A DNA stretch of 64,000 nt from a virus: IMG/VR virus record IMGVR_UViG_3300046804_000544, positions 68,917 to 132,916 of that record; one strand, 5' to 3'. A model generated the notes under the pieces. The model was not told the origin of the DNA, made no database searches, and saw only the letters and a list, made by a program, of their open reading frames with translations. Position numbers and translations under genes: made by a program. This document shows positions 1-64,000 of the stretch, piece after piece (position 1 is the first letter of the stretch; each line of letters starts with the position of its first letter).

Positions 1-20
1 CCTTTTTGAAATATTTTTCT

Positions 21-156
21 AACAGCAAATCCGGTTGTATGTAGGCATATCCGAACATCGTCCTGTAAAGGATAGTTGCTATTGACTCACAACGGCGAGA
101 GATTTCCTTACCCTGCGACATCACCAGGGATTTGGGCGTCCGAAATTAGCTGACGC
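21..156 (-). ncRNA. Candidate structured non-coding RNA downstream of the GIY-YIG gene (runs towards/off the left edge)
   Basis: Six short helices in ~140 nt: 136-140/152-156, 111-115/125-129, 86-90/95-99, 61-64/69-72, 38-41/46-49 (extended by 32-34/51-53) and a closing helix 21-28/76-83. Two contain G-U pairs only on the minus strand. GC of 1-160 is 73/160. An open minus frame from ATG 121 is an alternative explanation. Confidence 0.4.
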
Positions 157-161
157 TGGCT

Positions 162-605
162 TTAACCGTTTGTTTTTGCCTGTGCTTGTTCTTGTAGGCG
201 TTGCCTTAAGACAGTTGAGCCGCCAATTCTACAGTTGATAATACCATTATAGTATTCATCTGACTCTAAAACTCTGCGTTCAAACTGTTCTCGTGCCTCT
301 AGATATGACATTTCTGCCTTACTTTTGCAGTAATAAAGTATTTCTCTTGTGAATTTTTCTGGACCTAATGCCTGTACGTCTGCTTGTAGCCTATCGCTTG
401 AACTCCAATAATCACGCCAATCGCTTTCAACAACTGAGCGTCTTTTGAGTTTTTTGCCTTTGAGAGGCGGCCTAGTTTTTTTAAATTGGGCTAATTTTTT
501 GCCTATGTATTTTTGTCCAGTGGTGAGATTTGTAATAAGATAAACAAAGCCAATATAGCCTTCTGGTATTTCTTCTACTAATTGATTGTGATAGACCCAC
601 GTCAT
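162..605 (-). CDS. Minimal GIY-YIG family endonuclease (T4 Seg/EndoII-like catalytic domain only)
   Basis: GFVYLITN...KYIGKK motif, conserved Arg/Glu/Asn region (REIL, LEAREQ, YYNG). ATG at 605 preferred over TTG at 608. Confidence 0.8.
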   Translation of the reverse strand: MTWVYHNQLVEEIPEGYIGFVYLITNLTTGQKYIGKKLAQFKKTRPPLKGKKLKRRSVVESDWRDYWSSSDRLQADVQALGPEKFTREILYYCKSKAEMSYLEAREQFERRVLESDEYYNGIINCRIGGSTVLRQRLQEQAQAKTNG

Positions 606-608
606 CAA

Positions 609-863
609 TTATGTAGTATCTTGAGCCTGATTCTTCTGTTGTTTTTGAGCGGCACGATATGCCGGAGATTTAATTTTAGGTTTCTTTTTACGTATTTGTA
701 ATATTTCTTCGCGCATTTCTAGCGCAATTCGCCTAATTTCATATAAATGTTTTCTTAGCCTAATACCACTGGCATGTGATTCATAAGTTTCCCAGTTTTG
801 ATTTTCTTCAAAATAGGCGCGAAACTCTTTCATCAATGCTTCGTGGAGATGCCTTGTAGTCAT
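609..863 (-). CDS. Small basic helical protein, resembles histone H1-like Hc1 family
   Basis: ASGIRLRKHLYEIRRIA resembles the AAGTRARKASLE core of Hc1-like proteins; K/R-rich tail; ATGA overlap with gp46. Confidence 0.45.
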   Translation of the reverse strand: MTTRHLHEALMKEFRAYFEENQNWETYESHASGIRLRKHLYEIRRIALEMREEILQIRKKKPKIKSPAYRAAQKQQKNQAQDTT

Positions 864-2641
864 TCTTCAATTTCTAAATCGTTAGCATAACTGGTAAAAC
901 CGTTTTCTTTAACAACTTTTAACACATTGTTAACACGACCTACCAATTCATCTTTGTGGCTGATGAGATAAATGTTTTTATTACGTTCACGAGCCATCTT
1001 CTTCAATACTGCTAGTGCATTTTCGACACCGGCAGCATCTAAACCGTTGTCAATCAATTCATCGATAAACAACAAATTGATATTTTGATATAGGCTTTCC
1101 CATACATCACGGAAACTCCAGCTCAATCCTAAGATCAATCTGTTGCGTTCACCACGCGACAAGTTGTCAAAGTCTAAATCTTGTCCTAATTGCGTAATTT
1201 CTACATTCAAATCGTTTAAGAAACTGACTTGATGCGGTAATCCCATCTTGTCAAGATAGTAAGTTAATCTGTTATTCAAATAGGCCAAGTTCTGATCAAT
1301 AATCTTTTTACGGATAAAACTGTCTTTGTTAGTTAATAACTTGAGTAGGAACTCTTGATGATCTTTCAAACTGGTCAACGCATTAATGTTATCCCAACTG
1401 ATTGTTTGTATAGCAGTCTTACGTAGGTCATCAATCTGTTCTTGATATGGATCTACTTCTTGTTGACGAATAGCCAATGCATTTTCTAAACTGGTTAAAT
1501 TGTTTTGGTGCTTGAGTGCTTCTTCAAGAGCGTCATAATAGGTGGTAGGTCGCCCATTAATGTCACCTATTGCATCTAATTCTTGAATAATCGAAGCATA
1601 ACTATCGCTGAGTCCCTGCAAATAGATAAGCGCATCTTCTAAATTCTTTTCAGCAATAGCAGTCATTTCTTCATGCGTCTGCGTATGTACACCTTGTTTA
1701 CAACTTGGACAAGTATTATTTTTTAATTGTTCTACTTCTTCTTGATATTTTGTTACTTGTTTGTCTGCTTGTGTAATTGCAGTTTCTATAGTGGCTTTTT
1801 CTTTGTTAAGACTTTTGATCTTAGCTGATAGTTCGTCGTATACCTTTAGTTTAGCATGTTGCTCTAATTCACGTTCAATATCAACTGCTTGTAATTCCAG
1901 TATGCTAGCAGCAATCTTTTCACAGTCTGATTTTTGTTGTGCATACCAAGCCTTTTGTCTAGTTTCTAAACCAGAAATGCTTTGTTCAATCTTATCGTTA
2001 GAACGTTTAGCTGCTTCAATATCAGCAGTTTCTTGTGTAATAGCATCTTTAGTATTACGTATCTGTTCTTTAAGCAGTTCTGCTTTCTCACTTAGCAGTG
2101 TAATACCTAGCAATTGTTCAATAATTTCTCTTTGTTCGTTTGCTTTTAAACTTAAAAATGGCTCGGTATAAGTGTTTAAAGCCACAATATGACGGAACAT
2201 GTCGTGACTCATACCTAATAATTGATCAATATCCTTTTGTGTTTCACGCATGTCACCTTGACTATCGTCAGTTTCTTCTGCGCCTTGCTCTTGATCATTA
2301 ACATAGAACTTCATCACAGTGGGTTTGCGTCCACGCTCGATCTTATACTTGTTACCATCTTTGTCAAACGTCAGGGTGACCAACATGTTTTTACCATTAA
2401 TCTTGTTGATCAGGTTATCTTTCTTAATGTTAGTCAGCGCCTGCCCATATAATGCGAAACTTAACGCATTAACAATAGTAGTCTTACCAGTGCCGTTTCG
2501 AGAGCCGGAATCGTCACCTCCTTGGTCCAAGTTCTCGCCTAGAACGAGCGTTAAGTTTTCTTTACCAAAATTTACGGCCTGGGTTTGATTGCCCACGCTC
2601 ATAAAGTTTTTAACGGTTAATTCTTTTAGTTTTAAACTCAT
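860..2641 (-). CDS. gp46: Recombination endonuclease ATPase subunit (Rad50/SbcC, T4 gp46-like)
   Basis: Walker A GSRNGTGKT, coiled coil with CPSC zinc hook, signature LSRGE, Walker B LLFIDE, H-loop ISHK. Confidence 0.95.
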   Translation of the reverse strand: MSLKLKELTVKNFMSVGNQTQAVNFGKENLTLVLGENLDQGGDDSGSRNGTGKTTIVNALSFALYGQALTNIKKDNLINKINGKNMLVTLTFDKDGNKYKIERGRKPTVMKFYVNDQEQGAEETDDSQGDMRETQKDIDQLLGMSHDMFRHIVALNTYTEPFLSLKANEQREIIEQLLGITLLSEKAELLKEQIRNTKDAITQETADIEAAKRSNDKIEQSISGLETRQKAWYAQQKSDCEKIAASILELQAVDIERELEQHAKLKVYDELSAKIKSLNKEKATIETAITQADKQVTKYQEEVEQLKNNTCPSCKQGVHTQTHEEMTAIAEKNLEDALIYLQGLSDSYASIIQELDAIGDINGRPTTYYDALEEALKHQNNLTSLENALAIRQQEVDPYQEQIDDLRKTAIQTISWDNINALTSLKDHQEFLLKLLTNKDSFIRKKIIDQNLAYLNNRLTYYLDKMGLPHQVSFLNDLNVEITQLGQDLDFDNLSRGERNRLILGLSWSFRDVWESLYQNINLLFIDELIDNGLDAAGVENALAVLKKMARERNKNIYLISHKDELVGRVNNVLKVVKENGFTSYANDLEIEE

Positions 2642-3651
2642 AGGTTGTTGTAAATGCTGAGTAGCACCTTAGGATCAAAGCTGTCGCTTTGTATATTAAC
2701 TAATTGATTGGTTACAATTTGATCAACACTTTCAAATTTTTGAATATCAATGTCTGTGTTGATTTCTAATTCTTTTTTCTCTGGAATAAGCGTAAGTTCA
2801 CGGATGTCATAGTCTTCCATAAACTTTTCTTTGATAAAACTAGCTTCTTCGTAGCTTATATCAATGTCTAAACTTACACGAAGGTGCTGTTTAGGTTTAA
2901 TAATTGTATCTGCTTCGTCAATAAGTTGACTTAGTTTAACTGTACGAAATGTGGGTTGTGCATCCCAAGTAAAATATTCAGGTTGACCACCCCACTCTAA
3001 GACCATCATGCCACGTTCATCATCCCATGCATCTGCATAGTTGTGAGGGAAAGCATTGCCAATATAGACCATGTTACGCTTTTGCTGACGTTTGTGAAAG
3101 TGTCCGCTAAAACCTAGCTCATACCCTTCAAATGCTTCTAACTGTATGTCACCGTGATCAGGCATTTGCACCATGGCATTCATCATAAAGTGCGGCAACT
3201 CAAAGTGTCCAAAGATGTATCTGGCTTTCTTTTTACCAATAGACTTCCATTCTTCGCCCACTAACCACGGGCAAAGTGTAACGTCTCCAACAGTAGTTGG
3301 TTGATGAACTACAGTAATACCTGGAATGTATTTGCCAAACTCTACTGAGTGGATATCTCGCTTATCTTTATAATAAAGATCATGATTGCCAGGGAAAAAA
3401 TAAAACTGATCAAAAGCCTGTCCAAGTTTCTCCAGTGCTCGTAGGCTGTAGTCCATAGTAGTAATGTTAAGACTATTGCGATTGTGGTGCCAATCGCCCA
3501 TAAAAATGCCAGTGTCACAACCTTCCTCCTTGGCTTTTTGTATATACCAATCTACAAAGTCTTCACAGTCTTGGTTATGTGTAGAACTATTTGATTTTAG
3601 TCCAAAATGTATGTCTGTAAAACAGGCTACTTTCTTAAAAAGATTACTCAT
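2638..3651 (-). CDS. gp47: Recombination endonuclease nuclease subunit (Mre11/SbcD, T4 gp47-like)
   Basis: Phosphoesterase motifs DIHFG, GDWHH, GNHD, SGHFH; coupled to gp46. Confidence 0.95.
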   Translation of the reverse strand: MSNLFKKVACFTDIHFGLKSNSSTHNQDCEDFVDWYIQKAKEEGCDTGIFMGDWHHNRNSLNITTMDYSLRALEKLGQAFDQFYFFPGNHDLYYKDKRDIHSVEFGKYIPGITVVHQPTTVGDVTLCPWLVGEEWKSIGKKKARYIFGHFELPHFMMNAMVQMPDHGDIQLEAFEGYELGFSGHFHKRQQKRNMVYIGNAFPHNYADAWDDERGMMVLEWGGQPEYFTWDAQPTFRTVKLSQLIDEADTIIKPKQHLRVSLDIDISYEEASFIKEKFMEDYDIRELTLIPEKKELEINTDIDIQKFESVDQIVTNQLVNIQSDSFDPKVLLSIYNNL

Positions 3652-3657
3652 GGTTGT

Positions 3658-3686
3658 ATATTACAGTCTTTACCAATTAAAATCAA
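3658..3686 (-). promoter_or_regulatory. Possible sigma70-type promoter giving a leaderless gp47 mRNA
   Basis: TTGATT-N17-TAATAT followed 6 nt later by the ATG at 3651; no Shine-Dalgarno upstream. Confidence 0.35.
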
Positions 3687-4513
3687 TCGCTAGCTTCTTC
3701 ATTTCTGCGTAGTGCCGCAGCATGTTCGCCTTCGCCCATTCTAGTATAACTAGGATTCATTCCGTTAATTTCTAACAGGTCGTCTCGAATAACTTGATTA
3801 CGTTTTTCAATATTGATAATTCGAACAAAACTGTTTGTAACTGCGGCAGTAAAATAAGCAAAAGGATTGTTTGACTTTGATTCATCAAATTGTAAACCAA
3901 TCTGTGTAAGCTGTAGAATAGCTTGTCCACGCATTTCATCGTTGTAGGTATAGCCACGAACATTGCCTCTAGTAGCATAACGCTCGCATAATTTAATATA
4001 CATGCGAGCTAGATTATTGGTAATTTGTCCGTGTTCTTTATTGAACTTGCCCTTTTCAATAGTGCCCTTCCAGTGACTTTTGCCTACACAGACTAGTACA
4101 TCGTTTTCGTCAAACTTCCAATGCTGGAAAGGCGGAAAATTAACTTTATCGCGGCCGTCTGCTACGGTCTTTGGATTACGTTTGCGTGTTGAGTTTAACG
4201 GAATATGATCAAAAGTCATGATTCTAAAAATCAAATCTTCTTTTTTGATCTTTTTATAATCAACTTCGCAGTCAGCCTGTTTGACTTTTTCGCCTGCAGA
4301 TTTACGTGCTTCGTATGCCTGCTGCCCTAATCTTTTAGCTTGATTGCGCTTTGCTTCTGCAATAGTCCTGATATTAATTTTTTCAATACTAGGTAAAATA
4401 ATATCGTATTGGTGATATTCTGGTTTGACAAATGTACAGTAAGTATTCTTTGATTTGTGTATTTCGTCTAACAGGTCTTTGTTATTAAGGTAATTTATTT
4501 TCATAGTTGTCAT
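3683..4513 (-). CDS. gp55: Late-transcription sigma factor (T4 gp55-like)
   Basis: YLNNKDLL N-terminus; YTYNDEMRGQAILQL...FDESKSNNPFAYFT...NSFVRIINIEKR region typical of gp55; synteny with gp47/gp46. Confidence 0.85.
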   Translation of the reverse strand: MTTMKINYLNNKDLLDEIHKSKNTYCTFVKPEYHQYDIILPSIEKINIRTIAEAKRNQAKRLGQQAYEARKSAGEKVKQADCEVDYKKIKKEDLIFRIMTFDHIPLNSTRKRNPKTVADGRDKVNFPPFQHWKFDENDVLVCVGKSHWKGTIEKGKFNKEHGQITNNLARMYIKLCERYATRGNVRGYTYNDEMRGQAILQLTQIGLQFDESKSNNPFAYFTAAVTNSFVRIINIEKRNQVIRDDLLEINGMNPSYTRMGEGEHAAALRRNEEASD

Positions 4514-4523
4514 AGTTCCTGTT

Positions 4524-4552
4524 ATTATAAAGTATGCACTTTATTTTGTCAA
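4524..4552 (-). promoter_or_regulatory. Perfect sigma70 promoter for the gp55-like gene
   Basis: TTGACA (4552-4547), 17-nt spacer, TATAAT (4529-4524). Confidence 0.85.
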
Positions 4553-4553
4553 C

Positions 4554-4559
4554 TAAATA
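4554..4559 (+). promoter_or_regulatory. T4-type late promoter motif (TAAATA) for the baseplate operon
   Basis: AACTAAATATAA at 4551-4562, identical to the 12-mer at 32071-32082; SD AAGGAG then ATG 4580. Confidence 0.65.
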
Positions 4560-4579
4560 TAACAATAAAGGAGTCCATA

Positions 4580-5638
4580 ATGGCATTATTTGACAGCGTT
4601 TCTGGCGTATTCGGGCAAGCTGCCAGTAGTTTAGGGTCTAATGCGTCGTCTGCTATGGGAGCCATTGGATCGGTAGCCGGTACTGTTAGTAAAATGGCCG
4701 GTGCATTAAATAATTTATCTAATCCCGCAGCTCTGGTCAGTTCATTACGGCGCATAAATTTACCAGCTGGCGGAAATCCATCTCTCGGTGGTCAAGGAGC
4801 ATCGGCGCAATTTGCTACCGATAGTAGCGACTGGCGAGTACGATTAAGTTTGCCAACTGCCGGCGGATTTACAGACAGTCCAATTCTTCAACCGCTAGTT
4901 CAAGCAGGAGGTTTAGTATTTCCCTATACACCCAGTATGAGTATTGCCAGCGATGCAACGTACGAAGACACTCCATTAACACATCAAAATTTTAATTTTA
5001 TATCATATAAAAATAGTCGGGCAAGCACTATACAAATTACTGCACCATTTAACGTAGAAGATTCTGTACAGGCAGCTTATTGGTTAGCCGCTGTACATTA
5101 TATGCGTTCTGTTACTAAAATGTTTGCCGGAGAAGATGAAGAAGCTGGAAATCCTCCTCCTATTGTTTATCTAAACGGTTACGGTGACTACGTGTTTAAA
5201 AATATACCAGTGGTAATAAAAAGTTTTAGTATAGACCTTCCACAGGGTGTGGATTATATTTCAACAAATGCAGGACAATCGGGATCATTTGGCGGATTTG
5301 GTTTAGGATCTGCTGGCGGGGGCCAAACTATCGAAGGTATGGCCGCTACTACTGGCGCATTGGCGGGACTAGCCGGTGCTGTTGGCAGTGCTAAAGCTGC
5401 TAAAGCACTTGGTGTTGTCAGCGCAGGACTAGGAATTGCCGGAGGTGTAAAAAACTTATTAGGTGCTGCCGCAGGCGGATCATTGTTTGGTGGCGCAGCA
5501 GCATCCGGAGCTAGTCATGTACCTGTAAAAAGTTCAATGAATGTTACATTGCAACCAATTTATAGTAGACAAAAAATTAAAGAATTCAGCCTTAAACAAT
5601 TTGTTTCTGGTGCGTATGTTAATAGTGGGTATAACTAA
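4580..5638 (+). CDS. Baseplate/tail-tube initiator-type protein (gp48/gp54-like)
   Basis: First gene of baseplate module; GLVFPYTP...GNPPPIVYLNGYG...NIPVVIKSFSIDLP pattern typical of tube-fold baseplate proteins; long Gly/Ala insert. Confidence 0.55.
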   Translation: MALFDSVSGVFGQAASSLGSNASSAMGAIGSVAGTVSKMAGALNNLSNPAALVSSLRRINLPAGGNPSLGGQGASAQFATDSSDWRVRLSLPTAGGFTDSPILQPLVQAGGLVFPYTPSMSIASDATYEDTPLTHQNFNFISYKNSRASTIQITAPFNVEDSVQAAYWLAAVHYMRSVTKMFAGEDEEAGNPPPIVYLNGYGDYVFKNIPVVIKSFSIDLPQGVDYISTNAGQSGSFGGFGLGSAGGGQTIEGMAATTGALAGLAGAVGSAKAAKALGVVSAGLGIAGGVKNLLGAAAGGSLFGGAAASGASHVPVKSSMNVTLQPIYSRQKIKEFSLKQFVSGAYVNSGYN

Positions 5639-5937
5639 TGGCAACTTATAAAAATTCTAGTCCTTGGAAAGATACTGAGATAGTTAATAACTATCTAGAC
5701 ATATTGTCTATTCGAACTATTCCTGCAGAAGATGATGATTTCCTCTACACTATTGAACCTCAGTATAGTCATAGGCCTGATCTACTAGCATATGACCTGT
5801 ATCAAAATCCTAAATTGTGGTGGGTTTTTATACAAAGAAATTTAGATGTGCTGCAAGATCCAATATACGATTTTATTCCCGGTGTGCAAATTTACATACC
5901 TAAAGGAAATAAATTAGCAGCTAAATTAGGAATGTAA
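5638..5937 (+). CDS. Baseplate wedge protein, LysM-like (gp53-like)
   Basis: RPDLLAYDLYQNPKLWWVF...N motif typical of gp53/LysM baseplate proteins. Confidence 0.75.
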   Translation: MATYKNSSPWKDTEIVNNYLDILSIRTIPAEDDDFLYTIEPQYSHRPDLLAYDLYQNPKLWWVFIQRNLDVLQDPIYDFIPGVQIYIPKGNKLAAKLGM

Positions 5938-5938
5938 C

Positions 5939-8251
5939 ATGGGATTTTTTGATGAAGCTAAAGCAGCAGCTACCACCGCTGCCTCCCAAGCGTCAAAGTT
6001 AGTTTCTGGATCAGCCGTAAGTCAAAGCCTTAACAGTGCTGCACAATCTGCACAAAATATCAAAACGGCTATTAGCACAGGACTTAGTAATGTTGGTACT
6101 TCTATAGGCACTGCTATTCCTGGACTAATTTCAGAACTTCAAGGAGCCAACGGCGTTGGCGGGGTATTAACAGGAAGACCTGAACTAAACATAAAAAACT
6201 ATGCAGGCGGCGCAAAATTAGATGTTTCTGATACGCCTCCGTTTCCAAATATATTGAATAGTTATAGTTCGTTTAACTATGTTTTTACTTTAAGTGTGCT
6301 TCCTGATACACACATTAATGATCCCGACGGAACTTATCGTAAAGGAGATCTTGGCCCTATCATTATAAGATCAGTTGGACTTTCTGATTTTAACTATGAA
6401 TTTTTTATTGACAATGTAAAGATAAGCGGCATGGCAGGATTAAATCAAGGTACCGGTAATTCAAATGCACTAGGGCTTAGTTTTCAAATTATAGAACCTT
6501 ATAGTTTTGGATTATTTTTTCAGGTTTTGCAAACTGCTGCATTAAGTGCAGGATATCTAAACTATTTAGATGTACCAATATTATTAACTATTGAGTTTAA
6601 AGGTCATATAGATCCTAGCGGATTAAATGTAACTATACCACAAAGTAAAAGAATGTTTCCAATGAAATTAAGAGATTTGCAAATGCGAGTTTCTGGAAAA
6701 GGTTGTACATATGATGTTGAAGCATATCCCTGGAATGAGCAAGCCTTCTCAGATAGTTTTAATAAAGTAAAATCTGATATTAACATTAGTTGTAACAAAG
6801 GCGGGACATACAAAGTTGAAGACTTACTTAAAAAAGCAGAAAAGAGTTTAGTCAATGTTATCAATAAATGGTTTAAAGATCAAATTAAAGAAGGTAACAG
6901 AGATTACGCAGATGAAATTGACATTGAATTTCCCGACGATATAAGTTCTGCTAGTAACTCAAATTCTACAAATGTAATAGGAAAAGCTGGTTTAGGATTA
7001 GACCTATTTAACAAAGGTGAAACACCGTTTGGCAAAGATAACTTTGCATATGATGCTGCTACAGGAATTTATAAAAGAGGAAATTTAACTATTGATCCAA
7101 ATAATGCAGACTTTAAATTTGCTCAAGGAGCAACAATTCAAGATATTATTAATCAAATTATAATGACTAGTGATTACGGTCGTCAGGCACTAAAAAAAGA
7201 AAACTGGACACAAAGCGGCCAGGTCTTATGGTGGAGGATTGAAACAAAACTGTTTATTAAACCATTACCAGAAGATAAAAAAATGGGTAAAAAAGTAAAA
7301 AAAGCTGTGTTCAGAGTTGTACCATATGCTGTTGATGCCAGTGTGTTTACACAGGTAAACTCAAAAAATCCTGGGGTAGAAGAAAAAAAACAACAGGCTT
7401 TAAAAGAATACAATTATATCTATACAGGAAAAAATATAGATATATTAGATTTTGCCATTGAGTTTAAGGCAGGATTTTATACGGCGTTAAATGCAGATGC
7501 GGGAAAGAATTCCGAAACACAGAAAGGCCTATCAGCAGCTACTGGTAATGCTGGTGTACAAAAGGATGAAATAAATTCAAAAAATCCTAGCGGAGGAAAA
7601 CCAGGACTAAATCCTCGAGTTGTAAAAGATGATAAACTACGTTCTCGAACAGCATTGTTAGGAGGAACTGGCGTTGATGATGCTGCAACAATCGCTTCAA
7701 GACAATTTCATGATATTGTTACTAAAGGTTACGACATGATAAATCTCAATATGACAATATTGGGAGATCCTTACTACATAACAGATAGTGGCATGGGAAA
7801 TTATTCTGCACAGCAAACAACAAAAGAAAATATTAATGCAGACGGAGCAATGGATTATCAAACAGGTGAAGTAGTTATTACTGTAAATTTTAGAACACCT
7901 ATAGACATTAAAGCAGATCGTTCAGGTATGTACGATTTTGGCACGGCTACGCAACCAGTTGTACAATTTAGCGGATTGTTTAAAGTTTTAGGTATTGAAA
8001 GTATGTTTAATGCTGGTAAATTTACCCAAACACTAAGTTTAATTAGAATACCGAATCAAGAAAATACCAAAGCACCAGATCCGGTGCCAGCGGAAAAAGA
8101 GCTACCAATGCCAGAAACTGAGTGGACCGACGGATCTGATGCCCAGGCTGCAATTGAAGCAGCTAATGCAGCAGAAGGTGTTGAAGGAACTCCAATTTCT
8201 GATCAAGAAGCAGAAGCTAATCGTGCAGCTCTAGGAGATTTTGCAGGTTAA
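5939..8251 (+). CDS. Baseplate hub-type protein (gp27/phage late control D-like)
   Basis: Position between gp53-like and gp5-like genes; C-terminal LNMTILGDPYY...FSGLFKVLGIESMFNAGKFTQTLSLIR hub-like motif. Confidence 0.55.
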   Translation: MGFFDEAKAAATTAASQASKLVSGSAVSQSLNSAAQSAQNIKTAISTGLSNVGTSIGTAIPGLISELQGANGVGGVLTGRPELNIKNYAGGAKLDVSDTPPFPNILNSYSSFNYVFTLSVLPDTHINDPDGTYRKGDLGPIIIRSVGLSDFNYEFFIDNVKISGMAGLNQGTGNSNALGLSFQIIEPYSFGLFFQVLQTAALSAGYLNYLDVPILLTIEFKGHIDPSGLNVTIPQSKRMFPMKLRDLQMRVSGKGCTYDVEAYPWNEQAFSDSFNKVKSDINISCNKGGTYKVEDLLKKAEKSLVNVINKWFKDQIKEGNRDYADEIDIEFPDDISSASNSNSTNVIGKAGLGLDLFNKGETPFGKDNFAYDAATGIYKRGNLTIDPNNADFKFAQGATIQDIINQIIMTSDYGRQALKKENWTQSGQVLWWRIETKLFIKPLPEDKKMGKKVKKAVFRVVPYAVDASVFTQVNSKNPGVEEKKQQALKEYNYIYTGKNIDILDFAIEFKAGFYTALNADAGKNSETQKGLSAATGNAGVQKDEINSKNPSGGKPGLNPRVVKDDKLRSRTALLGGTGVDDAATIASRQFHDIVTKGYDMINLNMTILGDPYYITDSGMGNYSAQQTTKENINADGAMDYQTGEVVITVNFRTPIDIKADRSGMYDFGTATQPVVQFSGLFKVLGIESMFNAGKFTQTLSLIRIPNQENTKAPDPVPAEKELPMPETEWTDGSDAQAAIEAANAAEGVEGTPISDQEAEANRAALGDFAG

Positions 8252-8253
8252 TT

Positions 8254-9813
8254 ATGTCAGAAGAAAATAGAAGTCCAGCCGCAAGTTCTCCAACAGACTC
8301 TGGTCCGTTTTTGGCTAAAGTTGTTAGTCACCTCGATCCTACATACATGGGTGCTCTTGAAGTTGAACTACTGCACGAAGTAGGTAATCAAGATGCTAGA
8401 GAAGGGCAATTAAGAACAGTAAGATATCTAAGTCCGTTTTACGGAGTGACTGGGTTTGAATATGTTGGCGAAGATCCCGACGACCACGACAACACTCAAA
8501 AAGCCTATGGTATGTGGTTCGTGCCTCCAGATGTAGGAACTATAGTTGTTTGTATTTTTATTGGTGGCGATGTTCGTAAAGGTTATTGGATGGGATGTGT
8601 TCCTGAAGAAGGAATGAATTTTGCTCTACCAGGATATGCTGCTACTAGTTTTGTAGTAGACGATACAAGAAAAACTAGTACAGAAAAAACAAGGGTTCCA
8701 GTTAGTGAATATAATAAAATTATACATGAACCTAGTACTGATACAACTGCTATCTTTAAACCTGAAAGTTATTTTAGTACAGCTTTAGAATCTCAAGGTC
8801 TATTACGAGACGACACCAGAGGTATCACTACAAGTTCGGCTCGCAGAGAAGTACCGTCTATGGTATTTGGTATATCAACCCCAGGTCCAGTTGACAAAAA
8901 AGGAAAAAAGGATAGTTTTGGTAAACACGAAAGTAAAGTAGCAGCAGGGTTTGTTAGTCGGTTAGGCGGATCAAGTTTTGTCATGGATGATGGTGATGAT
9001 AAATGGGAGCGTAAAACACCGGCTTCAGACGGCCCTCCTGAATATGTCAACGTTGAAGATGGAGAAACTGCTGAACGTGATATTCCGCACAATGAGCTAA
9101 TTAGACTAAGGACTCGAACAGGCCACCAGATACTATTACACAATAGTGAAGATTTAATTTATATAACCAATAGTAAAGGTACTGCATGGATTGAATTTAC
9201 AAGTGATGGTAAAATTGACATTTTTGCAAATGACAGTGTCAGTATTAGAACAAAAGCTGATTTTAATTTTTATGCTGATAGAGATATAAACTTTGAAGCA
9301 AAAAGAAATATTAATATGAAAGCTGGTGAAGAAATGCAAATTGAAACTGGTCTCAATTATAATGTAATTGTAGGAAAAGATGGAAAATTAACATTATCTG
9401 GTAATTTTGATACAAACGCTGGCGGATATATCTATGAAACTTCAGGCGGAGCTAATCATACAAAAGCTGGCGGAAACATAGTTGAAACTGCTTCAGTAAT
9501 TCACATGAACGGTCCTACAGCATCTACGGCTGCAAAAGCAGTTGCACTAAAAACACATAATCTTCCAGATGTAGAAAGTCAAGATGCTAACATGTCTGAA
9601 AAATTATCTATTCTAAGAAGAGTTCCAACTTTTGAACCATATCCTCAACACGAAAATTTAGATCCTACTAAAGTGAAAAAAGAAAAAACAGATAGAGATT
9701 CTGAAGGAAGAACAAGCGGAACAACTTCTACTATGAGTTTTGCAGGCGCAGGATACAAAACTTACAGCACAGAAAAAGATACGTTCAAAAAAGAACCACC
9801 AGTTAAAGAGTAA
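8254..9813 (+). CDS. Baseplate central spike (gp5/VgrG-like, OB fold plus beta-helix)
   Basis: YGMWFVPPDVGTIVVCIFIGGD OB-fold motif; LRTRTGHQILLHNSED and repeated short beta strands; no lysozyme domain recognised. Confidence 0.75.
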   Translation: MSEENRSPAASSPTDSGPFLAKVVSHLDPTYMGALEVELLHEVGNQDAREGQLRTVRYLSPFYGVTGFEYVGEDPDDHDNTQKAYGMWFVPPDVGTIVVCIFIGGDVRKGYWMGCVPEEGMNFALPGYAATSFVVDDTRKTSTEKTRVPVSEYNKIIHEPSTDTTAIFKPESYFSTALESQGLLRDDTRGITTSSARREVPSMVFGISTPGPVDKKGKKDSFGKHESKVAAGFVSRLGGSSFVMDDGDDKWERKTPASDGPPEYVNVEDGETAERDIPHNELIRLRTRTGHQILLHNSEDLIYITNSKGTAWIEFTSDGKIDIFANDSVSIRTKADFNFYADRDINFEAKRNINMKAGEEMQIETGLNYNVIVGKDGKLTLSGNFDTNAGGYIYETSGGANHTKAGGNIVETASVIHMNGPTASTAAKAVALKTHNLPDVESQDANMSEKLSILRRVPTFEPYPQHENLDPTKVKKEKTDRDSEGRTSGTTSTMSFAGAGYKTYSTEKDTFKKEPPVKE

Positions 9814-9816
9814 ATA
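9811..9816 (+). promoter_or_regulatory. Late promoter motif 5 nt before the gp25-like ATG
   Basis: TAAATA overlapping upstream stop, then N5, then ATG 9822. Confidence 0.5.
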
Positions 9817-9821
9817 TTATT

Positions 9822-10265
9822 ATGGTCGCTAATTCTAAATTATATGATAAAATTACTTTGCAAAGCAATAAGCAAAGTCAGTTTGTTCCCGGTACTAAAA
9901 CATATAAAGGGTTTAGTACAGTAGCAAATATAGAAGGTTTTGCCTTATATGATTTAGAGTTAATTAAACAAGATTTGCTTAATAATTTTCATATAAGACT
10001 AGGCGAAAGATTAGAACAACCTGAATTTGGTACAATTATATGGGATATACTATTTGAGCCGTTAACAGAAGAATTGCGTAGTGTTATTATTAAAAATGTA
10101 GAAGCAGTTGTCAACTATGATCCACGCATTCGAGCAGAGCAAATTATAGTATCTGCATACGAACAAGGGATTCAAATTGAATGTGTGTTAGTATATTATC
10201 CTTACAATATTAGAGAATCAATACAGCTTAAATTTGATAAAGATAACGGGCTATTGCTTACCTAA
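9822..10265 (+). CDS. gp25: Baseplate wedge subunit (gp25-like)
   Basis: LIKQDLLNNFHIRLGERLEQPEFGTIIWDILFEP...YDPRI motif of the gp25/GPW family. Confidence 0.9.
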   Translation: MVANSKLYDKITLQSNKQSQFVPGTKTYKGFSTVANIEGFALYDLELIKQDLLNNFHIRLGERLEQPEFGTIIWDILFEPLTEELRSVIIKNVEAVVNYDPRIRAEQIIVSAYEQGIQIECVLVYYPYNIRESIQLKFDKDNGLLLT

Positions 10266-10295
10266 GCAGTAAAATACGCACTTTATAAATTTCAA

Positions 10296-10324
10296 TAAAT
10301 ACCTTATAAAGGGAAATAAGGTAT
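10296..10324 (+). promoter_or_regulatory. Late promoter plus RBS-sequestering hairpin for gp6-like gene
   Basis: TAAATA 10296-10301; perfect 9-bp inverted repeat ATACCTTAT (10299-10307)/ATAAGGTAT (10316-10324) covering AAGG and the AT of the ATG. Confidence 0.7.
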
Positions 10325-13300
10325 GTCAGCAACCGACAGACAAAATAGATTATTAGTAGCAGAAGACTGGAAACGTGTATATCAAAGTTTCCGTAATGCT
10401 GATTTTCAAAGCTATGATTTTGAAAATTTACGTAGAGCAATGATCACTTATATCAGGGAAAATTACCCTGAAGATTACAATGATTACATTGAATCTAGTG
10501 AGTATTTGGCCCTAATTGACCTCATTGCTTTCTTAGGACAAAGCCTTAGTTTCCGTATAGATCTAAATGCTAGAGATAATTTTTTAGAATTATCTGAGCG
10601 TAGAGAAAGCATATTACGCCTAGCAAGATTGCTCAGCTATAATCCTAAACGCAACATAGCCTCTTCTGGATTATTAAAATTTACCACAGTTTCTACAACA
10701 CAAACAGTGTTTGATGCTAACGGTAGAAATTTAGCAGGACAAACAATTACATGGAACGACCCAGCAAACGCCAACTGGTACGATCAATTTATCAAAGTAA
10801 TAAATGCAGCATTACCAGCTGCTAGACAATTTGGAAATCCAGACGATCGAGCGACTATTAACGGGATACCAACTGATCAATATAGATTTCAAGCTATTAA
10901 TACTGACGTACCTTTGTATAGTTTTACAAAAACGGCTGATGGTTTAAATTTACCTTTTGAATTAGTCAGTACTACATTTAAAGGATCTTCAACTATTTAT
11001 GAAGAAGCTCCTTACATAGGTAATAGATTAGCATTTTTATTTAGAAATGATAACAAAGGTTATGGTTCTGTTAACACAGGTTTCTTTTTATTGTTTAAGC
11101 AAGGCACATTAAATCAAGGAACTTTTACAATTACACAACCTAGTACAAACGAAACTATTGATATTGATAGTACAAATATTAATGATAGCGATGTATGGTT
11201 ATATAGATTAGATCAAAATAATTTAGAGTCAGAATACTGGGCTAAAACAGCATCTACTGAAGGTAATAATGTTATCTATAATAGTTTGAATAAAGCAATT
11301 AGAAACATTTATACAGTTGTTACTAGAGCAGGCGATCGAGTAACTTTACAATTTAGCGACGGAACATTTGGAAACCTACCAAGAGGTACATTTAGAGTTT
11401 ACTATAGAAGCAGCATTGGAGTTGGTTATACAATTAATCCAAGAGATATAAGAAATGTTTCAATATCTATACCCTATGTTTCTAATGCTAATCAATCCGA
11501 AGTTTTGACATTAAATTTAAGTTTACAAAATAGTGTTTCTAATAGCGCAGAATCGGAAACTAATTCAAATATTAAAGCAAGAGCCCCGGCCACATACTAT
11601 ACACAAAATCGTATGATTACCGGAGAAGATTATAATATTAGTCCGCTAGCTGCTAGTCAACAAGTTGTTAAAGTAAAAGCACTAAACAGAAGTTCAAGTG
11701 GTATTAGTCGTTATTTTGATCTAGTTGATCCAACAGGAAAATACAGTAAAACTAATCTCTTTGGAGACGACGGTGCAATTTATTCTGAGGAATATTCAGA
11801 CCAATTTAGGTTTACCTATGCAACAAGAACAGACATTGAAGGGATGATTTATAATCAATTGTATGATTTTTTAGAAAAAAAATCGTTAAGAGATTTTTAT
11901 TATAACAAATATTATAAAATTATTACCGGGTCATTGAATGTTGCATGGTACAGTAAAACTGTTGATACTAATCAATCTACAGGATACATTGGAGCTACCG
12001 AAGACACCGTACCTTATAAATTAGGTGTTTATTCCAGCACATTGCTAAGATTTGCAGTGCCAGGATCAATTTTAAAATTTGAAGCACCTGTAATCAACAA
12101 TGTTCAACAGTATTTTGATAAAAGCAATAATAACAACTTAATTACAACAAACGGATTAAATTCTGCAACTTCTCTGTGGTGTAAAATTATTTCTGTTTCT
12201 GGAGACGGTACAAACAATGGAAAAGGTTACTTAGTTTCCGGTGAGGGAACAGTAATGCTTAATGACATTGTGCCTAGTAATGCAATTCTTACACAGATAA
12301 TTCCGGCCTGGCGAACAGTGCTAGATACAAATACAATTACAACAATGGTTGATCTAATATTTGGTAATAAGCCGTTTGGTTTAAGATATGATGTTGAAGA
12401 ACGTAATTGGAAAATTATTTTTGATGTTAACCTTAATACAACAGACGATTTTAGTCTAGGACAGCAAGGGGATAATTCCAATCAAAAGAAAGATTCAAGT
12501 TGGTTAGTATTGTTTACTACTGACACAGAATATTATACCGTTAAATTTAGATTACGTCGATATATTTTTGAAAGCGATCAACAGATTAGATTTTTCTTTG
12601 ATGCTAGTGATAAAATTTATGATACTAGAACTAACACTGTAACCAAAGATAAAATTAAAATTCTAAGCATCAATACACGGCCTGATTCCACTATACCGTT
12701 TACATTTGATCGAGATTGGGAAATTACTGAAGAATTTAGAGGCCTAGACGGATATGTAGATACTAAAAAAATACAGGTAACCTTTAGTGATACTGACGAT
12801 GACGGGGTAGTTGATAATCCTGATATTTTCGATGAAATAGTAAGTCCAAATGTAAATGTAACATCAAAATATGTAGTTTTAGAAAGATACACAATTGAAC
12901 AAGGACAAGAAGACTATAGGTTATTTGATAATTCAAATAGCACAGTTTTGATTTATAATGATGAAACTGAAGTGACTAACTTATCTTTGTTTAATGAAGG
13001 ACAATACTTTTATTTTATCAATGGTGATACTGTTAAAAAATTAGATTTAATTAACGGCTTAGTTGTCAGTTTAGATTATATTGTATATCAAGGACGTAAT
13101 AATTTAAAATTTCAGTACATTCATAATGCAGATTATGAAACAAGAATTGATCCCGGATTAACTAATTTAATTGATGTCTTCATTTTAACAAAACAATACG
13201 ATAAAGAATTTAGAGAATGGTTAGATGGTATTAGAGAGGCTGAACCTTTACCTCCTAGTTCTGATGCACTCTACAATTTATTGTCACCAGAATTGAATAA

Positions 13301-13778
13301 GATTAAGTCAATCAGTGATGAAATAATCTATCACCCTGCAAAATATAAAGTGTTATTTGGCAGTAATGCTAGTAGAGATGTACAGGCAACTTTTAAAATT
13401 GTAAAAAATGCAGAAGTTGTAATAAGTGACAACGATGTTAAATCTAGAGTCATTTCTGCAATCAACGAATTTTTTGCACTGGACAACTGGGACTTTGGGG
13501 ATAATTTTTATTTCTCAGAGTTAACAACTTATGTAATGAATAAATTAGCACCAAACATTGTTACTTTTATTTTAGTGCCTAGAGATGGTGATTTGTCTTT
13601 TGGTAGTTTATTTGAAGTAAGATCTGAAAAAGATCAAATTTTTATTAGTGGTGCTACTGTTGATGATATTGAAATTATTACAGCAGTGACAGCAAGTAAG
13701 TTGCAAGCATCTGGTTCAATAACATTAAACGCAACAGTCACAAACCAACAGGTAATAACAAGTTCAGGAATTAACTAA
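10323..13778 (+). CDS. gp6: Baseplate wedge subunit (gp6-like, extended)
   Basis: DFENLRRAMITYI...DYIESSEYLALIDLIAFLG...ARDNFL...RESILRLARLLSYNPKR N-terminus; RMITGEDY baseplate-J-like motif. Confidence 0.85.
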   Translation: MSATDRQNRLLVAEDWKRVYQSFRNADFQSYDFENLRRAMITYIRENYPEDYNDYIESSEYLALIDLIAFLGQSLSFRIDLNARDNFLELSERRESILRLARLLSYNPKRNIASSGLLKFTTVSTTQTVFDANGRNLAGQTITWNDPANANWYDQFIKVINAALPAARQFGNPDDRATINGIPTDQYRFQAINTDVPLYSFTKTADGLNLPFELVSTTFKGSSTIYEEAPYIGNRLAFLFRNDNKGYGSVNTGFFLLFKQGTLNQGTFTITQPSTNETIDIDSTNINDSDVWLYRLDQNNLESEYWAKTASTEGNNVIYNSLNKAIRNIYTVVTRAGDRVTLQFSDGTFGNLPRGTFRVYYRSSIGVGYTINPRDIRNVSISIPYVSNANQSEVLTLNLSLQNSVSNSAESETNSNIKARAPATYYTQNRMITGEDYNISPLAASQQVVKVKALNRSSSGISRYFDLVDPTGKYSKTNLFGDDGAIYSEEYSDQFRFTYATRTDIEGMIYNQLYDFLEKKSLRDFYYNKYYKIITGSLNVAWYSKTVDTNQSTGYIGATEDTVPYKLGVYSSTLLRFAVPGSILKFEAPVINNVQQYFDKSNNNNLITTNGLNSATSLWCKIISVSGDGTNNGKGYLVSGEGTVMLNDIVPSNAILTQIIPAWRTVLDTNTITTMVDLIFGNKPFGLRYDVEERNWKIIFDVNLNTTDDFSLGQQGDNSNQKKDSSWLVLFTTDTEYYTVKFRLRRYIFESDQQIRFFFDASDKIYDTRTNTVTKDKIKILSINTRPDSTIPFTFDRDWEITEEFRGLDGYVDTKKIQVTFSDTDDDGVVDNPDIFDEIVSPNVNVTSKYVVLERYTIEQGQEDYRLFDNSNSTVLIYNDETEVTNLSLFNEGQYFYFINGDTVKKLDLINGLVVSLDYIVYQGRNNLKFQYIHNADYETRIDPGLTNLIDVFILTKQYDKEFREWLDGIREAEPLPPSSDALYNLLSPELNKIKSISDEIIYHPAKYKVLFGSNASRDVQATFKIVKNAEVVISDNDVKSRVISAINEFFALDNWDFGDNFYFSELTTYVMNKLAPNIVTFILVPRDGDLSFGSLFEVRSEKDQIFISGATVDDIEIITAVTASKLQASGSITLNATVTNQQVITSSGIN

Positions 13779-16700
13779 TGGCTAATCAAAATCAAAGCGA
13801 GTCAGGACTTCCGCTATCAAATCAAAGTAATCGTCAAACTTCTGACCTTCTTCCAAGATATTATAGAACAGATGCTAACAAAAAGTTTTTGTCAGCAACA
13901 TTGGACCAACTGACTAAACCTGGTAAAGTTAAAAAGTTAACTGGATATATTGGTCGAGCCTATGCTAAATCTACTGTAGCTGATGATGTATTTTTACAAG
14001 CATCAACTACTGAACGACAAAATTACCAATTAGAACCTGCGGCTGTAATTCAAGATTATCTTGGAAACGTAACCTTCTTTAAAGACTATATTGATCATAT
14101 GAATCATATTGAAGTCTTTGGCGGAATAGTTAATAATCATGCTAGGGTTAACGAACAAGAGTTTTACAGTTGGGACCCACATATTGATTGGGATAAGTTT
14201 GTTAATTTTGAACAGTATTATTGGTTGCCCGACGGTCCTCCGGCAGTTGAAGTTATAGGTCAAACAGAAGAAATTGAAAGCACATTCACTGTACGTACCG
14301 AAGATGAAGGAGATACGTATGCATATATTTTTACTCCCGACGGGCTTACAAGAAATCCTACATTGACTTTGTATAAAGGGCAAACTTATAAATTTGAAAT
14401 AAACAGCCCTAACAATCCATTCTCAATTAAAACTGCTAGAGTTAGCGGAGATTTAGAAAGATATACGGACGGAGTCAGTGCTAGTGCTATTGAAGAAGGT
14501 GTTATTACTTTTGTAGTTCCTAGAGGAAGTCCTGACGTATTGTATTATGTTAGCGAAGAAGATGCTAATGTTGGCGGAACAATACAAGTTGCTGACATTA
14601 ATGAAAATACATTTTTAGATGTAGACAAAGATATTATAGGTAAAAAAACTTATAAGTTAAAAAACGGTTTATCTTTGTCTAACGGAATGAAATTATATTT
14701 TACAGGCAAAACTAATCCGTCACAGTACAGCACTGGTTACTGGTATGTTGAAGGAGTAGGAAAAGCCATTCAATTAGTTAATGAAAAAGATTTAAGCATT
14801 ATTGGCTCGTATACTGAAGAAGTTAATCAACTTTTTGATGATAGACCGTTTGATAGAGATCCCTTTAGTACAAGTACAGCATATCCGGCTAACAAAGATT
14901 ACATTGTTATTAATCGTGCTAGCCCAGATCGAAATCCATGGAGCCGTTACAATCGTTGGTTCCATCAGGATGTTATTATCCAGTCTGCTGCTAATAACGG
15001 ATCTATTGCAGATTTAGATCAAACTGCTCGTGCTAATAGACCTATTATTGAATTTCAAGCAGGATTAAAACTGTATAATTTTGGTCATAAAGCAAAACTA
15101 GATGTTGATTTAATTGATAATTTTACTACAGATGTGTTTTCTACAGTAGAAGGCTCGTTAGGTTATAATATTGACGGAATAGATTTGGCACAGGGAATGC
15201 GTGTTATTTTTTCTGCGGATCCTGATAGATTTGTAAAAGATAAAATTTTTAATGTTAATTTTATAGAAGTTATTGTACCTAGTAGACAATTTGAATTTTT
15301 AGCAGCTACAGGAGTAGATGTTACTACAGATATTATTACTTGTAATACGCCTCACGGACTTAACACTGGTAATCAAATCACATATTTGAATAATGGAAAT
15401 GCTAGTGTCCAAGGATTAGTCCATAGAAAAATTTATTATGCATATATTATTAATGATACACAATTAAAATTATATACAGATAAATTGTTAACGCAACAAG
15501 TAGATATTTTTAATATTGGAACAGGAGTTCATTCTTTTGAAGTATTTTCGGGTATTCGCCGACAAATTAATCTAGTAGAAGCTGATGACGCAGTTCCTTT
15601 AGAAAATGAAACTGTTATTATTAAACAAGGTACAACAAATCAAGGATCTATGTACTGGTATGATGGTACAGACTGGAAGACTGGCCCTGCAAAAACTTCT
15701 GTAAATAATAATCCTTTATTTGATTTATTTGATAGTAATGGAAACAGCTTTGGAGATACATCAGTTTATGATGGGTCTTCTTTCTCTGGCAACAGAATTT
15801 TTTCTTATAAAGTTGGTACTGGACCTAATGACTCTAGTTTAGGTTTTCCGTTATCCTATCAAAATATTAATAATGTTGGTGATATTAAGTTTGAATTTAA
15901 TTTATTAAATGAGTCTTTCAATTACAAAGAAATAACCCAAGTATTAACTAAGAAAACAAATGTTGGATATTTAAAAGTTATTAAAGATCTAACTAATTTT
16001 GACTACGCTAACGGGTGGGTCACATCTAAAGTAAAAAATACGCAACCAGTTATTAGAGTATTTAAAGAGTCTAATTTAACAAACAATTTTCCAATTGACG
16101 TGTTTGACTATAAAGATAAATTAAGTGATCTTGAAGTTCGAGTGTATATTAACGGGGTTCGTCAAGATAAAGATACTTATTCAGTAATAGACAGCACTGT
16201 TTATAAAAAAGTTCTGCTAGCAAAAGACGTATTGTTAACAGACATAGTTACATTAAAATGTTATACTGCTCAGCCTGCAAACAGTGTTGGATATTATGAA
16301 GTTCCTGTTAGTTTACAAAATAATCCAGGTAACAAAGATTTAGTGAATTTTACTCTAGGCGAAGTTATTAATCACGTTGATTCAATAATTGATAATTTAC
16401 CAGCTATACAAGGAGAATATCCTGGTTATAGCAATCTAAGAGATTTAGGATTTGTAACACCGTACGGCGTAAGATTTGTTCAACATAGTAGTCCGTTAAA
16501 TTTTGCATTATATCATTTAGGCAGTAAATCTGAAAATATTTTTAAAGCTATTGATCAATCTAGAGAAGACTACAATAGATTTAAAAAATTATTTTTAAAC
16601 AAAGCGTTTGATGCAGCAATTTATACAGAACCTAGAGCGTTTGTTGATTACATTTTAACAGAAATGTTAAAAGATAAACCCAAGACAGATAGTTATTATT

Positions 16701-19700
16701 TGTCAGATATGTTTGCATATTCTGGAGCAAAAGTTTTATCATATACTGTATTAGATGCAACAGTTAAAACATATCCGTTAACTGCTCATTTTGATTTGGA
16801 TACATTATCAAATAAAGCAGTAGGAATTTATTTAAATGGCGAACAGTTATTGCAAGGCAGAGATTATACGTTTGGCACTGAAAATTTCTTTACAATAACA
16901 GCTAATTTATCTGAAGATGATATCATTGAAGTTTATGAGTACGAAAGCACCGACGGAAGTTTTTGCCCTCCAACCCCTACTAAATTGGGATTGTTTCCAT
17001 TATACGAACCTGAAATATTTCTTGACAACACATACCTAACCCCGCAAACAGTTATAAGGGGACATGATGGCAGCATTGTTGTTGGTTATAATGATTATAG
17101 AGACAACCTTTTATTAGAATTAGAAAAACGAATTTTTAATAATATTAAGATAAAATACAATCCTGATATTTTTGATATCTATGATTTAATTCCGGCGTAC
17201 GAAAAAACTCAAACATATACTAGGGCAGAGTATAATCAAGTACTAAGTCAGTTTTATTATCAATGGATTAACAATGCCAGTATTAACAATAATATATCTT
17301 ATGAAGGTGATGTTGATATAACTTTTGGATATAGCTACGATCAATCATATGCAATAAATGGCGAAAATGTTCCTGCATATTGGAGAGGAATTTATTTATG
17401 GATGTTTGGAACAGATAGTCCGCATACACGCCCCTGGGAGTGTTTAGGTTTTAGCATTAAACCTCTGTGGTGGGAATCGGTATACGGTCCAGCCCCATAT
17501 ACCAGCAACAACTATATTTTATGGGATGATATTGCAAACGGATTAATTCGAGAACCAGGAAAGCCTGTTAGAACAAATTTAAAATTTGCAAGGAGCGCAT
17601 TAACATCTGGACTTCCAGTTGACGAAGACGGAAAATTAATTAGCCCGTTATATTCTAATTTTATACTCGGCTCCTACAACCCAACTACGGCCGACAACTA
17701 CGTATTCGGAGATGTTGGACCAATTGAGACCGCATGGCGCAGAAGTAGTAACTATCCATTTGCTATAATTCAAACAGCATTATTATTGCAACCTAATAAA
17801 ATATTAGGAACATGTTTAGATAGAAGCAGAATAATTAAATCAAAAACAAATCAGTTAATTTATTCTGATACCGGTGTAAGAGTTAGATTAGAAGATCTTG
17901 TTCTTCCATCTACTGCTAGTTCTAATACAAGAACTTTTACTAGTGGTTTGTTAAATTATGTAGTTGATTATCTAACCAGTAGCTTGACTTCAAACTTAGA
18001 AACTTACAAGTCTAATCTAACTAATTTAACAAATAAAATTACATCTAAACTAGGAGGATTTACTACTAAAGAAAAATATAGATTACTATTAGATAGCAAA
18101 AATCCTTTAAGTTCAGGCGGAGTATTTGTTCCTGAAGAAAGTTATAATTTATTTCTTAATACTAGTTCTGCTATTAAACGAGTATCTTATAGTGGCATAA
18201 TCGTTACTTTAGGAACATCTGGAAAATATGAAGTTAGAGGGTATGATATCGATCGTCCCTATTTTGTAACATATTCTCCTATCGAACTAGGAAAATATAT
18301 TAACATTGGAGGCATCTCAGAAAGCTATCTTAACTGGGATACTGAAAAATATTATCTATCTGGAAAAGTTACCAAATACAACGGAAATTATTATAGAGTA
18401 AAGATATCACATACCAGCACTGACAAGTTTAATACCGAATACTTTGTAAAGCTACCAAGCCTGCCGTTAATGGGAGGAGTTGATGCATATCTTCCAAACA
18501 AATGGAATTTTAGCCAACCTATTGTAGTTCCATACGGCACTACGTTTTCATCACGTCAAGATGTGGTAACTTTTATACTAGGTTACGGAGCGTATCTAAA
18601 ATCTCAAGGTTTTGTATTTGATGATTACAATCCAGAATACAAACTTATTGACAATTGGGAAACTAGCACAAAGGAATTTTTATTCTGGACAACACAGAAT
18701 TGGGCAGTAAATTCTGCAATAGCATTAAGTCCATTGTCTAAGAAATTAATTTTTACCCCAACTGAAACTAGTGTTGTTGGAAATATTAGAGATGACTTTT
18801 ACAATTATAGCATTTTTAGAGCCGATGGACAAAAGTTAAATGCAGAATTTACCAATACATTTAGAGAAGAAAGCACATTTACACTTAGTCCTAAAAATAC
18901 TAATCATGGCATTTACGGTGCAGTGCTATATTTGTTACAAAAAGAACATGTGTTGTTATTAGAAAATCGTACGTTGTTTAATGATGTCATCTACGACCAA
19001 GAGCCAGGATTTAGACAGGAAAAAATTAAAGTATTAGGTTACATTACTAGCTACTGGTCTGGAGGATTAGATAGTCCAGGTTTTATTTTTGACGAAGCAA
19101 AAATAACAGAATGGCAACCCTATCAAGATTATTATTTAGGCGAAACTGTTCAATATAAACAATTTTACTATGTAGCTAATAGGTTCGTCAACGGCAGTGA
19201 CAGCTTCCAAATGACTGATTCTAATAGGAATGTAAATTGGATTAAAATAGATGAAAAGCCAAAAGCAAAATTATTACCTAATTGGGATTATAAAGTAGAA
19301 CAGTTTACTGATTTTTATGATTTAGATACAGACAACTTTGACACTGAACAGCAAAGATTAGCGCAACATTTAATTGGTTATCAAAAGCGTCAATACCTTG
19401 AAAATATTATTAACGATGATGTAAGTCAATATAAATTTTATCAAGGAATGATTATCGAAAAAGGAACACAAAATGTTCTAAATAAACTTTTTGATGTATT
19501 AAGCGCAGATGGCGAGGAAAGTTTAGAATTTTATGAAGAATGGGCTGTGCGTGTTGGTGAATACGGCGGCATTGAAATTTATGATGAAATTGAGTTTAAA
19601 TTAGACGAAAGTTTGTTTAAATTAAATCCTCAACCGTTTGAATTAACATCAACAAATTCTAATATAAATGATTTCATCATTAAGCAACTGCCAACTGACA

Positions 19701-22700
19701 TATATCTTAAACCATTGGGGTATAACAATACTCCTTGGTCGACAGACGGAGTAACAGAATATTTAAGGACTCCTGGATATGTTAGATATGAAGATGTAAA
19801 ATTAAATTTAGACACTTTAGATGAAGTTTTAACAAAAGATGTTACCGCATTTAAAGAAGGTGATTATGTTTGGTGTGCATTTGAAGGACGTGATTGGAAC
19901 GTCTATAGATTTACTAAAACTAATTTTTACGTTGAAGATGTAGAATATAATTCGGGTACACTGTCTATTCAGTGTTCGTCTATACCTGAATTAGTCACCG
20001 ATGATATTATTGGTATTGTTAATTCAGATACAATACAGGGGTTCTACAAAGTTTCGTCTGTTGAATTAAACAAAATTTTTATTAAAACTACAATTGCAAA
20101 ATGGCAACCGCCGTTTGCTGATAGTTCTACAATATTAACATTTAAATTTACAAAAATTAGATCGTTGTCTATTGATGACATGAATGCTGTATTGCCTGCA
20201 AGATTAAAACATAACGAACTTGTATGGGTTGATGATAACGGTAGCGGTTTATTTACAGTGTATAAAAACAATCCTGTTTATCAACCTCGTTCTATTAAGA
20301 GATTTTCTCTCGATACAGATAATTTAAATTTTGGACAAAAAGTAGCCATAGCTAAGAATGGAAATTTAGCGGCAGTTACAAGCAACACTGAAGTTGCAAT
20401 ATTTGGAAAAGATTCTACAGGTTTAGCTTGGATCCAGAAACAAATTATTACCCCAGACCCAACAATTTCTAGTTTAACAAATTTAAACTTTGGTAAAGAA
20501 ATCTGTTTTAGCCCTGATGGCAATTGGATGGCAATATCTGCTCCAACTGCTTCATATGTTCGTTCATCGTGGGCTGGTGACTATGACGGTGGCCATAGTT
20601 ATTATGCTGGAGATGTAGTAAGATTAGTTTCTAAGTATAAAAATCCAGTAAGGAATGTTTATCTAAGTACTCATTGGAAAGCTAAACCAACAGCGGTCTT
20701 TCGAGGATCAATTACAGGAACAACGCTTACTGTAACCAACATATTGTCAGGAACTATTGCAATAGGACAGCCTATTAGCGCAAATAATATTCTTCCGGGA
20801 ACAGTTATAACTGCTGGTTCTGGTTTAAGCTGGACAGTTAGTACTAATCAAGTATTAACTGATGCTGTTTTTTATAGCGGACTTACTGGAATAGACTGGA
20901 GTACTATAAATGTCTTTAGTCAAGATTGGGAAATGGCTACTATGGTAGATGTTGATCCAATTAAACCTGCTAGTACTTTGTTAAGACAGGGCTATGTTGA
21001 GTTATATAACAAGAATAGTCAAAGCGGAAATTACACATTACATTCTAGATTTGTTAGCCCGTTCCCAACAGCAAATGAATTATTTGGTTCTAAAATGGTA
21101 CTTAGCAAATCCGGTGATGAATATGTGCTGGCAATTTCTAGCCTAGGTTATAATAACGATCAAGGTCGAGTCTATATGTTTAGATATAACTCAGATTTTA
21201 CCAGCTCGGCATCTTGGCATATGGATTATGATAAAAACTATGTTGGAACTTTTGATCCTACAGTAAAATATTCAGTTGGAGATATTGTTTTTAATTCTGA
21301 CACGTATGAATTATATCAATGTTTATCTGAACAGGATCCTGCACCGTTTACACAAAATCCAAGTGCATGGCAATTAGTTGAAAGATCAAATATATTAGGA
21401 TACTTCCCCCAAGAAGTAGTTACTGGTCAAATTAACCCTTATCTTGTAGTTAAACCTACAAAAGACGACTTAGTAGAAAGTGTATTTGAAGGTGATCAGT
21501 TTGGTTACAGTTTAAGTTTTTCTAGTGACGGATCAACACTTGCTATATCTTCTCCTTTAGCCGACCAGTATGCTGACAATAATTTTAAAGGTCTGTATAG
21601 AGAAACATTAGCATATAGTCAAAACGATATTGTTTACTATAACGGAATTTATTATTCTTATCTTTTAACATTTAACGGCATACCTGCTGGTACTTTTAAT
21701 TTGAATAATTGGACAGCAGTATCTAATTTGCGATATTTAAATTCTGGAAAAGTATTTTTATATGAAAGTACTAATGCTGGATATAAATTAATTGATTCGT
21801 TAGGGGTATCAGATTTAGATTCAGAAAGAGAAATTAGATTCGGAGAATCTATTGATTTATCAACTGACGGAAGTTTGTTAGTAGTAGGAAGCCCCGCATT
21901 TGATGTAAATGTTATAGACTCTGGAGCAGTATTTTTGTTTGGAAGAAATAATTCTTCTTATAATTTAGTAAAAGAAATATATCGTAATAAACAAGAAGAA
22001 AATGAAAGAGTGGGAACTTACGTTGCTTTAATGAACGATGATGAAACATTAGTTTCCTTTGCAGCGAACGGTGATGTTTATAGATATACAACATTTGATT
22101 CTTATTCCGAACCATTTACCGGAATTGATTCAACAACTGCAAAATATCTACTAGATCCAGAATCTACGCAAACTGAGCAATCAACTACATTTGACAATGA
22201 TACTTTAAAATTAGTTGAAGTTCAGGTAGATACCGGTCGAATTGATATTTTTGACAAATTTGGAAATAGTTATGTCTATGGAGAAAGCCTAGATACTAGC
22301 GATACAAATTCTACTACTGATGGCTACGGAACTTCAATTGCTGTTGGCAATAACAATATTCTAGTTGGTGTTCCTTACGATAGTGTAAACTTTGTATTAA
22401 ATGGTAGGGTTGATACATTTTCAAAATTACCTAATACAAAATCTTGGTCTGTACTGCATGAAGAAGTTCCTAGACCAAATGTTTACAACATCAAGAAGGC
22501 CTATGTTTATAACAAAATATCTAATACGTTAATTTCTTATATTGATGTAGTCGACCCAATACAAGGAAAAATCCCAGGCCCGGCAGATCAAGAAATACGA
22601 TACAAAACATATTTTGATCCGGCAGTTTATGCTGTTGGAACAGAAGGACTAAATGTTGACGAAGGGATGCAATGGTCTGCTAGTCAAGTTGGTCTCCTAT

Positions 22701-25700
22701 GGTGGGACTTAACAAGAGCAAAATTTATAGATAATCAGGGAGGTAATACTACCTACAGATCATCAACTTGGAATAAACTATATGAAACTTCAAGCATAGA
22801 TATATACGAATGGGTTGAAAGTAAACTTAAACCATCTGAAAGAGATGCATTAGTAGGTACACCTAAGGGAGAAAGTTTAGGAATTACTGGATTAAGTAGG
22901 TATGGAGATTCTGTATACAGTGTTAAGAAAAAATATGACACAGTAGCACAAAAATTTAAAAACACCTATTATTATTGGATTAAAAACCCTACAGTAATAC
23001 CCAATGTTCAGGGAAGAATTTTAAGTGCTAAAACTGTAGCTAGTTTAATAGCTGATCCTATAGCAGAAGGATATGCATGTTTAATTCTAACTGGAAACAA
23101 TACATTTTCTTTAGCAAACTTTGAAAGTTTAATTGAATCAACAAATTGTAATTTCAATGTTGAGTATTGGACCATAGCTCCGCAATATACTCAAATAAAC
23201 TCTCACAGCCAATGGAAAATTTTAAGTGAAAATGTAGAAACTGTAATTCCTGTAGAAATTGAAAAGAAATGGATTCATAGTCTAGTTGGAAAAGATGACG
23301 ACAATAGGCCTGTTCCTGATTTAGCAATTCCTTTTAAACGTCGATACGGTGTTGAGTTTAGACCTAGACAAAGTATGTTTGTTAACCGCATTGAGGCATT
23401 AAAACAATACATTGAGCGAGTTAACTCTGTTATATCTAATATATTAATAGCTGACGATTATGATTTGACAGATTTATTAGCATACGATCCTGTACCTAGC
23501 GCAGTAACTGGTAAATGGGATAAAGAAATTAATACAGAATTAGAATTAAGATTTATTGGTACAGCATTAGTCCAGCCAGCTGAGTTAACACCAACTATAG
23601 TTAACGGTAGAATTACCGGAGTAATTATTAATAATTCTGGATACGGATATATAAATGCACCTTATGTTAAAATAGTAAGTAACCAGGGTGTTGATGCAGT
23701 TTTAAGAACAGAGATCAACAATCTAGGCCAGGTTATCGGTGTCAGTGTAATTAATTCCGGTAAAGGTTATTTGTCAGATACCACCTTAGTAATTAGACCT
23801 TATGCCGTTTTAGTTAAATCAGATTCAAATGTATTTGATAAATGGAGCATTTATCATTTTAATTCTGCGACCCAAATTTGGGAACGATATCAGAGTCAAT
23901 CATACGATGTAACTTTATATTGGAATTATATTGACTGGTACAGCGCCGGATATAGCCAGTTTACAAAAATTGATTTTGTTGTAGACAACACATATCAACT
24001 TGCTTCTTTAAGTGCAAATATTGGCAATGTAGTAAAGGTCAACAACATTGGAACTGGCGGCTGGATTTTATTAGAAAAATATGCCAATAATCCGTCTATT
24101 GATTATACTTTAAGTTATTCTGTAATTGGAAGACAACACGGAACTATAGAATTTTCTAAGCAATTATATGATTTTTCAAATTCAATAGAAGGGTTTGATG
24201 GTAGTTTGTATGATAGTTTATATTACGACAATGTTCCTGACATAGAATTAAAAATTATTATTGACACTATTAGAAACAAGATACTTGTCGACGAGCTTAA
24301 AGTTGAATATTTAAAATTATTCTTTGCCTCTGTTAGATATGCACTGAACGAACAAACATTTGTTGACTGGGCATTTAAAACCAGCTTTGTAAAAGCAACA
24401 CACAAAGTAGGGTACCTAAAACAAAAAGTAAATTATAATAATGACAATCTATCTAATTTTGAAGATTATATTAAAGAAGTTAAACCTTATAGAACTCAAA
24501 TTAGAGAATATATTAGTCAGTATCAGTCTTTAGATACTGCTTATAGCTCAGTAACTGATTTTGATTTACCTCCAAAGTTGAATGATGATTTAAGTATAAC
24601 TCCTGTTAGTGCTGTAGTCGACAGCGGCGGAATTTTTTCTTATGATACAGAAATAAATCAATATCCGTGGAAACATTGGAAAGATCATGTTGGTTTTACT
24701 ATACAAGATATTGTAATAGTAGACGGAGGATCTGGTTATATTGATAATCCTATTGTTAACATTATTGGCGGCTACGGAACTGGAGCAACGGCCAAGGCTT
24801 ATATAGCCAATGGAAAAGTTAATAGAATACAAATAATTAATCCTGGTACAGGATATTTGAAAGCTCCTGTTATTTCTATCGATGGAAGTTTAGGCGTAGG
24901 TGGCATTCAAGCTCGTGCAGTAGCAATTATTGAATCTGAAGTTGTTAGAGCAAATAAAATATCAATTAAGTTTGATAGACTTGCTAAAACATACATAGTA
25001 TCAGAAATTATTGAAACTGAAACATTTATCGGAACTGGTTCTAGATTACAATTTGCTCTTAAATTTAGTCCTGTACTAGCAATTAATACACATTCCGTTC
25101 TTGTAAACGGTGTTGATGTTCTTAAAGAAGATTATTCTTTAAGCACTAAAAAATCAACAGCCAAAGGATTTACCAGTTACAGTGGTCTACTAACACTAAC
25201 AGAAGCACCAGCTAAGAATGCAGTAATAACTATTGCTTATAAAAAGAATTTTGAACACCTATCTGCTACAGATAGAATCAACTTTTATTATAATCCAGAT
25301 TCTGGAATGTACGGTAAAGATCTAGCACAGCTAATGACTGGTGTTGACTATGGCGGCGTTGAAGTTACCGGCTTAGGATTTGCTATAAGTGGCGGCTGGG
25401 AAAGCCTTCCTTGGTTCTCTGATACTTGGGATGGTTTTGATGTACTGTTTAGTGATTATATTGTATCTGTAAGTGACAGTACCTACAGTTACACATTGCC
25501 TTATGTTCCTGCTGTTGGAGAAGAAATTAACATATATGTTAACGGTCAACGAATAGATGATCCTTACTTTAACAGTTACGACGGTAGCACAGTCAAACCA
25601 AATGGAAGAACTATTGCTCCGGTTGGCACAGTTATGCAAACTATTGTAGGAGATGGTGTAACTAATACGTATGTATTGCCGAACTTGCAAGCTACTCCTC

Positions 25701-28165
25701 CGTTGGATATTAACGAAGGCGACACTATTATTTTTAGAAAGGCAACCAGCGACGGCAGCTACACTCCACTACCAAATGAGTATGACACTCAATTAACAGG
25801 CGGAAATTTAGCGTATACAACTGCTACTGGATTTGCTGCCGATGATATTAATGTTGACGGAGACGGATTTGTAACACCTAATACTAGCTATGCTCCCGAA
25901 GAAGTAGTTCCAGGACAATTGTTTGACACGGTAGCTATTAAAGTATTCCAACTACCAACTAGCGGTGCTGCAAGATTAATGTTTAAGAATTATGTTTGTG
26001 ACGGAGTAAACACAAATTTTGCATTTGGACAAATTCCGCAGAGCAATACTGCTGTTCTAGTAAAATTAGATAATGTAATTTTAAAAGAATCTGTAGACTA
26101 CACAGTTGATTGGCCAAACTTACAAATTGTAATGACAGTTGCTCCAGCTAACAAGAAAGTTATTAACATAATTACGTTTGGTAGCGCATCACCTTATCTA
26201 TTAGATACAAATTATTTTGTATCAGATGGTAGCACAACGGAGTATATTACTAATGCTCCTTGGTTAGAAACACTTGGTAATATTGTATTAGTTGACGGTG
26301 CAGCAGTGCCGTATGATTTGTTTAAAACAGATGCTACATATGAAAAGCCTAGTTGTGCAGGTATAAGATTAGGATCTGCTCCAGCTGAAGGTTCTGTAAT
26401 TACATATATGATTACCTCAGACGGTAATAGTACAGCCAGTGTGGTTAAATCACAATCTCTATTAACAGACGGCTCAACTAAAGTCTTTACATTGACAAAT
26501 CCTCCAGGAGTTTCATTACCTAATGAAAATAATGTTTTAGTAAAAGTTGGCGGTACTATATTAGCTCCAGGTAGTAATTCAGAATACTTTACACTAACAG
26601 ATTTAAACTTAGAGTACAACTTGACTCTATATAAGAGCGAACCTTATAGCATAGATCCAGTTAATACTAAAGTTTATCTAGACGGCGTAGAACTTTCAAT
26701 CGGCACTGATTTTGTATTTGATATCAGCGTACCTAGTGTTCAACTTAATGTTGATCTCTATAAAGACGGAGGCACATTAATTGTAACAAACTTTGCCGGA
26801 TCTGCATACACTATAGCAAATAATCAAATTGTGTTTGCTAATGCCCCAGTTGATTACACAGTAACTCCAGTTGAAATAATTACTTTCTACAACCATAATG
26901 TTGAAGAAGTCGTAAGAACACGAGAAACAGTTTCTACTAGCGGATCATTAACTGTAGGCACTTATGACTATTTTAGATTTATGCACCTAAGCGGCGGCGA
27001 TTTAAAATTAAGCGGGCCAGTACGTGAAGATGATCAAATTTGGATTGTTAAAAACAGTTATTTGTTATCACACAGCATTGATTTTTATCTAGATGAAACT
27101 CGTCAATCAATTGTGTTATCAACTCCGTTAACATCTACTGATGTGTTAGATGTCATATTGTTTAGTGGTCCTCAAGTATCTGCAGGTTACGGATACATGC
27201 AGTTTAAAGACATGTTAAATCGTGTACATTACAAACGTATTAACAAAAACAAAACTACTAGATTAGCACAAGATTTAGCTCAGTTTGATAAAGATATTAT
27301 AGTGCAAGATGGTACTGTACTGTCTGAACCTGGTACAATGCCGGGAATTATTGAAATCAACGGCGAGCGTATTGAATATTTTGCTAAATCAGGGAATACA
27401 TTATCTAGATTAAGAAGAGGCACATTAGGCACAGGAACACCTGAACTGCATGTGGCTAACACTTATGTTATAGATTTAGGTCCAACAGAAACTATTCCTT
27501 ACAACGATACACAGCATGTTGATAAGTTAATCAGTGACGGTAGCTCAACTACGTTTGGATTACGTTACATTCCTGAATCTGTTAATGAAATTGAAGTATT
27601 TGTACAAGGATATAGATTAAACAAATCAGCTTACAGTAGATTTGAAGAATCAAATGATTATCCTTATAGTCCAGAAGGTGACAGTACGTACCCTGCAGAT
27701 TTTACTGTAAATGGAACTAGCAATAGTGTAACTATAACCAATAGTGTAGCAGTCAACAGCAGAGTCGTAGTAACTAAACGCACTGGACGAGTATGGCAAG
27801 ACAGTCAGTCTAATGTTCAACAACAGGTAATTTACAAAGACATTCGCGTTGGACCTGCTAGTTTTAATGTTCGTCGTGTTGGCGCTGGATACACTTTAAC
27901 CCTTAATGCAGGTGGCTACGGATATTCTGTAGGAGATGTCTTAAAGATAACTGGTGATATGGTAGGCGGAACAAGCCCTGATAACGACATTTTTATCACA
28001 ATTACACAGGTTTCAGAAGACAGCACCAACAGTATTTTATCTTACACTTATACAGGACAAGCATACAATATTAACTATTTGGCTAAAAATCTGTTAAATT
28101 CTAACAATACAATTGCACAATTTGTCACTGCATATGAGACAATTTATCCGCAGTACATGCCCTGA
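13778..28165 (+). CDS. Giant (4795 aa) baseplate wedge/adhesin-like virion protein (gp7-like position)
   Basis: Uninterrupted ORF coupled to gp6; FG-GAP-like propeller blades, CBM5/12-like aromatic modules, GxGY repeats, repeated DGxTxxF small beta modules. Confidence 0.75.
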   Translation: MANQNQSESGLPLSNQSNRQTSDLLPRYYRTDANKKFLSATLDQLTKPGKVKKLTGYIGRAYAKSTVADDVFLQASTTERQNYQLEPAAVIQDYLGNVTFFKDYIDHMNHIEVFGGIVNNHARVNEQEFYSWDPHIDWDKFVNFEQYYWLPDGPPAVEVIGQTEEIESTFTVRTEDEGDTYAYIFTPDGLTRNPTLTLYKGQTYKFEINSPNNPFSIKTARVSGDLERYTDGVSASAIEEGVITFVVPRGSPDVLYYVSEEDANVGGTIQVADINENTFLDVDKDIIGKKTYKLKNGLSLSNGMKLYFTGKTNPSQYSTGYWYVEGVGKAIQLVNEKDLSIIGSYTEEVNQLFDDRPFDRDPFSTSTAYPANKDYIVINRASPDRNPWSRYNRWFHQDVIIQSAANNGSIADLDQTARANRPIIEFQAGLKLYNFGHKAKLDVDLIDNFTTDVFSTVEGSLGYNIDGIDLAQGMRVIFSADPDRFVKDKIFNVNFIEVIVPSRQFEFLAATGVDVTTDIITCNTPHGLNTGNQITYLNNGNASVQGLVHRKIYYAYIINDTQLKLYTDKLLTQQVDIFNIGTGVHSFEVFSGIRRQINLVEADDAVPLENETVIIKQGTTNQGSMYWYDGTDWKTGPAKTSVNNNPLFDLFDSNGNSFGDTSVYDGSSFSGNRIFSYKVGTGPNDSSLGFPLSYQNINNVGDIKFEFNLLNESFNYKEITQVLTKKTNVGYLKVIKDLTNFDYANGWVTSKVKNTQPVIRVFKESNLTNNFPIDVFDYKDKLSDLEVRVYINGVRQDKDTYSVIDSTVYKKVLLAKDVLLTDIVTLKCYTAQPANSVGYYEVPVSLQNNPGNKDLVNFTLGEVINHVDSIIDNLPAIQGEYPGYSNLRDLGFVTPYGVRFVQHSSPLNFALYHLGSKSENIFKAIDQSREDYNRFKKLFLNKAFDAAIYTEPRAFVDYILTEMLKDKPKTDSYYLSDMFAYSGAKVLSYTVLDATVKTYPLTAHFDLDTLSNKAVGIYLNGEQLLQGRDYTFGTENFFTITANLSEDDIIEVYEYESTDGSFCPPTPTKLGLFPLYEPEIFLDNTYLTPQTVIRGHDGSIVVGYNDYRDNLLLELEKRIFNNIKIKYNPDIFDIYDLIPAYEKTQTYTRAEYNQVLSQFYYQWINNASINNNISYEGDVDITFGYSYDQSYAINGENVPAYWRGIYLWMFGTDSPHTRPWECLGFSIKPLWWESVYGPAPYTSNNYILWDDIANGLIREPGKPVRTNLKFARSALTSGLPVDEDGKLISPLYSNFILGSYNPTTADNYVFGDVGPIETAWRRSSNYPFAIIQTALLLQPNKILGTCLDRSRIIKSKTNQLIYSDTGVRVRLEDLVLPSTASSNTRTFTSGLLNYVVDYLTSSLTSNLETYKSNLTNLTNKITSKLGGFTTKEKYRLLLDSKNPLSSGGVFVPEESYNLFLNTSSAIKRVSYSGIIVTLGTSGKYEVRGYDIDRPYFVTYSPIELGKYINIGGISESYLNWDTEKYYLSGKVTKYNGNYYRVKISHTSTDKFNTEYFVKLPSLPLMGGVDAYLPNKWNFSQPIVVPYGTTFSSRQDVVTFILGYGAYLKSQGFVFDDYNPEYKLIDNWETSTKEFLFWTTQNWAVNSAIALSPLSKKLIFTPTETSVVGNIRDDFYNYSIFRADGQKLNAEFTNTFREESTFTLSPKNTNHGIYGAVLYLLQKEHVLLLENRTLFNDVIYDQEPGFRQEKIKVLGYITSYWSGGLDSPGFIFDEAKITEWQPYQDYYLGETVQYKQFYYVANRFVNGSDSFQMTDSNRNVNWIKIDEKPKAKLLPNWDYKVEQFTDFYDLDTDNFDTEQQRLAQHLIGYQKRQYLENIINDDVSQYKFYQGMIIEKGTQNVLNKLFDVLSADGEESLEFYEEWAVRVGEYGGIEIYDEIEFKLDESLFKLNPQPFELTSTNSNINDFIIKQLPTDIYLKPLGYNNTPWSTDGVTEYLRTPGYVRYEDVKLNLDTLDEVLTKDVTAFKEGDYVWCAFEGRDWNVYRFTKTNFYVEDVEYNSGTLSIQCSSIPELVTDDIIGIVNSDTIQGFYKVSSVELNKIFIKTTIAKWQPPFADSSTILTFKFTKIRSLSIDDMNAVLPARLKHNELVWVDDNGSGLFTVYKNNPVYQPRSIKRFSLDTDNLNFGQKVAIAKNGNLAAVTSNTEVAIFGKDSTGLAWIQKQIITPDPTISSLTNLNFGKEICFSPDGNWMAISAPTASYVRSSWAGDYDGGHSYYAGDVVRLVSKYKNPVRNVYLSTHWKAKPTAVFRGSITGTTLTVTNILSGTIAIGQPISANNILPGTVITAGSGLSWTVSTNQVLTDAVFYSGLTGIDWSTINVFSQDWEMATMVDVDPIKPASTLLRQGYVELYNKNSQSGNYTLHSRFVSPFPTANELFGSKMVLSKSGDEYVLAISSLGYNNDQGRVYMFRYNSDFTSSASWHMDYDKNYVGTFDPTVKYSVGDIVFNSDTYELYQCLSEQDPAPFTQNPSAWQLVERSNILGYFPQEVVTGQINPYLVVKPTKDDLVESVFEGDQFGYSLSFSSDGSTLAISSPLADQYADNNFKGLYRETLAYSQNDIVYYNGIYYSYLLTFNGIPAGTFNLNNWTAVSNLRYLNSGKVFLYESTNAGYKLIDSLGVSDLDSEREIRFGESIDLSTDGSLLVVGSPAFDVNVIDSGAVFLFGRNNSSYNLVKEIYRNKQEENERVGTYVALMNDDETLVSFAANGDVYRYTTFDSYSEPFTGIDSTTAKYLLDPESTQTEQSTTFDNDTLKLVEVQVDTGRIDIFDKFGNSYVYGESLDTSDTNSTTDGYGTSIAVGNNNILVGVPYDSVNFVLNGRVDTFSKLPNTKSWSVLHEEVPRPNVYNIKKAYVYNKISNTLISYIDVVDPIQGKIPGPADQEIRYKTYFDPAVYAVGTEGLNVDEGMQWSASQVGLLWWDLTRAKFIDNQGGNTTYRSSTWNKLYETSSIDIYEWVESKLKPSERDALVGTPKGESLGITGLSRYGDSVYSVKKKYDTVAQKFKNTYYYWIKNPTVIPNVQGRILSAKTVASLIADPIAEGYACLILTGNNTFSLANFESLIESTNCNFNVEYWTIAPQYTQINSHSQWKILSENVETVIPVEIEKKWIHSLVGKDDDNRPVPDLAIPFKRRYGVEFRPRQSMFVNRIEALKQYIERVNSVISNILIADDYDLTDLLAYDPVPSAVTGKWDKEINTELELRFIGTALVQPAELTPTIVNGRITGVIINNSGYGYINAPYVKIVSNQGVDAVLRTEINNLGQVIGVSVINSGKGYLSDTTLVIRPYAVLVKSDSNVFDKWSIYHFNSATQIWERYQSQSYDVTLYWNYIDWYSAGYSQFTKIDFVVDNTYQLASLSANIGNVVKVNNIGTGGWILLEKYANNPSIDYTLSYSVIGRQHGTIEFSKQLYDFSNSIEGFDGSLYDSLYYDNVPDIELKIIIDTIRNKILVDELKVEYLKLFFASVRYALNEQTFVDWAFKTSFVKATHKVGYLKQKVNYNNDNLSNFEDYIKEVKPYRTQIREYISQYQSLDTAYSSVTDFDLPPKLNDDLSITPVSAVVDSGGIFSYDTEINQYPWKHWKDHVGFTIQDIVIVDGGSGYIDNPIVNIIGGYGTGATAKAYIANGKVNRIQIINPGTGYLKAPVISIDGSLGVGGIQARAVAIIESEVVRANKISIKFDRLAKTYIVSEIIETETFIGTGSRLQFALKFSPVLAINTHSVLVNGVDVLKEDYSLSTKKSTAKGFTSYSGLLTLTEAPAKNAVITIAYKKNFEHLSATDRINFYYNPDSGMYGKDLAQLMTGVDYGGVEVTGLGFAISGGWESLPWFSDTWDGFDVLFSDYIVSVSDSTYSYTLPYVPAVGEEINIYVNGQRIDDPYFNSYDGSTVKPNGRTIAPVGTVMQTIVGDGVTNTYVLPNLQATPPLDINEGDTIIFRKATSDGSYTPLPNEYDTQLTGGNLAYTTATGFAADDINVDGDGFVTPNTSYAPEEVVPGQLFDTVAIKVFQLPTSGAARLMFKNYVCDGVNTNFAFGQIPQSNTAVLVKLDNVILKESVDYTVDWPNLQIVMTVAPANKKVINIITFGSASPYLLDTNYFVSDGSTTEYITNAPWLETLGNIVLVDGAAVPYDLFKTDATYEKPSCAGIRLGSAPAEGSVITYMITSDGNSTASVVKSQSLLTDGSTKVFTLTNPPGVSLPNENNVLVKVGGTILAPGSNSEYFTLTDLNLEYNLTLYKSEPYSIDPVNTKVYLDGVELSIGTDFVFDISVPSVQLNVDLYKDGGTLIVTNFAGSAYTIANNQIVFANAPVDYTVTPVEIITFYNHNVEEVVRTRETVSTSGSLTVGTYDYFRFMHLSGGDLKLSGPVREDDQIWIVKNSYLLSHSIDFYLDETRQSIVLSTPLTSTDVLDVILFSGPQVSAGYGYMQFKDMLNRVHYKRINKNKTTRLAQDLAQFDKDIIVQDGTVLSEPGTMPGIIEINGERIEYFAKSGNTLSRLRRGTLGTGTPELHVANTYVIDLGPTETIPYNDTQHVDKLISDGSSTTFGLRYIPESVNEIEVFVQGYRLNKSAYSRFEESNDYPYSPEGDSTYPADFTVNGTSNSVTITNSVAVNSRVVVTKRTGRVWQDSQSNVQQQVIYKDIRVGPASFNVRRVGAGYTLTLNAGGYGYSVGDVLKITGDMVGGTSPDNDIFITITQVSEDSTNSILSYTYTGQAYNINYLAKNLLNSNNTIAQFVTAYETIYPQYMP

Positions 28166-28227
28166 TAAATATGAAAGTTGGAAATTTTTTGGTGGAAAAC
28201 TGCGTAGATAATGGAAATAATTAAATA
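28166..28227 (+). promoter_or_regulatory. Two late promoter motifs upstream of the 203-aa virion gene
   Basis: TAAATA at 28166-28171 and 28222-28227 in a 79-nt intergenic gap. Confidence 0.55.
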
Positions 28228-28244
28228 CATTAAAGAGAAAACTT

Positions 28245-28856
28245 ATGCAAGGTAAAGACTTATCCGGAATACATGTAGAGGGACATATTAAAATATTTGA
28301 TCCCTCTACAGGCGAAGTTTATATTAATAAACGCAACGCTATTCATTATGAAAATATGAGTATAGCATTAGCTGAAAGCATAGCTAACAGCGGCCAAGGT
28401 TTTATATATGAAATGGCATTTGGCAATGGCGGCACAACTATAGATCCTACAGGAATTATTACATACTTAACTCCTAATTCTACCGGTACTAATGCCAGTC
28501 TTTACAATGAAACTTATACTAAGGTAGTTGATGATCGTGCTCTTGCAAACGTTGACCCTACTAGAAATAAAATTGAAACTAGACACGTTACAGGTAAAAA
28601 TTATACTGATGTGTTTGTTACTTGTTTATTAGATTACGGCGAACCTAGTAACCAGCAAGCCTTTGATGTTACTACAAACAATGATGAAAATTATGTTTTT
28701 GACGAGTTAGGATTAAAAAGTTATAGTCCTACCGGACAAAGTAGATTATTAACTCATGTAATTTTTCATCCGGTTCAAAAATCATTGAATAGATTAATTC
28801 AAATTGACTATACTGTTCGCATTCAAAGTTTAACAGGTCTAAGTGAGGTAGCCTAA
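28245..28856 (+). CDS. Putative virion structural protein
   Basis: Within tail module, late motif upstream, beta-rich; no specific family recognised. Confidence 0.5.
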   Translation: MQGKDLSGIHVEGHIKIFDPSTGEVYINKRNAIHYENMSIALAESIANSGQGFIYEMAFGNGGTTIDPTGIITYLTPNSTGTNASLYNETYTKVVDDRALANVDPTRNKIETRHVTGKNYTDVFVTCLLDYGEPSNQQAFDVTTNNDENYVFDELGLKSYSPTGQSRLLTHVIFHPVQKSLNRLIQIDYTVRIQSLTGLSEVA

Positions 28857-30988
28857 TGACATACTATATAGACCATACAGATGCAAATAATTACGGTACT
28901 ATTACTATTGCTGATCAAACAGTTAACCAAGAAACCAGTTTAAAATTTGTAGGAAAAAACTATCCTAACTATGCTCAACCTATAGCTGAAAATTTTTTAC
29001 ATTTATTAGAAAATTTTGCTAAAAGCACACCACCAACAAGCCCAGTTATAGGACAATTATGGTACGATACTAATAGTATTGCTAACCCTAGTCAGCCTCA
29101 ATTAAAAGTATGGGACGGTACTAACTGGGTCCCAGCCGGCAATGTTAAAAAGTCAATAACTCGACCTACAACATCAGTTATTGGTGATATTTGGGTTGAT
29201 ACTGCTAACCAACAGTTATACATTTGGTCTGGTGCAACATGGATTTTAGTTGGGCCACAGTTTAGTGAAGGCACACAATCTGGCCCTGTAGTAGAACAAG
29301 TATATGATATACTTAATGCTACCCACGTTATCATTAAATTTATTGTCGGAAATGAAATAGTTGCTATTATCAGTAAAGATGCATTCACTCCAAAAGTAGC
29401 AATTGAAGGATTTACTGCTGACGGTATTAAAGCAGGTATTAATATATCTGGAAAAGATTTTAATAATAACGGGTTTGTTGACAACAAGTTATGGGGAGTA
29501 GCTGATAAAGCCTCTAAACTTATTGTAAACGGCTATCCAACTGGACTAGCTGCTGATAATTTCTTAAGAGGCGATGTTTCAACAACGGCCAATGCTGGCA
29601 TTAACATTAGAAATAATTCTGGTTTAACATTTGGTAGCGATTTAAATGCATCTTTATCAACATCTACTAATGGAGACATTTTATTATCAAATAAAACAGA
29701 AGGCACTAATATTTACATTAGAACATATATTGCAGGTGATTACAACAACGTAGTTACAGTTTCTGGAAATAACGTAGGCATTAACAAAACTAATCCTGCC
29801 GAAGCATTAGATATAACTGGAAAGATCGTTGCCAGTGACGGGTTAACAGTAACAAGCACAGTTGATTCAACAAATTTAGTTACAGGCAGTATAAAAACTG
29901 CTGGCGGAATAAGTATAGCCAAGTCATTAAATGTTGGATCTAATGCAAATATATCTGGTACAGTTACAACAGGAGCATTACTACCAACAACAACTAATAC
30001 AAAAGATATTGGTAGCGACACTGCAAGATACAATAGGATTTATGCTAATACTGTTGGTAACATTGATAATACTACACAATTTGTTGGAACATTTACTGGA
30101 ACTTTTGCTGGATCAGTAACTGGAACTGCAACAAAATTAGTAAGTCCTACTATTTTTCAATTAACAGGTGATGTAGCAAGTAATGCAATTAGCTTTACAG
30201 GATTACAAGAAGATGGTTTAGCTACATTTACAACTGTACTAAGTTCAGATGTAATTACATCAAAAGATGCTGTAGTTGATAGTGCATTAACTGATACATT
30301 ATTAATTTATAGACCATTAGTAGGTTTAAGAAAAACAACTAAAGCTAGTTTTTTAGCTAATGTTGCTACAGTGCCAACAGGAGTTATATTTCCGTTTGCC
30401 GGAACAACTGTACCAAACGGATATGTACTTTGCGACGGAAGCGAATATTTAATTAGTCAATATCCAGAGTTATACGCTGTAATAGGTTATGCATACAAAG
30501 CACTGGGATTATTACAAGGTGTTGCAACTTTTGCTGTTCCAGATTTAAGAGGACGTTTTCCTCTAGGATTAGATTCAATGTTTAGCGGTAATACTGTGCC
30601 TTTAGCACCAACAGGCGCAACATCTGGAACAACAGTGACTTCTGCTGCTAATCGGGTAACGGATGTTACAGCTGATATTATAGGTAACGGCAATGGAACA
30701 GAAGAAAAGCCAATATTAGTCAGCAATTTACCAGAACACAAACACGATCTAAAAGGTACAGATAGTTTAGGCAATAAAGGTAATAAGTATTACGCAGTTA
30801 GAAATAGTCCTGATCCTATAACAGATGTAGATGCAGTAGCAGGATTTGGTCTAGACACAGGTGCAACTGCACAGTTTCTTTCAAACAGTGGCGGTATTGA
30901 TAATACAGCACAAACAGATGTGCCAATTAATGTTATGAACCCGTATCTAACTGTTAACTACATAATTTTTACCGGTAGGATAATTTAA
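28856..30988 (+). CDS. Tail fibre protein with C-terminal tail-collar domain
   Basis: Shared N-terminal fibre-root domain (GKNY...ENFLHLLENFA...GQLWYD); collar motif VPTGVIFPFAG...PNGYVLCDG...FAVPDLRGRFPLG...MNPYLTVNYII. Confidence 0.85.
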   Translation: MTYYIDHTDANNYGTITIADQTVNQETSLKFVGKNYPNYAQPIAENFLHLLENFAKSTPPTSPVIGQLWYDTNSIANPSQPQLKVWDGTNWVPAGNVKKSITRPTTSVIGDIWVDTANQQLYIWSGATWILVGPQFSEGTQSGPVVEQVYDILNATHVIIKFIVGNEIVAIISKDAFTPKVAIEGFTADGIKAGINISGKDFNNNGFVDNKLWGVADKASKLIVNGYPTGLAADNFLRGDVSTTANAGINIRNNSGLTFGSDLNASLSTSTNGDILLSNKTEGTNIYIRTYIAGDYNNVVTVSGNNVGINKTNPAEALDITGKIVASDGLTVTSTVDSTNLVTGSIKTAGGISIAKSLNVGSNANISGTVTTGALLPTTTNTKDIGSDTARYNRIYANTVGNIDNTTQFVGTFTGTFAGSVTGTATKLVSPTIFQLTGDVASNAISFTGLQEDGLATFTTVLSSDVITSKDAVVDSALTDTLLIYRPLVGLRKTTKASFLANVATVPTGVIFPFAGTTVPNGYVLCDGSEYLISQYPELYAVIGYAYKALGLLQGVATFAVPDLRGRFPLGLDSMFSGNTVPLAPTGATSGTTVTSAANRVTDVTADIIGNGNGTEEKPILVSNLPEHKHDLKGTDSLGNKGNKYYAVRNSPDPITDVDAVAGFGLDTGATAQFLSNSGGIDNTAQTDVPINVMNPYLTVNYIIFTGRII

Positions 30989-32076
30989 TGACTTATAAGA
31001 TTAATAAAACCGACGGGTCGTTGTTAGCTGAAGTAGTCGATAGTACTATTGATCAGACAGCTTCAGACCTAACATTAATTGGAAAAAACGTTGCCGGTTT
31101 TGGTGAATACATTAATGAAAACTTTATTCATTTATTAGAAAATTTTGCAAACACAAGCCAACCTAATAATCCTATTACCGGACAGTTATGGTTTGATACT
31201 AGTCAAAATAGACTAAAAGTTTATGACGGTGCAGGTTTTAAACAAGGCAGCGGTCCTATCGTTTCGGGCACAGACCCACTAACTTATGTGCAAGGAGACA
31301 TGTGGATTGACAGTGCTGAAAAACAACTGTATTTTACCAGCGGATCTGGATGGACACCAGCTAGTAAAATTTATAAAGATAGTCAAGGCATTTCAGGTTT
31401 TACAGTTGAAACTATATTTGATACAAATAGTAATGAAAAAGTTGTTTTGTATCTATGGTGCGGTTCGGTAATTTTAGGAATTTTTAGTAAGTATTCTGTT
31501 GAATTTACACCGTCAGTTGCTATTCCTGGATTTAGCGGAAATATTAAACCTGGATTTAATGCTGGTACATTGGCCAACATGAAGTTTAATGTAACAGCAA
31601 CAGCAGCAGATCAGCTAGTAGGACCTAGCGGCAATTTAAAAACTTATGCAGATTTTATGAGTACTACTGGTGATACCAACACCACTGGTACTATTACAAT
31701 TACTAATGCTAAACCGTTTATATTAGGTCCTAATCAAAATTATGAAGTAATTTCAAGTGTATCGTTGTTTTCTATAAAAAGTAACAATTCTGCACAAGAT
31801 TTCAGCGTACAAGTTAAGTACGGAGCGACAACACAGGATGCAATTACTGTAAAAAGTACTACAAGTAGGGTAGGAATTTTTAATAATAATCCGCAATATA
31901 CTTTAGATGTTACGGGATCTATGCGTGCTAGCCAGCAATTAATGCTACCAAAGTATACAACTGCTACTAGGGATGCTAGGACATTAACATCGGCTAATTA
32001 TGGAGAGATTATTTTTAACACTACTACAAGCAAAGTGCAGGTTTACACGTCTACCGGTTGGCAAGATTTGAACTAA
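30988..32076 (+). CDS. Tail fibre-like protein (paralogue)
   Basis: Same N-terminal domain (GKNVAGFGEYINENFIHLLENFA...GQLWFD); fibre-type RVGIFNNNPQYTLDVTG motif. Confidence 0.75.
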   Translation: MTYKINKTDGSLLAEVVDSTIDQTASDLTLIGKNVAGFGEYINENFIHLLENFANTSQPNNPITGQLWFDTSQNRLKVYDGAGFKQGSGPIVSGTDPLTYVQGDMWIDSAEKQLYFTSGSGWTPASKIYKDSQGISGFTVETIFDTNSNEKVVLYLWCGSVILGIFSKYSVEFTPSVAIPGFSGNIKPGFNAGTLANMKFNVTATAADQLVGPSGNLKTYADFMSTTGDTNTTGTITITNAKPFILGPNQNYEVISSVSLFSIKSNNSAQDFSVQVKYGATTQDAITVKSTTSRVGIFNNNPQYTLDVTGSMRASQQLMLPKYTTATRDARTLTSANYGEIIFNTTTSKVQVYTSTGWQDLN

Positions 32077-32079
32077 ATA
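32074..32079 (+). promoter_or_regulatory. Late promoter motif
   Basis: AACTAAATATAA identical to 4551-4562; 22 nt before ATG 32102. Confidence 0.6.
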
Positions 32080-32101
32080 TAAAATACAAGGGGTTGAGTA
32101 A

Positions 32102-33565
32102 ATGCCATACAGCATTAACAGATATAACAACGCAGTACTAACAGTAATCGCAGATGGTACTATTGACACTACGACTGATCTTAAATTGATTGGTAAAAAT
32201 TATGCTGGTTACGGCGAAGTACAAAACGAAAATTTTGTAAATTTACTTGAAAATTTTTCAGGAACTACAGCACCGCCTCGTCCCCTAAGCGGTCAAGTTT
32301 GGTTTGATAGTTCTGTAAAAAAGTTAAAGTTTTACGATAATTCAAAGTGGCGCACTACTGGTGGTGCAGAAGTTAGCACAAGTGCTCCTTCTGGATTAAC
32401 AACTGGCGATTTTTGGTGGGACAGTGCTAATAAACAGTTATGGTCTTATAACGGCTCGGATTTTACATTAGTTGGACCGCAAACAGCACCAGGTTTTGGA
32501 TCAACTGAAATAGTATCTGCTACAGTTACTGATACAAATAGCAATTTACATGCTATAATTAAAGCAGTAGTTGACGGTGATGTAGTTTATGTTATATCTA
32601 CTGACGAATTTACAGTTGACGGCCCAGCACAAAGCCTACCTGGTTTTACAGTTATTAAACAAGGTTTAACATTAGTTAACACTCCAACTAGCGGCGTAAC
32701 GTCTACAGCCCACAGATACTGGGGAACAGCATCTAATGCATTAAAATTAAACGGTTATAGTAGCGGAGATTTTATTTTAGCCGGTAGTGCTAATTTTAAT
32801 ACAGTGGTCCGTTTTAGTGATTTAGGGTATACTGTAGGTAACAGCAACGATTTAGCAGTTTATATTGACGGTGATGGCACAACACCAGTTATTAAAAATA
32901 CTCTTAGCGATACTATTAAATTTCAAACAACTAGCGGAGGAACAAAAACTCCATTAACATTAGTTGGCGCAGATCTTCTTCCAGGATCAACCGCTATTTC
33001 AAACATAGGGTCTGCTTTATTAAAGTATGCAACAGTATACGCTAATAGTTTTAATGGAACTGCTACTAAATCAGATACAACAAATGTAGGTGGAAGCTAT
33101 TATAGCGCCTCAACAACCGTATCTGCAGGATCTATTAGTATTGCTGCAAGAGATTCAAACGGTGATTTGTACGCAAATGTGTTTAACGGAACAGCTACAC
33201 AAGCTAGATTTGCTGACTTAGCAGAATTGTATCTAGCTGACGAAACATACGAAGTTGGAACAGTATTAATGATTGGTGGAGATAAAGAAGTTACTGCATG
33301 TTATGTTGGTATGAGAGCAATTGGTGCAGTATCTAAAAACCCTGCACATCTGATGAACAGCCAATTACCAAACGGAACGCCAGTGGCTCTTAAAGGCCGC
33401 GTTCCGGTTAAAGTTACAGGACCAGTATTTAAAGGTGATAGATTAGTAGCAGGCCCACACGGAACCGCGCGGCAAGCTAACGAATTTTTTGAAAATGTAT
33501 TTGCCGTAGCATTAGAGACAAACACAGCCGACGGCGTTAAATTAGTTGAAGCTCTAATTTTATAA
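32102..33565 (+). CDS. Tail fibre-like protein with C-terminal autoproteolytic chaperone-like (peptidase G2/IMC-type) domain
   Basis: Same N-terminal domain; C-terminal ADLAELY...GTVLMIGG...GAVSKNPAHLMN...VALKGRVPVKV...KGDRLV. Confidence 0.7.
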   Translation: MPYSINRYNNAVLTVIADGTIDTTTDLKLIGKNYAGYGEVQNENFVNLLENFSGTTAPPRPLSGQVWFDSSVKKLKFYDNSKWRTTGGAEVSTSAPSGLTTGDFWWDSANKQLWSYNGSDFTLVGPQTAPGFGSTEIVSATVTDTNSNLHAIIKAVVDGDVVYVISTDEFTVDGPAQSLPGFTVIKQGLTLVNTPTSGVTSTAHRYWGTASNALKLNGYSSGDFILAGSANFNTVVRFSDLGYTVGNSNDLAVYIDGDGTTPVIKNTLSDTIKFQTTSGGTKTPLTLVGADLLPGSTAISNIGSALLKYATVYANSFNGTATKSDTTNVGGSYYSASTTVSAGSISIAARDSNGDLYANVFNGTATQARFADLAELYLADETYEVGTVLMIGGDKEVTACYVGMRAIGAVSKNPAHLMNSQLPNGTPVALKGRVPVKVTGPVFKGDRLVAGPHGTARQANEFFENVFAVALETNTADGVKLVEALIL

Positions 33566-33574
33566 GGAAATAAA

Positions 33575-34519
33575 ATGCCAGGCGTTGGATCAATAATTAG
33601 CACAACAGATTATAATAACATTAGAGATAAAGTTAATTTAGTTCTAGGAACTAATTCAAACGGATATGGACAACCTTTGTCTAGTAGTGCTGCTACATCT
33701 GGCAGTTTAATTTCAGTTTCTTTATGGAATAATTTGCGTACAGATTTGTTAGTTGCTCGTCAGCATCAATCAGGGGTAACCGAATCTTTAACAATTCCTA
33801 CAACATCAACACTAATTACGGAATCATTTAGAGCTGCATATGATTCAATGGCCGATACAATCACAGCAAACAAGTTTATCTGTGCGCCAAATAAAGCGGG
33901 CATTGAGCCTCTAGTAAATAGAAACGCTGTTTCATGGTACACCCAAATAACTCACACGGTTACTGTTAGCTTTCTTAACAATACTGAAGCAAGATATTTC
34001 TTTAATGCAGGCGGCCAAATAAGATTTAATGCTTATAATACTGGAACCACCGGTGGTTCCAGCGGAGCTAAAAATGTAGCATGGCAAGCTATGATAGGTA
34101 GTCAAAATATTACCTATACCGGTAACATTCCTAATGTATCAAGCGGTATGGGTGTAGTCGCTATGAATTATAATTCTACATCTACAGTGTCTGGAAGCGC
34201 ATCTACTCCTGGCACAGGTAGTGGTTTTGGATTTTATACAATAACTGGAACGTCTGCAGGGTCAGCAAATACGCTTTTTACAACTAACGGACCTGCCGGT
34301 TTGTATGCTGCGGTTGATTATAGCATTAAGGCCTATGTAGATAATGCAAGTACTCCTTCTGCTATTACTTTTATTATTCAAATGAATGACGATAGAAGTG
34401 AAAACATTGACGAAGTAGTAGGACAAACATACAGTGTAGTCCAATCTTTTAGACCGCAAGGTGCCGGTGATGTTACCGTTACTGGCCCATCAGTAAGCGA
34501 CTCGTTTACTTCTTCATAA
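33575..34519 (+). CDS. Putative virion structural protein (Ser/Thr/Gly-rich)
   Basis: End of tail module; ARYFFNAGGQIRF motif; composition typical of fibre-associated proteins. Confidence 0.55.
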   Translation: MPGVGSIISTTDYNNIRDKVNLVLGTNSNGYGQPLSSSAATSGSLISVSLWNNLRTDLLVARQHQSGVTESLTIPTTSTLITESFRAAYDSMADTITANKFICAPNKAGIEPLVNRNAVSWYTQITHTVTVSFLNNTEARYFFNAGGQIRFNAYNTGTTGGSSGAKNVAWQAMIGSQNITYTGNIPNVSSGMGVVAMNYNSTSTVSGSASTPGTGSGFGFYTITGTSAGSANTLFTTNGPAGLYAAVDYSIKAYVDNASTPSAITFIIQMNDDRSENIDEVVGQTYSVVQSFRPQGAGDVTVTGPSVSDSFTSS

Positions 34520-34545
34520 TTAACAATCCATCCAAATTTTAACGA

Positions 34546-34567
34546 TAACTACATTATAATAATGTAG
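34546..34567 (+). promoter_or_regulatory. Late-like promoter (TAACTA) with adjoining hairpin at the head of the enzyme cluster
   Basis: TAACTA 34546-34551; 8-bp inverted repeat CTACATTA (34549-34556)/TAATGTAG (34560-34567) abutting SD GGGGA; GTG start 34577. Confidence 0.5.
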
Positions 34568-34576
34568 GGGAATCGT

Positions 34577-34927
34577 GTGGAAAATTTTCTAGAAAAAGCT
34601 CTTGAAACAGCCAATTTGATGACAAATTTGGCAAATCAAAAACGTGCCCTTAAAGAAGAATTTGAACAAACTCAAATTTTTTTTTATAATGGCGGCACAT
34701 TTACTATTACAACTCAGTTAATTACATTTGTTAATTTTTTAATCAGTAAAGGTTATACCGGAAAAGTTCCGCTAATTGATAATAACGGTGTCCCTATACT
34801 AGTTGAAAACTTAGATTTCTTTTTAGATTCATTGCTTGATCTTTATTTTCAAAGTACAAACAAGTATTATCACAAATACGAAGCTATAAGACAAACTAAA
34901 GACATTAAAAATATTTTAGATCTATGA
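34577..34927 (+). CDS. Hypothetical protein, first gene of enzyme cluster
   Basis: GTG start with SD GGGGA; ATGA overlap with next gene. Confidence 0.7.
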   Translation: MENFLEKALETANLMTNLANQKRALKEEFEQTQIFFYNGGTFTITTQLITFVNFLISKGYTGKVPLIDNNGVPILVENLDFFLDSLLDLYFQSTNKYYHKYEAIRQTKDIKNILDL

Positions 34928-35748
34928 GCAAAGGCGTATTGCTATTTGCCTATAATAATTCTGATATAGATTATATTGAATTAGCAGTTATAAGTGCAAA
35001 TAGAATTAAACATCATCTAAACCTGCCAGTGTCTATAGTAGTTGACACTGTATCACTTGACGATTCTAGATTATCTCTATTTGATAAAATTATTGAATCA
35101 AATAGTAAGTCAAGTCAGAAAAAAAGATTTTATGATGGTCCAGATTATAAAATGTTAGAATGGAAAAATTCTACACGACCTAATGCTTATACATTAACAC
35201 CATACAAAGAAACATTAGTATTAGATGTTGATTATATAGTATGTTCTAATATTTTATTAAATTCTTTTAATTTAAACAAAGATTTTTTAATTTATAAACA
35301 ATCTTATGATATGGCTGAGTGGCGTAGTAAAGATGCCTTTAATTATATTAACAGTTATTCAACAGAATTTTTCTGGGCTACAGTATTCTATTTTAAGAAA
35401 ACTGCCTGGACAGAAATGTTTTTTAATTTAGTCACGTACATTAAAGATAATTGGGAATATTATAGATGTCTTTACCAGGTAGACATGCCTAATTATAGAA
35501 ATGACATTGCTTTTAGTATAGCATTAAACATACTTAACGGTTTTAGCACAGCTAATAATTTTGTTGGACATTTACCGTCAAAATTATATTATACTGCCGA
35601 TAGAGATTTTCTAATAAAAACAGATAATACATCTTGCACATTTTTGCTGCAAAAAGAAAATGCACTAGGCGAATATACAATAATGCGTACAGAAAATTTA
35701 GATGTACATGTTATGAATAAGTCTAGTATATTAAGGACTTGCAAATGA
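34924..35748 (+). CDS. Glycosyltransferase-like protein (GT-A fold, GT8-like)
   Basis: TPYKETLVLDVDY DxD motif; WATVFYFKK; RNDIAFSIA; LHVMNK-like C-terminus. Confidence 0.65.
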   Translation: MSKGVLLFAYNNSDIDYIELAVISANRIKHHLNLPVSIVVDTVSLDDSRLSLFDKIIESNSKSSQKKRFYDGPDYKMLEWKNSTRPNAYTLTPYKETLVLDVDYIVCSNILLNSFNLNKDFLIYKQSYDMAEWRSKDAFNYINSYSTEFFWATVFYFKKTAWTEMFFNLVTYIKDNWEYYRCLYQVDMPNYRNDIAFSIALNILNGFSTANNFVGHLPSKLYYTADRDFLIKTDNTSCTFLLQKENALGEYTIMRTENLDVHVMNKSSILRTCK

Positions 35749-36575
35749 ATAGAGGACATGTATTCTTAGCACAAAATAGTGACGTTAATTATGTTAGACA
35801 GGCCTATGCTCTTGCAACGTCAATTAAAAAATTTAATAAAAATAATCAAACTTGTTTGATTACTAATGACTCAGTTCCTTTAGAATATTTTAAATCGTTT
35901 GACCATATAGTTAAAATTCCCTGGGGTGATGCAGCACACCATAGTCAATGGAAAATTGAAAATCGTTGGAAAATAATTTATGCTACGCCTTTTAAATATA
36001 ATCTAGTATATGATACAGACATGTTGGTTTTATCTTCAACTGATCATTGGTGGGAATATCTTGAAGATAGAGATGTTGTTTTAACATCTCAAGTAAAAAC
36101 TTATCGAGGACTAGCAGCAACTAGTGACCATTATAGAAAGGCCTTTACAGCAAATCAGCTACCTAATAGTTATTTTGGTCTACATTACTTTAATAAAAAT
36201 CGTCAATCTTTTGAATTTTATAAATGGTTAGAAATTGTTGTAAAAAATTGGCGTGTGTTTTTTGAAAAATATACTCCTCAATCTACTCAAAGGTTTTGTA
36301 GTATTGATGTAGCTTCTGCTATTGTTATAAAATTAATGAACGCAGAATCTGACTTTATGATTGATAGTGATTTACCTTCATTTATACATATGAAATCTGG
36401 TATACAAAACTGGAAAGAATTTTCTGAAGATTGGCAAGAAGAAGTACCGGTAACATTTGATAACCAATGTCGTTTAAAAATAGCAAATTTTTTACAATCT
36501 GGCGTATTCCATTACACTGAAGATAGTTTTTTAACCGATGACTTTATTAATAAATTAGAGAATTACAATGTCTGA
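35745..36575 (+). CDS. Glycosyltransferase-like protein (paralogue of 34924)
   Basis: TPFKYNLVYDTDML DxD motif, FIHMK, FHY; ATG 35745 overlaps previous stop, SD AAGGA. Confidence 0.65.
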   Translation: MNRGHVFLAQNSDVNYVRQAYALATSIKKFNKNNQTCLITNDSVPLEYFKSFDHIVKIPWGDAAHHSQWKIENRWKIIYATPFKYNLVYDTDMLVLSSTDHWWEYLEDRDVVLTSQVKTYRGLAATSDHYRKAFTANQLPNSYFGLHYFNKNRQSFEFYKWLEIVVKNWRVFFEKYTPQSTQRFCSIDVASAIVIKLMNAESDFMIDSDLPSFIHMKSGIQNWKEFSEDWQEEVPVTFDNQCRLKIANFLQSGVFHYTEDSFLTDDFINKLENYNV

Positions 36576-37164
36576 AGAAATTGAATATCTTAGTCAAGAA
36601 GAAATTGATCGTGCTGAAGCCCTTCTAAAAGGATCAAAGAAGTATTATGTCTACTATACAGACGAAGGCGAAATTGTTGCTATTGTAAAAGAACCTAAAG
36701 ATTGGGCCAAAAACGTTTTAGAAGTTGACGAAGAAAATGTTTTAGGGTTTTTAAAAGGTGAAAAAACTACATACACCTACAAAATTAATAAACCTGCTCT
36801 TAAAGATAAAGCTATTGTAACAAGTAATCAGTTAAAAAAGTTTTCAAAATCGCCGTTAAGTGTTATTGACGGTAACAATGGAAATGAAGATTTAATTATT
36901 ACGCACAATTATGATCTTTGGAAAATAAAATTAAACAAAGATGATTTTAATGAACAAGACTTAGATAAAAAGTTAGACATATTTGTTGCAGTCAAAGACA
37001 ATCATAATTTTTTATTAAACACTTTAAGTTTTAAAATAAAAGATGCAATAAACGGAATAACATTTAAATTTAAATCACAGCACGAACAGAATTTTTATTC
37101 TGTTGAGTTATTAACTAAAAAAGTTTTTCCTTCCTACGGAACGCAATATGAGCCAAAAAGTTAA
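36568..37164 (+). CDS. Hypothetical protein
   Basis: Tiles the operon with overlaps at both ends. Confidence 0.65.
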   Translation: MSEEIEYLSQEEIDRAEALLKGSKKYYVYYTDEGEIVAIVKEPKDWAKNVLEVDEENVLGFLKGEKTTYTYKINKPALKDKAIVTSNQLKKFSKSPLSVIDGNNGNEDLIITHNYDLWKIKLNKDDFNEQDLDKKLDIFVAVKDNHNFLLNTLSFKIKDAINGITFKFKSQHEQNFYSVELLTKKVFPSYGTQYEPKS

Positions 37165-38074
37165 AATTATAGATCATGATGTTGTTTATCTAAGCTATGA
37201 TGAACCTAATGCTGAAAGAAATTATGCAGATTTGCTAAAGAAAATTCCGTGGGCAAAACGTGTTCATGGAGTTGACGGAAGTGATAGCGCACACAAAGCC
37301 TGTGCTAAATTAGCAACAACTGAACGAGTTACTATTATAGATGGTGATAATATTGTTGATGCAAACATTTTATCTCAAGAAATAGAATTCCAAGATCATG
37401 CTGATCTTTCAAAATGTGTACTCAGTTGGGGTGCTAAAAATATTATTAATGGATTAATTTACGGTAATGGTGGAATTAAATGTTGGCCTACACAGCTAAT
37501 ACTCGATATGCGTACACACGAAAATGCAGACCCTGCAAATGAAAAAACACAAGTAGATTTTTGTTGGGATATTAATTACATACAAATGAGCAAGTGTATG
37601 AGTGACGTACACAATAATGCTAGTCCTCAACAAGCGTGGCGTGCAGGATTTCGTGAAGGTGTAAAGATGAGTTTATTAGAAGGATCAAAGATAGATCCTA
37701 ATAAACTTTTTGACACACAAATACACTGGAAAAACTATCATAGACTCTGTACATGGTTAAATGTTGGCGCCGATGTTGAAAATGGTCATTGGGCTATTTA
37801 CGGTGCTAGACAAGGTTGCCATATGACAAACTTAACAGACTGGGACTTTACTGAAGTTAGAGATTTTAAATGGCTAAACAATTTCTGGGAAACTAAGGCA
37901 TCGGGATTAGATGAACAACAGTTAAAGTCTATGATAATATTCTATGGCGAAGAGCTTTGTCGTAAATTAAACATTCTTACAGGCCCAACATGTATGACAC
38001 CAGAACAGAGTAAATTTTTCAAAGCAGTTTACACTAATCCGCCTAGAATGAAAAGTAATTTGGTAATTGAATAA
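37148..38074 (+). CDS. Glycosyltransferase-like protein (GT-A/GT2-like)
   Basis: DVVYLSYDEPNA, RVHGVDG...AHKACA, IIDGD DxD motif, YGNGGIK, AWRAGFREGVK. Confidence 0.6.
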   Translation: MSQKVKIIDHDVVYLSYDEPNAERNYADLLKKIPWAKRVHGVDGSDSAHKACAKLATTERVTIIDGDNIVDANILSQEIEFQDHADLSKCVLSWGAKNIINGLIYGNGGIKCWPTQLILDMRTHENADPANEKTQVDFCWDINYIQMSKCMSDVHNNASPQQAWRAGFREGVKMSLLEGSKIDPNKLFDTQIHWKNYHRLCTWLNVGADVENGHWAIYGARQGCHMTNLTDWDFTEVRDFKWLNNFWETKASGLDEQQLKSMIIFYGEELCRKLNILTGPTCMTPEQSKFFKAVYTNPPRMKSNLVIE

Positions 38075-38748
38075 TGTACGATATAGTTTTTATCAGTTAT
38101 AACGAACCTAATGCGGATGATAATTGGAATAAGTTGATCACTAGGTTTCCTTTAGTTCGACGTGTACATGGAGTTAAAGGTATACATCAAGCTCATATTG
38201 CCGCTGCAAAATTATGTTTTACTAATATGTTTTGGGTAGTTGACGGTGATGCAGAAATTGTAGAATCTTTTGATTTTAGTTATCGTACTAAAATACAAGA
38301 TTATGTCTATGTATGGCGCAGCCGTAATCCTGTAAATGATTTAGAATACGGTAATGGCGGCGTTAAATTATTGCCTCGGTTAATGACTATCAATATGGAT
38401 GTATCTAAACCCGATATGACTACCAGTATTAGTGAAAAATTTAAACCTGTAATGCAAGTAAGTAATATTAATTGTTTTAACAGTGATCCTTTTAATACAT
38501 GGAAAAGTGCTTTTAGAGAGTGTTGCAAATTAAGCAGCAAAATTATTGATAGACAAAAATCTGATGAAACTAATGAAAGACTACGTACATGGTGTTCAAA
38601 AGGTTCAGAAAGACTCTATGGAGAATATGCAATTAAAGGTGCTCGAGCAGGTATGCAATATGGTATTGAAAATAAGGATAATGTTGAAGAGTTAAAAAAG
38701 ATCAACGATTTTGATTGGCTTACTCAAAAATTTAAGGAATCTTTATGA
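38074..38748 (+). CDS. Glycosyltransferase-like protein (paralogue of 37148)
   Basis: DIVFISYNEPNA, RVHGVKG...AHIAAA, VVDGD, YGNGGVK, TWKSAFRECCK. Confidence 0.6.
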   Translation: MYDIVFISYNEPNADDNWNKLITRFPLVRRVHGVKGIHQAHIAAAKLCFTNMFWVVDGDAEIVESFDFSYRTKIQDYVYVWRSRNPVNDLEYGNGGVKLLPRLMTINMDVSKPDMTTSISEKFKPVMQVSNINCFNSDPFNTWKSAFRECCKLSSKIIDRQKSDETNERLRTWCSKGSERLYGEYAIKGARAGMQYGIENKDNVEELKKINDFDWLTQKFKESL

Positions 38749-39671
38749 GTGAAAATACTACCGATAAAGTAGAATGGTTATATGGATTAGAAGAATATTT
38801 TTTATTTACTAACAAAGAACACTTTGCCGAACATATTCATGATTTTATATCATTAAACTATGTTGACGATCCTACTACAACCCTTAAAAAATTAATTTTA
38901 AAGTCACAAACGCTACCTGCTGATATTTTTAGTAAACATTTAAATTGTTATTTTAACAGCGGAAAAAAAGAATTTAATTTAGTAGAAATTGCAAGCACGC
39001 TTAAAGACGTCACTAACGACAAACTTTTAAATATTATTCATGCTTTTGCAAGAAATAATTTAGATATTAACCAACTTGGGGATGCATTTAGTAAAGGCCA
39101 AGTTCGAAGTAAAATTTGGTTGATTAAAGAATTATCTAATGTATCTACTAGATATAACAATGTAATGGTGCTTGCTGGTTGGTATGGACAATTAAAGTTG
39201 TTCTATGATAGGTTATTAACTTATCATAAAATGAGAATAGTTGATCTGGATCGTACAGCATGTGAAGCAAGTGATTATATTTTTAATTTAAGTAATTTAG
39301 AAAACTACAAAGTTAAAAGTGTATGTGCAGATATTAATAACCTAACTTGTTATAAAACTGGATACGAATGGGATGTTACTAATTTTAAAGAAGGTACAAG
39401 TTATAAAGAAAAATTTTTACCTGATTTAATCATTAATACCAGTGCCGAGCATATGACGGAAGAATGGTTTAATCAAATTAGATTTAAAGAATTTGAATCA
39501 AACCCTATAGTTGCCATTCAAAGTAACAATATGTTTAATTTACCTGAACATGTAAATTGTGTTCATAGCGTTAATCACATGAAGAAAAAGTTCCCTATGA
39601 AAGAAATATTATTTGAAGGAGAACTTCAACTTAAAGGATATAAGCGTGTAATGCTTATAGGAAGACCATGA
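38745..39671 (+). CDS. Class I SAM-dependent methyltransferase-like protein
   Basis: VMVLAGWYG glycine motif, acidic end of beta2 (IVDLD), ADIN, INTSAEHM. Confidence 0.55.
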   Translation: MSENTTDKVEWLYGLEEYFLFTNKEHFAEHIHDFISLNYVDDPTTTLKKLILKSQTLPADIFSKHLNCYFNSGKKEFNLVEIASTLKDVTNDKLLNIIHAFARNNLDINQLGDAFSKGQVRSKIWLIKELSNVSTRYNNVMVLAGWYGQLKLFYDRLLTYHKMRIVDLDRTACEASDYIFNLSNLENYKVKSVCADINNLTCYKTGYEWDVTNFKEGTSYKEKFLPDLIINTSAEHMTEEWFNQIRFKEFESNPIVAIQSNNMFNLPEHVNCVHSVNHMKKKFPMKEILFEGELQLKGYKRVMLIGRP

Positions 39672-39892
39672 TTGATATTGATTCTATGGAATTGAGACAA
39701 TTACAGATAGAAGCAGCTAAAGCTATGTCTGCATATGAAGCTACTAATAACTTCATTCATCAATTTAACAAACAGGCACATCATAACAGTCAAAACTGGT
39801 ATAAAGCAGTAATTAAACATTATGTTAGTGAATATGGCGATTTACCTAGTCTTACTGGCCCTGCAAAAGATATAAAGTTGGTAATGGAATAA
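39668..39892 (+). CDS. Small hypothetical protein (74 aa)
   Basis: ATGA and TAATG overlaps with both neighbours. Confidence 0.65.
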   Translation: MIDIDSMELRQLQIEAAKAMSAYEATNNFIHQFNKQAHHNSQNWYKAVIKHYVSEYGDLPSLTGPAKDIKLVME

Positions 39893-41061
39893 TGTACAAA
39901 TACGATGAAATTAAAACAGTGCATTTAGAAATTACAGATAACTGTAATGCTGCCTGTCCTATGTGTGCCCGCAATATTAATGGCGGACAAGAGAATCCTC
40001 AAGTGCCGGGTACAGAACTTTTTATAGATGATATTAAACGTATATTTGATCCTAATTTTATAAAACAATTAGACCGTATGTATATGTGTGGTAACTACGG
40101 TGACCCAATTGCCGCAAGAGATACATTGGAAACTTTTGCTTACTTTAGGCAACATAACTCAACAGCTATGTTAAGTATGCATACAAACGGCAGCGCCAAA
40201 AAACCAGAATGGTGGGCAGAGTTAGCACGTACGATAGGTCGTAAAGGATATGTGGTTTTTAGTCTAGATGGTTTAGAAGACACTAATCACCTTTATAGAC
40301 AAAATACTGTATGGTCAAAGATAATGGAAAACGCACAAGCCTTTATTGATGCAGGTGGCCGAGCACGTTGGGATTATATTGTATTTGCACATAACGAACA
40401 TCAAGTAGAAGAAGCTGAGCAGTTGGCGAAATCAATGGGATTTGAAAAATTTCAGTTTAAGAAAAGTGCTAGATTTTTTTCAAACGCTAGCGGCGTAACA
40501 AAAGAAATGCATCAGGCAGCAAATCGTAAAGGCATGGCTACTACGTTACTTCAAGCGCCAACTAATCCAAAGTATAGAAATGCAGCCTTAGAAGAATTAA
40601 GTAAAATTGCTAAATCAGAAGCACCTATTAAATTTTTACCTAGCAAACAGGAAGATTTAGAAGGTTATACCTTTCCACAAATATTTCACAAAGACCCTGC
40701 AAAGAAAAAACCTATGGAAAAATACTGGGATGAAGTTCCTATCAAATGTAAAGTAGCAGAAGAAAAGAGCCTTTATGTTTCTGCAGAAGGTATTGTACAG
40801 CCATGTTGCTGGACTGCTGGTCAAATGTACGTTTGGTACTGGACACCTAAAGGTGGACAGATATGGAACTTAATAGATGAAGTTGGCAAAGACAATCTTA
40901 ATGCTAAGTTAAACAGTTTAGAATCAATTGTTAATGGTCGTTTTATGCAAGATCTAGTTCCTAATAGTTGGATCAAATCAAGTTGCTCTGACGGCAAGCT
41001 AGCAGTATGTGCAAAAACATGCGGTACTAAGCATGATGCATTTGCGGAGCAATTTAAGTGA
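39892..41061 (+). CDS. Radical SAM protein with C-terminal twitch/SPASM-like domain
   Basis: CNAACPMC; C-terminal IKC...YVSAEGIVQPCCW...CAKTC. Confidence 0.9.
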   Translation: MYKYDEIKTVHLEITDNCNAACPMCARNINGGQENPQVPGTELFIDDIKRIFDPNFIKQLDRMYMCGNYGDPIAARDTLETFAYFRQHNSTAMLSMHTNGSAKKPEWWAELARTIGRKGYVVFSLDGLEDTNHLYRQNTVWSKIMENAQAFIDAGGRARWDYIVFAHNEHQVEEAEQLAKSMGFEKFQFKKSARFFSNASGVTKEMHQAANRKGMATTLLQAPTNPKYRNAALEELSKIAKSEAPIKFLPSKQEDLEGYTFPQIFHKDPAKKKPMEKYWDEVPIKCKVAEEKSLYVSAEGIVQPCCWTAGQMYVWYWTPKGGQIWNLIDEVGKDNLNAKLNSLESIVNGRFMQDLVPNSWIKSSCSDGKLAVCAKTCGTKHDAFAEQFK

Positions 41062-42044
41062 AACCAATAGCTATTGAATATGTTGATCCAAGAAGGTACG
41101 ATGCAGTATACATAGATTGGACCTTAGGTAATTTTTGTAATTTTAAATGTAGTTATTGCCCAGATAATTTACATGACAATTCTCATCCTATGGCAGATAT
41201 TGAAATTGTAAAAAATTTTGTTAAGAGGGTGTTTGAACATTATACAAAAAATTTAGATAAAAAATATTTTGTTTTTAATCTCATGGGCGGCGAGCCAACA
41301 TTATGGAAAAGCATAGAACCGTTTATCATATGGGTAAAGCAGTACAGTCAAGATTTAGGAATAGTAAGTTATATTGAAATTTTAACTAATGCTAGTAGAA
41401 CTTTACGTTGGTGGAATGACTATATTAAGTATTTTGATTTTGTAAAAATTACACATCACGCAGAATTTGCTGATCCTATACACACAGCATCAGTGGCAGA
41501 TTTAGCTATAGAAAATGGAATACATTCAACTGTGCAGGTTACAATGATACCATCTCTCTGGGATCAGTGCCTATCACATTTAGATCAAATTAAAAAAAGC
41601 AATTATAAGTTTCAAATAGATGTGAAACCTTTGCGTGTTAATTTTGGATCTACGTTATATCCTTACACTACAGAACAGTTTGATTTTTTTAAAAAACCTT
41701 TTAGAAAAAGTGATATTACTAAACCTTTATCTGGATCTGTTGGAATGAAAAGTAAATTTTTATTTTTAGATAAGTCCGAACAAGAAATTAGATATCAAGA
41801 CTTAATTACAAATAAACAAAACAGTTGGATAGGATGGAAATGTTGGGCAGGATTAGATATATTAACAATTAGATCAGATGGATCTTTAAGATTTGGTGGT
41901 GCATGTCTTATGTCGGATACTGGTTTTTTTGATAAAAAAATTACAGATGATAATATTGTTTTCAGAACAGATCCAATTATTTGCAATCAACAATGGTGTA
42001 GCTGCGGCCCTGATATGGAGACTAGAAAATTAAATGAAAACTGA
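41058..42044 (+). CDS. Radical SAM protein with C-terminal Cys cluster
   Basis: CNFKCSYC, GGEP; GWKCWAG...GAC...CNQQWCSC; GTG start with SD GGAG. Confidence 0.9.
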   Translation: MKPIAIEYVDPRRYDAVYIDWTLGNFCNFKCSYCPDNLHDNSHPMADIEIVKNFVKRVFEHYTKNLDKKYFVFNLMGGEPTLWKSIEPFIIWVKQYSQDLGIVSYIEILTNASRTLRWWNDYIKYFDFVKITHHAEFADPIHTASVADLAIENGIHSTVQVTMIPSLWDQCLSHLDQIKKSNYKFQIDVKPLRVNFGSTLYPYTTEQFDFFKKPFRKSDITKPLSGSVGMKSKFLFLDKSEQEIRYQDLITNKQNSWIGWKCWAGLDILTIRSDGSLRFGGACLMSDTGFFDKKITDDNIVFRTDPIICNQQWCSCGPDMETRKLNEN

Positions 42045-43197
42045 TACTATTTGTTTTGTTCCTTTTAGAGAATTGCATATTAATCCTTATGGAAAATATA
42101 GAAATTGTTGCATACAAAAGGAAGTAATGGGTAAGATTAAACCAAATTTAGAAAATCCTAACGAGTGGTTTAAAAAAAATAAACCAATGCAAGATCTTAG
42201 GAATGATCTTATAGTTGGTATAAAAAATAAAAATTGCGATAAGTGTTGGACATTAGAAGATAAAAACTTATCTTCTTACAGATTAAATTGGAATCAACAA
42301 TACAAAAATAAAAACAATATTGATTTAGAAAGTCGAATTGAAGTACTAGATTTGCGTCTAGGAAATAAATGTAATCTACAGTGCAGAATGTGCAATTCAA
42401 CTTGGAGCGACCAAATATCTAAACAGATAGAAGAATTAACTGCTCTTGGCGTAAAAAATTCTTATACTCAAATGCCTATAACAGGAGTTATTCAGCAGTC
42501 ATCTGATTTTATGAATGATTTATTTTATTTTGTAAAAAACACTCCAACCTTAAAAGAAATAAAATTAGCCGGAGGCGAGCCTTTTGTAATGGACGAAGTA
42601 GAAGAATTTTTAGCTAAATTAGTTGAAAATAAAATTACAAATTTAGAATTAAGTTTATTAACAAACGTTACTGTAGTAAAAGATAGAATAGTTGAAATTT
42701 TAGAAAAATTTTCAAGTACACATATACAATGTAGTATAGATGGTATAGGAGAATTGTTAGAGTATCAACGTTTTCCTAGTAAATGGTCAGTGATAGAAAG
42801 AAACTTTATTAAATTATATAACTCTTTGTTAACAGTTAATTTAACTCCGTGTTGGAGTAATTTAAACATTTTATCTGTAGCAGATTTTTTAGAATGGACT
42901 AACCAATTTCCAAAAAGTCATGTAGCGTATAACGAAGTTACAACTCCTACTTATTTAGATTGGAAATTAGTACCGTTGGCTGCTAGAAAAAATACAATTA
43001 ACAAATTATCTTTAATTACTATGCATTCTAAAGTACACAAAGATTATTCAAAATTTATCCAACAATTCTCTTCAGAAGCTAGAACTTTTACTGATGAAGA
43101 ATTAATCAAATATGCTGATGCAATTGAATCTTGGGACTTAATTTCTAAAATTAAATATAAAGATTTATATTCTTGGAACGAACAGATACTTAAATAA
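42034..43197 (+). CDS. Radical SAM protein with N-terminal twitch-like domain
   Basis: N-terminal C..PF...G.YRNCC...CDKC; CNLQCRMC; AGGEPF. Confidence 0.9.
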   Translation: MKTDTICFVPFRELHINPYGKYRNCCIQKEVMGKIKPNLENPNEWFKKNKPMQDLRNDLIVGIKNKNCDKCWTLEDKNLSSYRLNWNQQYKNKNNIDLESRIEVLDLRLGNKCNLQCRMCNSTWSDQISKQIEELTALGVKNSYTQMPITGVIQQSSDFMNDLFYFVKNTPTLKEIKLAGGEPFVMDEVEEFLAKLVENKITNLELSLLTNVTVVKDRIVEILEKFSSTHIQCSIDGIGELLEYQRFPSKWSVIERNFIKLYNSLLTVNLTPCWSNLNILSVADFLEWTNQFPKSHVAYNEVTTPTYLDWKLVPLAARKNTINKLSLITMHSKVHKDYSKFIQQFSSEARTFTDEELIKYADAIESWDLISKIKYKDLYSWNEQILK

Positions 43198-43200
43198 AAC

Positions 43201-44604
43201 ATGAAAGAAAAATACCCTAGTAAGACTTTTTGCATATTGCCGTGGATCCATCTGAGTACTAGGCCGGATGGTAGTATGCGTGTATGTTGTACAGCTAATG
43301 CCAGCGGCGTAGGCCCAACTAATGACAAAAAATTAGGCGGAGCTCAAGTAGGAGTTATCAAAGACGAAACAGGTCTTCCTAGCAATTTGAATATAATGGA
43401 TTTTCAAACTGCATGGAATAGTACCTACATGAAAAATGTCCGCAAACAAATGTTAGCGGGAGAACAGCCTCCTAGTTGTTTAAAGTGCTATAAGGAAGAA
43501 GCCGCAGGTCATAACAGTAAGCGTATGTGGGAAACAGAGTATTGGAGTCAACGGGTTAGTATTGACAATTTATTAGCTAATACAAAAGAAGATGGCAGCG
43601 TTCCACCTGAGCTAACTTACATTGATTTACGTTTTGGTACTAAGTGCCAGCTAGGATGTGTCATGTGTAGTCCGCATGACAGCAGCGGTTGGATTAAAGA
43701 CTGGCAAAAGATTTTTCCTACTATTGAAAATCCGCACGTTAGAAAAATTTGGGACTGGGAAAACAAAGGCAGCAATAATGGAAGCAGTTATAATTGGCAT
43801 AAAAATAATCCAGAATTTTGGAAACAGTTTTATGAACAGATTCCTCACATGCAACAAGTTTATTTTGCTGGAGGCGAACCTTTAATTATTGACGAACATT
43901 ACGAAATATTAGAAGAAATTATTCGTCAAGGTCGTGCAGCAGATATTGAAATACGCTATAATAGTAATGGTGTAGAGTGGCGTGATGATCTATTTGAGTT
44001 ATGGAGTCATTTTAAATTAGTGCGTTTTCATTATAGCGTTGACAGCATAGGGCCTATGAATGAGTATATTCGTTATCCTAGCAAATGGGAACGTACACAA
44101 GAAGTATTTAGAATACTAGATGAGCAAACAACAGACAACGTTGAAGTTACTATTGCCTGTGCAGTACAGGCATTAAATATCTATTATATTCCAGATTTCT
44201 TAAAATGGAAATTACAGCAGAATTTTAAGAAAGTAAACATGTGGCCCTTAGGTGCAGGCGGTATAAATTATCACTTTGTCTACTGGCCTGCGTTTTTAAA
44301 CGTCAAAGTTTTACCACAATGGTTTAAAGACGAATGTGAACGTAAGTATGAAGAATTTATTCCGTGGTTTGAAGAAAACTGGGAATTGTGCCTTGCTGAA
44401 AAAGACCGAGGTACTGTTAGTAAAGAAAAATGGTTAGCTAACGGTTATGGTATAAAGAGACTGCGGGGAATGATTAGTTTTATGAAATCTGAAGACTGGA
44501 GTAACAGATTACCAGAAATGAAAGAATATTTAGAAAAAATAGATGCTCATAGGGGTATTAGTTTTTATCAAATATTCCCCGAAATGAAAGAAATATTTGA
44601 TTAA
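43201..44604 (+). CDS. Radical SAM protein with N-terminal twitch-like domain
   Basis: FCILPW...DGSMRVCC...CLKC; CQLGCVMC; AGGEPL; YIRYPSKW. Confidence 0.9.
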   Translation: MKEKYPSKTFCILPWIHLSTRPDGSMRVCCTANASGVGPTNDKKLGGAQVGVIKDETGLPSNLNIMDFQTAWNSTYMKNVRKQMLAGEQPPSCLKCYKEEAAGHNSKRMWETEYWSQRVSIDNLLANTKEDGSVPPELTYIDLRFGTKCQLGCVMCSPHDSSGWIKDWQKIFPTIENPHVRKIWDWENKGSNNGSSYNWHKNNPEFWKQFYEQIPHMQQVYFAGGEPLIIDEHYEILEEIIRQGRAADIEIRYNSNGVEWRDDLFELWSHFKLVRFHYSVDSIGPMNEYIRYPSKWERTQEVFRILDEQTTDNVEVTIACAVQALNIYYIPDFLKWKLQQNFKKVNMWPLGAGGINYHFVYWPAFLNVKVLPQWFKDECERKYEEFIPWFEENWELCLAEKDRGTVSKEKWLANGYGIKRLRGMISFMKSEDWSNRLPEMKEYLEKIDAHRGISFYQIFPEMKEIFD

Positions 44605-44617
44605 GGAGCAACAATTT

Positions 44618-45628
44618 ATGTACGAATCATTGCACGGAGAACCTATTGTATTAAAATCAATACAACGAGAAACTAAAGAAATTAATTCAAGATGGCAAAA
44701 AGATAATCCCTACGATGAACCACACGAGGGCTTTATGATGCACCTTAGAGATCCTCATGTTGTACAAAATATTGCAGAGCATTTAGAACCTGCAAAAATG
44801 TTTGTTGAAGACGAACTATCTTTTACTAGAGATGAGTTAAAATGGCTATATGGTTTTGCATTCAGTGAATGTTTAAATGTAAGACACAATGCAAATGGAA
44901 CAATTTTTATGTCAGGAAACTTACATAAAATTGTTGAAAAATTCATTAACAAGCTATCTAAAATTCTTCCAGGCTGTGAAAATAGCCCAAGTGTTGCTGG
45001 AAATTTTTTAATAACACCAAGTCAATACGGATTACACACTGACAGTACTCGAGAAAGTGACTGGGTGAATAGCCTTAGCAAAATTCCTCTAGGTGATAGT
45101 AGACGAAAATATGTACCCTGGAGAAATATACTTATTCCTATGTGGATTGGTGGATCTCCTGACACTGTTAGTCACGCAGTATTTTTTGATCAGCGGCACA
45201 TTGATTTTGCTCATGTGTACCTCCATGGAAGACCATATGACAAAGATCCTGCAACCACATATCCTATTGTGTATAATCATAGTGAAATTGATTTTTACAA
45301 TGAACAGGGAAAGTTAATTTCTCGAGAAGACAACAATCAACCTTACGATGTAGAACATTGGAAACAGTATTTAGAATATACACCATATAAAAGATTAACA
45401 GGATTAACACCATCTTTAACTACAGAATGGATTCCTGGTAAACCTTTTGTGTTTGATGCATTTCAATTGCATGCCACTAATAGAGGAACTAATGTTCTTT
45501 ACGGTTATAAACATGTTCAAATTGATAAACAAGGAATAGAAACTGGAGTTTCAAAAATAGTATTAGAAAGAGATACTTGGGCATTAAAAATGGGACTTTT
45601 ACTAACATTCTTACGCGAGGTAAAATGA
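44618..45628 (+). CDS. Fe(II)/2-oxoglutarate oxygenase-like protein (DSBH fold)
   Basis: GLHTD (HxD) and distal QLHAT His with preceding FVFD; SD AAGGAG before ATG 44618. Confidence 0.55.
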   Translation: MYESLHGEPIVLKSIQRETKEINSRWQKDNPYDEPHEGFMMHLRDPHVVQNIAEHLEPAKMFVEDELSFTRDELKWLYGFAFSECLNVRHNANGTIFMSGNLHKIVEKFINKLSKILPGCENSPSVAGNFLITPSQYGLHTDSTRESDWVNSLSKIPLGDSRRKYVPWRNILIPMWIGGSPDTVSHAVFFDQRHIDFAHVYLHGRPYDKDPATTYPIVYNHSEIDFYNEQGKLISREDNNQPYDVEHWKQYLEYTPYKRLTGLTPSLTTEWIPGKPFVFDAFQLHATNRGTNVLYGYKHVQIDKQGIETGVSKIVLERDTWALKMGLLLTFLREVK

Positions 45629-46836
45629 AAACAAAAACTTTTTGTGTAATGCCTTGGAATAGTATTGCTACTAATGCATCGGGTGTTTATAGAGTTTGTT
45701 GTAATAGTACCCCGGGAAAAAATACAATCAATAATGAAAATGGCGTTCCGATGAAAATTTTTCAATACACGCCAACAGAAATTTGGAATAGCTCTACTTA
45801 TACAAAAATAAGAGAACAGATGTTAGCAGGCGAACAACCTGAAATGTGTGAACGATGTTTTAAAGAAGAAGCTTCAGGTATCGATAGTGCTAGAATAAAT
45901 TGGAATAAACGTTGGTACAAAGAAGACCGAGAGTATGCTGTAGAAGAAACCCCCAATATTCAATATGTTGATTTAAGATTAGGAAATCTCTGTAATCTAA
46001 AGTGTAGAATGTGTAACCCTTATAGTAGTAATCAATGGGTAGAAGAATGGAATGCTGTAGTAGATAAAGCTGAATTAGTTCCAAATTTTCCAATTAGCAA
46101 TGAAGAAGCTACCAGATTGTCAAAATTAGATTGGCCAAAGAATGAAAAAACTTGGGATAGCTTAATAGAAATTGCAGACACAATTGAAGAAATATACCTA
46201 ACAGGCGGAGAGCCAACGTTAGCAATAGAGCAGTATAAGCTATTTGACCTTTTAATTGAAAAACAATTATCTAAAAAAATTAAATTAAAATACAATACAA
46301 ATTTAACTAATATTCCTAAAAAAATGATCGAATATTGGAATAATTTTAAACGTATACAAATAAATGCTAGTATTGATGCATTTAAAGATTTAAATCGTTA
46401 CATAAGGTATCCTACAGCTTGGTCTAGCGTTGAAAAAAATATGGATCAATTTTCTAATATGCAAAATGTAGAAGTGCAATTACATTGCACAGTTCAAACC
46501 TATAACATATTAAATCTACATGAATTATTTGAATGGATGAAAAAATACCCGACAGTTAAATTATATTTAAACATATTGAATCATCCTCGATCTATGAATA
46601 TACGTGTATTACCAGAAGAACTTAAAGAACTAGCAGAAAAAAGATTGCAGCCATATTTACATCTTCCAAAAGTCCAGCAAACAATAAAATACATGAATGA
46701 TAAAAACGAAAGTGAATACTTAAAAGAATTCTTTGATTATACAATTACATTAGATGAAATGCGTAATCAAGACTTTTTTAATCTAGTTCCAGAGTTTAGG
46801 AAATTTTTTATCTCAACGTACCACACAACTGAATAA
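45625..46836 (+). CDS. Radical SAM protein with N-terminal twitch-like domain
   Basis: FCVMPW...GVYRVCC...CERC; CNLKCRMC; TGGEPT; YIRYPTAW; ATG 45625 overlaps previous stop. Confidence 0.9.
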   Translation: MKTKTFCVMPWNSIATNASGVYRVCCNSTPGKNTINNENGVPMKIFQYTPTEIWNSSTYTKIREQMLAGEQPEMCERCFKEEASGIDSARINWNKRWYKEDREYAVEETPNIQYVDLRLGNLCNLKCRMCNPYSSNQWVEEWNAVVDKAELVPNFPISNEEATRLSKLDWPKNEKTWDSLIEIADTIEEIYLTGGEPTLAIEQYKLFDLLIEKQLSKKIKLKYNTNLTNIPKKMIEYWNNFKRIQINASIDAFKDLNRYIRYPTAWSSVEKNMDQFSNMQNVEVQLHCTVQTYNILNLHELFEWMKKYPTVKLYLNILNHPRSMNIRVLPEELKELAEKRLQPYLHLPKVQQTIKYMNDKNESEYLKEFFDYTITLDEMRNQDFFNLVPEFRKFFISTYHTTE

Positions 46837-46840
46837 TTTT

Positions 46841-48070
46841 ATGAAACATATTGTCTGTAGTAAAATGTGGACGGATATTAATCTTAATATACCTACTAAA
46901 GAAATCAAAAATTGTTGTAAGAGACAATCTACTAAGTTATCAGTAAACGAACTTAAATTTTTAGGAAAAGACAGTTTTACAAAAAATCAAATGATTGTTG
47001 ACGATAAAAAATTTATGGTTGACAATAATCAACTACCTGGAGCATGTTATGGTTGTAAAATGACATGGCCTAATTCTCTTTGGAAAGTTTGGAATGTATG
47101 GAAAGATAAAGACTGGACAGCAGACCAATTGGAAAATCTTAAAAGTCAAGATCATGTCCATCAAATTGAAATTATGTTAGGAATTACCTGTAATCAGTCC
47201 TGTATGTATTGTACAGAGTTTGTTAGTAGTATGTGGGCGGACATAAAAGGTATTCCAATTACAACTGATACGGAATGGGAAGATCAAGCATTAGCAAATT
47301 TATACGAATACATCGAATCTGAAAGATATAATGATAAAAATTATATAATGTATAATTTTTTAGGTGGAGAACCATTTTTAGAATTGAGAATTTTTGAAGT
47401 AGTAGAAAAATTAATTGCAATTCATAGGTTTAAATCTATTCCTAATAAAAAAATTATTATACACATGACTACTAATTTAAACATCAAGAGTAAAACTCTT
47501 GACCGTTATTTAGAAATAGTAGAAAAAAATCTAGATATAGAATGGGGTATAAGTGCTAGCCTTGATTCTATTGGCCGGCAAGGTGAAGAAATAAGAGACG
47601 GATTAATTTTTTCTAGATTTGAAGAAAATTTAGAAAAGATTTATGCTTCTAATAAATTCCGTCATGTCTCTATATTACCGTCAGTTAGTGCATTAAGTAT
47701 TCCAAATAAAGCTGATTTAATTAATTGGTTTTTAAATCTAACTAAAAAGTATAGAAATTTATCCAATTTTGGTCATACTTTTAATATTGGACAAAATATA
47801 GTTACATGGCCCGATGCAATGCATCCGGGGATATTGACTGACAATTATAAAACAGAAATAGATAAGTGCATTCAAATAATAGAAACATTAGATAGAAGCA
47901 ACGCCGATACAAAAAAATATTTAGATCATCTAAACAATTTAAAACAGCTAATTGGAACAAAACGCCAACCAGAATATTTAAATAATGCCAAAGAATGGTA
48001 TATAAATCAAGGTAAGTTAAAAAATAAAAATTACTTTGATATTTTTCCATTCTTGAATGAAATATTATAA
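46841..48070 (+). CDS. Radical SAM protein with N-terminal twitch-like domain (divergent)
   Basis: VCSKMW...KNCC...CYGC; CNQSCMYC; LGGEPF. Confidence 0.88.
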   Translation: MKHIVCSKMWTDINLNIPTKEIKNCCKRQSTKLSVNELKFLGKDSFTKNQMIVDDKKFMVDNNQLPGACYGCKMTWPNSLWKVWNVWKDKDWTADQLENLKSQDHVHQIEIMLGITCNQSCMYCTEFVSSMWADIKGIPITTDTEWEDQALANLYEYIESERYNDKNYIMYNFLGGEPFLELRIFEVVEKLIAIHRFKSIPNKKIIIHMTTNLNIKSKTLDRYLEIVEKNLDIEWGISASLDSIGRQGEEIRDGLIFSRFEENLEKIYASNKFRHVSILPSVSALSIPNKADLINWFLNLTKKYRNLSNFGHTFNIGQNIVTWPDAMHPGILTDNYKTEIDKCIQIIETLDRSNADTKKYLDHLNNLKQLIGTKRQPEYLNNAKEWYINQGKLKNKNYFDIFPFLNEIL

Positions 48071-49467
48071 TGAATAATTTGTCTATTAATTTTGTTACGC
48101 CAAAAGATCAAAGAAGAGAAAAGTTATTATTTGTTTTTTGGAATGATTATTTTTGTAAAAAACAAAAATATTCTTACGATTTTTCCTATGCTAATGACCT
48201 AATGCATATGACTCAGATGATAGCAAACAGTATGCTATATCATAATTATGATAGAATATTGTGCTATAACTTAGAAGAAGCATTAGAATTGGCGGCTGCT
48301 TCAAATTTTAAAAATGTTGTAGTACATAGTCCTGGATCTATTATAAACAAAAACCATAATAATTTTGTGCTAGATTACATTAAAAATAAAGATTATTTTA
48401 TTGCAGGGCATATTTTAGACGGACGCCCTAAAAACAAATACCTACATCTTCACGAGCAGTGTTTTGTAGTAAATTTAGATCATTTTAATAATTTTGATCA
48501 TAAACTTGATTTTACCTGTAATCAAGAAAAAACATTTCAAGATTATTATAGAAGTACAGAAAATTTTCACGATGATTATACACCTTTATGGGTTAAAGGA
48601 TTGAATACAACACTAACAACAAAAAATTATGACTGGTCAGCGTCTTGGTTAGATTATGGATTAAAAACAAATACACTGTATATGTTTATTGAAGGCATTA
48701 GGGGAAATAAATTTCATATGTATCCTGAAACTCCTAAACATAGAGAAACGTGGTATGGAAGTATTAACGAAGAAAATCAACTAAGCAGAATACTAGATTC
48801 TGCATGTAAAATTGACACGCAGCAACACATTTTTAATAACGAAAATTTTTCAAAAAGTTCTGCTTACACAGTTAAAGACAATATTGATACTCTAATTGTT
48901 CCAGCCAGCGGATTTTTTAGTGTCCACGCATTTAAACACTTTAAACCTAAAAAAATAATTTACTATGATATTGATACTAAAACTTTAAATTTAAGAAAAA
49001 TTATAAATGATCATTGGAATGCAATCACTCCTATAAGGGATATATTTGTAGATGGTATTAATCCGTTTCAAGACATTGAAATACCTCAGATACAGCTTAT
49101 TGATAACGACTGGATTAAATCTCAAGACGAAGCAGAAGTTGTTTGGAAGGAATTTCAACTTGTTGAAAAAGAATACCATTGTATTGATATTATACACAAC
49201 TATGATCAATTATTATCAATTGTGCCCGATAGTAATACGTTTATATGGTTAAACAGCATTTATACATATTCGATAAACATTTGGAACCATAGACCAAGTA
49301 AAATTTTTGAATCTTATTATAACTTTGTATATGGGTTAAAAAAGAAACAATCTAAGATTTGGGTCGATGTGAAAGAACCAACAGGTCAATACAGATGTTT
49401 TGAGGTACATGGTTATGTTCCAGATGCTGTTATGATGGGCTATGCTAACTACACTAGGTTTTTATAA
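48070..49467 (+). CDS. Two-domain hypothetical enzyme; C-terminal half Rossmann/SAM-binding-like
   Basis: TLIVPASG...IIYYDID...CIDII...FIWLNSIYTY; similar pattern in the N-terminal part of 50003. Confidence 0.4.
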   Translation: MNNLSINFVTPKDQRREKLLFVFWNDYFCKKQKYSYDFSYANDLMHMTQMIANSMLYHNYDRILCYNLEEALELAAASNFKNVVVHSPGSIINKNHNNFVLDYIKNKDYFIAGHILDGRPKNKYLHLHEQCFVVNLDHFNNFDHKLDFTCNQEKTFQDYYRSTENFHDDYTPLWVKGLNTTLTTKNYDWSASWLDYGLKTNTLYMFIEGIRGNKFHMYPETPKHRETWYGSINEENQLSRILDSACKIDTQQHIFNNENFSKSSAYTVKDNIDTLIVPASGFFSVHAFKHFKPKKIIYYDIDTKTLNLRKIINDHWNAITPIRDIFVDGINPFQDIEIPQIQLIDNDWIKSQDEAEVVWKEFQLVEKEYHCIDIIHNYDQLLSIVPDSNTFIWLNSIYTYSINIWNHRPSKIFESYYNFVYGLKKKQSKIWVDVKEPTGQYRCFEVHGYVPDAVMMGYANYTRFL

Positions 49468-50006
49468 TGATAGTTGCAGGAAATAAAAATTACGGGATTG
49501 CTAAGGAAATTTATAAATTGTTTCCAGAAGCAATTTTTGCCAGCAGGACTACAGGATTTGATTTAACTAACAGTAAAGATCAATCTAGATTTGCTGAATT
49601 AGTCCTTGAACATGATGTGTTTATAAATTGTAGTGCTTTATGGAAATTTAATCAAACAGTGTTATTAGATATTGTTTATAAAAAATGTGTTGAGCATAAA
49701 CACTATCCTTATATTATTTGCATAGGATCAACTACTGATAGAGTTAAAAAAGGTGGTGCATGGTTGTACAACGCAGAAAAAAAAGCCTTAAGGGATTATT
49801 GCAATACGTTAGGATTTAACGGAGTATGGGGTAAAGCTCCAAAGATAACCTATATAAGTTTTGGAAGTTTGAGCAATGTACAAGATAAACATCCTGATAG
49901 GACCTGCTTACCTATTGATAAAACAGCTATATACATTAAGTGGTTAATCGACCAACCATCAGAAATCTGCATAAACGAAATAAGTATTGATCCTGTACAA
50001 CTATGA
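49467..50006 (+). CDS. Short-chain dehydrogenase/reductase (compact)
   Basis: AGNKNYGIA nucleotide-binding loop, FINCSA, catalytic Ser (IGST) and YNAEK (YxxxK). Confidence 0.75.
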   Translation: MIVAGNKNYGIAKEIYKLFPEAIFASRTTGFDLTNSKDQSRFAELVLEHDVFINCSALWKFNQTVLLDIVYKKCVEHKHYPYIICIGSTTDRVKKGGAWLYNAEKKALRDYCNTLGFNGVWGKAPKITYISFGSLSNVQDKHPDRTCLPIDKTAIYIKWLIDQPSEICINEISIDPVQL

Positions 50007-51532
50007 ATATTGGTATTATATTATCTAATCATGAAAATGATCGTGTTAACAAATTAAGACTTTTTACATTTAATGCTATAAAAGCAGCACCATCTCAAAA
50101 TAATTATACTATAGCAAGTGATGTTCCTTTAGATTTTACCTTAGAATTTAAAAATGATATTTGTATTACTAATGCAAATAAATTTGTTAAAATTATAGAC
50201 AATAGTTTAGAAAACTCTAATTTAGAAAACGAAGATTTAAAGGTAAGTGTAGCTAGTAGTCAAGAAGTTAAAACTTTAACGAACGAAATTAAATCAACTT
50301 ATAAAAATTATAAAGATACTGATTTTGAAAGCTGGTTAAGTAACCATATATCTCCAACTAATCATTATTGGGCATATAATTCTGAAAGTTTAAATTTTGT
50401 TTTGCCTCCAGATACGGATTGCATTATTACAGTAAGTTCAGGGCTATTACCTTTAAATTTAATTAGCCAATTAGATAAACCATGCACTGTTACATTAGTT
50501 GATATTAATAATAATTGTTTGGAGTTTCAAAGATATTTAATTAACAATATAGATAGACTTAAATCTATAAAATCATATAAAGAATTAATTAAAAACTTTT
50601 CTATTGAATATAGAGTTGACCCTATTGGTAACTTAACAGATATTGATAAAATTGAATCAATTATAGAAATAATAAATCATAAAAAACGCATTATAAAACA
50701 ATGTTCTATAAATTATGTCATTGGTGATCTACGAGAGCCTAATGAAATAATTGTACAAAATTTAAGATCATCTAAAAATCCATTAGTTTATTTTAGCAAT
50801 ATTTTTTCTTATGTTCCAACGCTATTTGGAAACAATTCTGAAAAAGATTTTGTTCTATTTTTAAACATGTTGCTAGGTGCAAACCTAAATGTAAAGTGGC
50901 ACGGCGATACACCTAATCGAATATGTTCTAGCAATTTAATGAAACAGTCACAAGATGAATATCATTGGAAAGTTAACATAGATTTACCTTATAAAGATTT
51001 TTTAGAAGAAGTTTCTATCTTAGAATCAAAAAATTTATTTGTAAAACATAGAACTAAAGACGGACACAAAGGTGTATATTTCAATCATGGGTGGTCTAGT
51101 TTTTGCATACATGGATTAGCTTATGACATGACCCAAGGTCCTGAGCAATACGGTTATACAGAAGAAACTGCACCATATGATTATACGCCTGAAGCACTAG
51201 AGTATTGTCCTAAATTAGTTAACTGGTTTAAAGAAAATGCATTTAGAAAAAAATATCACAGAGTTAGAATAATGAAATTAGATCCAGGCGGCATAGTAGG
51301 ATTACACAATGATAATCCAAATTCTAAAGCGTCTGCTACTAATATGGCTATTAATAATCCTGTTGGTTGCGAAATGCATTTTCTAAATAGAAACTATCAG
51401 TATCTAGGTCTAGTTCCTTGGACAGACGGTGATGTTTATAAAATACAAATTGGGTTAAATCATTATGTTGTAAATAAGAGCAACGAAAATAGATATCATA
51501 TGATAATACATGGCACTGGCGGAACACTATGA
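50003..51532 (+). CDS. Fusion: N-terminal SAM-fold-like domain plus C-terminal Asp/Asn beta-hydroxylase-like Fe/2OG oxygenase
   Basis: RVRIMKLDPGGIVGLHND (HxD)...NHYVVN.S.E.RYHMIIHG is the AspH-like DSBH pattern. Confidence 0.7.
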   Translation: MNIGIILSNHENDRVNKLRLFTFNAIKAAPSQNNYTIASDVPLDFTLEFKNDICITNANKFVKIIDNSLENSNLENEDLKVSVASSQEVKTLTNEIKSTYKNYKDTDFESWLSNHISPTNHYWAYNSESLNFVLPPDTDCIITVSSGLLPLNLISQLDKPCTVTLVDINNNCLEFQRYLINNIDRLKSIKSYKELIKNFSIEYRVDPIGNLTDIDKIESIIEIINHKKRIIKQCSINYVIGDLREPNEIIVQNLRSSKNPLVYFSNIFSYVPTLFGNNSEKDFVLFLNMLLGANLNVKWHGDTPNRICSSNLMKQSQDEYHWKVNIDLPYKDFLEEVSILESKNLFVKHRTKDGHKGVYFNHGWSSFCIHGLAYDMTQGPEQYGYTEETAPYDYTPEALEYCPKLVNWFKENAFRKKYHRVRIMKLDPGGIVGLHNDNPNSKASATNMAINNPVGCEMHFLNRNYQYLGLVPWTDGDVYKIQIGLNHYVVNKSNENRYHMIIHGTGGTL

Positions 51533-52209
51533 ATAGCAATTATGAAAAATTTATAACAGATGATATACTTTCAAAATTTGGTGTAGTCCAATCAGTAGAT
51601 TTATATCAATTGGCTTACATAGTTAGTAAATTGGAAGAAGGTCCAATTGTTGAAATTGGAACATGGTTAGGAAAATCAGCATATACCATGTCTCTTTATA
51701 AAAATAAAAATAGTGTATTGCATCTAGTTGATCCTTTTGAATCAAGTTTTGGATCTAGTAACAATTCTTACCCACAGGCTGATTTATTAGTTTATAAAAA
51801 AAACAATTCTACTACACCCGATGATGTTGTTCTTAAATATAGACAAATAATTTTTGATACAAAAGATAATTTACCAGTAGTCAAAGATGTACTAAAAGAT
51901 TTTTTATCAACAACAGTATTTCACAAAATGAGAAGTGAAAATTTTAAATTAACATTTGAACCTAAGTTTGCTTTTATTGATGGAGGACATACTTATCAAG
52001 AATGTTACGACGATATTAAAAAATTTGTTCGGTACGATAATATTTTAATTGCAGTACACGATTATGATCAATTAGATGTAAAATTAGCATGCCACAATAT
52101 TGCCAACGAGCATGATAGAAAATTACTTTTTTCTCACCAAATGTGTTATATCTTAGATAAGAATTGTCAATATGAAAGTCTTATAAGAGAAATATTATCT
52201 ACTTTATAA
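51529..52209 (+). CDS. Class I SAM-dependent methyltransferase (Methyltransf_24-like)
   Basis: IVEIGTWLGKS, LHLVDPF, FIDGGHTY, VHDY. Confidence 0.85.
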   Translation: MNSNYEKFITDDILSKFGVVQSVDLYQLAYIVSKLEEGPIVEIGTWLGKSAYTMSLYKNKNSVLHLVDPFESSFGSSNNSYPQADLLVYKKNNSTTPDDVVLKYRQIIFDTKDNLPVVKDVLKDFLSTTVFHKMRSENFKLTFEPKFAFIDGGHTYQECYDDIKKFVRYDNILIAVHDYDQLDVKLACHNIANEHDRKLLFSHQMCYILDKNCQYESLIREILSTL

Positions 52210-52216
52210 AGTCGTA

Positions 52217-52222
52217 TAAGTA
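52217..52222 (+). promoter_or_regulatory. Late-like promoter motif (TAAGTA) 5 nt before ATG
   Basis: Same N5 spacing to ATG as at 9811; no SD upstream of 52228. Confidence 0.45.
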
Positions 52223-52227
52223 AAAGT

Positions 52228-53400
52228 ATGACAAAAGATTTAAGTTGGAGTGCCTACGATTTTACCAAAATACCGTACAGTGATATTGTACGTGTAGGTC
52301 AGCGTACCATGCTGTATAAAGATCTTTTTACAGTAAGTTGGCTGCTAGGTCGTTACTGTAACTATCGTTGTAGTTACTGTTGGCCTTATGCTCGCAGTGA
52401 CAGTAAAGACCATAGACCAACTGAGTTATGCTTAAAGACAATTGACGAAATTAAACGTCAAGCTCGTGAGCGTAATTTTAACAGTTTTCATTTTAGTCTA
52501 AGCGGTGGCGAACCTACATTCCACCCGGGCTATATTGATATATTAAACTACCTTAATGATGATGTAGATAATACAAACTATACTAGTGTACACATGACTA
52601 GTAACATGAGTCGTCCATTAAAGTGGTTTGAAGAAAAATATTGTCCTGCTGTTAGCAAGTTTCATCGTGCTAGTATTACTGCTAGCCTACATACAGAGCA
52701 TGTAGATACACCAGAAAAAATGCAAGAGTTTGCAGACAAATTAATCCTTTGTCAAGAATATGATGTACAAGTAACTATTAACATGGTTATGGTACCAGAA
52801 TGGTTTGAGCGTGACTTTGATAATGCGTTATTCTTTCACGATCAAGGAATTAATGTAACCTTAAAGCCCCAAAGCGATCCGACTGCTAGTCGTGTAGTTG
52901 ACGGATATACTCCAGAAATGTTAAAGCGTTTGCATAACGGTATGCCTCAAAGAGCATTTACTGAGACAAAAGCCGCACTCGCCAAAAAGGTTAAAAGACC
53001 CGAACCTCGATTCTTTAAAACACCAGATCCTATCTATCAAGAAGCGCAGAGTAAAATACCACAGCACTTTCAAGTAGAATTTATAGACAAAGAAAAGAAA
53101 ATATGGTATATGGATCAAGCTGAACGATTCAACGCTTTTAACTTTAACAAATTCAAAGGTTGGGAATGTTCTAGCGGATACAGGGGTATTATTATACGTG
53201 AACCAGACGGTAGCATTAAACGTAGCTATAGCTGTCACGATGCTCCTATAGGTAACATTGAAACAGGATTCAAACTGTTTGACGGACCAAAGCCTTGCAT
53301 TAGCGAAAGTTGTGTTAGCTCAGCTGACAGCAAAATACCCAAAAGAGCGCCCGGAACAGAGTTGCCTCTGTGGCCGGGCGATAAAACCTTTATTCGCTAA
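52228..53400 (+). CDS. Radical SAM protein (paralogue of 41058)
   Basis: CNYRCSYC, SGGEPT; GWECSSG...SYSC...CISESC. Confidence 0.9.
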   Translation: MTKDLSWSAYDFTKIPYSDIVRVGQRTMLYKDLFTVSWLLGRYCNYRCSYCWPYARSDSKDHRPTELCLKTIDEIKRQARERNFNSFHFSLSGGEPTFHPGYIDILNYLNDDVDNTNYTSVHMTSNMSRPLKWFEEKYCPAVSKFHRASITASLHTEHVDTPEKMQEFADKLILCQEYDVQVTINMVMVPEWFERDFDNALFFHDQGINVTLKPQSDPTASRVVDGYTPEMLKRLHNGMPQRAFTETKAALAKKVKRPEPRFFKTPDPIYQEAQSKIPQHFQVEFIDKEKKIWYMDQAERFNAFNFNKFKGWECSSGYRGIIIREPDGSIKRSYSCHDAPIGNIETGFKLFDGPKPCISESCVSSADSKIPKRAPGTELPLWPGDKTFIR

Positions 53401-54058
53401 CTAATTCTTTAGCCATTGGAAATACTGTGGATATTACTTCGGCGCAGGCTTTGGCAATTAGCTGGTGTTCTTTCTGCGTACCATTGGCACTACGCAATTC
53501 GATAAAGTGTACCCAACTACGTAGTGTACCATTCATGTAGAGTCTACTTTCAATTAGTCCTTCTGGAAGCACAGCACGAGCCTGTTCTTTTGCAATACCG
53601 TTAGCAATCGCCCATTCGTATTCTCTTTGAGCAGCATATATTACTCTTTGTTGGGCACGATACCAATCGTTTTGCAATAAGTGGTCGTCAACTTCTATAC
53701 TGTTTTGTCTATTCTTTGTGTCTTGGAGTCTGGCTTCTCTTGTAACGAATCTAAGATCTTTTGTAGGGTCTGCATATCTTTGACTGAACTCCTGGAAACT
53801 AAAACTTCTGTGACGTAGGATCTGCCTTGCAATATCTCTTGTCGTTGTAATTTCCATGCAAGCTGAAACCATCTCGAGTGGACTCCAGTGTGCGTGTTTG
53901 ACGAGGTACCTGATAAGTTTATCTGAAGTTTCGGTGTTGAATTGATTACTCGGGTTTGAGACTCGGGCACAGTAGGCAATGAGTTCTTGTGCATCATCGA
54001 TTCCCATGCTGGCGAATTCATCCGTTGGTTGTGAATAGGATAAAAGTTTGACATTCAT
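53390..54058 (-). CDS. thyX: Flavin-dependent thymidylate synthase
   Basis: ThyX signature RHRSFSFQEFSQRY; HWSPLE; AKEQARAVLP; AQ/TQKEH region. Confidence 0.95.
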   Translation of the reverse strand: MNVKLLSYSQPTDEFASMGIDDAQELIAYCARVSNPSNQFNTETSDKLIRYLVKHAHWSPLEMVSACMEITTTRDIARQILRHRSFSFQEFSQRYADPTKDLRFVTREARLQDTKNRQNSIEVDDHLLQNDWYRAQQRVIYAAQREYEWAIANGIAKEQARAVLPEGLIESRLYMNGTLRSWVHFIELRSANGTQKEHQLIAKACAEVISTVFPMAKELVSE

Positions 54059-54375
54059 GTAAGTCTTCGTTTCTTTAAAAATCTTTTAGTGCCTTTTATC
54101 ATGTCTTTTTTGACACGTTCTGTATCTAATCGGAAATCAATATTGTCTATATCTTTTTCATAAGATGCGAGCATTTCTTTGAGACTCTTTTCAAAAGTGT
54201 CCCAATCATCTTGCCCATGTTTCGATCTAACATTTATTTCCCACAGCTTGCCGTTTTTAAATTTTATAGTAATTGAATCTAAGTACCTAAGCGGAATTAC
54301 ATTTAGTGTAATTTCACCAAATACTTCGGGCCAGTGCTCAATTACTTCTCTGGGGAATTGCTTCCCCTGAGTCAC
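54055..54375 (-). CDS. Hypothetical protein
   Basis: ATGA overlaps with neighbours. Confidence 0.7.
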   Translation of the reverse strand: MTQGKQFPREVIEHWPEVFGEITLNVIPLRYLDSITIKFKNGKLWEINVRSKHGQDDWDTFEKSLKEMLASYEKDIDNIDFRLDTERVKKDMIKGTKRFLKKRRLT

Positions 54376-55019
54376 TGCTTAACTGCTACTTTTTTCTTTG
54401 TAGGTACAAGGTCTTCTGCCATACGGCGTAATTGAGCAGCTTCTTTGCTAAGACGATCTGCATCACTACGATATTTGCGAGCTAAAGATTCATCATCTAA
54501 AGGTAATTGATTTACAGATCCTGATGTAGTCTTACCAATATCTTGATCAATTACTGGTTCAGTATTTCCTGTCTTTGGACTAATGTCTTTGACTTTGGCT
54601 AGCTCTTGAATTTCTACATTGTCTTTAGCATCTGGCTTAATAGCAAGATCCTGTACGCTAACACCTGCCTGCTCAGCAATCATCTGATTAAGTTCACTTA
54701 ACAGAATATTTGTTGCATTGTTAGGAATCATCATAACTTGATCAGTTGGTACTTTTGTTAGTAGTCCTCTTACATGGAGGCTTGGTAACATGGTACTGCC
54801 ATCTGGAAAGATGGATCTAGCCATTACTTCTGCAAATTCATTGGCAGTTTGTGCCGCAGTAGTTTCTACTAAATTGATCAGCGCATCGTGTTCACTTGGA
54901 TCTAAATTTTCTGTGGTAACAACTAGTGCATTAAAAGCATCGCCGGGGAGAGTTCTATACGCTACTAGACACTTACGTCCAGTGTCTACAATACGTCCTA
55001 CGTGTTTAGTATTTTGCAT
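54372..55019 (-). CDS. Hypothetical protein
   Basis: Operon tiling; C-terminal coiled-coil-like segment. Confidence 0.7.
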   Translation of the reverse strand: MQNTKHVGRIVDTGRKCLVAYRTLPGDAFNALVVTTENLDPSEHDALINLVETTAAQTANEFAEVMARSIFPDGSTMLPSLHVRGLLTKVPTDQVMMIPNNATNILLSELNQMIAEQAGVSVQDLAIKPDAKDNVEIQELAKVKDISPKTGNTEPVIDQDIGKTTSGSVNQLPLDDESLARKYRSDADRLSKEAAQLRRMAEDLVPTKKKVAVKQ

Positions 55020-55020
55020 A

Positions 55021-55248
55021 TTAAGCCCCCTGTGCAGGTGCTGGCTGTTTTGCTACTGTGCTTAAAAAGTTACTAAGTTTAGTATAAGTTTGACCAACTA
55101 CAAGCATTTCGTTAGGCTTGAATGCACCACGACTAGCAGCCACATCAATAATGTTCTTCATAGCGTTAAGATCGCTAATGGTAAGATCACCAGATTCCTG
55201 TTGTTCTGCTGTTGGCTGTGCGGGTTGTTGATTTAATTCTTCAGTCAT
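55021..55248 (-). CDS. Small hypothetical protein
   Basis: Strong SD AAGGAG upstream; tiles operon. Confidence 0.7.
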   Translation of the reverse strand: MTEELNQQPAQPTAEQQESGDLTISDLNAMKNIIDVAASRGAFKPNEMLVVGQTYTKLSNFLSTVAKQPAPAQGA

Positions 55249-55286
55249 AAGATCTCCTTAATGAGTAATATATGTATATTAATTTA

Positions 55287-55568
55287 TCAATTATTGATGT
55301 AGGGGCAGGCAAGTTTGAAGAAGCTAAGTTCTTTTTCTTGCTCAAAGCCAATTTTAGTGACAAATACAATAGTATTGTCAACAAGGTCGATAGCCTGGCC
55401 TGTATAATATCTGCTGTTTAGATTAGCATAAATCCAACTGTCTATTTGCTTTTGATAAGCGGGTGTGAATTTAGGCAGTAGTGTATAATGAAAATGATGC
55501 GCTGGAAAAGAGACTCTCCTCAAATCCAGCGCATTTAGCGGATTAACTTTTCCGTTTTTAAGTGCCAT
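55287..55568 (-). CDS. Hypothetical protein
   Basis: TAATG overlap with VWA gene stop. Confidence 0.7.
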   Translation of the reverse strand: MALKNGKVNPLNALDLRRVSFPAHHFHYTLLPKFTPAYQKQIDSWIYANLNSRYYTGQAIDLVDNTIVFVTKIGFEQEKELSFFKLACPYINN

Positions 55569-56743
55569 TAATTCTTAAACTCGTAGTATGCATGAGCACC
55601 AAATGGCGGAACTATAGTATTGTTTCCGTGAATGATGAATACTGTATCACAGTAGTTCTCGTCACCCCAGCTACCAAACGGATATCCATCTGTAAACATA
55701 ATAAACTTCTTAGGTTGGATATCGTTTTCCTTCATGTAGTCCCAGTTCACCATAAACTCGGTACCACCACCTCCGACGGGTTGATAAGAGTCAAACTCAT
55801 CCATTGAGTAGCCATCGTAGTCTTGTTCGGCATAGACCGCAGTGTCAAAACACCACAGTTTAATTTTAAAGTCCTTGTACTCTTGCATGATGCCTTTGAT
55901 CTCGCTTAAAAAATCTTTAGCCTGCTCGTCGCCAATGGAACCAGACATATCAATACCTACACAGATATCAATAGTTTCTTCGTAGTTGGTACCGGGTAGG
56001 ATAGCGTTCATGTGCCACGCTTTACGGTTAGGACGCATAAAGGTATAATCGTTCTTAATGGTGCTTTGGATTTGCTGACGCAGGATTTCACGCCAGTTCA
56101 TCTTAGGCTCTGTAAGTTCCTTAATCATGCGTTGAATCTCAGCAGGAGTATTACCCGCACCCGCCGCCTGAGCAGCCTGCATCATTTGCTCTTTGATTTC
56201 GTCACGAATTTGTTTGAGTTCTTCTTTTGAATAAGAAGGTCTTTTTCCATTACCTTCTTTTTCCCAATCAATATGCTCATCTAATAATTGTCCTAAAGCC
56301 TTTAATGATTGCTCATCCATGTCTTCATAAATTTCGTCATAGATCTGTTCGGTGCTTTTGCCGTAATGTTTGGTATCGTGGAAGATTTTAATTTTAGGAG
56401 GCACTTCGCCAATCTTATCGCGTACAAGGGTACCATTGACTGAATAGTCTGCGGCTGCGTTCCAAATGCTACGATCGCGGCCCTCTACACGCATCATGTG
56501 CTCGTAGACATTGTGCAGAATTTCGTGTGCAACAACAAACTCAACCTGCTTAGTGGTTAAGTCTTGAAAGAAATCTTTATTGTAAAAAAGGTGACGTCCA
56601 TCTGTTGCGGCAGTAGAGCACCAGTCACTGGCGTCTTTAATTTGAAGGCGTGTAGCCATATTGCCAAAAAACGGATGACGAAGCAGTAGACCTACTCGGG
56701 CTACTACAATTTTGTCAACGATTGGATCTAGATAATTAGACAT
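55568..56743 (-). CDS. Metallopeptidase-like plus VWA domain protein (DUF2201-type)
   Basis: TAATDG, HEILH (HExxH), MIDAS DMSGS, GGGGT, FTDGY. Confidence 0.85.
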   Translation of the reverse strand: MSNYLDPIVDKIVVARVGLLLRHPFFGNMATRLQIKDASDWCSTAATDGRHLFYNKDFFQDLTTKQVEFVVAHEILHNVYEHMMRVEGRDRSIWNAAADYSVNGTLVRDKIGEVPPKIKIFHDTKHYGKSTEQIYDEIYEDMDEQSLKALGQLLDEHIDWEKEGNGKRPSYSKEELKQIRDEIKEQMMQAAQAAGAGNTPAEIQRMIKELTEPKMNWREILRQQIQSTIKNDYTFMRPNRKAWHMNAILPGTNYEETIDICVGIDMSGSIGDEQAKDFLSEIKGIMQEYKDFKIKLWCFDTAVYAEQDYDGYSMDEFDSYQPVGGGGTEFMVNWDYMKENDIQPKKFIMFTDGYPFGSWGDENYCDTVFIIHGNNTIVPPFGAHAYYEFKN

Positions 56744-56758
56744 ATTTCTGCTCCGTAT

Positions 56759-56764
56759 TATTTA
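56759..56764 (-). promoter_or_regulatory. Late promoter motif upstream of VWA gene
   Basis: TAAATA on minus strand 15 nt before ATG 56743, downstream of the sigma70 promoter. Confidence 0.4.
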
Positions 56765-56776
56765 CTTGATGTATAT

Positions 56777-56805
56777 ATTATAACAGGACCCGAAGGTCCT
56801 GTCAA
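56777..56805 (-). promoter_or_regulatory. Perfect sigma70 promoter (extended -10) for VWA gene
   Basis: TTGACA (56805-56800), N17, TATAAT (56782-56777) preceded by TG. Confidence 0.85.
56783..56802 (-). terminator. cUUCGg tetraloop stem-loop after the MoxR gene (terminator or processing/stability hairpin)
   Basis: ACAGGACC-TTCG-GGTCCTGT perfect 8-bp stem; only a weak U-tract follows. Confidence 0.45.
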
Positions 56806-56821
56806 TTGGTTTTGGCTACGT

Positions 56822-57913
56822 TTAACGCTTTTCGGTAGCAGCCGCAATATACTTGCCATACTTAGCATGGAAGTCGTCAAAGCATTTAATCTCGTCCGGA
56901 TCCAAAGGCAATTGATATTGGGTAAGTGCCAATTTAGTGCCCATTACAACCAGCTCAGTTTCAAAGTTATTCATCATGAATTCAAAGAAACAGTTAACTT
57001 GATCGTTCCAATCCTTAACGTTCTTATCAGCGGCATCCTTCAATTCGTAGCACAGGCTCACAGTTAAAGAGTACATGGCACTAATTTCCTTAGTATCCAT
57101 CTTTTTAACCTTACCCTTAAGGATATCGGTAGGATCGGGCAATTTGGATGCAATCTTGCGGTGTGCCATAAACTTAACAGCCAACCCCTCACCAACAGCA
57201 CCTGAGATCAGATCGGTTAGTGTATCAGTGTCTTCAGCATCGTCAAACAACAGTTCAGATACAAAGGTCCAAGAACGAGGAGTAGCAAAGGCACGTGATG
57301 CACTCTTAGGATCAAAGTCGTACAAGTCCTTCTTAGAGAAGGTCAAGAAACCAACCACATCGCGATGGATACGATTGTCAGTAGCCCATGCAAAGTAGTC
57401 ATCCCAGTCAACTTTCATCTCAAGGTGAACAAAACGGTTTGCCAACGGAGCCGGCATACGATAAGTAACGCCCTTGTCAGTTTCACGGTTACCTGCGGCA
57501 ACAATGAGTACATTGTCTGGCAAACGATAAGTACCAACACGACGGTTAAGCACCAGTTGGTAAGCTGCCGCCTGTACAGCAGGAGCCGCTGAGTTCATCT
57601 CATCCATAAAAAGGATGATCTTGTCATGTTGAGCGGCCATATCGGAATCGGGCAATTCGATAGGGGGAGCCCAAACCATCTTGCTTTGATTGCCATCAAA
57701 ATACGGAATACCTTTGATATCGGTAGGCTCCCAAAGGCTCAAACGGATATCAATAACATGAGCGTTGAGTTCTTCACCCATCTGCTTGACAATGTCTGAC
57801 TTACCAATGCCTGGAGGACCCCAAAGGAACAACGGACGATTGGCTTTAAAGGCACGACGGAGAGCCTTCTTAGCACTCTTAGGGCCAACGGTACGGGAAA
57901 TAACTTCGCTCAT
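56822..57913 (-). CDS. MoxR-type AAA+ ATPase
   Basis: Walker A GPPGIGKS, Walker B LFMDEMN, AAGNR, Arg finger PLANRF, TPRSW; adjacent VWA partner. Confidence 0.9.
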   Translation of the reverse strand: MSEVISRTVGPKSAKKALRRAFKANRPLFLWGPPGIGKSDIVKQMGEELNAHVIDIRLSLWEPTDIKGIPYFDGNQSKMVWAPPIELPDSDMAAQHDKIILFMDEMNSAAPAVQAAAYQLVLNRRVGTYRLPDNVLIVAAGNRETDKGVTYRMPAPLANRFVHLEMKVDWDDYFAWATDNRIHRDVVGFLTFSKKDLYDFDPKSASRAFATPRSWTFVSELLFDDAEDTDTLTDLISGAVGEGLAVKFMAHRKIASKLPDPTDILKGKVKKMDTKEISAMYSLTVSLCYELKDAADKNVKDWNDQVNCFFEFMMNNFETELVVMGTKLALTQYQLPLDPDEIKCFDDFHAKYGKYIAAATEKR

Positions 57914-57959
57914 ATAATCTCCTGTGAAATAAGCGGTTGAAGTAACTGTCTATGTGTCT

Positions 57960-57988
57960 ATTATAATGCCGTTAGCACCTGTTGTCAA
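57960..57988 (-). promoter_or_regulatory. Perfect sigma70 promoter for MoxR gene
   Basis: TTGACA (57988-57983), N17, TATAAT (57965-57960); SD AGGAG before ATG 57913. Confidence 0.85.
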
Positions 57989-57996
57989 CAAGTTTT

Positions 57997-58404
57997 TTAG
58001 CTTTCTGTGTCCGTTTGGTTATCCGCATTTTGGCGATTCATAGCCTTGACAAGCCCATATTTTCGTATGTCGTCAGAAAACAACATCAGCTCAAATGATT
58101 TGCGTTCTGAAAATACAGTAATACTTTGGTTGGTTAAGTAATAAGGGCTGTCCATAGTCCGATCAAAAAATATGATAGTTTGAGGGCTTAAATCAATTGG
58201 CTCAGTAAACGGAATCTCGTAACATTGTAAATCCAATTCTTGTGTCAAAAATTCAAATCCATCTTCACTTAGACGAAGACCGCCTACTTCTTTTGAACGA
58301 TGACTTTGCCACCATTTAAATAGATGCAGTTTGACATTGGCTGCATCTATGCTACGATCTTTTTGTTGAAGAAATATTTTGGTATAAGTTTCTTTTGATA
58401 TCAT
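57997..58404 (-). CDS. Hypothetical protein
   Basis: ATGA overlap with 58401 gene. Confidence 0.7.
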   Translation of the reverse strand: MISKETYTKIFLQQKDRSIDAANVKLHLFKWWQSHRSKEVGGLRLSEDGFEFLTQELDLQCYEIPFTEPIDLSPQTIIFFDRTMDSPYYLTNQSITVFSERKSFELMLFSDDIRKYGLVKAMNRQNADNQTDTES

Positions 58405-58685
58405 TTAATCACTTTACCAGAAGTCAGTTCTACAACTTCAAAATCTTTACAGCCAAACATTTGATTCATCTTTTTGGCTAGATTATGTGCATGTCCGGGA
58501 TTGCTAAAACTTACTTTTTTATATTTAGGTCCTGGATAACTGGTAAGACTATTTGAGCTTTTAAGATTGAACGGTCGTCCTTTGTAGAACACAGCCCAAA
58601 TAGCCTCTGCTTCGAGAACTTGCTCGCACTTGTAATTTTTTTTGTTAAGGTGTTCTAAAAGCACCTTGGGCTTTGGTCTACTCAT
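58401..58685 (-). CDS. Hypothetical basic protein, predicted late-only translation
   Basis: Late motif and RBS hairpin upstream. Confidence 0.7.
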   Translation of the reverse strand: MSRPKPKVLLEHLNKKNYKCEQVLEAEAIWAVFYKGRPFNLKSSNSLTSYPGPKYKKVSFSNPGHAHNLAKKMNQMFGCKDFEVVELTSGKVIK

Positions 58686-58686
58686 T

Positions 58687-58718
58687 TATGCGTCCTTGAA
58701 TAAGTACGCATATATTTA
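58687..58718 (-). promoter_or_regulatory. Late promoter plus RBS-sequestering hairpin
   Basis: TAAATA (58718-58713) followed directly by TATGCGT/ACGCATA 7-bp stem (58712-58687) with extra CTT/AAG pairs masking SD AAGGA. Confidence 0.65.
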
Positions 58719-58725
58719 TCAAAAA

Positions 58726-58968
58726 TTAACCAGTAAACCCACCGCCGTCCATGCTGACAGTAACAGTTCCACTACCTTGATTGCTTTCTAAACGGCGTAA
58801 CAGTGCATCGTAATCTTCAGTCAATCGTGCTGTAACTTCTCCTAGGCAAAATGCTAATGCTTTAGCAGTTTTAATGTCTAGTTTAATTTCGCGTTGTTGA
58901 CTAAGATCTGCTGCCTTAACCTGTTGTTGAAACTGTTGAATTGGAATAGTATTAATCGGATTTAGCAT
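58726..58968 (-). CDS. Hypothetical protein
   Basis: Overlaps upstream gene; tiles operon. Confidence 0.65.
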   Translation of the reverse strand: MLNPINTIPIQQFQQQVKAADLSQQREIKLDIKTAKALAFCLGEVTARLTEDYDALLRRLESNQGSGTVTVSMDGGGFTG

Positions 58969-59428
58969 TGCTCATAGCCTGTCGCATTTCTAGTTCACTT
59001 TTAAACGGTCCTCGATATTCGTAGCGTTCAACAGTGATTAATTTAGGACAAAAACTTTTTACCCAGCCCTTGTCAAACTTAATTGTGTAATAGCCTGCAC
59101 AGTAAAGACTTTTGCTGGCACTGCTTTTAGTAAACAGGGGTAGTTTCTTCTGTATGTTAAACATTGGATTGTAAGGATGACAGCTAGTGGGATATCCGTA
59201 GACATCTCTAATTTCTGCGTGAACAATCTGTGTCTTTTCACTTATTTCAAAAAAGTCTTTGCCAAACTGTTTAACTAATTCATCTTTTTTAGCAAAGTAA
59301 GTTTCACCTTCTTTACTACTTAACATATATTTGTTATTTTCTTTTTTATGTAGAATGGCAACACGTTCGCCGTTTTCTTCGACGATCCAAAATTTACCAT
59401 CTACAATGGGTTTTGCTTTTAAGTTCAT
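58952..59428 (-). CDS. Hypothetical protein
   Basis: ATGA overlap with RNase H stop. Confidence 0.7.
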   Translation of the reverse strand: MNLKAKPIVDGKFWIVEENGERVAILHKKENNKYMLSSKEGETYFAKKDELVKQFGKDFFEISEKTQIVHAEIRDVYGYPTSCHPYNPMFNIQKKLPLFTKSSASKSLYCAGYYTIKFDKGWVKSFCPKLITVERYEYRGPFKSELEMRQAMSNAKSD

Positions 59429-60411
59429 TGTGGATACCTCGCTTGAAAGGGATCAGCATATTGCTGAATGTTGTCTTCGATTTTTTTCAAATCGTAAAGA
59501 TTACAAAATTTAAGTAGTCTAATGCCCACTTGACTAATATTCTTAGGTTCAGCAGTAGCATTAGTAATTGTTCGAGTAATTTCTTCTCTAATGTTTTCGG
59601 GTTGTGCCTTAAGATCAATCAATGTACGGTTGCGTTCATAGCAGTCTAATACACGGTTTTCTCGGCCTTCGTGATCTACCCAACGCTGAAGCATGAGATT
59701 GTTCCATGCCCAGCCTTTCTTATTACGGTCTTCGAACGCTTCTTGTAGACCAACTTTGTTCTTAGTACCTTTGACACGCACACCTGGATATGCACTAAAG
59801 ACGTTGTCACTGCTGTCGCCGCGCATACATTTCTCAAACAGAATCCATTCTGGATTAGGAGCACCAACTGCTTCTTTAGTTTTCTTATCAACTACAGGTT
59901 TACCTTTCTTATCAAAGATACCTTCGTGCGTAGTTGTGGTTTCTTGGACACCATTATACTGACTGACATTAGGCGCAATCAATTGGTGGAAATCACTGTC
60001 TGTTGAAATGATCACATGACTATCGTTAGGATGTGTTTGAATGAACCCTGCAATGAGATCATCTGCTTCTAACTGTGGATGATGCAGAACTGTACAGTTA
60101 GTCTTAGTGCTGATAAACTCTTTGAATGTATCAAATGTTTCCCAGAACAGTTTATCTTCTTCTTGCTCGCGCACAGTCATCGCGGCACGAGTTTCTGCAC
60201 GATTAGCCTTATAAGGCTTGTAAAAATCTTTGCGCCAGCTACGACCTTCAAGACAGAACACTACATGATGACCATTAAAGTCTTGCCATGCCTTTTTGAT
60301 ACTGTTAAAAGTAATATGCATAGCCATGCCTAATTTAATATCTGCGTCACCGCGGATAACATGTCTAGCACGGAAGAATGTATTAGCAGTATCTACTAAA
60401 ATAAAGCTCAT
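59425..60411 (-). CDS. rnh: T4-type RNase H / 5'-3' exonuclease (FEN family)
   Basis: ILVDTANTFFRA, VFCLEGRSWRK, EADDLIA, STDSDF, GDSSDNV. Confidence 0.9.
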   Translation of the reverse strand: MSFILVDTANTFFRARHVIRGDADIKLGMAMHITFNSIKKAWQDFNGHHVVFCLEGRSWRKDFYKPYKANRAETRAAMTVREQEEDKLFWETFDTFKEFISTKTNCTVLHHPQLEADDLIAGFIQTHPNDSHVIISTDSDFHQLIAPNVSQYNGVQETTTTHEGIFDKKGKPVVDKKTKEAVGAPNPEWILFEKCMRGDSSDNVFSAYPGVRVKGTKNKVGLQEAFEDRNKKGWAWNNLMLQRWVDHEGRENRVLDCYERNRTLIDLKAQPENIREEITRTITNATAEPKNISQVGIRLLKFCNLYDLKKIEDNIQQYADPFQARYPQ

Positions 60412-60860
60412 TAGCTTACCTCGGATTTACCTTTTGAGATTGGAACAACGTTGATGTAGCCAGCGCCACGGGTAGGATCCATACCAGATTCGGCTAACAT
60501 GTTAGCAGCCAAATCACGGAACCAGCGATCAACAATTTCTTCGTCAGGATCACCGTCAAAACCGTACCCTGCTTGTTTCAATTGTACTATAAAATGCTCG
60601 TTCCAGTCAAGCTCAAAAAATCCATTTCTGATATTATCTTTGTTTACGTGCGTGTCTAGTACAGCTACCCAAGGTTCGCCTCGGGCTGTAGCACGTTCTT
60701 TTGGAGTTAATTTAGCTATCTCTTCGGCTTTAAGTGCTTCTTCTGCGGCTGCTTTGGCTTTGGCTACAGTTTCTTCTGCTTGCTCAATTTGTTTTTGAGT
60801 AGCCGCTAAGGCTTCCTCCATTTCAGTAATGCCAAAAACTTTTTTTAAAAATTTTTTCAT
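60411..60860 (-). CDS. Hypothetical protein with N-terminal coiled coil
   Basis: ATG 60860 with SD GGAG preferred over the upstream start in the ORF track. Confidence 0.7.
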   Translation of the reverse strand: MKKFLKKVFGITEMEEALAATQKQIEQAEETVAKAKAAAEEALKAEEIAKLTPKERATARGEPWVAVLDTHVNKDNIRNGFFELDWNEHFIVQLKQAGYGFDGDPDEEIVDRWFRDLAANMLAESGMDPTRGAGYINVVPISKGKSEVS

Positions 60861-60861
60861 A

Positions 60862-61059
60862 TTATGATCTCCAACTAATTTGCTTCCACATAGTAACCAC
60901 ATCCATATCTATAGGCCACAGAATTCTGTAGAAATTTACTTTGATTTTTTTAGAAAATTTATAATAACGTAAGTTAAGAACTAGATTTCTTAATCTAACA
61001 CTTATAATTAATTCGTATTTGTCGGATAGTTTATAGTATGAAAAATAATTTGACTTCAT
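60862..61059 (-). CDS. Small basic hypothetical protein (65 aa)
   Basis: ATG overlaps queE stop (TAATG) and its stop ends 1 nt before the next ATG; fills the gap exactly. Confidence 0.45.
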   Translation of the reverse strand: MKSNYFSYYKLSDKYELIISVRLRNLVLNLRYYKFSKKIKVNFYRILWPIDMDVVTMWKQISWRS

Positions 61060-61910
61060 TAAGTTCCCCACTCATTTTTAAAGAGCGGAACCTGCAAACG
61101 ATCACTGTATCTAAGTCCGTGTTTCATTGCAAGTTCTGCAACTCGACGATTATTTAGTGTGTAAATTGACTCTACTCCGCCCACTGGCATTAAGTAGCAA
61201 GGTCCTTTGAATCCTGCTGTACGATAAATGTCTAATGTTTCTACAGCTTCTTTTGCGTCATCTTCTGTAGCTATTACAAACTTAAGATATGTATATCCAT
61301 ATTGTTCATATTCGCAAACAACTTCTGGAAGGATAGCTTCTGCTCTGCTTTCACCAGAGCAGCTAAGTTTTGCACTAACACTAAATGTAATACAGCGTTC
61401 GCCTGGCATTGTTTCATACCATTCGTCAATATACTGCTTAAAATCTTCTGTAAGTTTTTGAGTACCGTTAGTCTCAAAAGTAATTTCTTTAAGCTGACGC
61501 ATATAGGAATTGTCTAATAGTGCAGGATAACTGCGCTGCCAACCTAATAAAGGTTCACCGCCTGTGATTACTAGGTGCTCGTCTAACCATGTTTTGTATG
61601 GTAGTATATCAGCAATTCGTTCTGCAATGGCATCTGTTTCTAGTACAGGACTAAGGTCTTTAAATGCAGGATGCCAACTAGCATAACTGTCGCAGCCGGT
61701 GCTGACAAGCGGAAGTTCTTTATAGTCTTTGTAATAATGTACTCTTGCGGCAATGTCGTTTACTTCTGTACTTAATTGACCTTTAGGCATACCAAAACCA
61801 GCACACTTAAAATTACAACCAAATACACGTAAGAAAACAGAAGGGACGCCCATGTAGCGTCCTTCACCTTGTACACTATAAAATAGTTCTGCTACTTTTA
61901 GTTTACTCAT
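61059..61910 (-). CDS. queE: 7-carboxy-7-deazaguanine synthase (radical SAM)
   Basis: ELFYSVQGEG...PSVFLRVFGCNFKC...GCDS, VITGGEPLL, ETNGT, LMPVGG, RLQV. Confidence 0.88.
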   Translation of the reverse strand: MSKLKVAELFYSVQGEGRYMGVPSVFLRVFGCNFKCAGFGMPKGQLSTEVNDIAARVHYYKDYKELPLVSTGCDSYASWHPAFKDLSPVLETDAIAERIADILPYKTWLDEHLVITGGEPLLGWQRSYPALLDNSYMRQLKEITFETNGTQKLTEDFKQYIDEWYETMPGERCITFSVSAKLSCSGESRAEAILPEVVCEYEQYGYTYLKFVIATEDDAKEAVETLDIYRTAGFKGPCYLMPVGGVESIYTLNNRRVAELAMKHGLRYSDRLQVPLFKNEWGT

Positions 61911-62236
61911 TGTTTAAACATTTCCAAATTTATAATTTTTGCTACACGTTCGCCAACATCTTCTCCAGCCGGAATAACATACGTTTGGCTATCGTGTCTA
62001 TCTTTGCGTTCATCGTAGTGACGTACATTAAGTATACGCCCACCGACGGCACTTGTCAACTCAAAGCTGATACGATTTTCACCTTCGGCGCGACTGCGCT
62101 CTACCATTGCTGTGCCCATTTGTAATCCTGACATTTTAATACTTGCTCGTTCTTTCATTTGAGTTTCTTCATAACGGTCTTTATTTGCCCAAGCATCTTT
62201 ACACTTGTTATAAAACCAGCGATCAAACCATTTCAT
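61907..62236 (-). CDS. Hypothetical protein
   Basis: ATGA overlaps on both sides. Confidence 0.7.
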   Translation of the reverse strand: MKWFDRWFYNKCKDAWANKDRYEETQMKERASIKMSGLQMGTAMVERSRAEGENRISFELTSAVGGRILNVRHYDERKDRHDSQTYVIPAGEDVGERVAKIINLEMFKQ

Positions 62237-62784
62237 TTTGTTCCTCCATCAAAAGGCCATTTACTGTTTTCTTCCTGCCATTTCTTCACGTCTTCGGCTA
62301 ACTGTTCTCTTGTGCGTAGCTTAACATTTTCTTCAACGACTGTACCATCTTCTTCGCACAAGCTAACTTGATAAGGGGCATCGATAATTAAATACTCATC
62401 TTCTAGTTGCCAATCGTGTTCTGCATCAAATAACCATGCAGCACCACCCCTTTCATCATTGTCATTAGGATCACAATCAAGATAGCATTGTTTAATATAC
62501 TCCTGTTCTTCTTCAGTAATGTCATCACTAAATTCAAACCAACAAGCATGTTGATCCTCTAGCTCTGCACCCCAACCACAGTCTGTGCGAGCATGAGCCT
62601 GTTTATCACCTTCTAAAGGTAGATTCATATTCATATCTTCTTCAATGAATCCTTGACCCCAGCGATAGTGATCATCAATATTAAACCAACTAATACTGCC
62701 ATCGGCATTTTCTCTGTACATTTCTATGTGCCAGCAAATGCTTTTCTTTTCTAATGGTTTAATTCGATATACTTTAGACATCAT
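62233..62784 (-). CDS. Acidic hypothetical protein (paralogue of 62781)
   Basis: YRIKPLEKKS N-terminus and IDAPYQVSLCEEDGTV C-terminal motif shared with neighbour. Confidence 0.7.
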   Translation of the reverse strand: MMSKVYRIKPLEKKSICWHIEMYRENADGSISWFNIDDHYRWGQGFIEEDMNMNLPLEGDKQAHARTDCGWGAELEDQHACWFEFSDDITEEEQEYIKQCYLDCDPNDNDERGGAAWLFDAEHDWQLEDEYLIIDAPYQVSLCEEDGTVVEENVKLRTREQLAEDVKKWQEENSKWPFDGGTK

Positions 62785-63281
62785 TCTTCCTCAAAGTCAA
62801 TAACGTTACCGTCTTCATCTGCACAAATAATACGCACAGTATTACCATCTTCGTCACAGATTTCAATAGGTCCCCAAATCCAAACTTCTGTTTCGTCTAG
62901 GCTCCACGGATCGTCACATTCTTCTAGAGCATACCAACCTTCTTCTTCAATAAGCTCTTCAAGTCTTTCGCGTTCTTCTTCATCCATGTCTTCAGGCCAT
63001 TCTGTATCTACCCAACAGCCGCCATCGAATAGTTCAACTAGTTCTACATTTTCAATGTTTTCCCCAGGACAGTCATACATATTGATACTGTCTAGTTTGC
63101 CATCTCCGCCAGGCACATAGTCAAACTCAAACTTAGGTTGCTCATCGTCGTTAGTTTCAACTTCAAATTCTGCAAAACGGTATCCGTTAGTACGAATCAT
63201 TGTTCCGTGAACAGAATGTGTCCAAATTTCTCGTTCTTGACAAGATTTTTTGTAATGTGTTTTAACTCGCCAAATAGCCAT
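62781..63281 (-). CDS. Highly acidic hypothetical protein
   Basis: Start at ATG 63281 (SD AAGGT); 50 of 166 residues D/E; WRVKTHYKKS and IWGPIEICDEDGNTV motifs. Confidence 0.7.
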   Translation of the reverse strand: MAIWRVKTHYKKSCQEREIWTHSVHGTMIRTNGYRFAEFEVETNDDEQPKFEFDYVPGGDGKLDSINMYDCPGENIENVELVELFDGGCWVDTEWPEDMDEEERERLEELIEEEGWYALEECDDPWSLDETEVWIWGPIEICDEDGNTVRIICADEDGNVIDFEEE

Positions 63282-63282
63282 G

Positions 63283-63483
63283 TTATACCTTTGCCTTTCT
63301 AGTGCGTTTTGGTTTTTCTTTTGTCTTTCCTTCAACGCTAGCAATTGCTTCTCGGACATCTCTCTGCAGAGCTTCCCAGTCCCAGACAAAGTCTACTCTG
63401 CCATCTTCGTATTCTGTTCTAGTACTATGGCTTCCAACAATAACCTTAGGCCATGTTTCTTCTTTCTTTTTTCTAGTTGCCAT
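63283..63483 (-). CDS. Small hypothetical protein
   Basis: SD AAGGAG upstream; fits between folE and the acidic gene. Confidence 0.7.
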   Translation of the reverse strand: MATRKKKEETWPKVIVGSHSTRTEYEDGRVDFVWDWEALQRDVREAIASVEGKTKEKPKRTRKAKV

Positions 63484-63492
63484 GATATCTCC

Positions 63493-64000
63493 TTATCGTG
63501 GTGCAAATTCTTGTTGTAATTTGATATTATCCATAAATTCTTTTTTAGTTCCAGGGTCTTCTTTGAAAGCACCTTTAAGAACAGTAGTTTGCGTTAGAGA
63601 ACTATGTGCCATAATTCCGCGATTCTCACAGCAACCGTGTGTTGCTTGGATGTAAACTCCTAGGTCTTTGGCTCCTGTAGCCTTTTCGATTTCCCTAGCA
63701 ATATCATTACAAAGTTCCTCCTGGAGAGTACCTCGTCGGGCACACCACTGTGCGATTCGTGTGTACTTGGATAATCCAATAAGTTTTTCAGCAGCCAGAA
63801 TGCCAATATAAGCAACACCAGTAACGGGTTGGTGATGATGACTACACATACTCCTAAGCTCACTGCGAACAACCAACATACCCTCGTAACGGTCCGTTGT
63901 GTCATTTGGAAAACAAGTTGCATCTGGTGCCGGATCATATCTACCTGCCATTATTTCGTTAAAATACATTTTGGCCAGCCTACGTGCTGTGCCTTTTGAG
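63493..64000 (-). CDS. folE: GTP cyclohydrolase I (5' end beyond window)
   Basis: TARRLAKMY, Zn-binding MCSHHHQP, GLSKYTRI, QEEL, HGCCENRG; frame stays open to the window edge. Confidence 0.93.
   Translation of the reverse strand, partial: SKGTARRLAKMYFNEIMAGRYDPAPDATCFPNDTTDRYEGMLVVRSELRSMCSHHHQPVTGVAYIGILAAEKLIGLSKYTRIAQWCARRGTLQEELCNDIAREIEKATGAKDLGVYIQATHGCCENRGIMAHSSLTQTTVLKGAFKEDPGTKKEFMDNIKLQQEFAPR

Follow-up and report, generated by a model that had tools for sequence, protein, structure and literature searches.

Among the closest described systems is the host recognition cluster of pelagimyophages and cyanomyophages, which resembles the locus studied here in gene content and was described by annotation only (Zaragoza-Solas et al. 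2020, PMC7029224). Like our locus, it is a hypervariable island that lies with tail fibres among the structural genes of aquatic T4-type myophages; it contains glycosyltransferases (GT8 being the commonest) along with cassettes of Asp/Asn beta-hydroxylase and radical SAM genes that vary among closely related genomes. The transferases were assigned to host O-chain modification in that work, which does not delineate a conserved scaffold, an N-twitch family, fused domains, or a bacterial counterpart. As in our locus, soluble virus-encoded GT-A enzymes with DxD motifs are found in chlorovirus PBCV-1 (A064R and A061L), mimivirus, and mycobacteriophage systems. A064R assembles the glycan of the capsid and also methylates it (PMC9614988), and mycobacteriophage virion glycosylation is covered by Freeman et al. 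2023 (cited in PMC12619734). The term "radical SAM" does not occur in the giant-virus glycan review (PMC9614988).

We analyzed a window of 64,000 nucleotides from an uncultured freshwater giant phage, which belongs to the Rak2/Atu_ph07-like jumbo group and is not a pelagimyophage. The island, directly 3' of the tail-fibre genes, consists of 20 co-oriented genes on the plus strand (34577-53400, ~19 kb), mostly overlapping their neighbours by 1-17 nt, as reported in the initial annotation (Table 1). Nineteen of the genes are ORFs of 80 aa or more, and the remaining one is the 74-aa g07b. An assembly from an independent study tiles 34000-53822 at >99% identity, and the arrangement is therefore not a chimera. 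Seven of the encoded proteins are radical SAM enzymes. Two others are paralogs with a GT-A fold, a second paralogous pair is weakly GT8-like, two proteins resemble methyltransferases, two are Fe/2OG oxygenases, and one is a short SDR; no hydrophobic or membrane segment was found in any of the 20 proteins. The locus differs from the virion-glycosylation systems above in that radical SAM enzymes dominate it and in that decoration is predicted here from the genes.

Table 1. Features of the island and its head, with positions in the window.
Feature	Position	Strand	Length (aa)	Assignment
Palindromic hairpin	34549..34567	+		8-9 bp stem, 10 nt 5' of g01 start; includes TAACTA
g01	34577..34927	+	116	No known family; conserved scaffold gene
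g02	34924..35748	+	274	GT8-like (weak), DxD motif
g03	35739..36575	+	278	Distant g02 paralog (E 2e-4)
g04	36568..37164	+	198	Present in only some relatives
g05	37148..38074	+	308	GT-A-fold transferase-like, g06 paralog
g06	38074..38748	+	224	GT-A-fold transferase-like, invariant D57-G-D59
g07	38745..39671	+	308	Class I methyltransferase-like (weak)
g07b	39668..39892	+	74	Highly conserved; start and stop overlap neighbours
g08	39892..41061	+		Radical SAM, Cys-rich C-terminal region, conserved core enzyme; PF04055 38.5 bits
g09	41058..42044	+		Radical SAM, g19 paralog, variable
g10	42034..43197	+		N-terminal-twitch radical SAM, variable; NF033640 247.5 bits
g11	43201..44604	+		N-terminal-twitch radical SAM, conserved core enzyme; NF033640 429.8 bits
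g12	44597..45628	+	343	Probable Fe(II)/2OG dioxygenase; invariant H147-x-D149...H292
g13	45625..46836	+		N-terminal-twitch radical SAM; NF033640 381.5 bits
g14	46841..48070	+		Divergent N-terminal-twitch radical SAM; CX3CX2C present
g15	48070..49467	+	465	Homologous to N-terminal part of relatives' hydroxylase-fusion proteins (E 1e-11)
g16	49467..50006	+	179	Short SDR-like reductase, conserved; invariant S88, Y101, K105
g17	50003..51532	+	509	C-terminal Asp/Asn beta-hydroxylase-type 2OG oxygenase; N-terminal region without family
g18	51529..52209	+		SAM-dependent methyltransferase
g19	52228..53400	+		Radical SAM, most conserved core enzyme; PF04055 52.9 bits

The CX3CX2C motif and PF04055 matches were detected in all seven genes for which a CxxxCxxC motif had been claimed (g08, g09, g10, g11, g13, g14, and g19), and seven of the eight radical SAM matches of the entire 133-kb contig fall within the 19-kb island. 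Column identity reached 72% in the g08 alignment (A8) and 80% in that of g19 (A9), to which 4771 clusters matched at E <= 1e-10. The N-terminal twitch domain of NF033640 (N_Twi_rSAM) was present in four of the seven. The proteins g10, g11, and g13 matched this family over their full length above the cut-off, and the four N-terminal Cys residues were invariant, whereas g14, encoded in an AT-rich stretch (GC 0.29), scored 146.1 bits, under the cut-off of 170. The start of g13 was placed at the ATG at 45625, which overlaps the g12 stop, and the ORF lister had chosen a TTG at 45577. No characterized member of NF033640 was found. BtrN is a sugar-oxidizing radical SAM enzyme, and BlsE and viperins act on nucleoside sugars and nucleotides. 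The N-terminal segment of the N-twitch profile, like the N-terminus of g11, aligned to the twitch domain of BtrN, and the radical SAM core matched BlsE and viperins; these matches favor a sugar pathway, with a likeness that is superfamily-level only (E 1e-6 to 1e-4, partial). Domain order is permuted, as the auxiliary cluster domain precedes the core in the N-twitch proteins and follows it in BtrN, anSME, and SkfB.

Two pairs of GT-A transferases had been proposed from DxD motifs. For g05 and g06 (32% identity), the fold itself was recovered, together with an invariant D-G-D. The AF2 model of g06 (pLDDT 90.6) has a GT-A fold (Z 10-11.7), and its fold matches (Foldseek, VIA, and BFVD) were GT-A enzymes, including A64R-D1 and the Che8 transferase. 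The same fold also occurs in nucleotidyltransferases, with IspD and MobA, for example, reaching almost the same Z, an observation that counts against a sugar or virion reading. The g05 ortholog in the complete relative G003 scored 19.8 bits against PF00535, and the Atlas cluster containing g05 is named GT2-like. The second pair is only weakly GT8-like. The g02 profile (A2) matched glycogenin at E 0.014 with D101 and D103 invariant, the Pfam GT8 profile gave no match to g02, and g03 matched the NCBIfam Npun_R2821/2 family at E 8e-4.

Of the two methyltransferases and two oxygenases in the initial annotation, one of each was firmly placed: g18 scored 31.6 bits against PF13578 (Methyltransf_24; cut-off, 26.3) and g17 scored 28.7 bits against PF05118 (cut-off, 22.6). 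By contrast, the g07 profile (A3) matched MJ0882 at only E 0.18, and g12, despite its invariant HxD...H, gave top Foldseek rows that were mostly 2OG dioxygenases at E >= 0.015. The proposed YxxxK reductase g16 has an invariant Ser/Tyr-x3-Lys and weak SDR matches (E 0.026); an SDR partner is typical in sugar redox chemistry. The identities of g02/g03, g07, g12, and g16 are weak assignments that combine faint matches with motifs, a point against the preferred reading given below. A family search with g07b, whose mean column identity was 73%, found no family.

The island was found in at least 148 viral contigs, and 80 viral loci were kept for synteny comparison. Across these 80 loci the scaffold g01-g08, g11, g16, and g19 was conserved in order, g11 being 71-95% identical, and variable cassettes alternated with the scaffold, giving 3-10 radical SAM genes between g08 and g19. 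Among 50%-identity representatives, natural fusions joined g05-g06-g07, g06-g07, and a g06-like domain with an N-twitch radical SAM protein. The order g05-g06-g07, separate or fused, corresponds to the GT-GT-methyltransferase order of A064R. The linkage to fibre genes claimed earlier was seen here, in ~19 fetched loci, and in Ralstonia phage RsoM2USA, and is common but not universal. In G003, the island follows genes read from their N-termini as sheath, terminase, gp32-like, and UvsX-like, and the fibre and baseplate proteins of the window had no match there, an arrangement that argues against a virion acceptor. The initial annotation had recognised no nucleotide-sugar synthesis gene here apart from possibly the SDR, and no nucleotide-sugar activation gene was found within the 20-gene island. 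NTP-transferases are missing from complete relatives, which do have NAD-epimerase/dehydratases outside the island (G003 and G004).

A counterpart was found on a Parcubacteria chromosome, with orthologs of g08 (47%), g11 (55%), and g19 (57%), six further N-twitch paralogs, and a short SDR. Neighbouring genes encode GT4, GT28, a radical SAM-GT2 fusion, a nucleotidyltransferase, and a CDP-glycerol glycerophosphotransferase; an aminotransferase, an AsnB-like amidotransferase, and YrdC and Kae1-type carbamoyl-transfer genes are also present, and enolase and PGM flank the cluster. By its gene content, this is a glycopolymer-type cluster.

At the island head, the letters TAACTA and the hairpin described in the initial annotation are present, but the label "late-type" was unsupported, and the timing argument built on it fails. 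The TAACTA is one arm of a conserved palindrome; most relatives have a stem at the same place with a different sequence. Each of the window's four structural operons has TAAATA upstream, not TAACTA, and the TAAGTA before g19 is not conserved among relatives. In 10 of 22 distinct relatives, a sigma70-like promoter (TTGACW-N16-18-TAnnnT; background, 0.5%) overlaps the head stem. Such an early-type promoter in many relatives speaks against a virion target, yet the PBCV-1 glycosyltransferases are expressed early and modify the capsid (PMC9614988).

The fusions, the Parcubacteria cluster, and the island form of RsoM2USA support a pathway that builds and edits sugars, and we regard a sugar or glycan pathway as probable from these gene-level data. 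With the scaffold syntenic in dozens of relatives, the earlier view of a single multi-step pathway, rather than scattered genes, is upheld. The observed folds and gene families, together with synteny, fusions, and the bacterial context, lead us to infer the substrate, reactions, and acceptor as follows. The 20 genes would together specify a single pathway of soluble enzymes in the cytoplasm, in which sugars are transferred and then chemically remodelled. The g05/g06 proteins, and probably also the GT8-like g02/g03, would attach nucleotide sugars to an acceptor, using donors supplied by the host or by epimerase/dehydratases that the phage encodes outside the island, and g07 may methylate the product as does domain 3 of A064R. 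The core enzymes g08, g11, and g19 with the SDR g16, and usually the 2OG oxygenase g12, would perform radical chemistry on a sugar or nucleotide sugar (candidate reactions being oxidation, dehydration, epimerization, and C-C or C-methyl chemistry), yielding an invariant unusual core. The variable g09, g10, g13, g14, g15, g17, and g18 (extra radical SAM, hydroxylase, and methyltransferase genes) would then add lineage-specific decorations. The preferred acceptor, by analogy with giant-virus and mycobacteriophage virion glycosylation, is a fibre or baseplate protein encoded just upstream. A virion acceptor taken by itself is a tentative proposal, and we give the explanation as a whole a little under an even chance.

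Alternatively, a host surface polysaccharide (O-antigen, capsule, or other glycopolymer) could be remodelled during infection. The enzymes would work on the cytoplasmic side, on lipid-linked intermediates that host machinery exports, blocking superinfection or preventing adsorption of progeny to debris. O-chain modification is favored for the fibre-linked hypervariable islands with GT8-type and radical SAM cassettes in PMC7029224. The bacterial radical SAM core in a cell-envelope-type glycopolymer cluster and the early-type head promoters in 10 of 22 relatives also fit, and peripheral glycosyltransferases do not require a membrane segment. However, the island encodes neither a membrane protein of any kind nor a flippase, polymerase, ligase, or initiating phosphoglycosyltransferase, its fibre-adjoining position is retained in very distant phages, and exclusion has no obvious need for an invariant core with variable decorations. 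We consider surface remodelling unlikely.

Direct RiPP-like modification of a fibre protein, or of the small conserved g07b or g01, by the radical SAM, hydroxylase, and methyltransferase enzymes appears improbable; in this reading glycosylation would be just a single step, comparable to glycocins or mycofactocin. Peptides rather than sugars are often the substrates of SPASM/twitch radical SAM enzymes and of Asp/Asn hydroxylases, the family of g17. In NCBIfam and the PDB, the radical SAM cores have many peptide maturases as neighbours (SkfB, CteB, PapB, and anSME, for example), prolyl and ribosomal hydroxylases are among the nearest folds of g12, and those of g06 include the peptide S-glycosyltransferases SunS/ThuS and ppGalNAc-transferases. 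In addition, many positions of g07b are invariant, and its translation is coupled to that of g08. Nevertheless, g07b remains the same across islands with anything from 3 to 10 radical SAM genes, which is not how a co-varying precursor would behave. Neither an RRE/PqqD-like domain nor a leader peptidase or Cys-rich core peptide was found, the twitch domain is N-terminal, unlike in known RiPP maturases, and the N-twitch radical SAM-GT-A fusion and the bacterial glycopolymer context point to sugars.

Production of a diffusible aminoglycoside-like, nucleoside-like, or cofactor molecule, with no decoration, is more doubtful still. Radical SAM enzymes with SDR, oxygenase, and methyltransferase partners are typical of sugar-derived natural products (BtrN and BlsE), and the aminotransferase, amidotransferase, and carbamoyl-transfer genes of the Parcubacteria cluster would suit such a product. 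Against this, the island has four transferase-fold genes without an exporter, resistance, or scaffold-forming gene, its position within the structural region is conserved, and we know of no precedent for a lytic phage devoting 19 kb to a secreted metabolite. Least probable is DNA hypermodification, in which a modified base is glycosylated and tailored for restriction evasion: phages are known to use glycosyltransferases, 2OG oxygenases, and radical SAM enzymes in this way, as the initial annotation pointed out (see also Pyle et al. 2024, cited in PMC12619734), relatives have early-type promoters, and the island abuts a replication and nucleotide module with ThyX downstream, but G003, the closest complete relative with the same island, lacks a ThyA-family pyrimidine hydroxymethylase, TGT/DpdA is absent from G000, G003, G004, and RsoM2USA, a search of the island detected neither a kinase nor an aGPT-Pplase or DNA-binding domain, and the bacterial counterpart is of glycopolymer type, in line with the original preference for decoration.

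The preferred reading, a sugar pathway with a fibre or baseplate acceptor, also draws on RsoM2USA. This culturable phage has the g01 ortholog and an island form with one radical SAM gene adjoining fibre genes, and ORFs 356, 359, and 361 beside the island are virion proteins by mass spectrometry (PMC8504454). RsoM2USA is a culturable model for the island.

The window is the final 64 kb of a 132,916-bp IMG/VR viral contig (CheckV completeness, 38%) whose baseplate wedge protein shares 34-36% identity with its counterparts in Atu_ph07, Serratia phage BF, and Rak2-like jumbo myoviruses. The 20 genes of the initial annotation were recovered on the plus strand, as 19 ORFs of ≥80 aa and one of 74 aa (g07b), and most of them share a few bases with the next gene. 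Judging from the flanking genes on either side (see table), the cluster therefore lies at the meeting point of structural and replication modules. Its arrangement is not an assembly artefact. A drinking-water metagenome assembly from a separate study tiles the whole cluster at >99% identity, and near-identical DNA was found in freshwater, aquaculture, sediment, and estuary sequencing runs from about ten studies; none of these runs is on record as RNA. Read-mapping joints with short sides of ~20 nt were left out of the assessment. No match to the cluster was detected by megablast against 50,697 phage records. The GC minimum of the window (0.28-0.29) matches the genes rarest in relatives (g14, g15, g17, and g18), and GC content is back to 0.39 over the conserved g19 region. 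Outside the cluster, the counterpart of the single 4795-aa ORF in the cultured Ralstonia phage RsoM2USA is ORF361, a virion protein by mass spectrometry, and the DUF2201 gene, ThyX, and the two small genes between them are again located 3' of the cluster in relatives.

Coordinates of features in the window and in related sequences
Feature	Sequence	Coordinates	Strand	Remark
Baseplate hub, wedge genes, 4795-aa ORF, four fibre-type proteins	window			5' of cluster
4795-aa ORF	window	13778-28165		between baseplate wedge gene and fibre genes
Region tiled by drinking-water assembly	window	34000-53822		
Palindrome with TAACTA as one arm	window	34549-34567		ends just 5' of g01 ribosome-binding site
Cluster, 20 genes	window	34577-53400	plus	
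74-aa ORF	window	39668-39892	plus	
GC minimum	window	46000-52000		
ThyX, DUF2201 metallopeptidase/VWA protein, MoxR-type ATPase, flap exonuclease, eighth radical SAM gene	window		minus	3' of cluster
DUF2201 metallopeptidase/VWA protein	window	55568-57913	minus	pair with the adjoining MoxR-type AAA ATPase
Eighth radical SAM gene	window	61059-61910	minus	replication-side module, outside cluster; PF04055 weak, 22 bits
NAD-dependent epimerase/dehydratase sites	complete relative G003	C1:257700-260100, 291200-291900, 388600-389200		
Radical SAM-GT2 fusion, 538 aa	Parcubacteria contig L085	1003-2619		adjoins TsaD/Kae1-like carbamoyltransferase-type gene
Array of at least five radical SAM genes	Vibrio phage K566	156-179 kb		

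A search of IMG/VR with g11 yielded 148 relatives, and 80 loci, 71-95% identical to g11, were kept, including complete genomes of 399.8 and 381.9 kb. When all cluster proteins were mapped on these loci, a scaffold was observed, (f3-f4)-g01-g02-g03-(g04)-g05-g06-g07-g07b-g08 ... g11 ... (g12, g16) ... g19, where f3 and f4 are fibre-type genes, followed by ThyX and its neighbours on the opposite strand. Variable genes are inserted among the scaffold genes. The g08-to-g19 interval contained 3-10 radical SAM genes in 8.2-17.1 kb (39 loci with both genes), the smallest set being g08-g11-g12-g16-g19. Mean column identity was 80% for g19 and 72% for g08, and the core enzymes exceed the fibres in conservation. 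The g19 family comprised 4771 clusters at E ≤1e-10, the best 120 of which were all at least 82% identical, and protein clusters with the core enzymes number in the thousands across freshwater, marine, and engineered waters; candidate-phyla bacteria have these enzymes as well. Synteny across related jumbo phages thus takes the form of a conserved scaffold order with a variable radical SAM complement.

In pelagimyophages, variable islands linked to fibre genes have been described in which glycosyltransferases occur with cassettes of radical SAM genes (PMC7029224), and a marine T4-like genome has been noted for its many radical SAM genes (PMC5332604). The island of the pelagimyophages, their host recognition cluster, is likewise variable, lies in the structural region, and combines fibre genes with glycosyltransferases and radical SAM cassettes. 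Its position is defined as between VrlC and gp14. The present phage belongs to another lineage. The present analysis adds the scaffold-plus-cassette architecture resolved for this lineage.

Seven radical SAM genes had been proposed, and CX3CX2C was indeed present in g08, g09, g10, g11, g13, g14, and g19, with matches to PF04055 (gathering cut-off, 29.5 bits). The score was above the cut-off for g08 (38.5 bits), g10 (34.6), g11 (41.4), g13 (45.2), and g19 (52.9); g09 scored 27.9 bits, or 30.1 bits counting in-frame neighbouring matches, and g14 scored 18.8-20.6 bits, under the cut-off. Full-length matches to NF033640 (N_Twi_rSAM, hereafter N-twitch; cut-off, 170 bits) were obtained with g11 (429.8 bits), g13 (381.5 bits), and g10 (247.5 bits), g14 remaining under the cut-off at 146.1 bits. 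When the N-twitch paralogs were aligned with viral and bacterial relatives, C11, C29, C93, and C96 were invariant N-terminal to C149/C153/C156. Residues 5-86 align to residues 182-256 of BtrN, its C-terminal twitch domain (E 2e-4); the auxiliary-cluster domain is thus permuted to the N-terminus. Pfam SPASM matches were also found at residues 11-97 and 23-94 of N-twitch proteins, and their core was similar to SkfB, CteB, BlsE, and viperins in a profile comparison with PDB sequences. We found no publication on the N-twitch family. Distant N-twitch relatives (24% identity) form an array in Vibrio phage K566 (OZ196521.1; 255 kb; seawater and oyster mix), near NAMPT and PagP-like genes and with no visible fibre link.

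Among the four genes called glycosyltransferase-like, g05 and g06 are 32% identical. The AlphaFold model of g06 from 33 homologs (pLDDT 90.6) has a Rossmann-like GT-A fold with the DxD after beta-4, and D57-G-D59 is invariant, which upholds the GT-A motifs claimed for this pair. Foldseek matched the model to WrtF (E 6e-5) and also to PBCV-1 A64R, ppGalNAc-transferases, RmlT, and SunS/ThuS; VIA gave Z scores of 10-11.7 to B4GALNT1, a Leptospira glycosyltransferase, WrtF, and SpsA; and many viral glycosyltransferases, including that of mycobacteriophage Che8, were matched in BFVD. Against the model, the scores of cytidylyltransferases, which share the superfold, come close to those of GT-A enzymes, so transferase chemistry is what we infer for g05/g06. 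Neither protein matched PF00535 (Glycos_transf_2; cut-off, 23.3 bits), the g05 ortholog of the complete relative G003 reaching 19.8 bits, and the g05/g06 profile had no believable match among PDB sequences. As for g02/g03, the resemblance is to GT8 and is weak: their profile, in which the DxD is invariant, matched 19 glycogenin chains (E 0.014-0.07) over residues 5-110, the nucleotide-binding half, with no match to Pfam GT8 (PF01501). Scanned with Pfam, the 32 members of this profile showed no consistent family, and one of them matched Mannosyl_trans3 at E 0.003. One of the two proposed methyltransferases, g18, was confirmed by PF13578 (Methyltransf_24; 31.6 bits; cut-off, 26.3), and the other, g07, showed a weak match to MJ0882 (E 0.18). 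No relationship was found by hhalign between the g02/g03 and g05/g06 profiles or between g07 and g18.

A similar division was observed for the two proposed Fe/2OG oxygenases. The Asp/Asn beta-hydroxylase-type domain PF05118 was detected in g17 (residues 375-502; 28.7 bits; cut-off, 22.6). The g12 protein has invariant H147, D149, and H292 (HxD...H), and the top Foldseek rows of its model (pLDDT 66.6) were mostly 2OG dioxygenases, weakly matched (E ≥0.015; TM ~0.3); its profile had no believable match among PDB sequences and no relationship by hhalign to the g17 C-terminus. The Ser/Tyr-x3-Lys signature of an SDR is invariant in g16 (S88, Y101, and K105), as is G5, with weak SDR chain matches (E 0.026-0.14) and no Pfam match. 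The g15 protein is homologous to the N-terminal part of the relatives' hydroxylase-fusion proteins; its BLASTP comparison with g17 was not significant. Searches of PHROGs and NCBIfam were uninformative for g01-g07, g12, g15, and g16. No family was found for g01, g04, and g07b; the strongly conserved 74-aa g07b had no believable profile match among PDB sequences, and modelling of its complex with g08 gave a score of 0.00, from which no verdict followed. Hydrophobic segments were found in none of the 20 cluster proteins.

The g05/g06 profile matched 1680 clusters among 50%-identity representatives. Within the best 150 of the 1680, our own profiles identified natural g05-g06-g07 fusions (for example, P0121, P0122, and P0130) and g06-g07 fusions, and g06-like domains were fused to an N-twitch radical SAM domain in P0187 and P0236, the radical SAM domain of P0187 being confirmed by Pfam. 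P0198 is a further fusion of the glycosyltransferase-methyltransferase type. In A064R of chlorovirus PBCV-1, three domains extend the capsid glycan by two rhamnoses and a methyl group (PMC9614988), and their order, GT-GT-methyltransferase, is that of the g05-g06-g07 fusions. The term 'radical SAM' does not appear in the text of that giant-virus glycan review (PMC9614988). Separately, P0128, P0156, and P0194 (1524-2164 aa) carry a complete g06-like domain at the end; ahead of it, the profile half that contains the DxD is partially matched up to seven times, and the proteins may be tandem arrays of transferase-like half-domains; a Pfam scan of P0128 and P0194 found no family.

A Parcubacteria MAG contig of 1.27 Mb (CAWFCE010000002.1) encodes orthologs of g08 (47%), g11 (55%), and g19 (57%), together with six further N-twitch paralogs and a short SDR. 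Their neighbours are GT4, GT28, a radical SAM-GT2 fusion, a nucleotidyltransferase, a CDP-glycerol glycerophosphotransferase, an aminotransferase, an AsnB-like protein, and YrdC and Kae1-type genes, the block being flanked by enolase and phosphoglycerate mutase. By its gene content, this block is a chromosomal glycopolymer-type cluster. The radical SAM-GT2 fusion gene adjoins the Kae1-type gene (see table), YrdC being a separate gene in the same cluster. The search of bacterial-genome contigs with g11 returned three loci only, two of them on short MAG contigs of possible phage origin. The two types of fusion and the Parcubacteria counterpart are new here, and together they point to sugars as what the parts of the cluster would jointly act on.

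A compact form is present in RsoM2USA, in which ORFs 354-347 correspond to g01, g02, g03, g05, one N-twitch radical SAM, g06, and g07, with the order kept, 3' of the giant ORF361 and fibre-like genes. Mass spectrometry places ORFs 356, 359, and 361 in the virion, in a study that identified the ten most abundant bands only (PMC8504454). Host sugar donors had been assumed for the pathway. No sugar nucleotidyltransferase was found in the complete relatives, in line with this assumption; they do encode NAD-epimerase/dehydratases (six and one), away from the cluster. This combination fits the use and modification of host nucleotide sugars. The six genes of G003 (399.8 kb), three of them clustered, are far from the radical SAM island.

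The late promoters claimed for the cluster were not borne out. TAAATA is located 20-30 nt 5' of start codons in all four structural operons of the window and is absent from the cluster head, where an 8-9 bp palindrome has TAACTA as one of its arms. Relatives (L003, L004, L029, L030, L034, L038, L041, and others) have a stem of differing sequence at the same position, with arms of 8-17 bp. TAAATA was found at 4 of 22 distinct heads, and a consensus sigma70 promoter (TTGACW-N16-18-TAnnnT) over or around the palindrome at 10 of the 22, compared with 0.5% of random 80-nt windows. TAAGTA 5' of g19 is not conserved in relatives, and consensus sites for promoters and terminators were no more frequent in the cluster than in shuffled sequence. 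The late-promoter argument is therefore unsupported. The palindrome, placed between -35 and -10 boxes, resembles either an operator bound by a dimeric regulator or a stem in the 5' RNA, and the relatives' heads hint at transcription by host polymerase (early). Early transcription leaves the target undecided, since in PBCV-1 the transferases that build the capsid glycan are early-expressed as well (PMC9614988). Linkage to fibre genes is common in relatives but not universal: in G003, the window's fibre and baseplate proteins had no match in the 20 kb 5' of the cluster, where the genes, by their N-termini, probably encode sheath, tube, terminase, gp32-like, and UvsX-like proteins. The promoter/operator finding and this exception to fibre linkage are also new.

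Taken together, we predict that the cluster is a virus-encoded glycosylation machinery. Its product could remodel the host surface, as put forward for the pelagimyophage host recognition cluster (PMC7029224); the cluster could supply the host's export machinery, although it is not self-sufficient for export. The absence of membrane proteins was dropped as an argument against host-surface remodelling, because cytoplasmic-face glycosyltransferases need no membrane segment. The Asp/Asn hydroxylase g17 and the peptide maturases among the neighbours of the radical SAM cores suggest direct maturation of proteins or peptides, but g07b shows no co-variation with the set of enzymes, and sugars are favoured by the fusions and bacterial context. 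A small-molecule product is possible. Hypermodification of phage DNA is weakened, with no PF00303 (ThyA-family hydroxymethylase) in the source contig (38% complete) or complete G003 and no PF01702 (TGT/DpdA) in these two, the second complete relative G004, or RsoM2USA.

Within the predicted glycosylation function, a more specific proposal, which we hold tentatively and consider rather unlikely, is that aquatic jumbo phages, a very large group, decorate their fibre/baseplate apparatus with a sugar whose core would be made by three conserved radical SAM enzymes and diversified by swappable cassettes. No reaction is known for the N-twitch family (NF033640) or for the two conserved enzymes that accompany it, widespread though they are, and the fusions and the culturable one-radical-SAM version in RsoM2USA open the question to direct test. 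If the proposal is true, these phages would encode a hypervariable virion glycan built by radical chemistry, with radical SAM, oxygenase, and methyltransferase genes as the swappable cassettes, for host recognition or for evading host or grazer defences, and the N-twitch family would gain its first function. If these enzymes edit sugars, they would represent a large untapped stock of radical carbohydrate chemistry and an added layer of phage-host recognition or camouflage.
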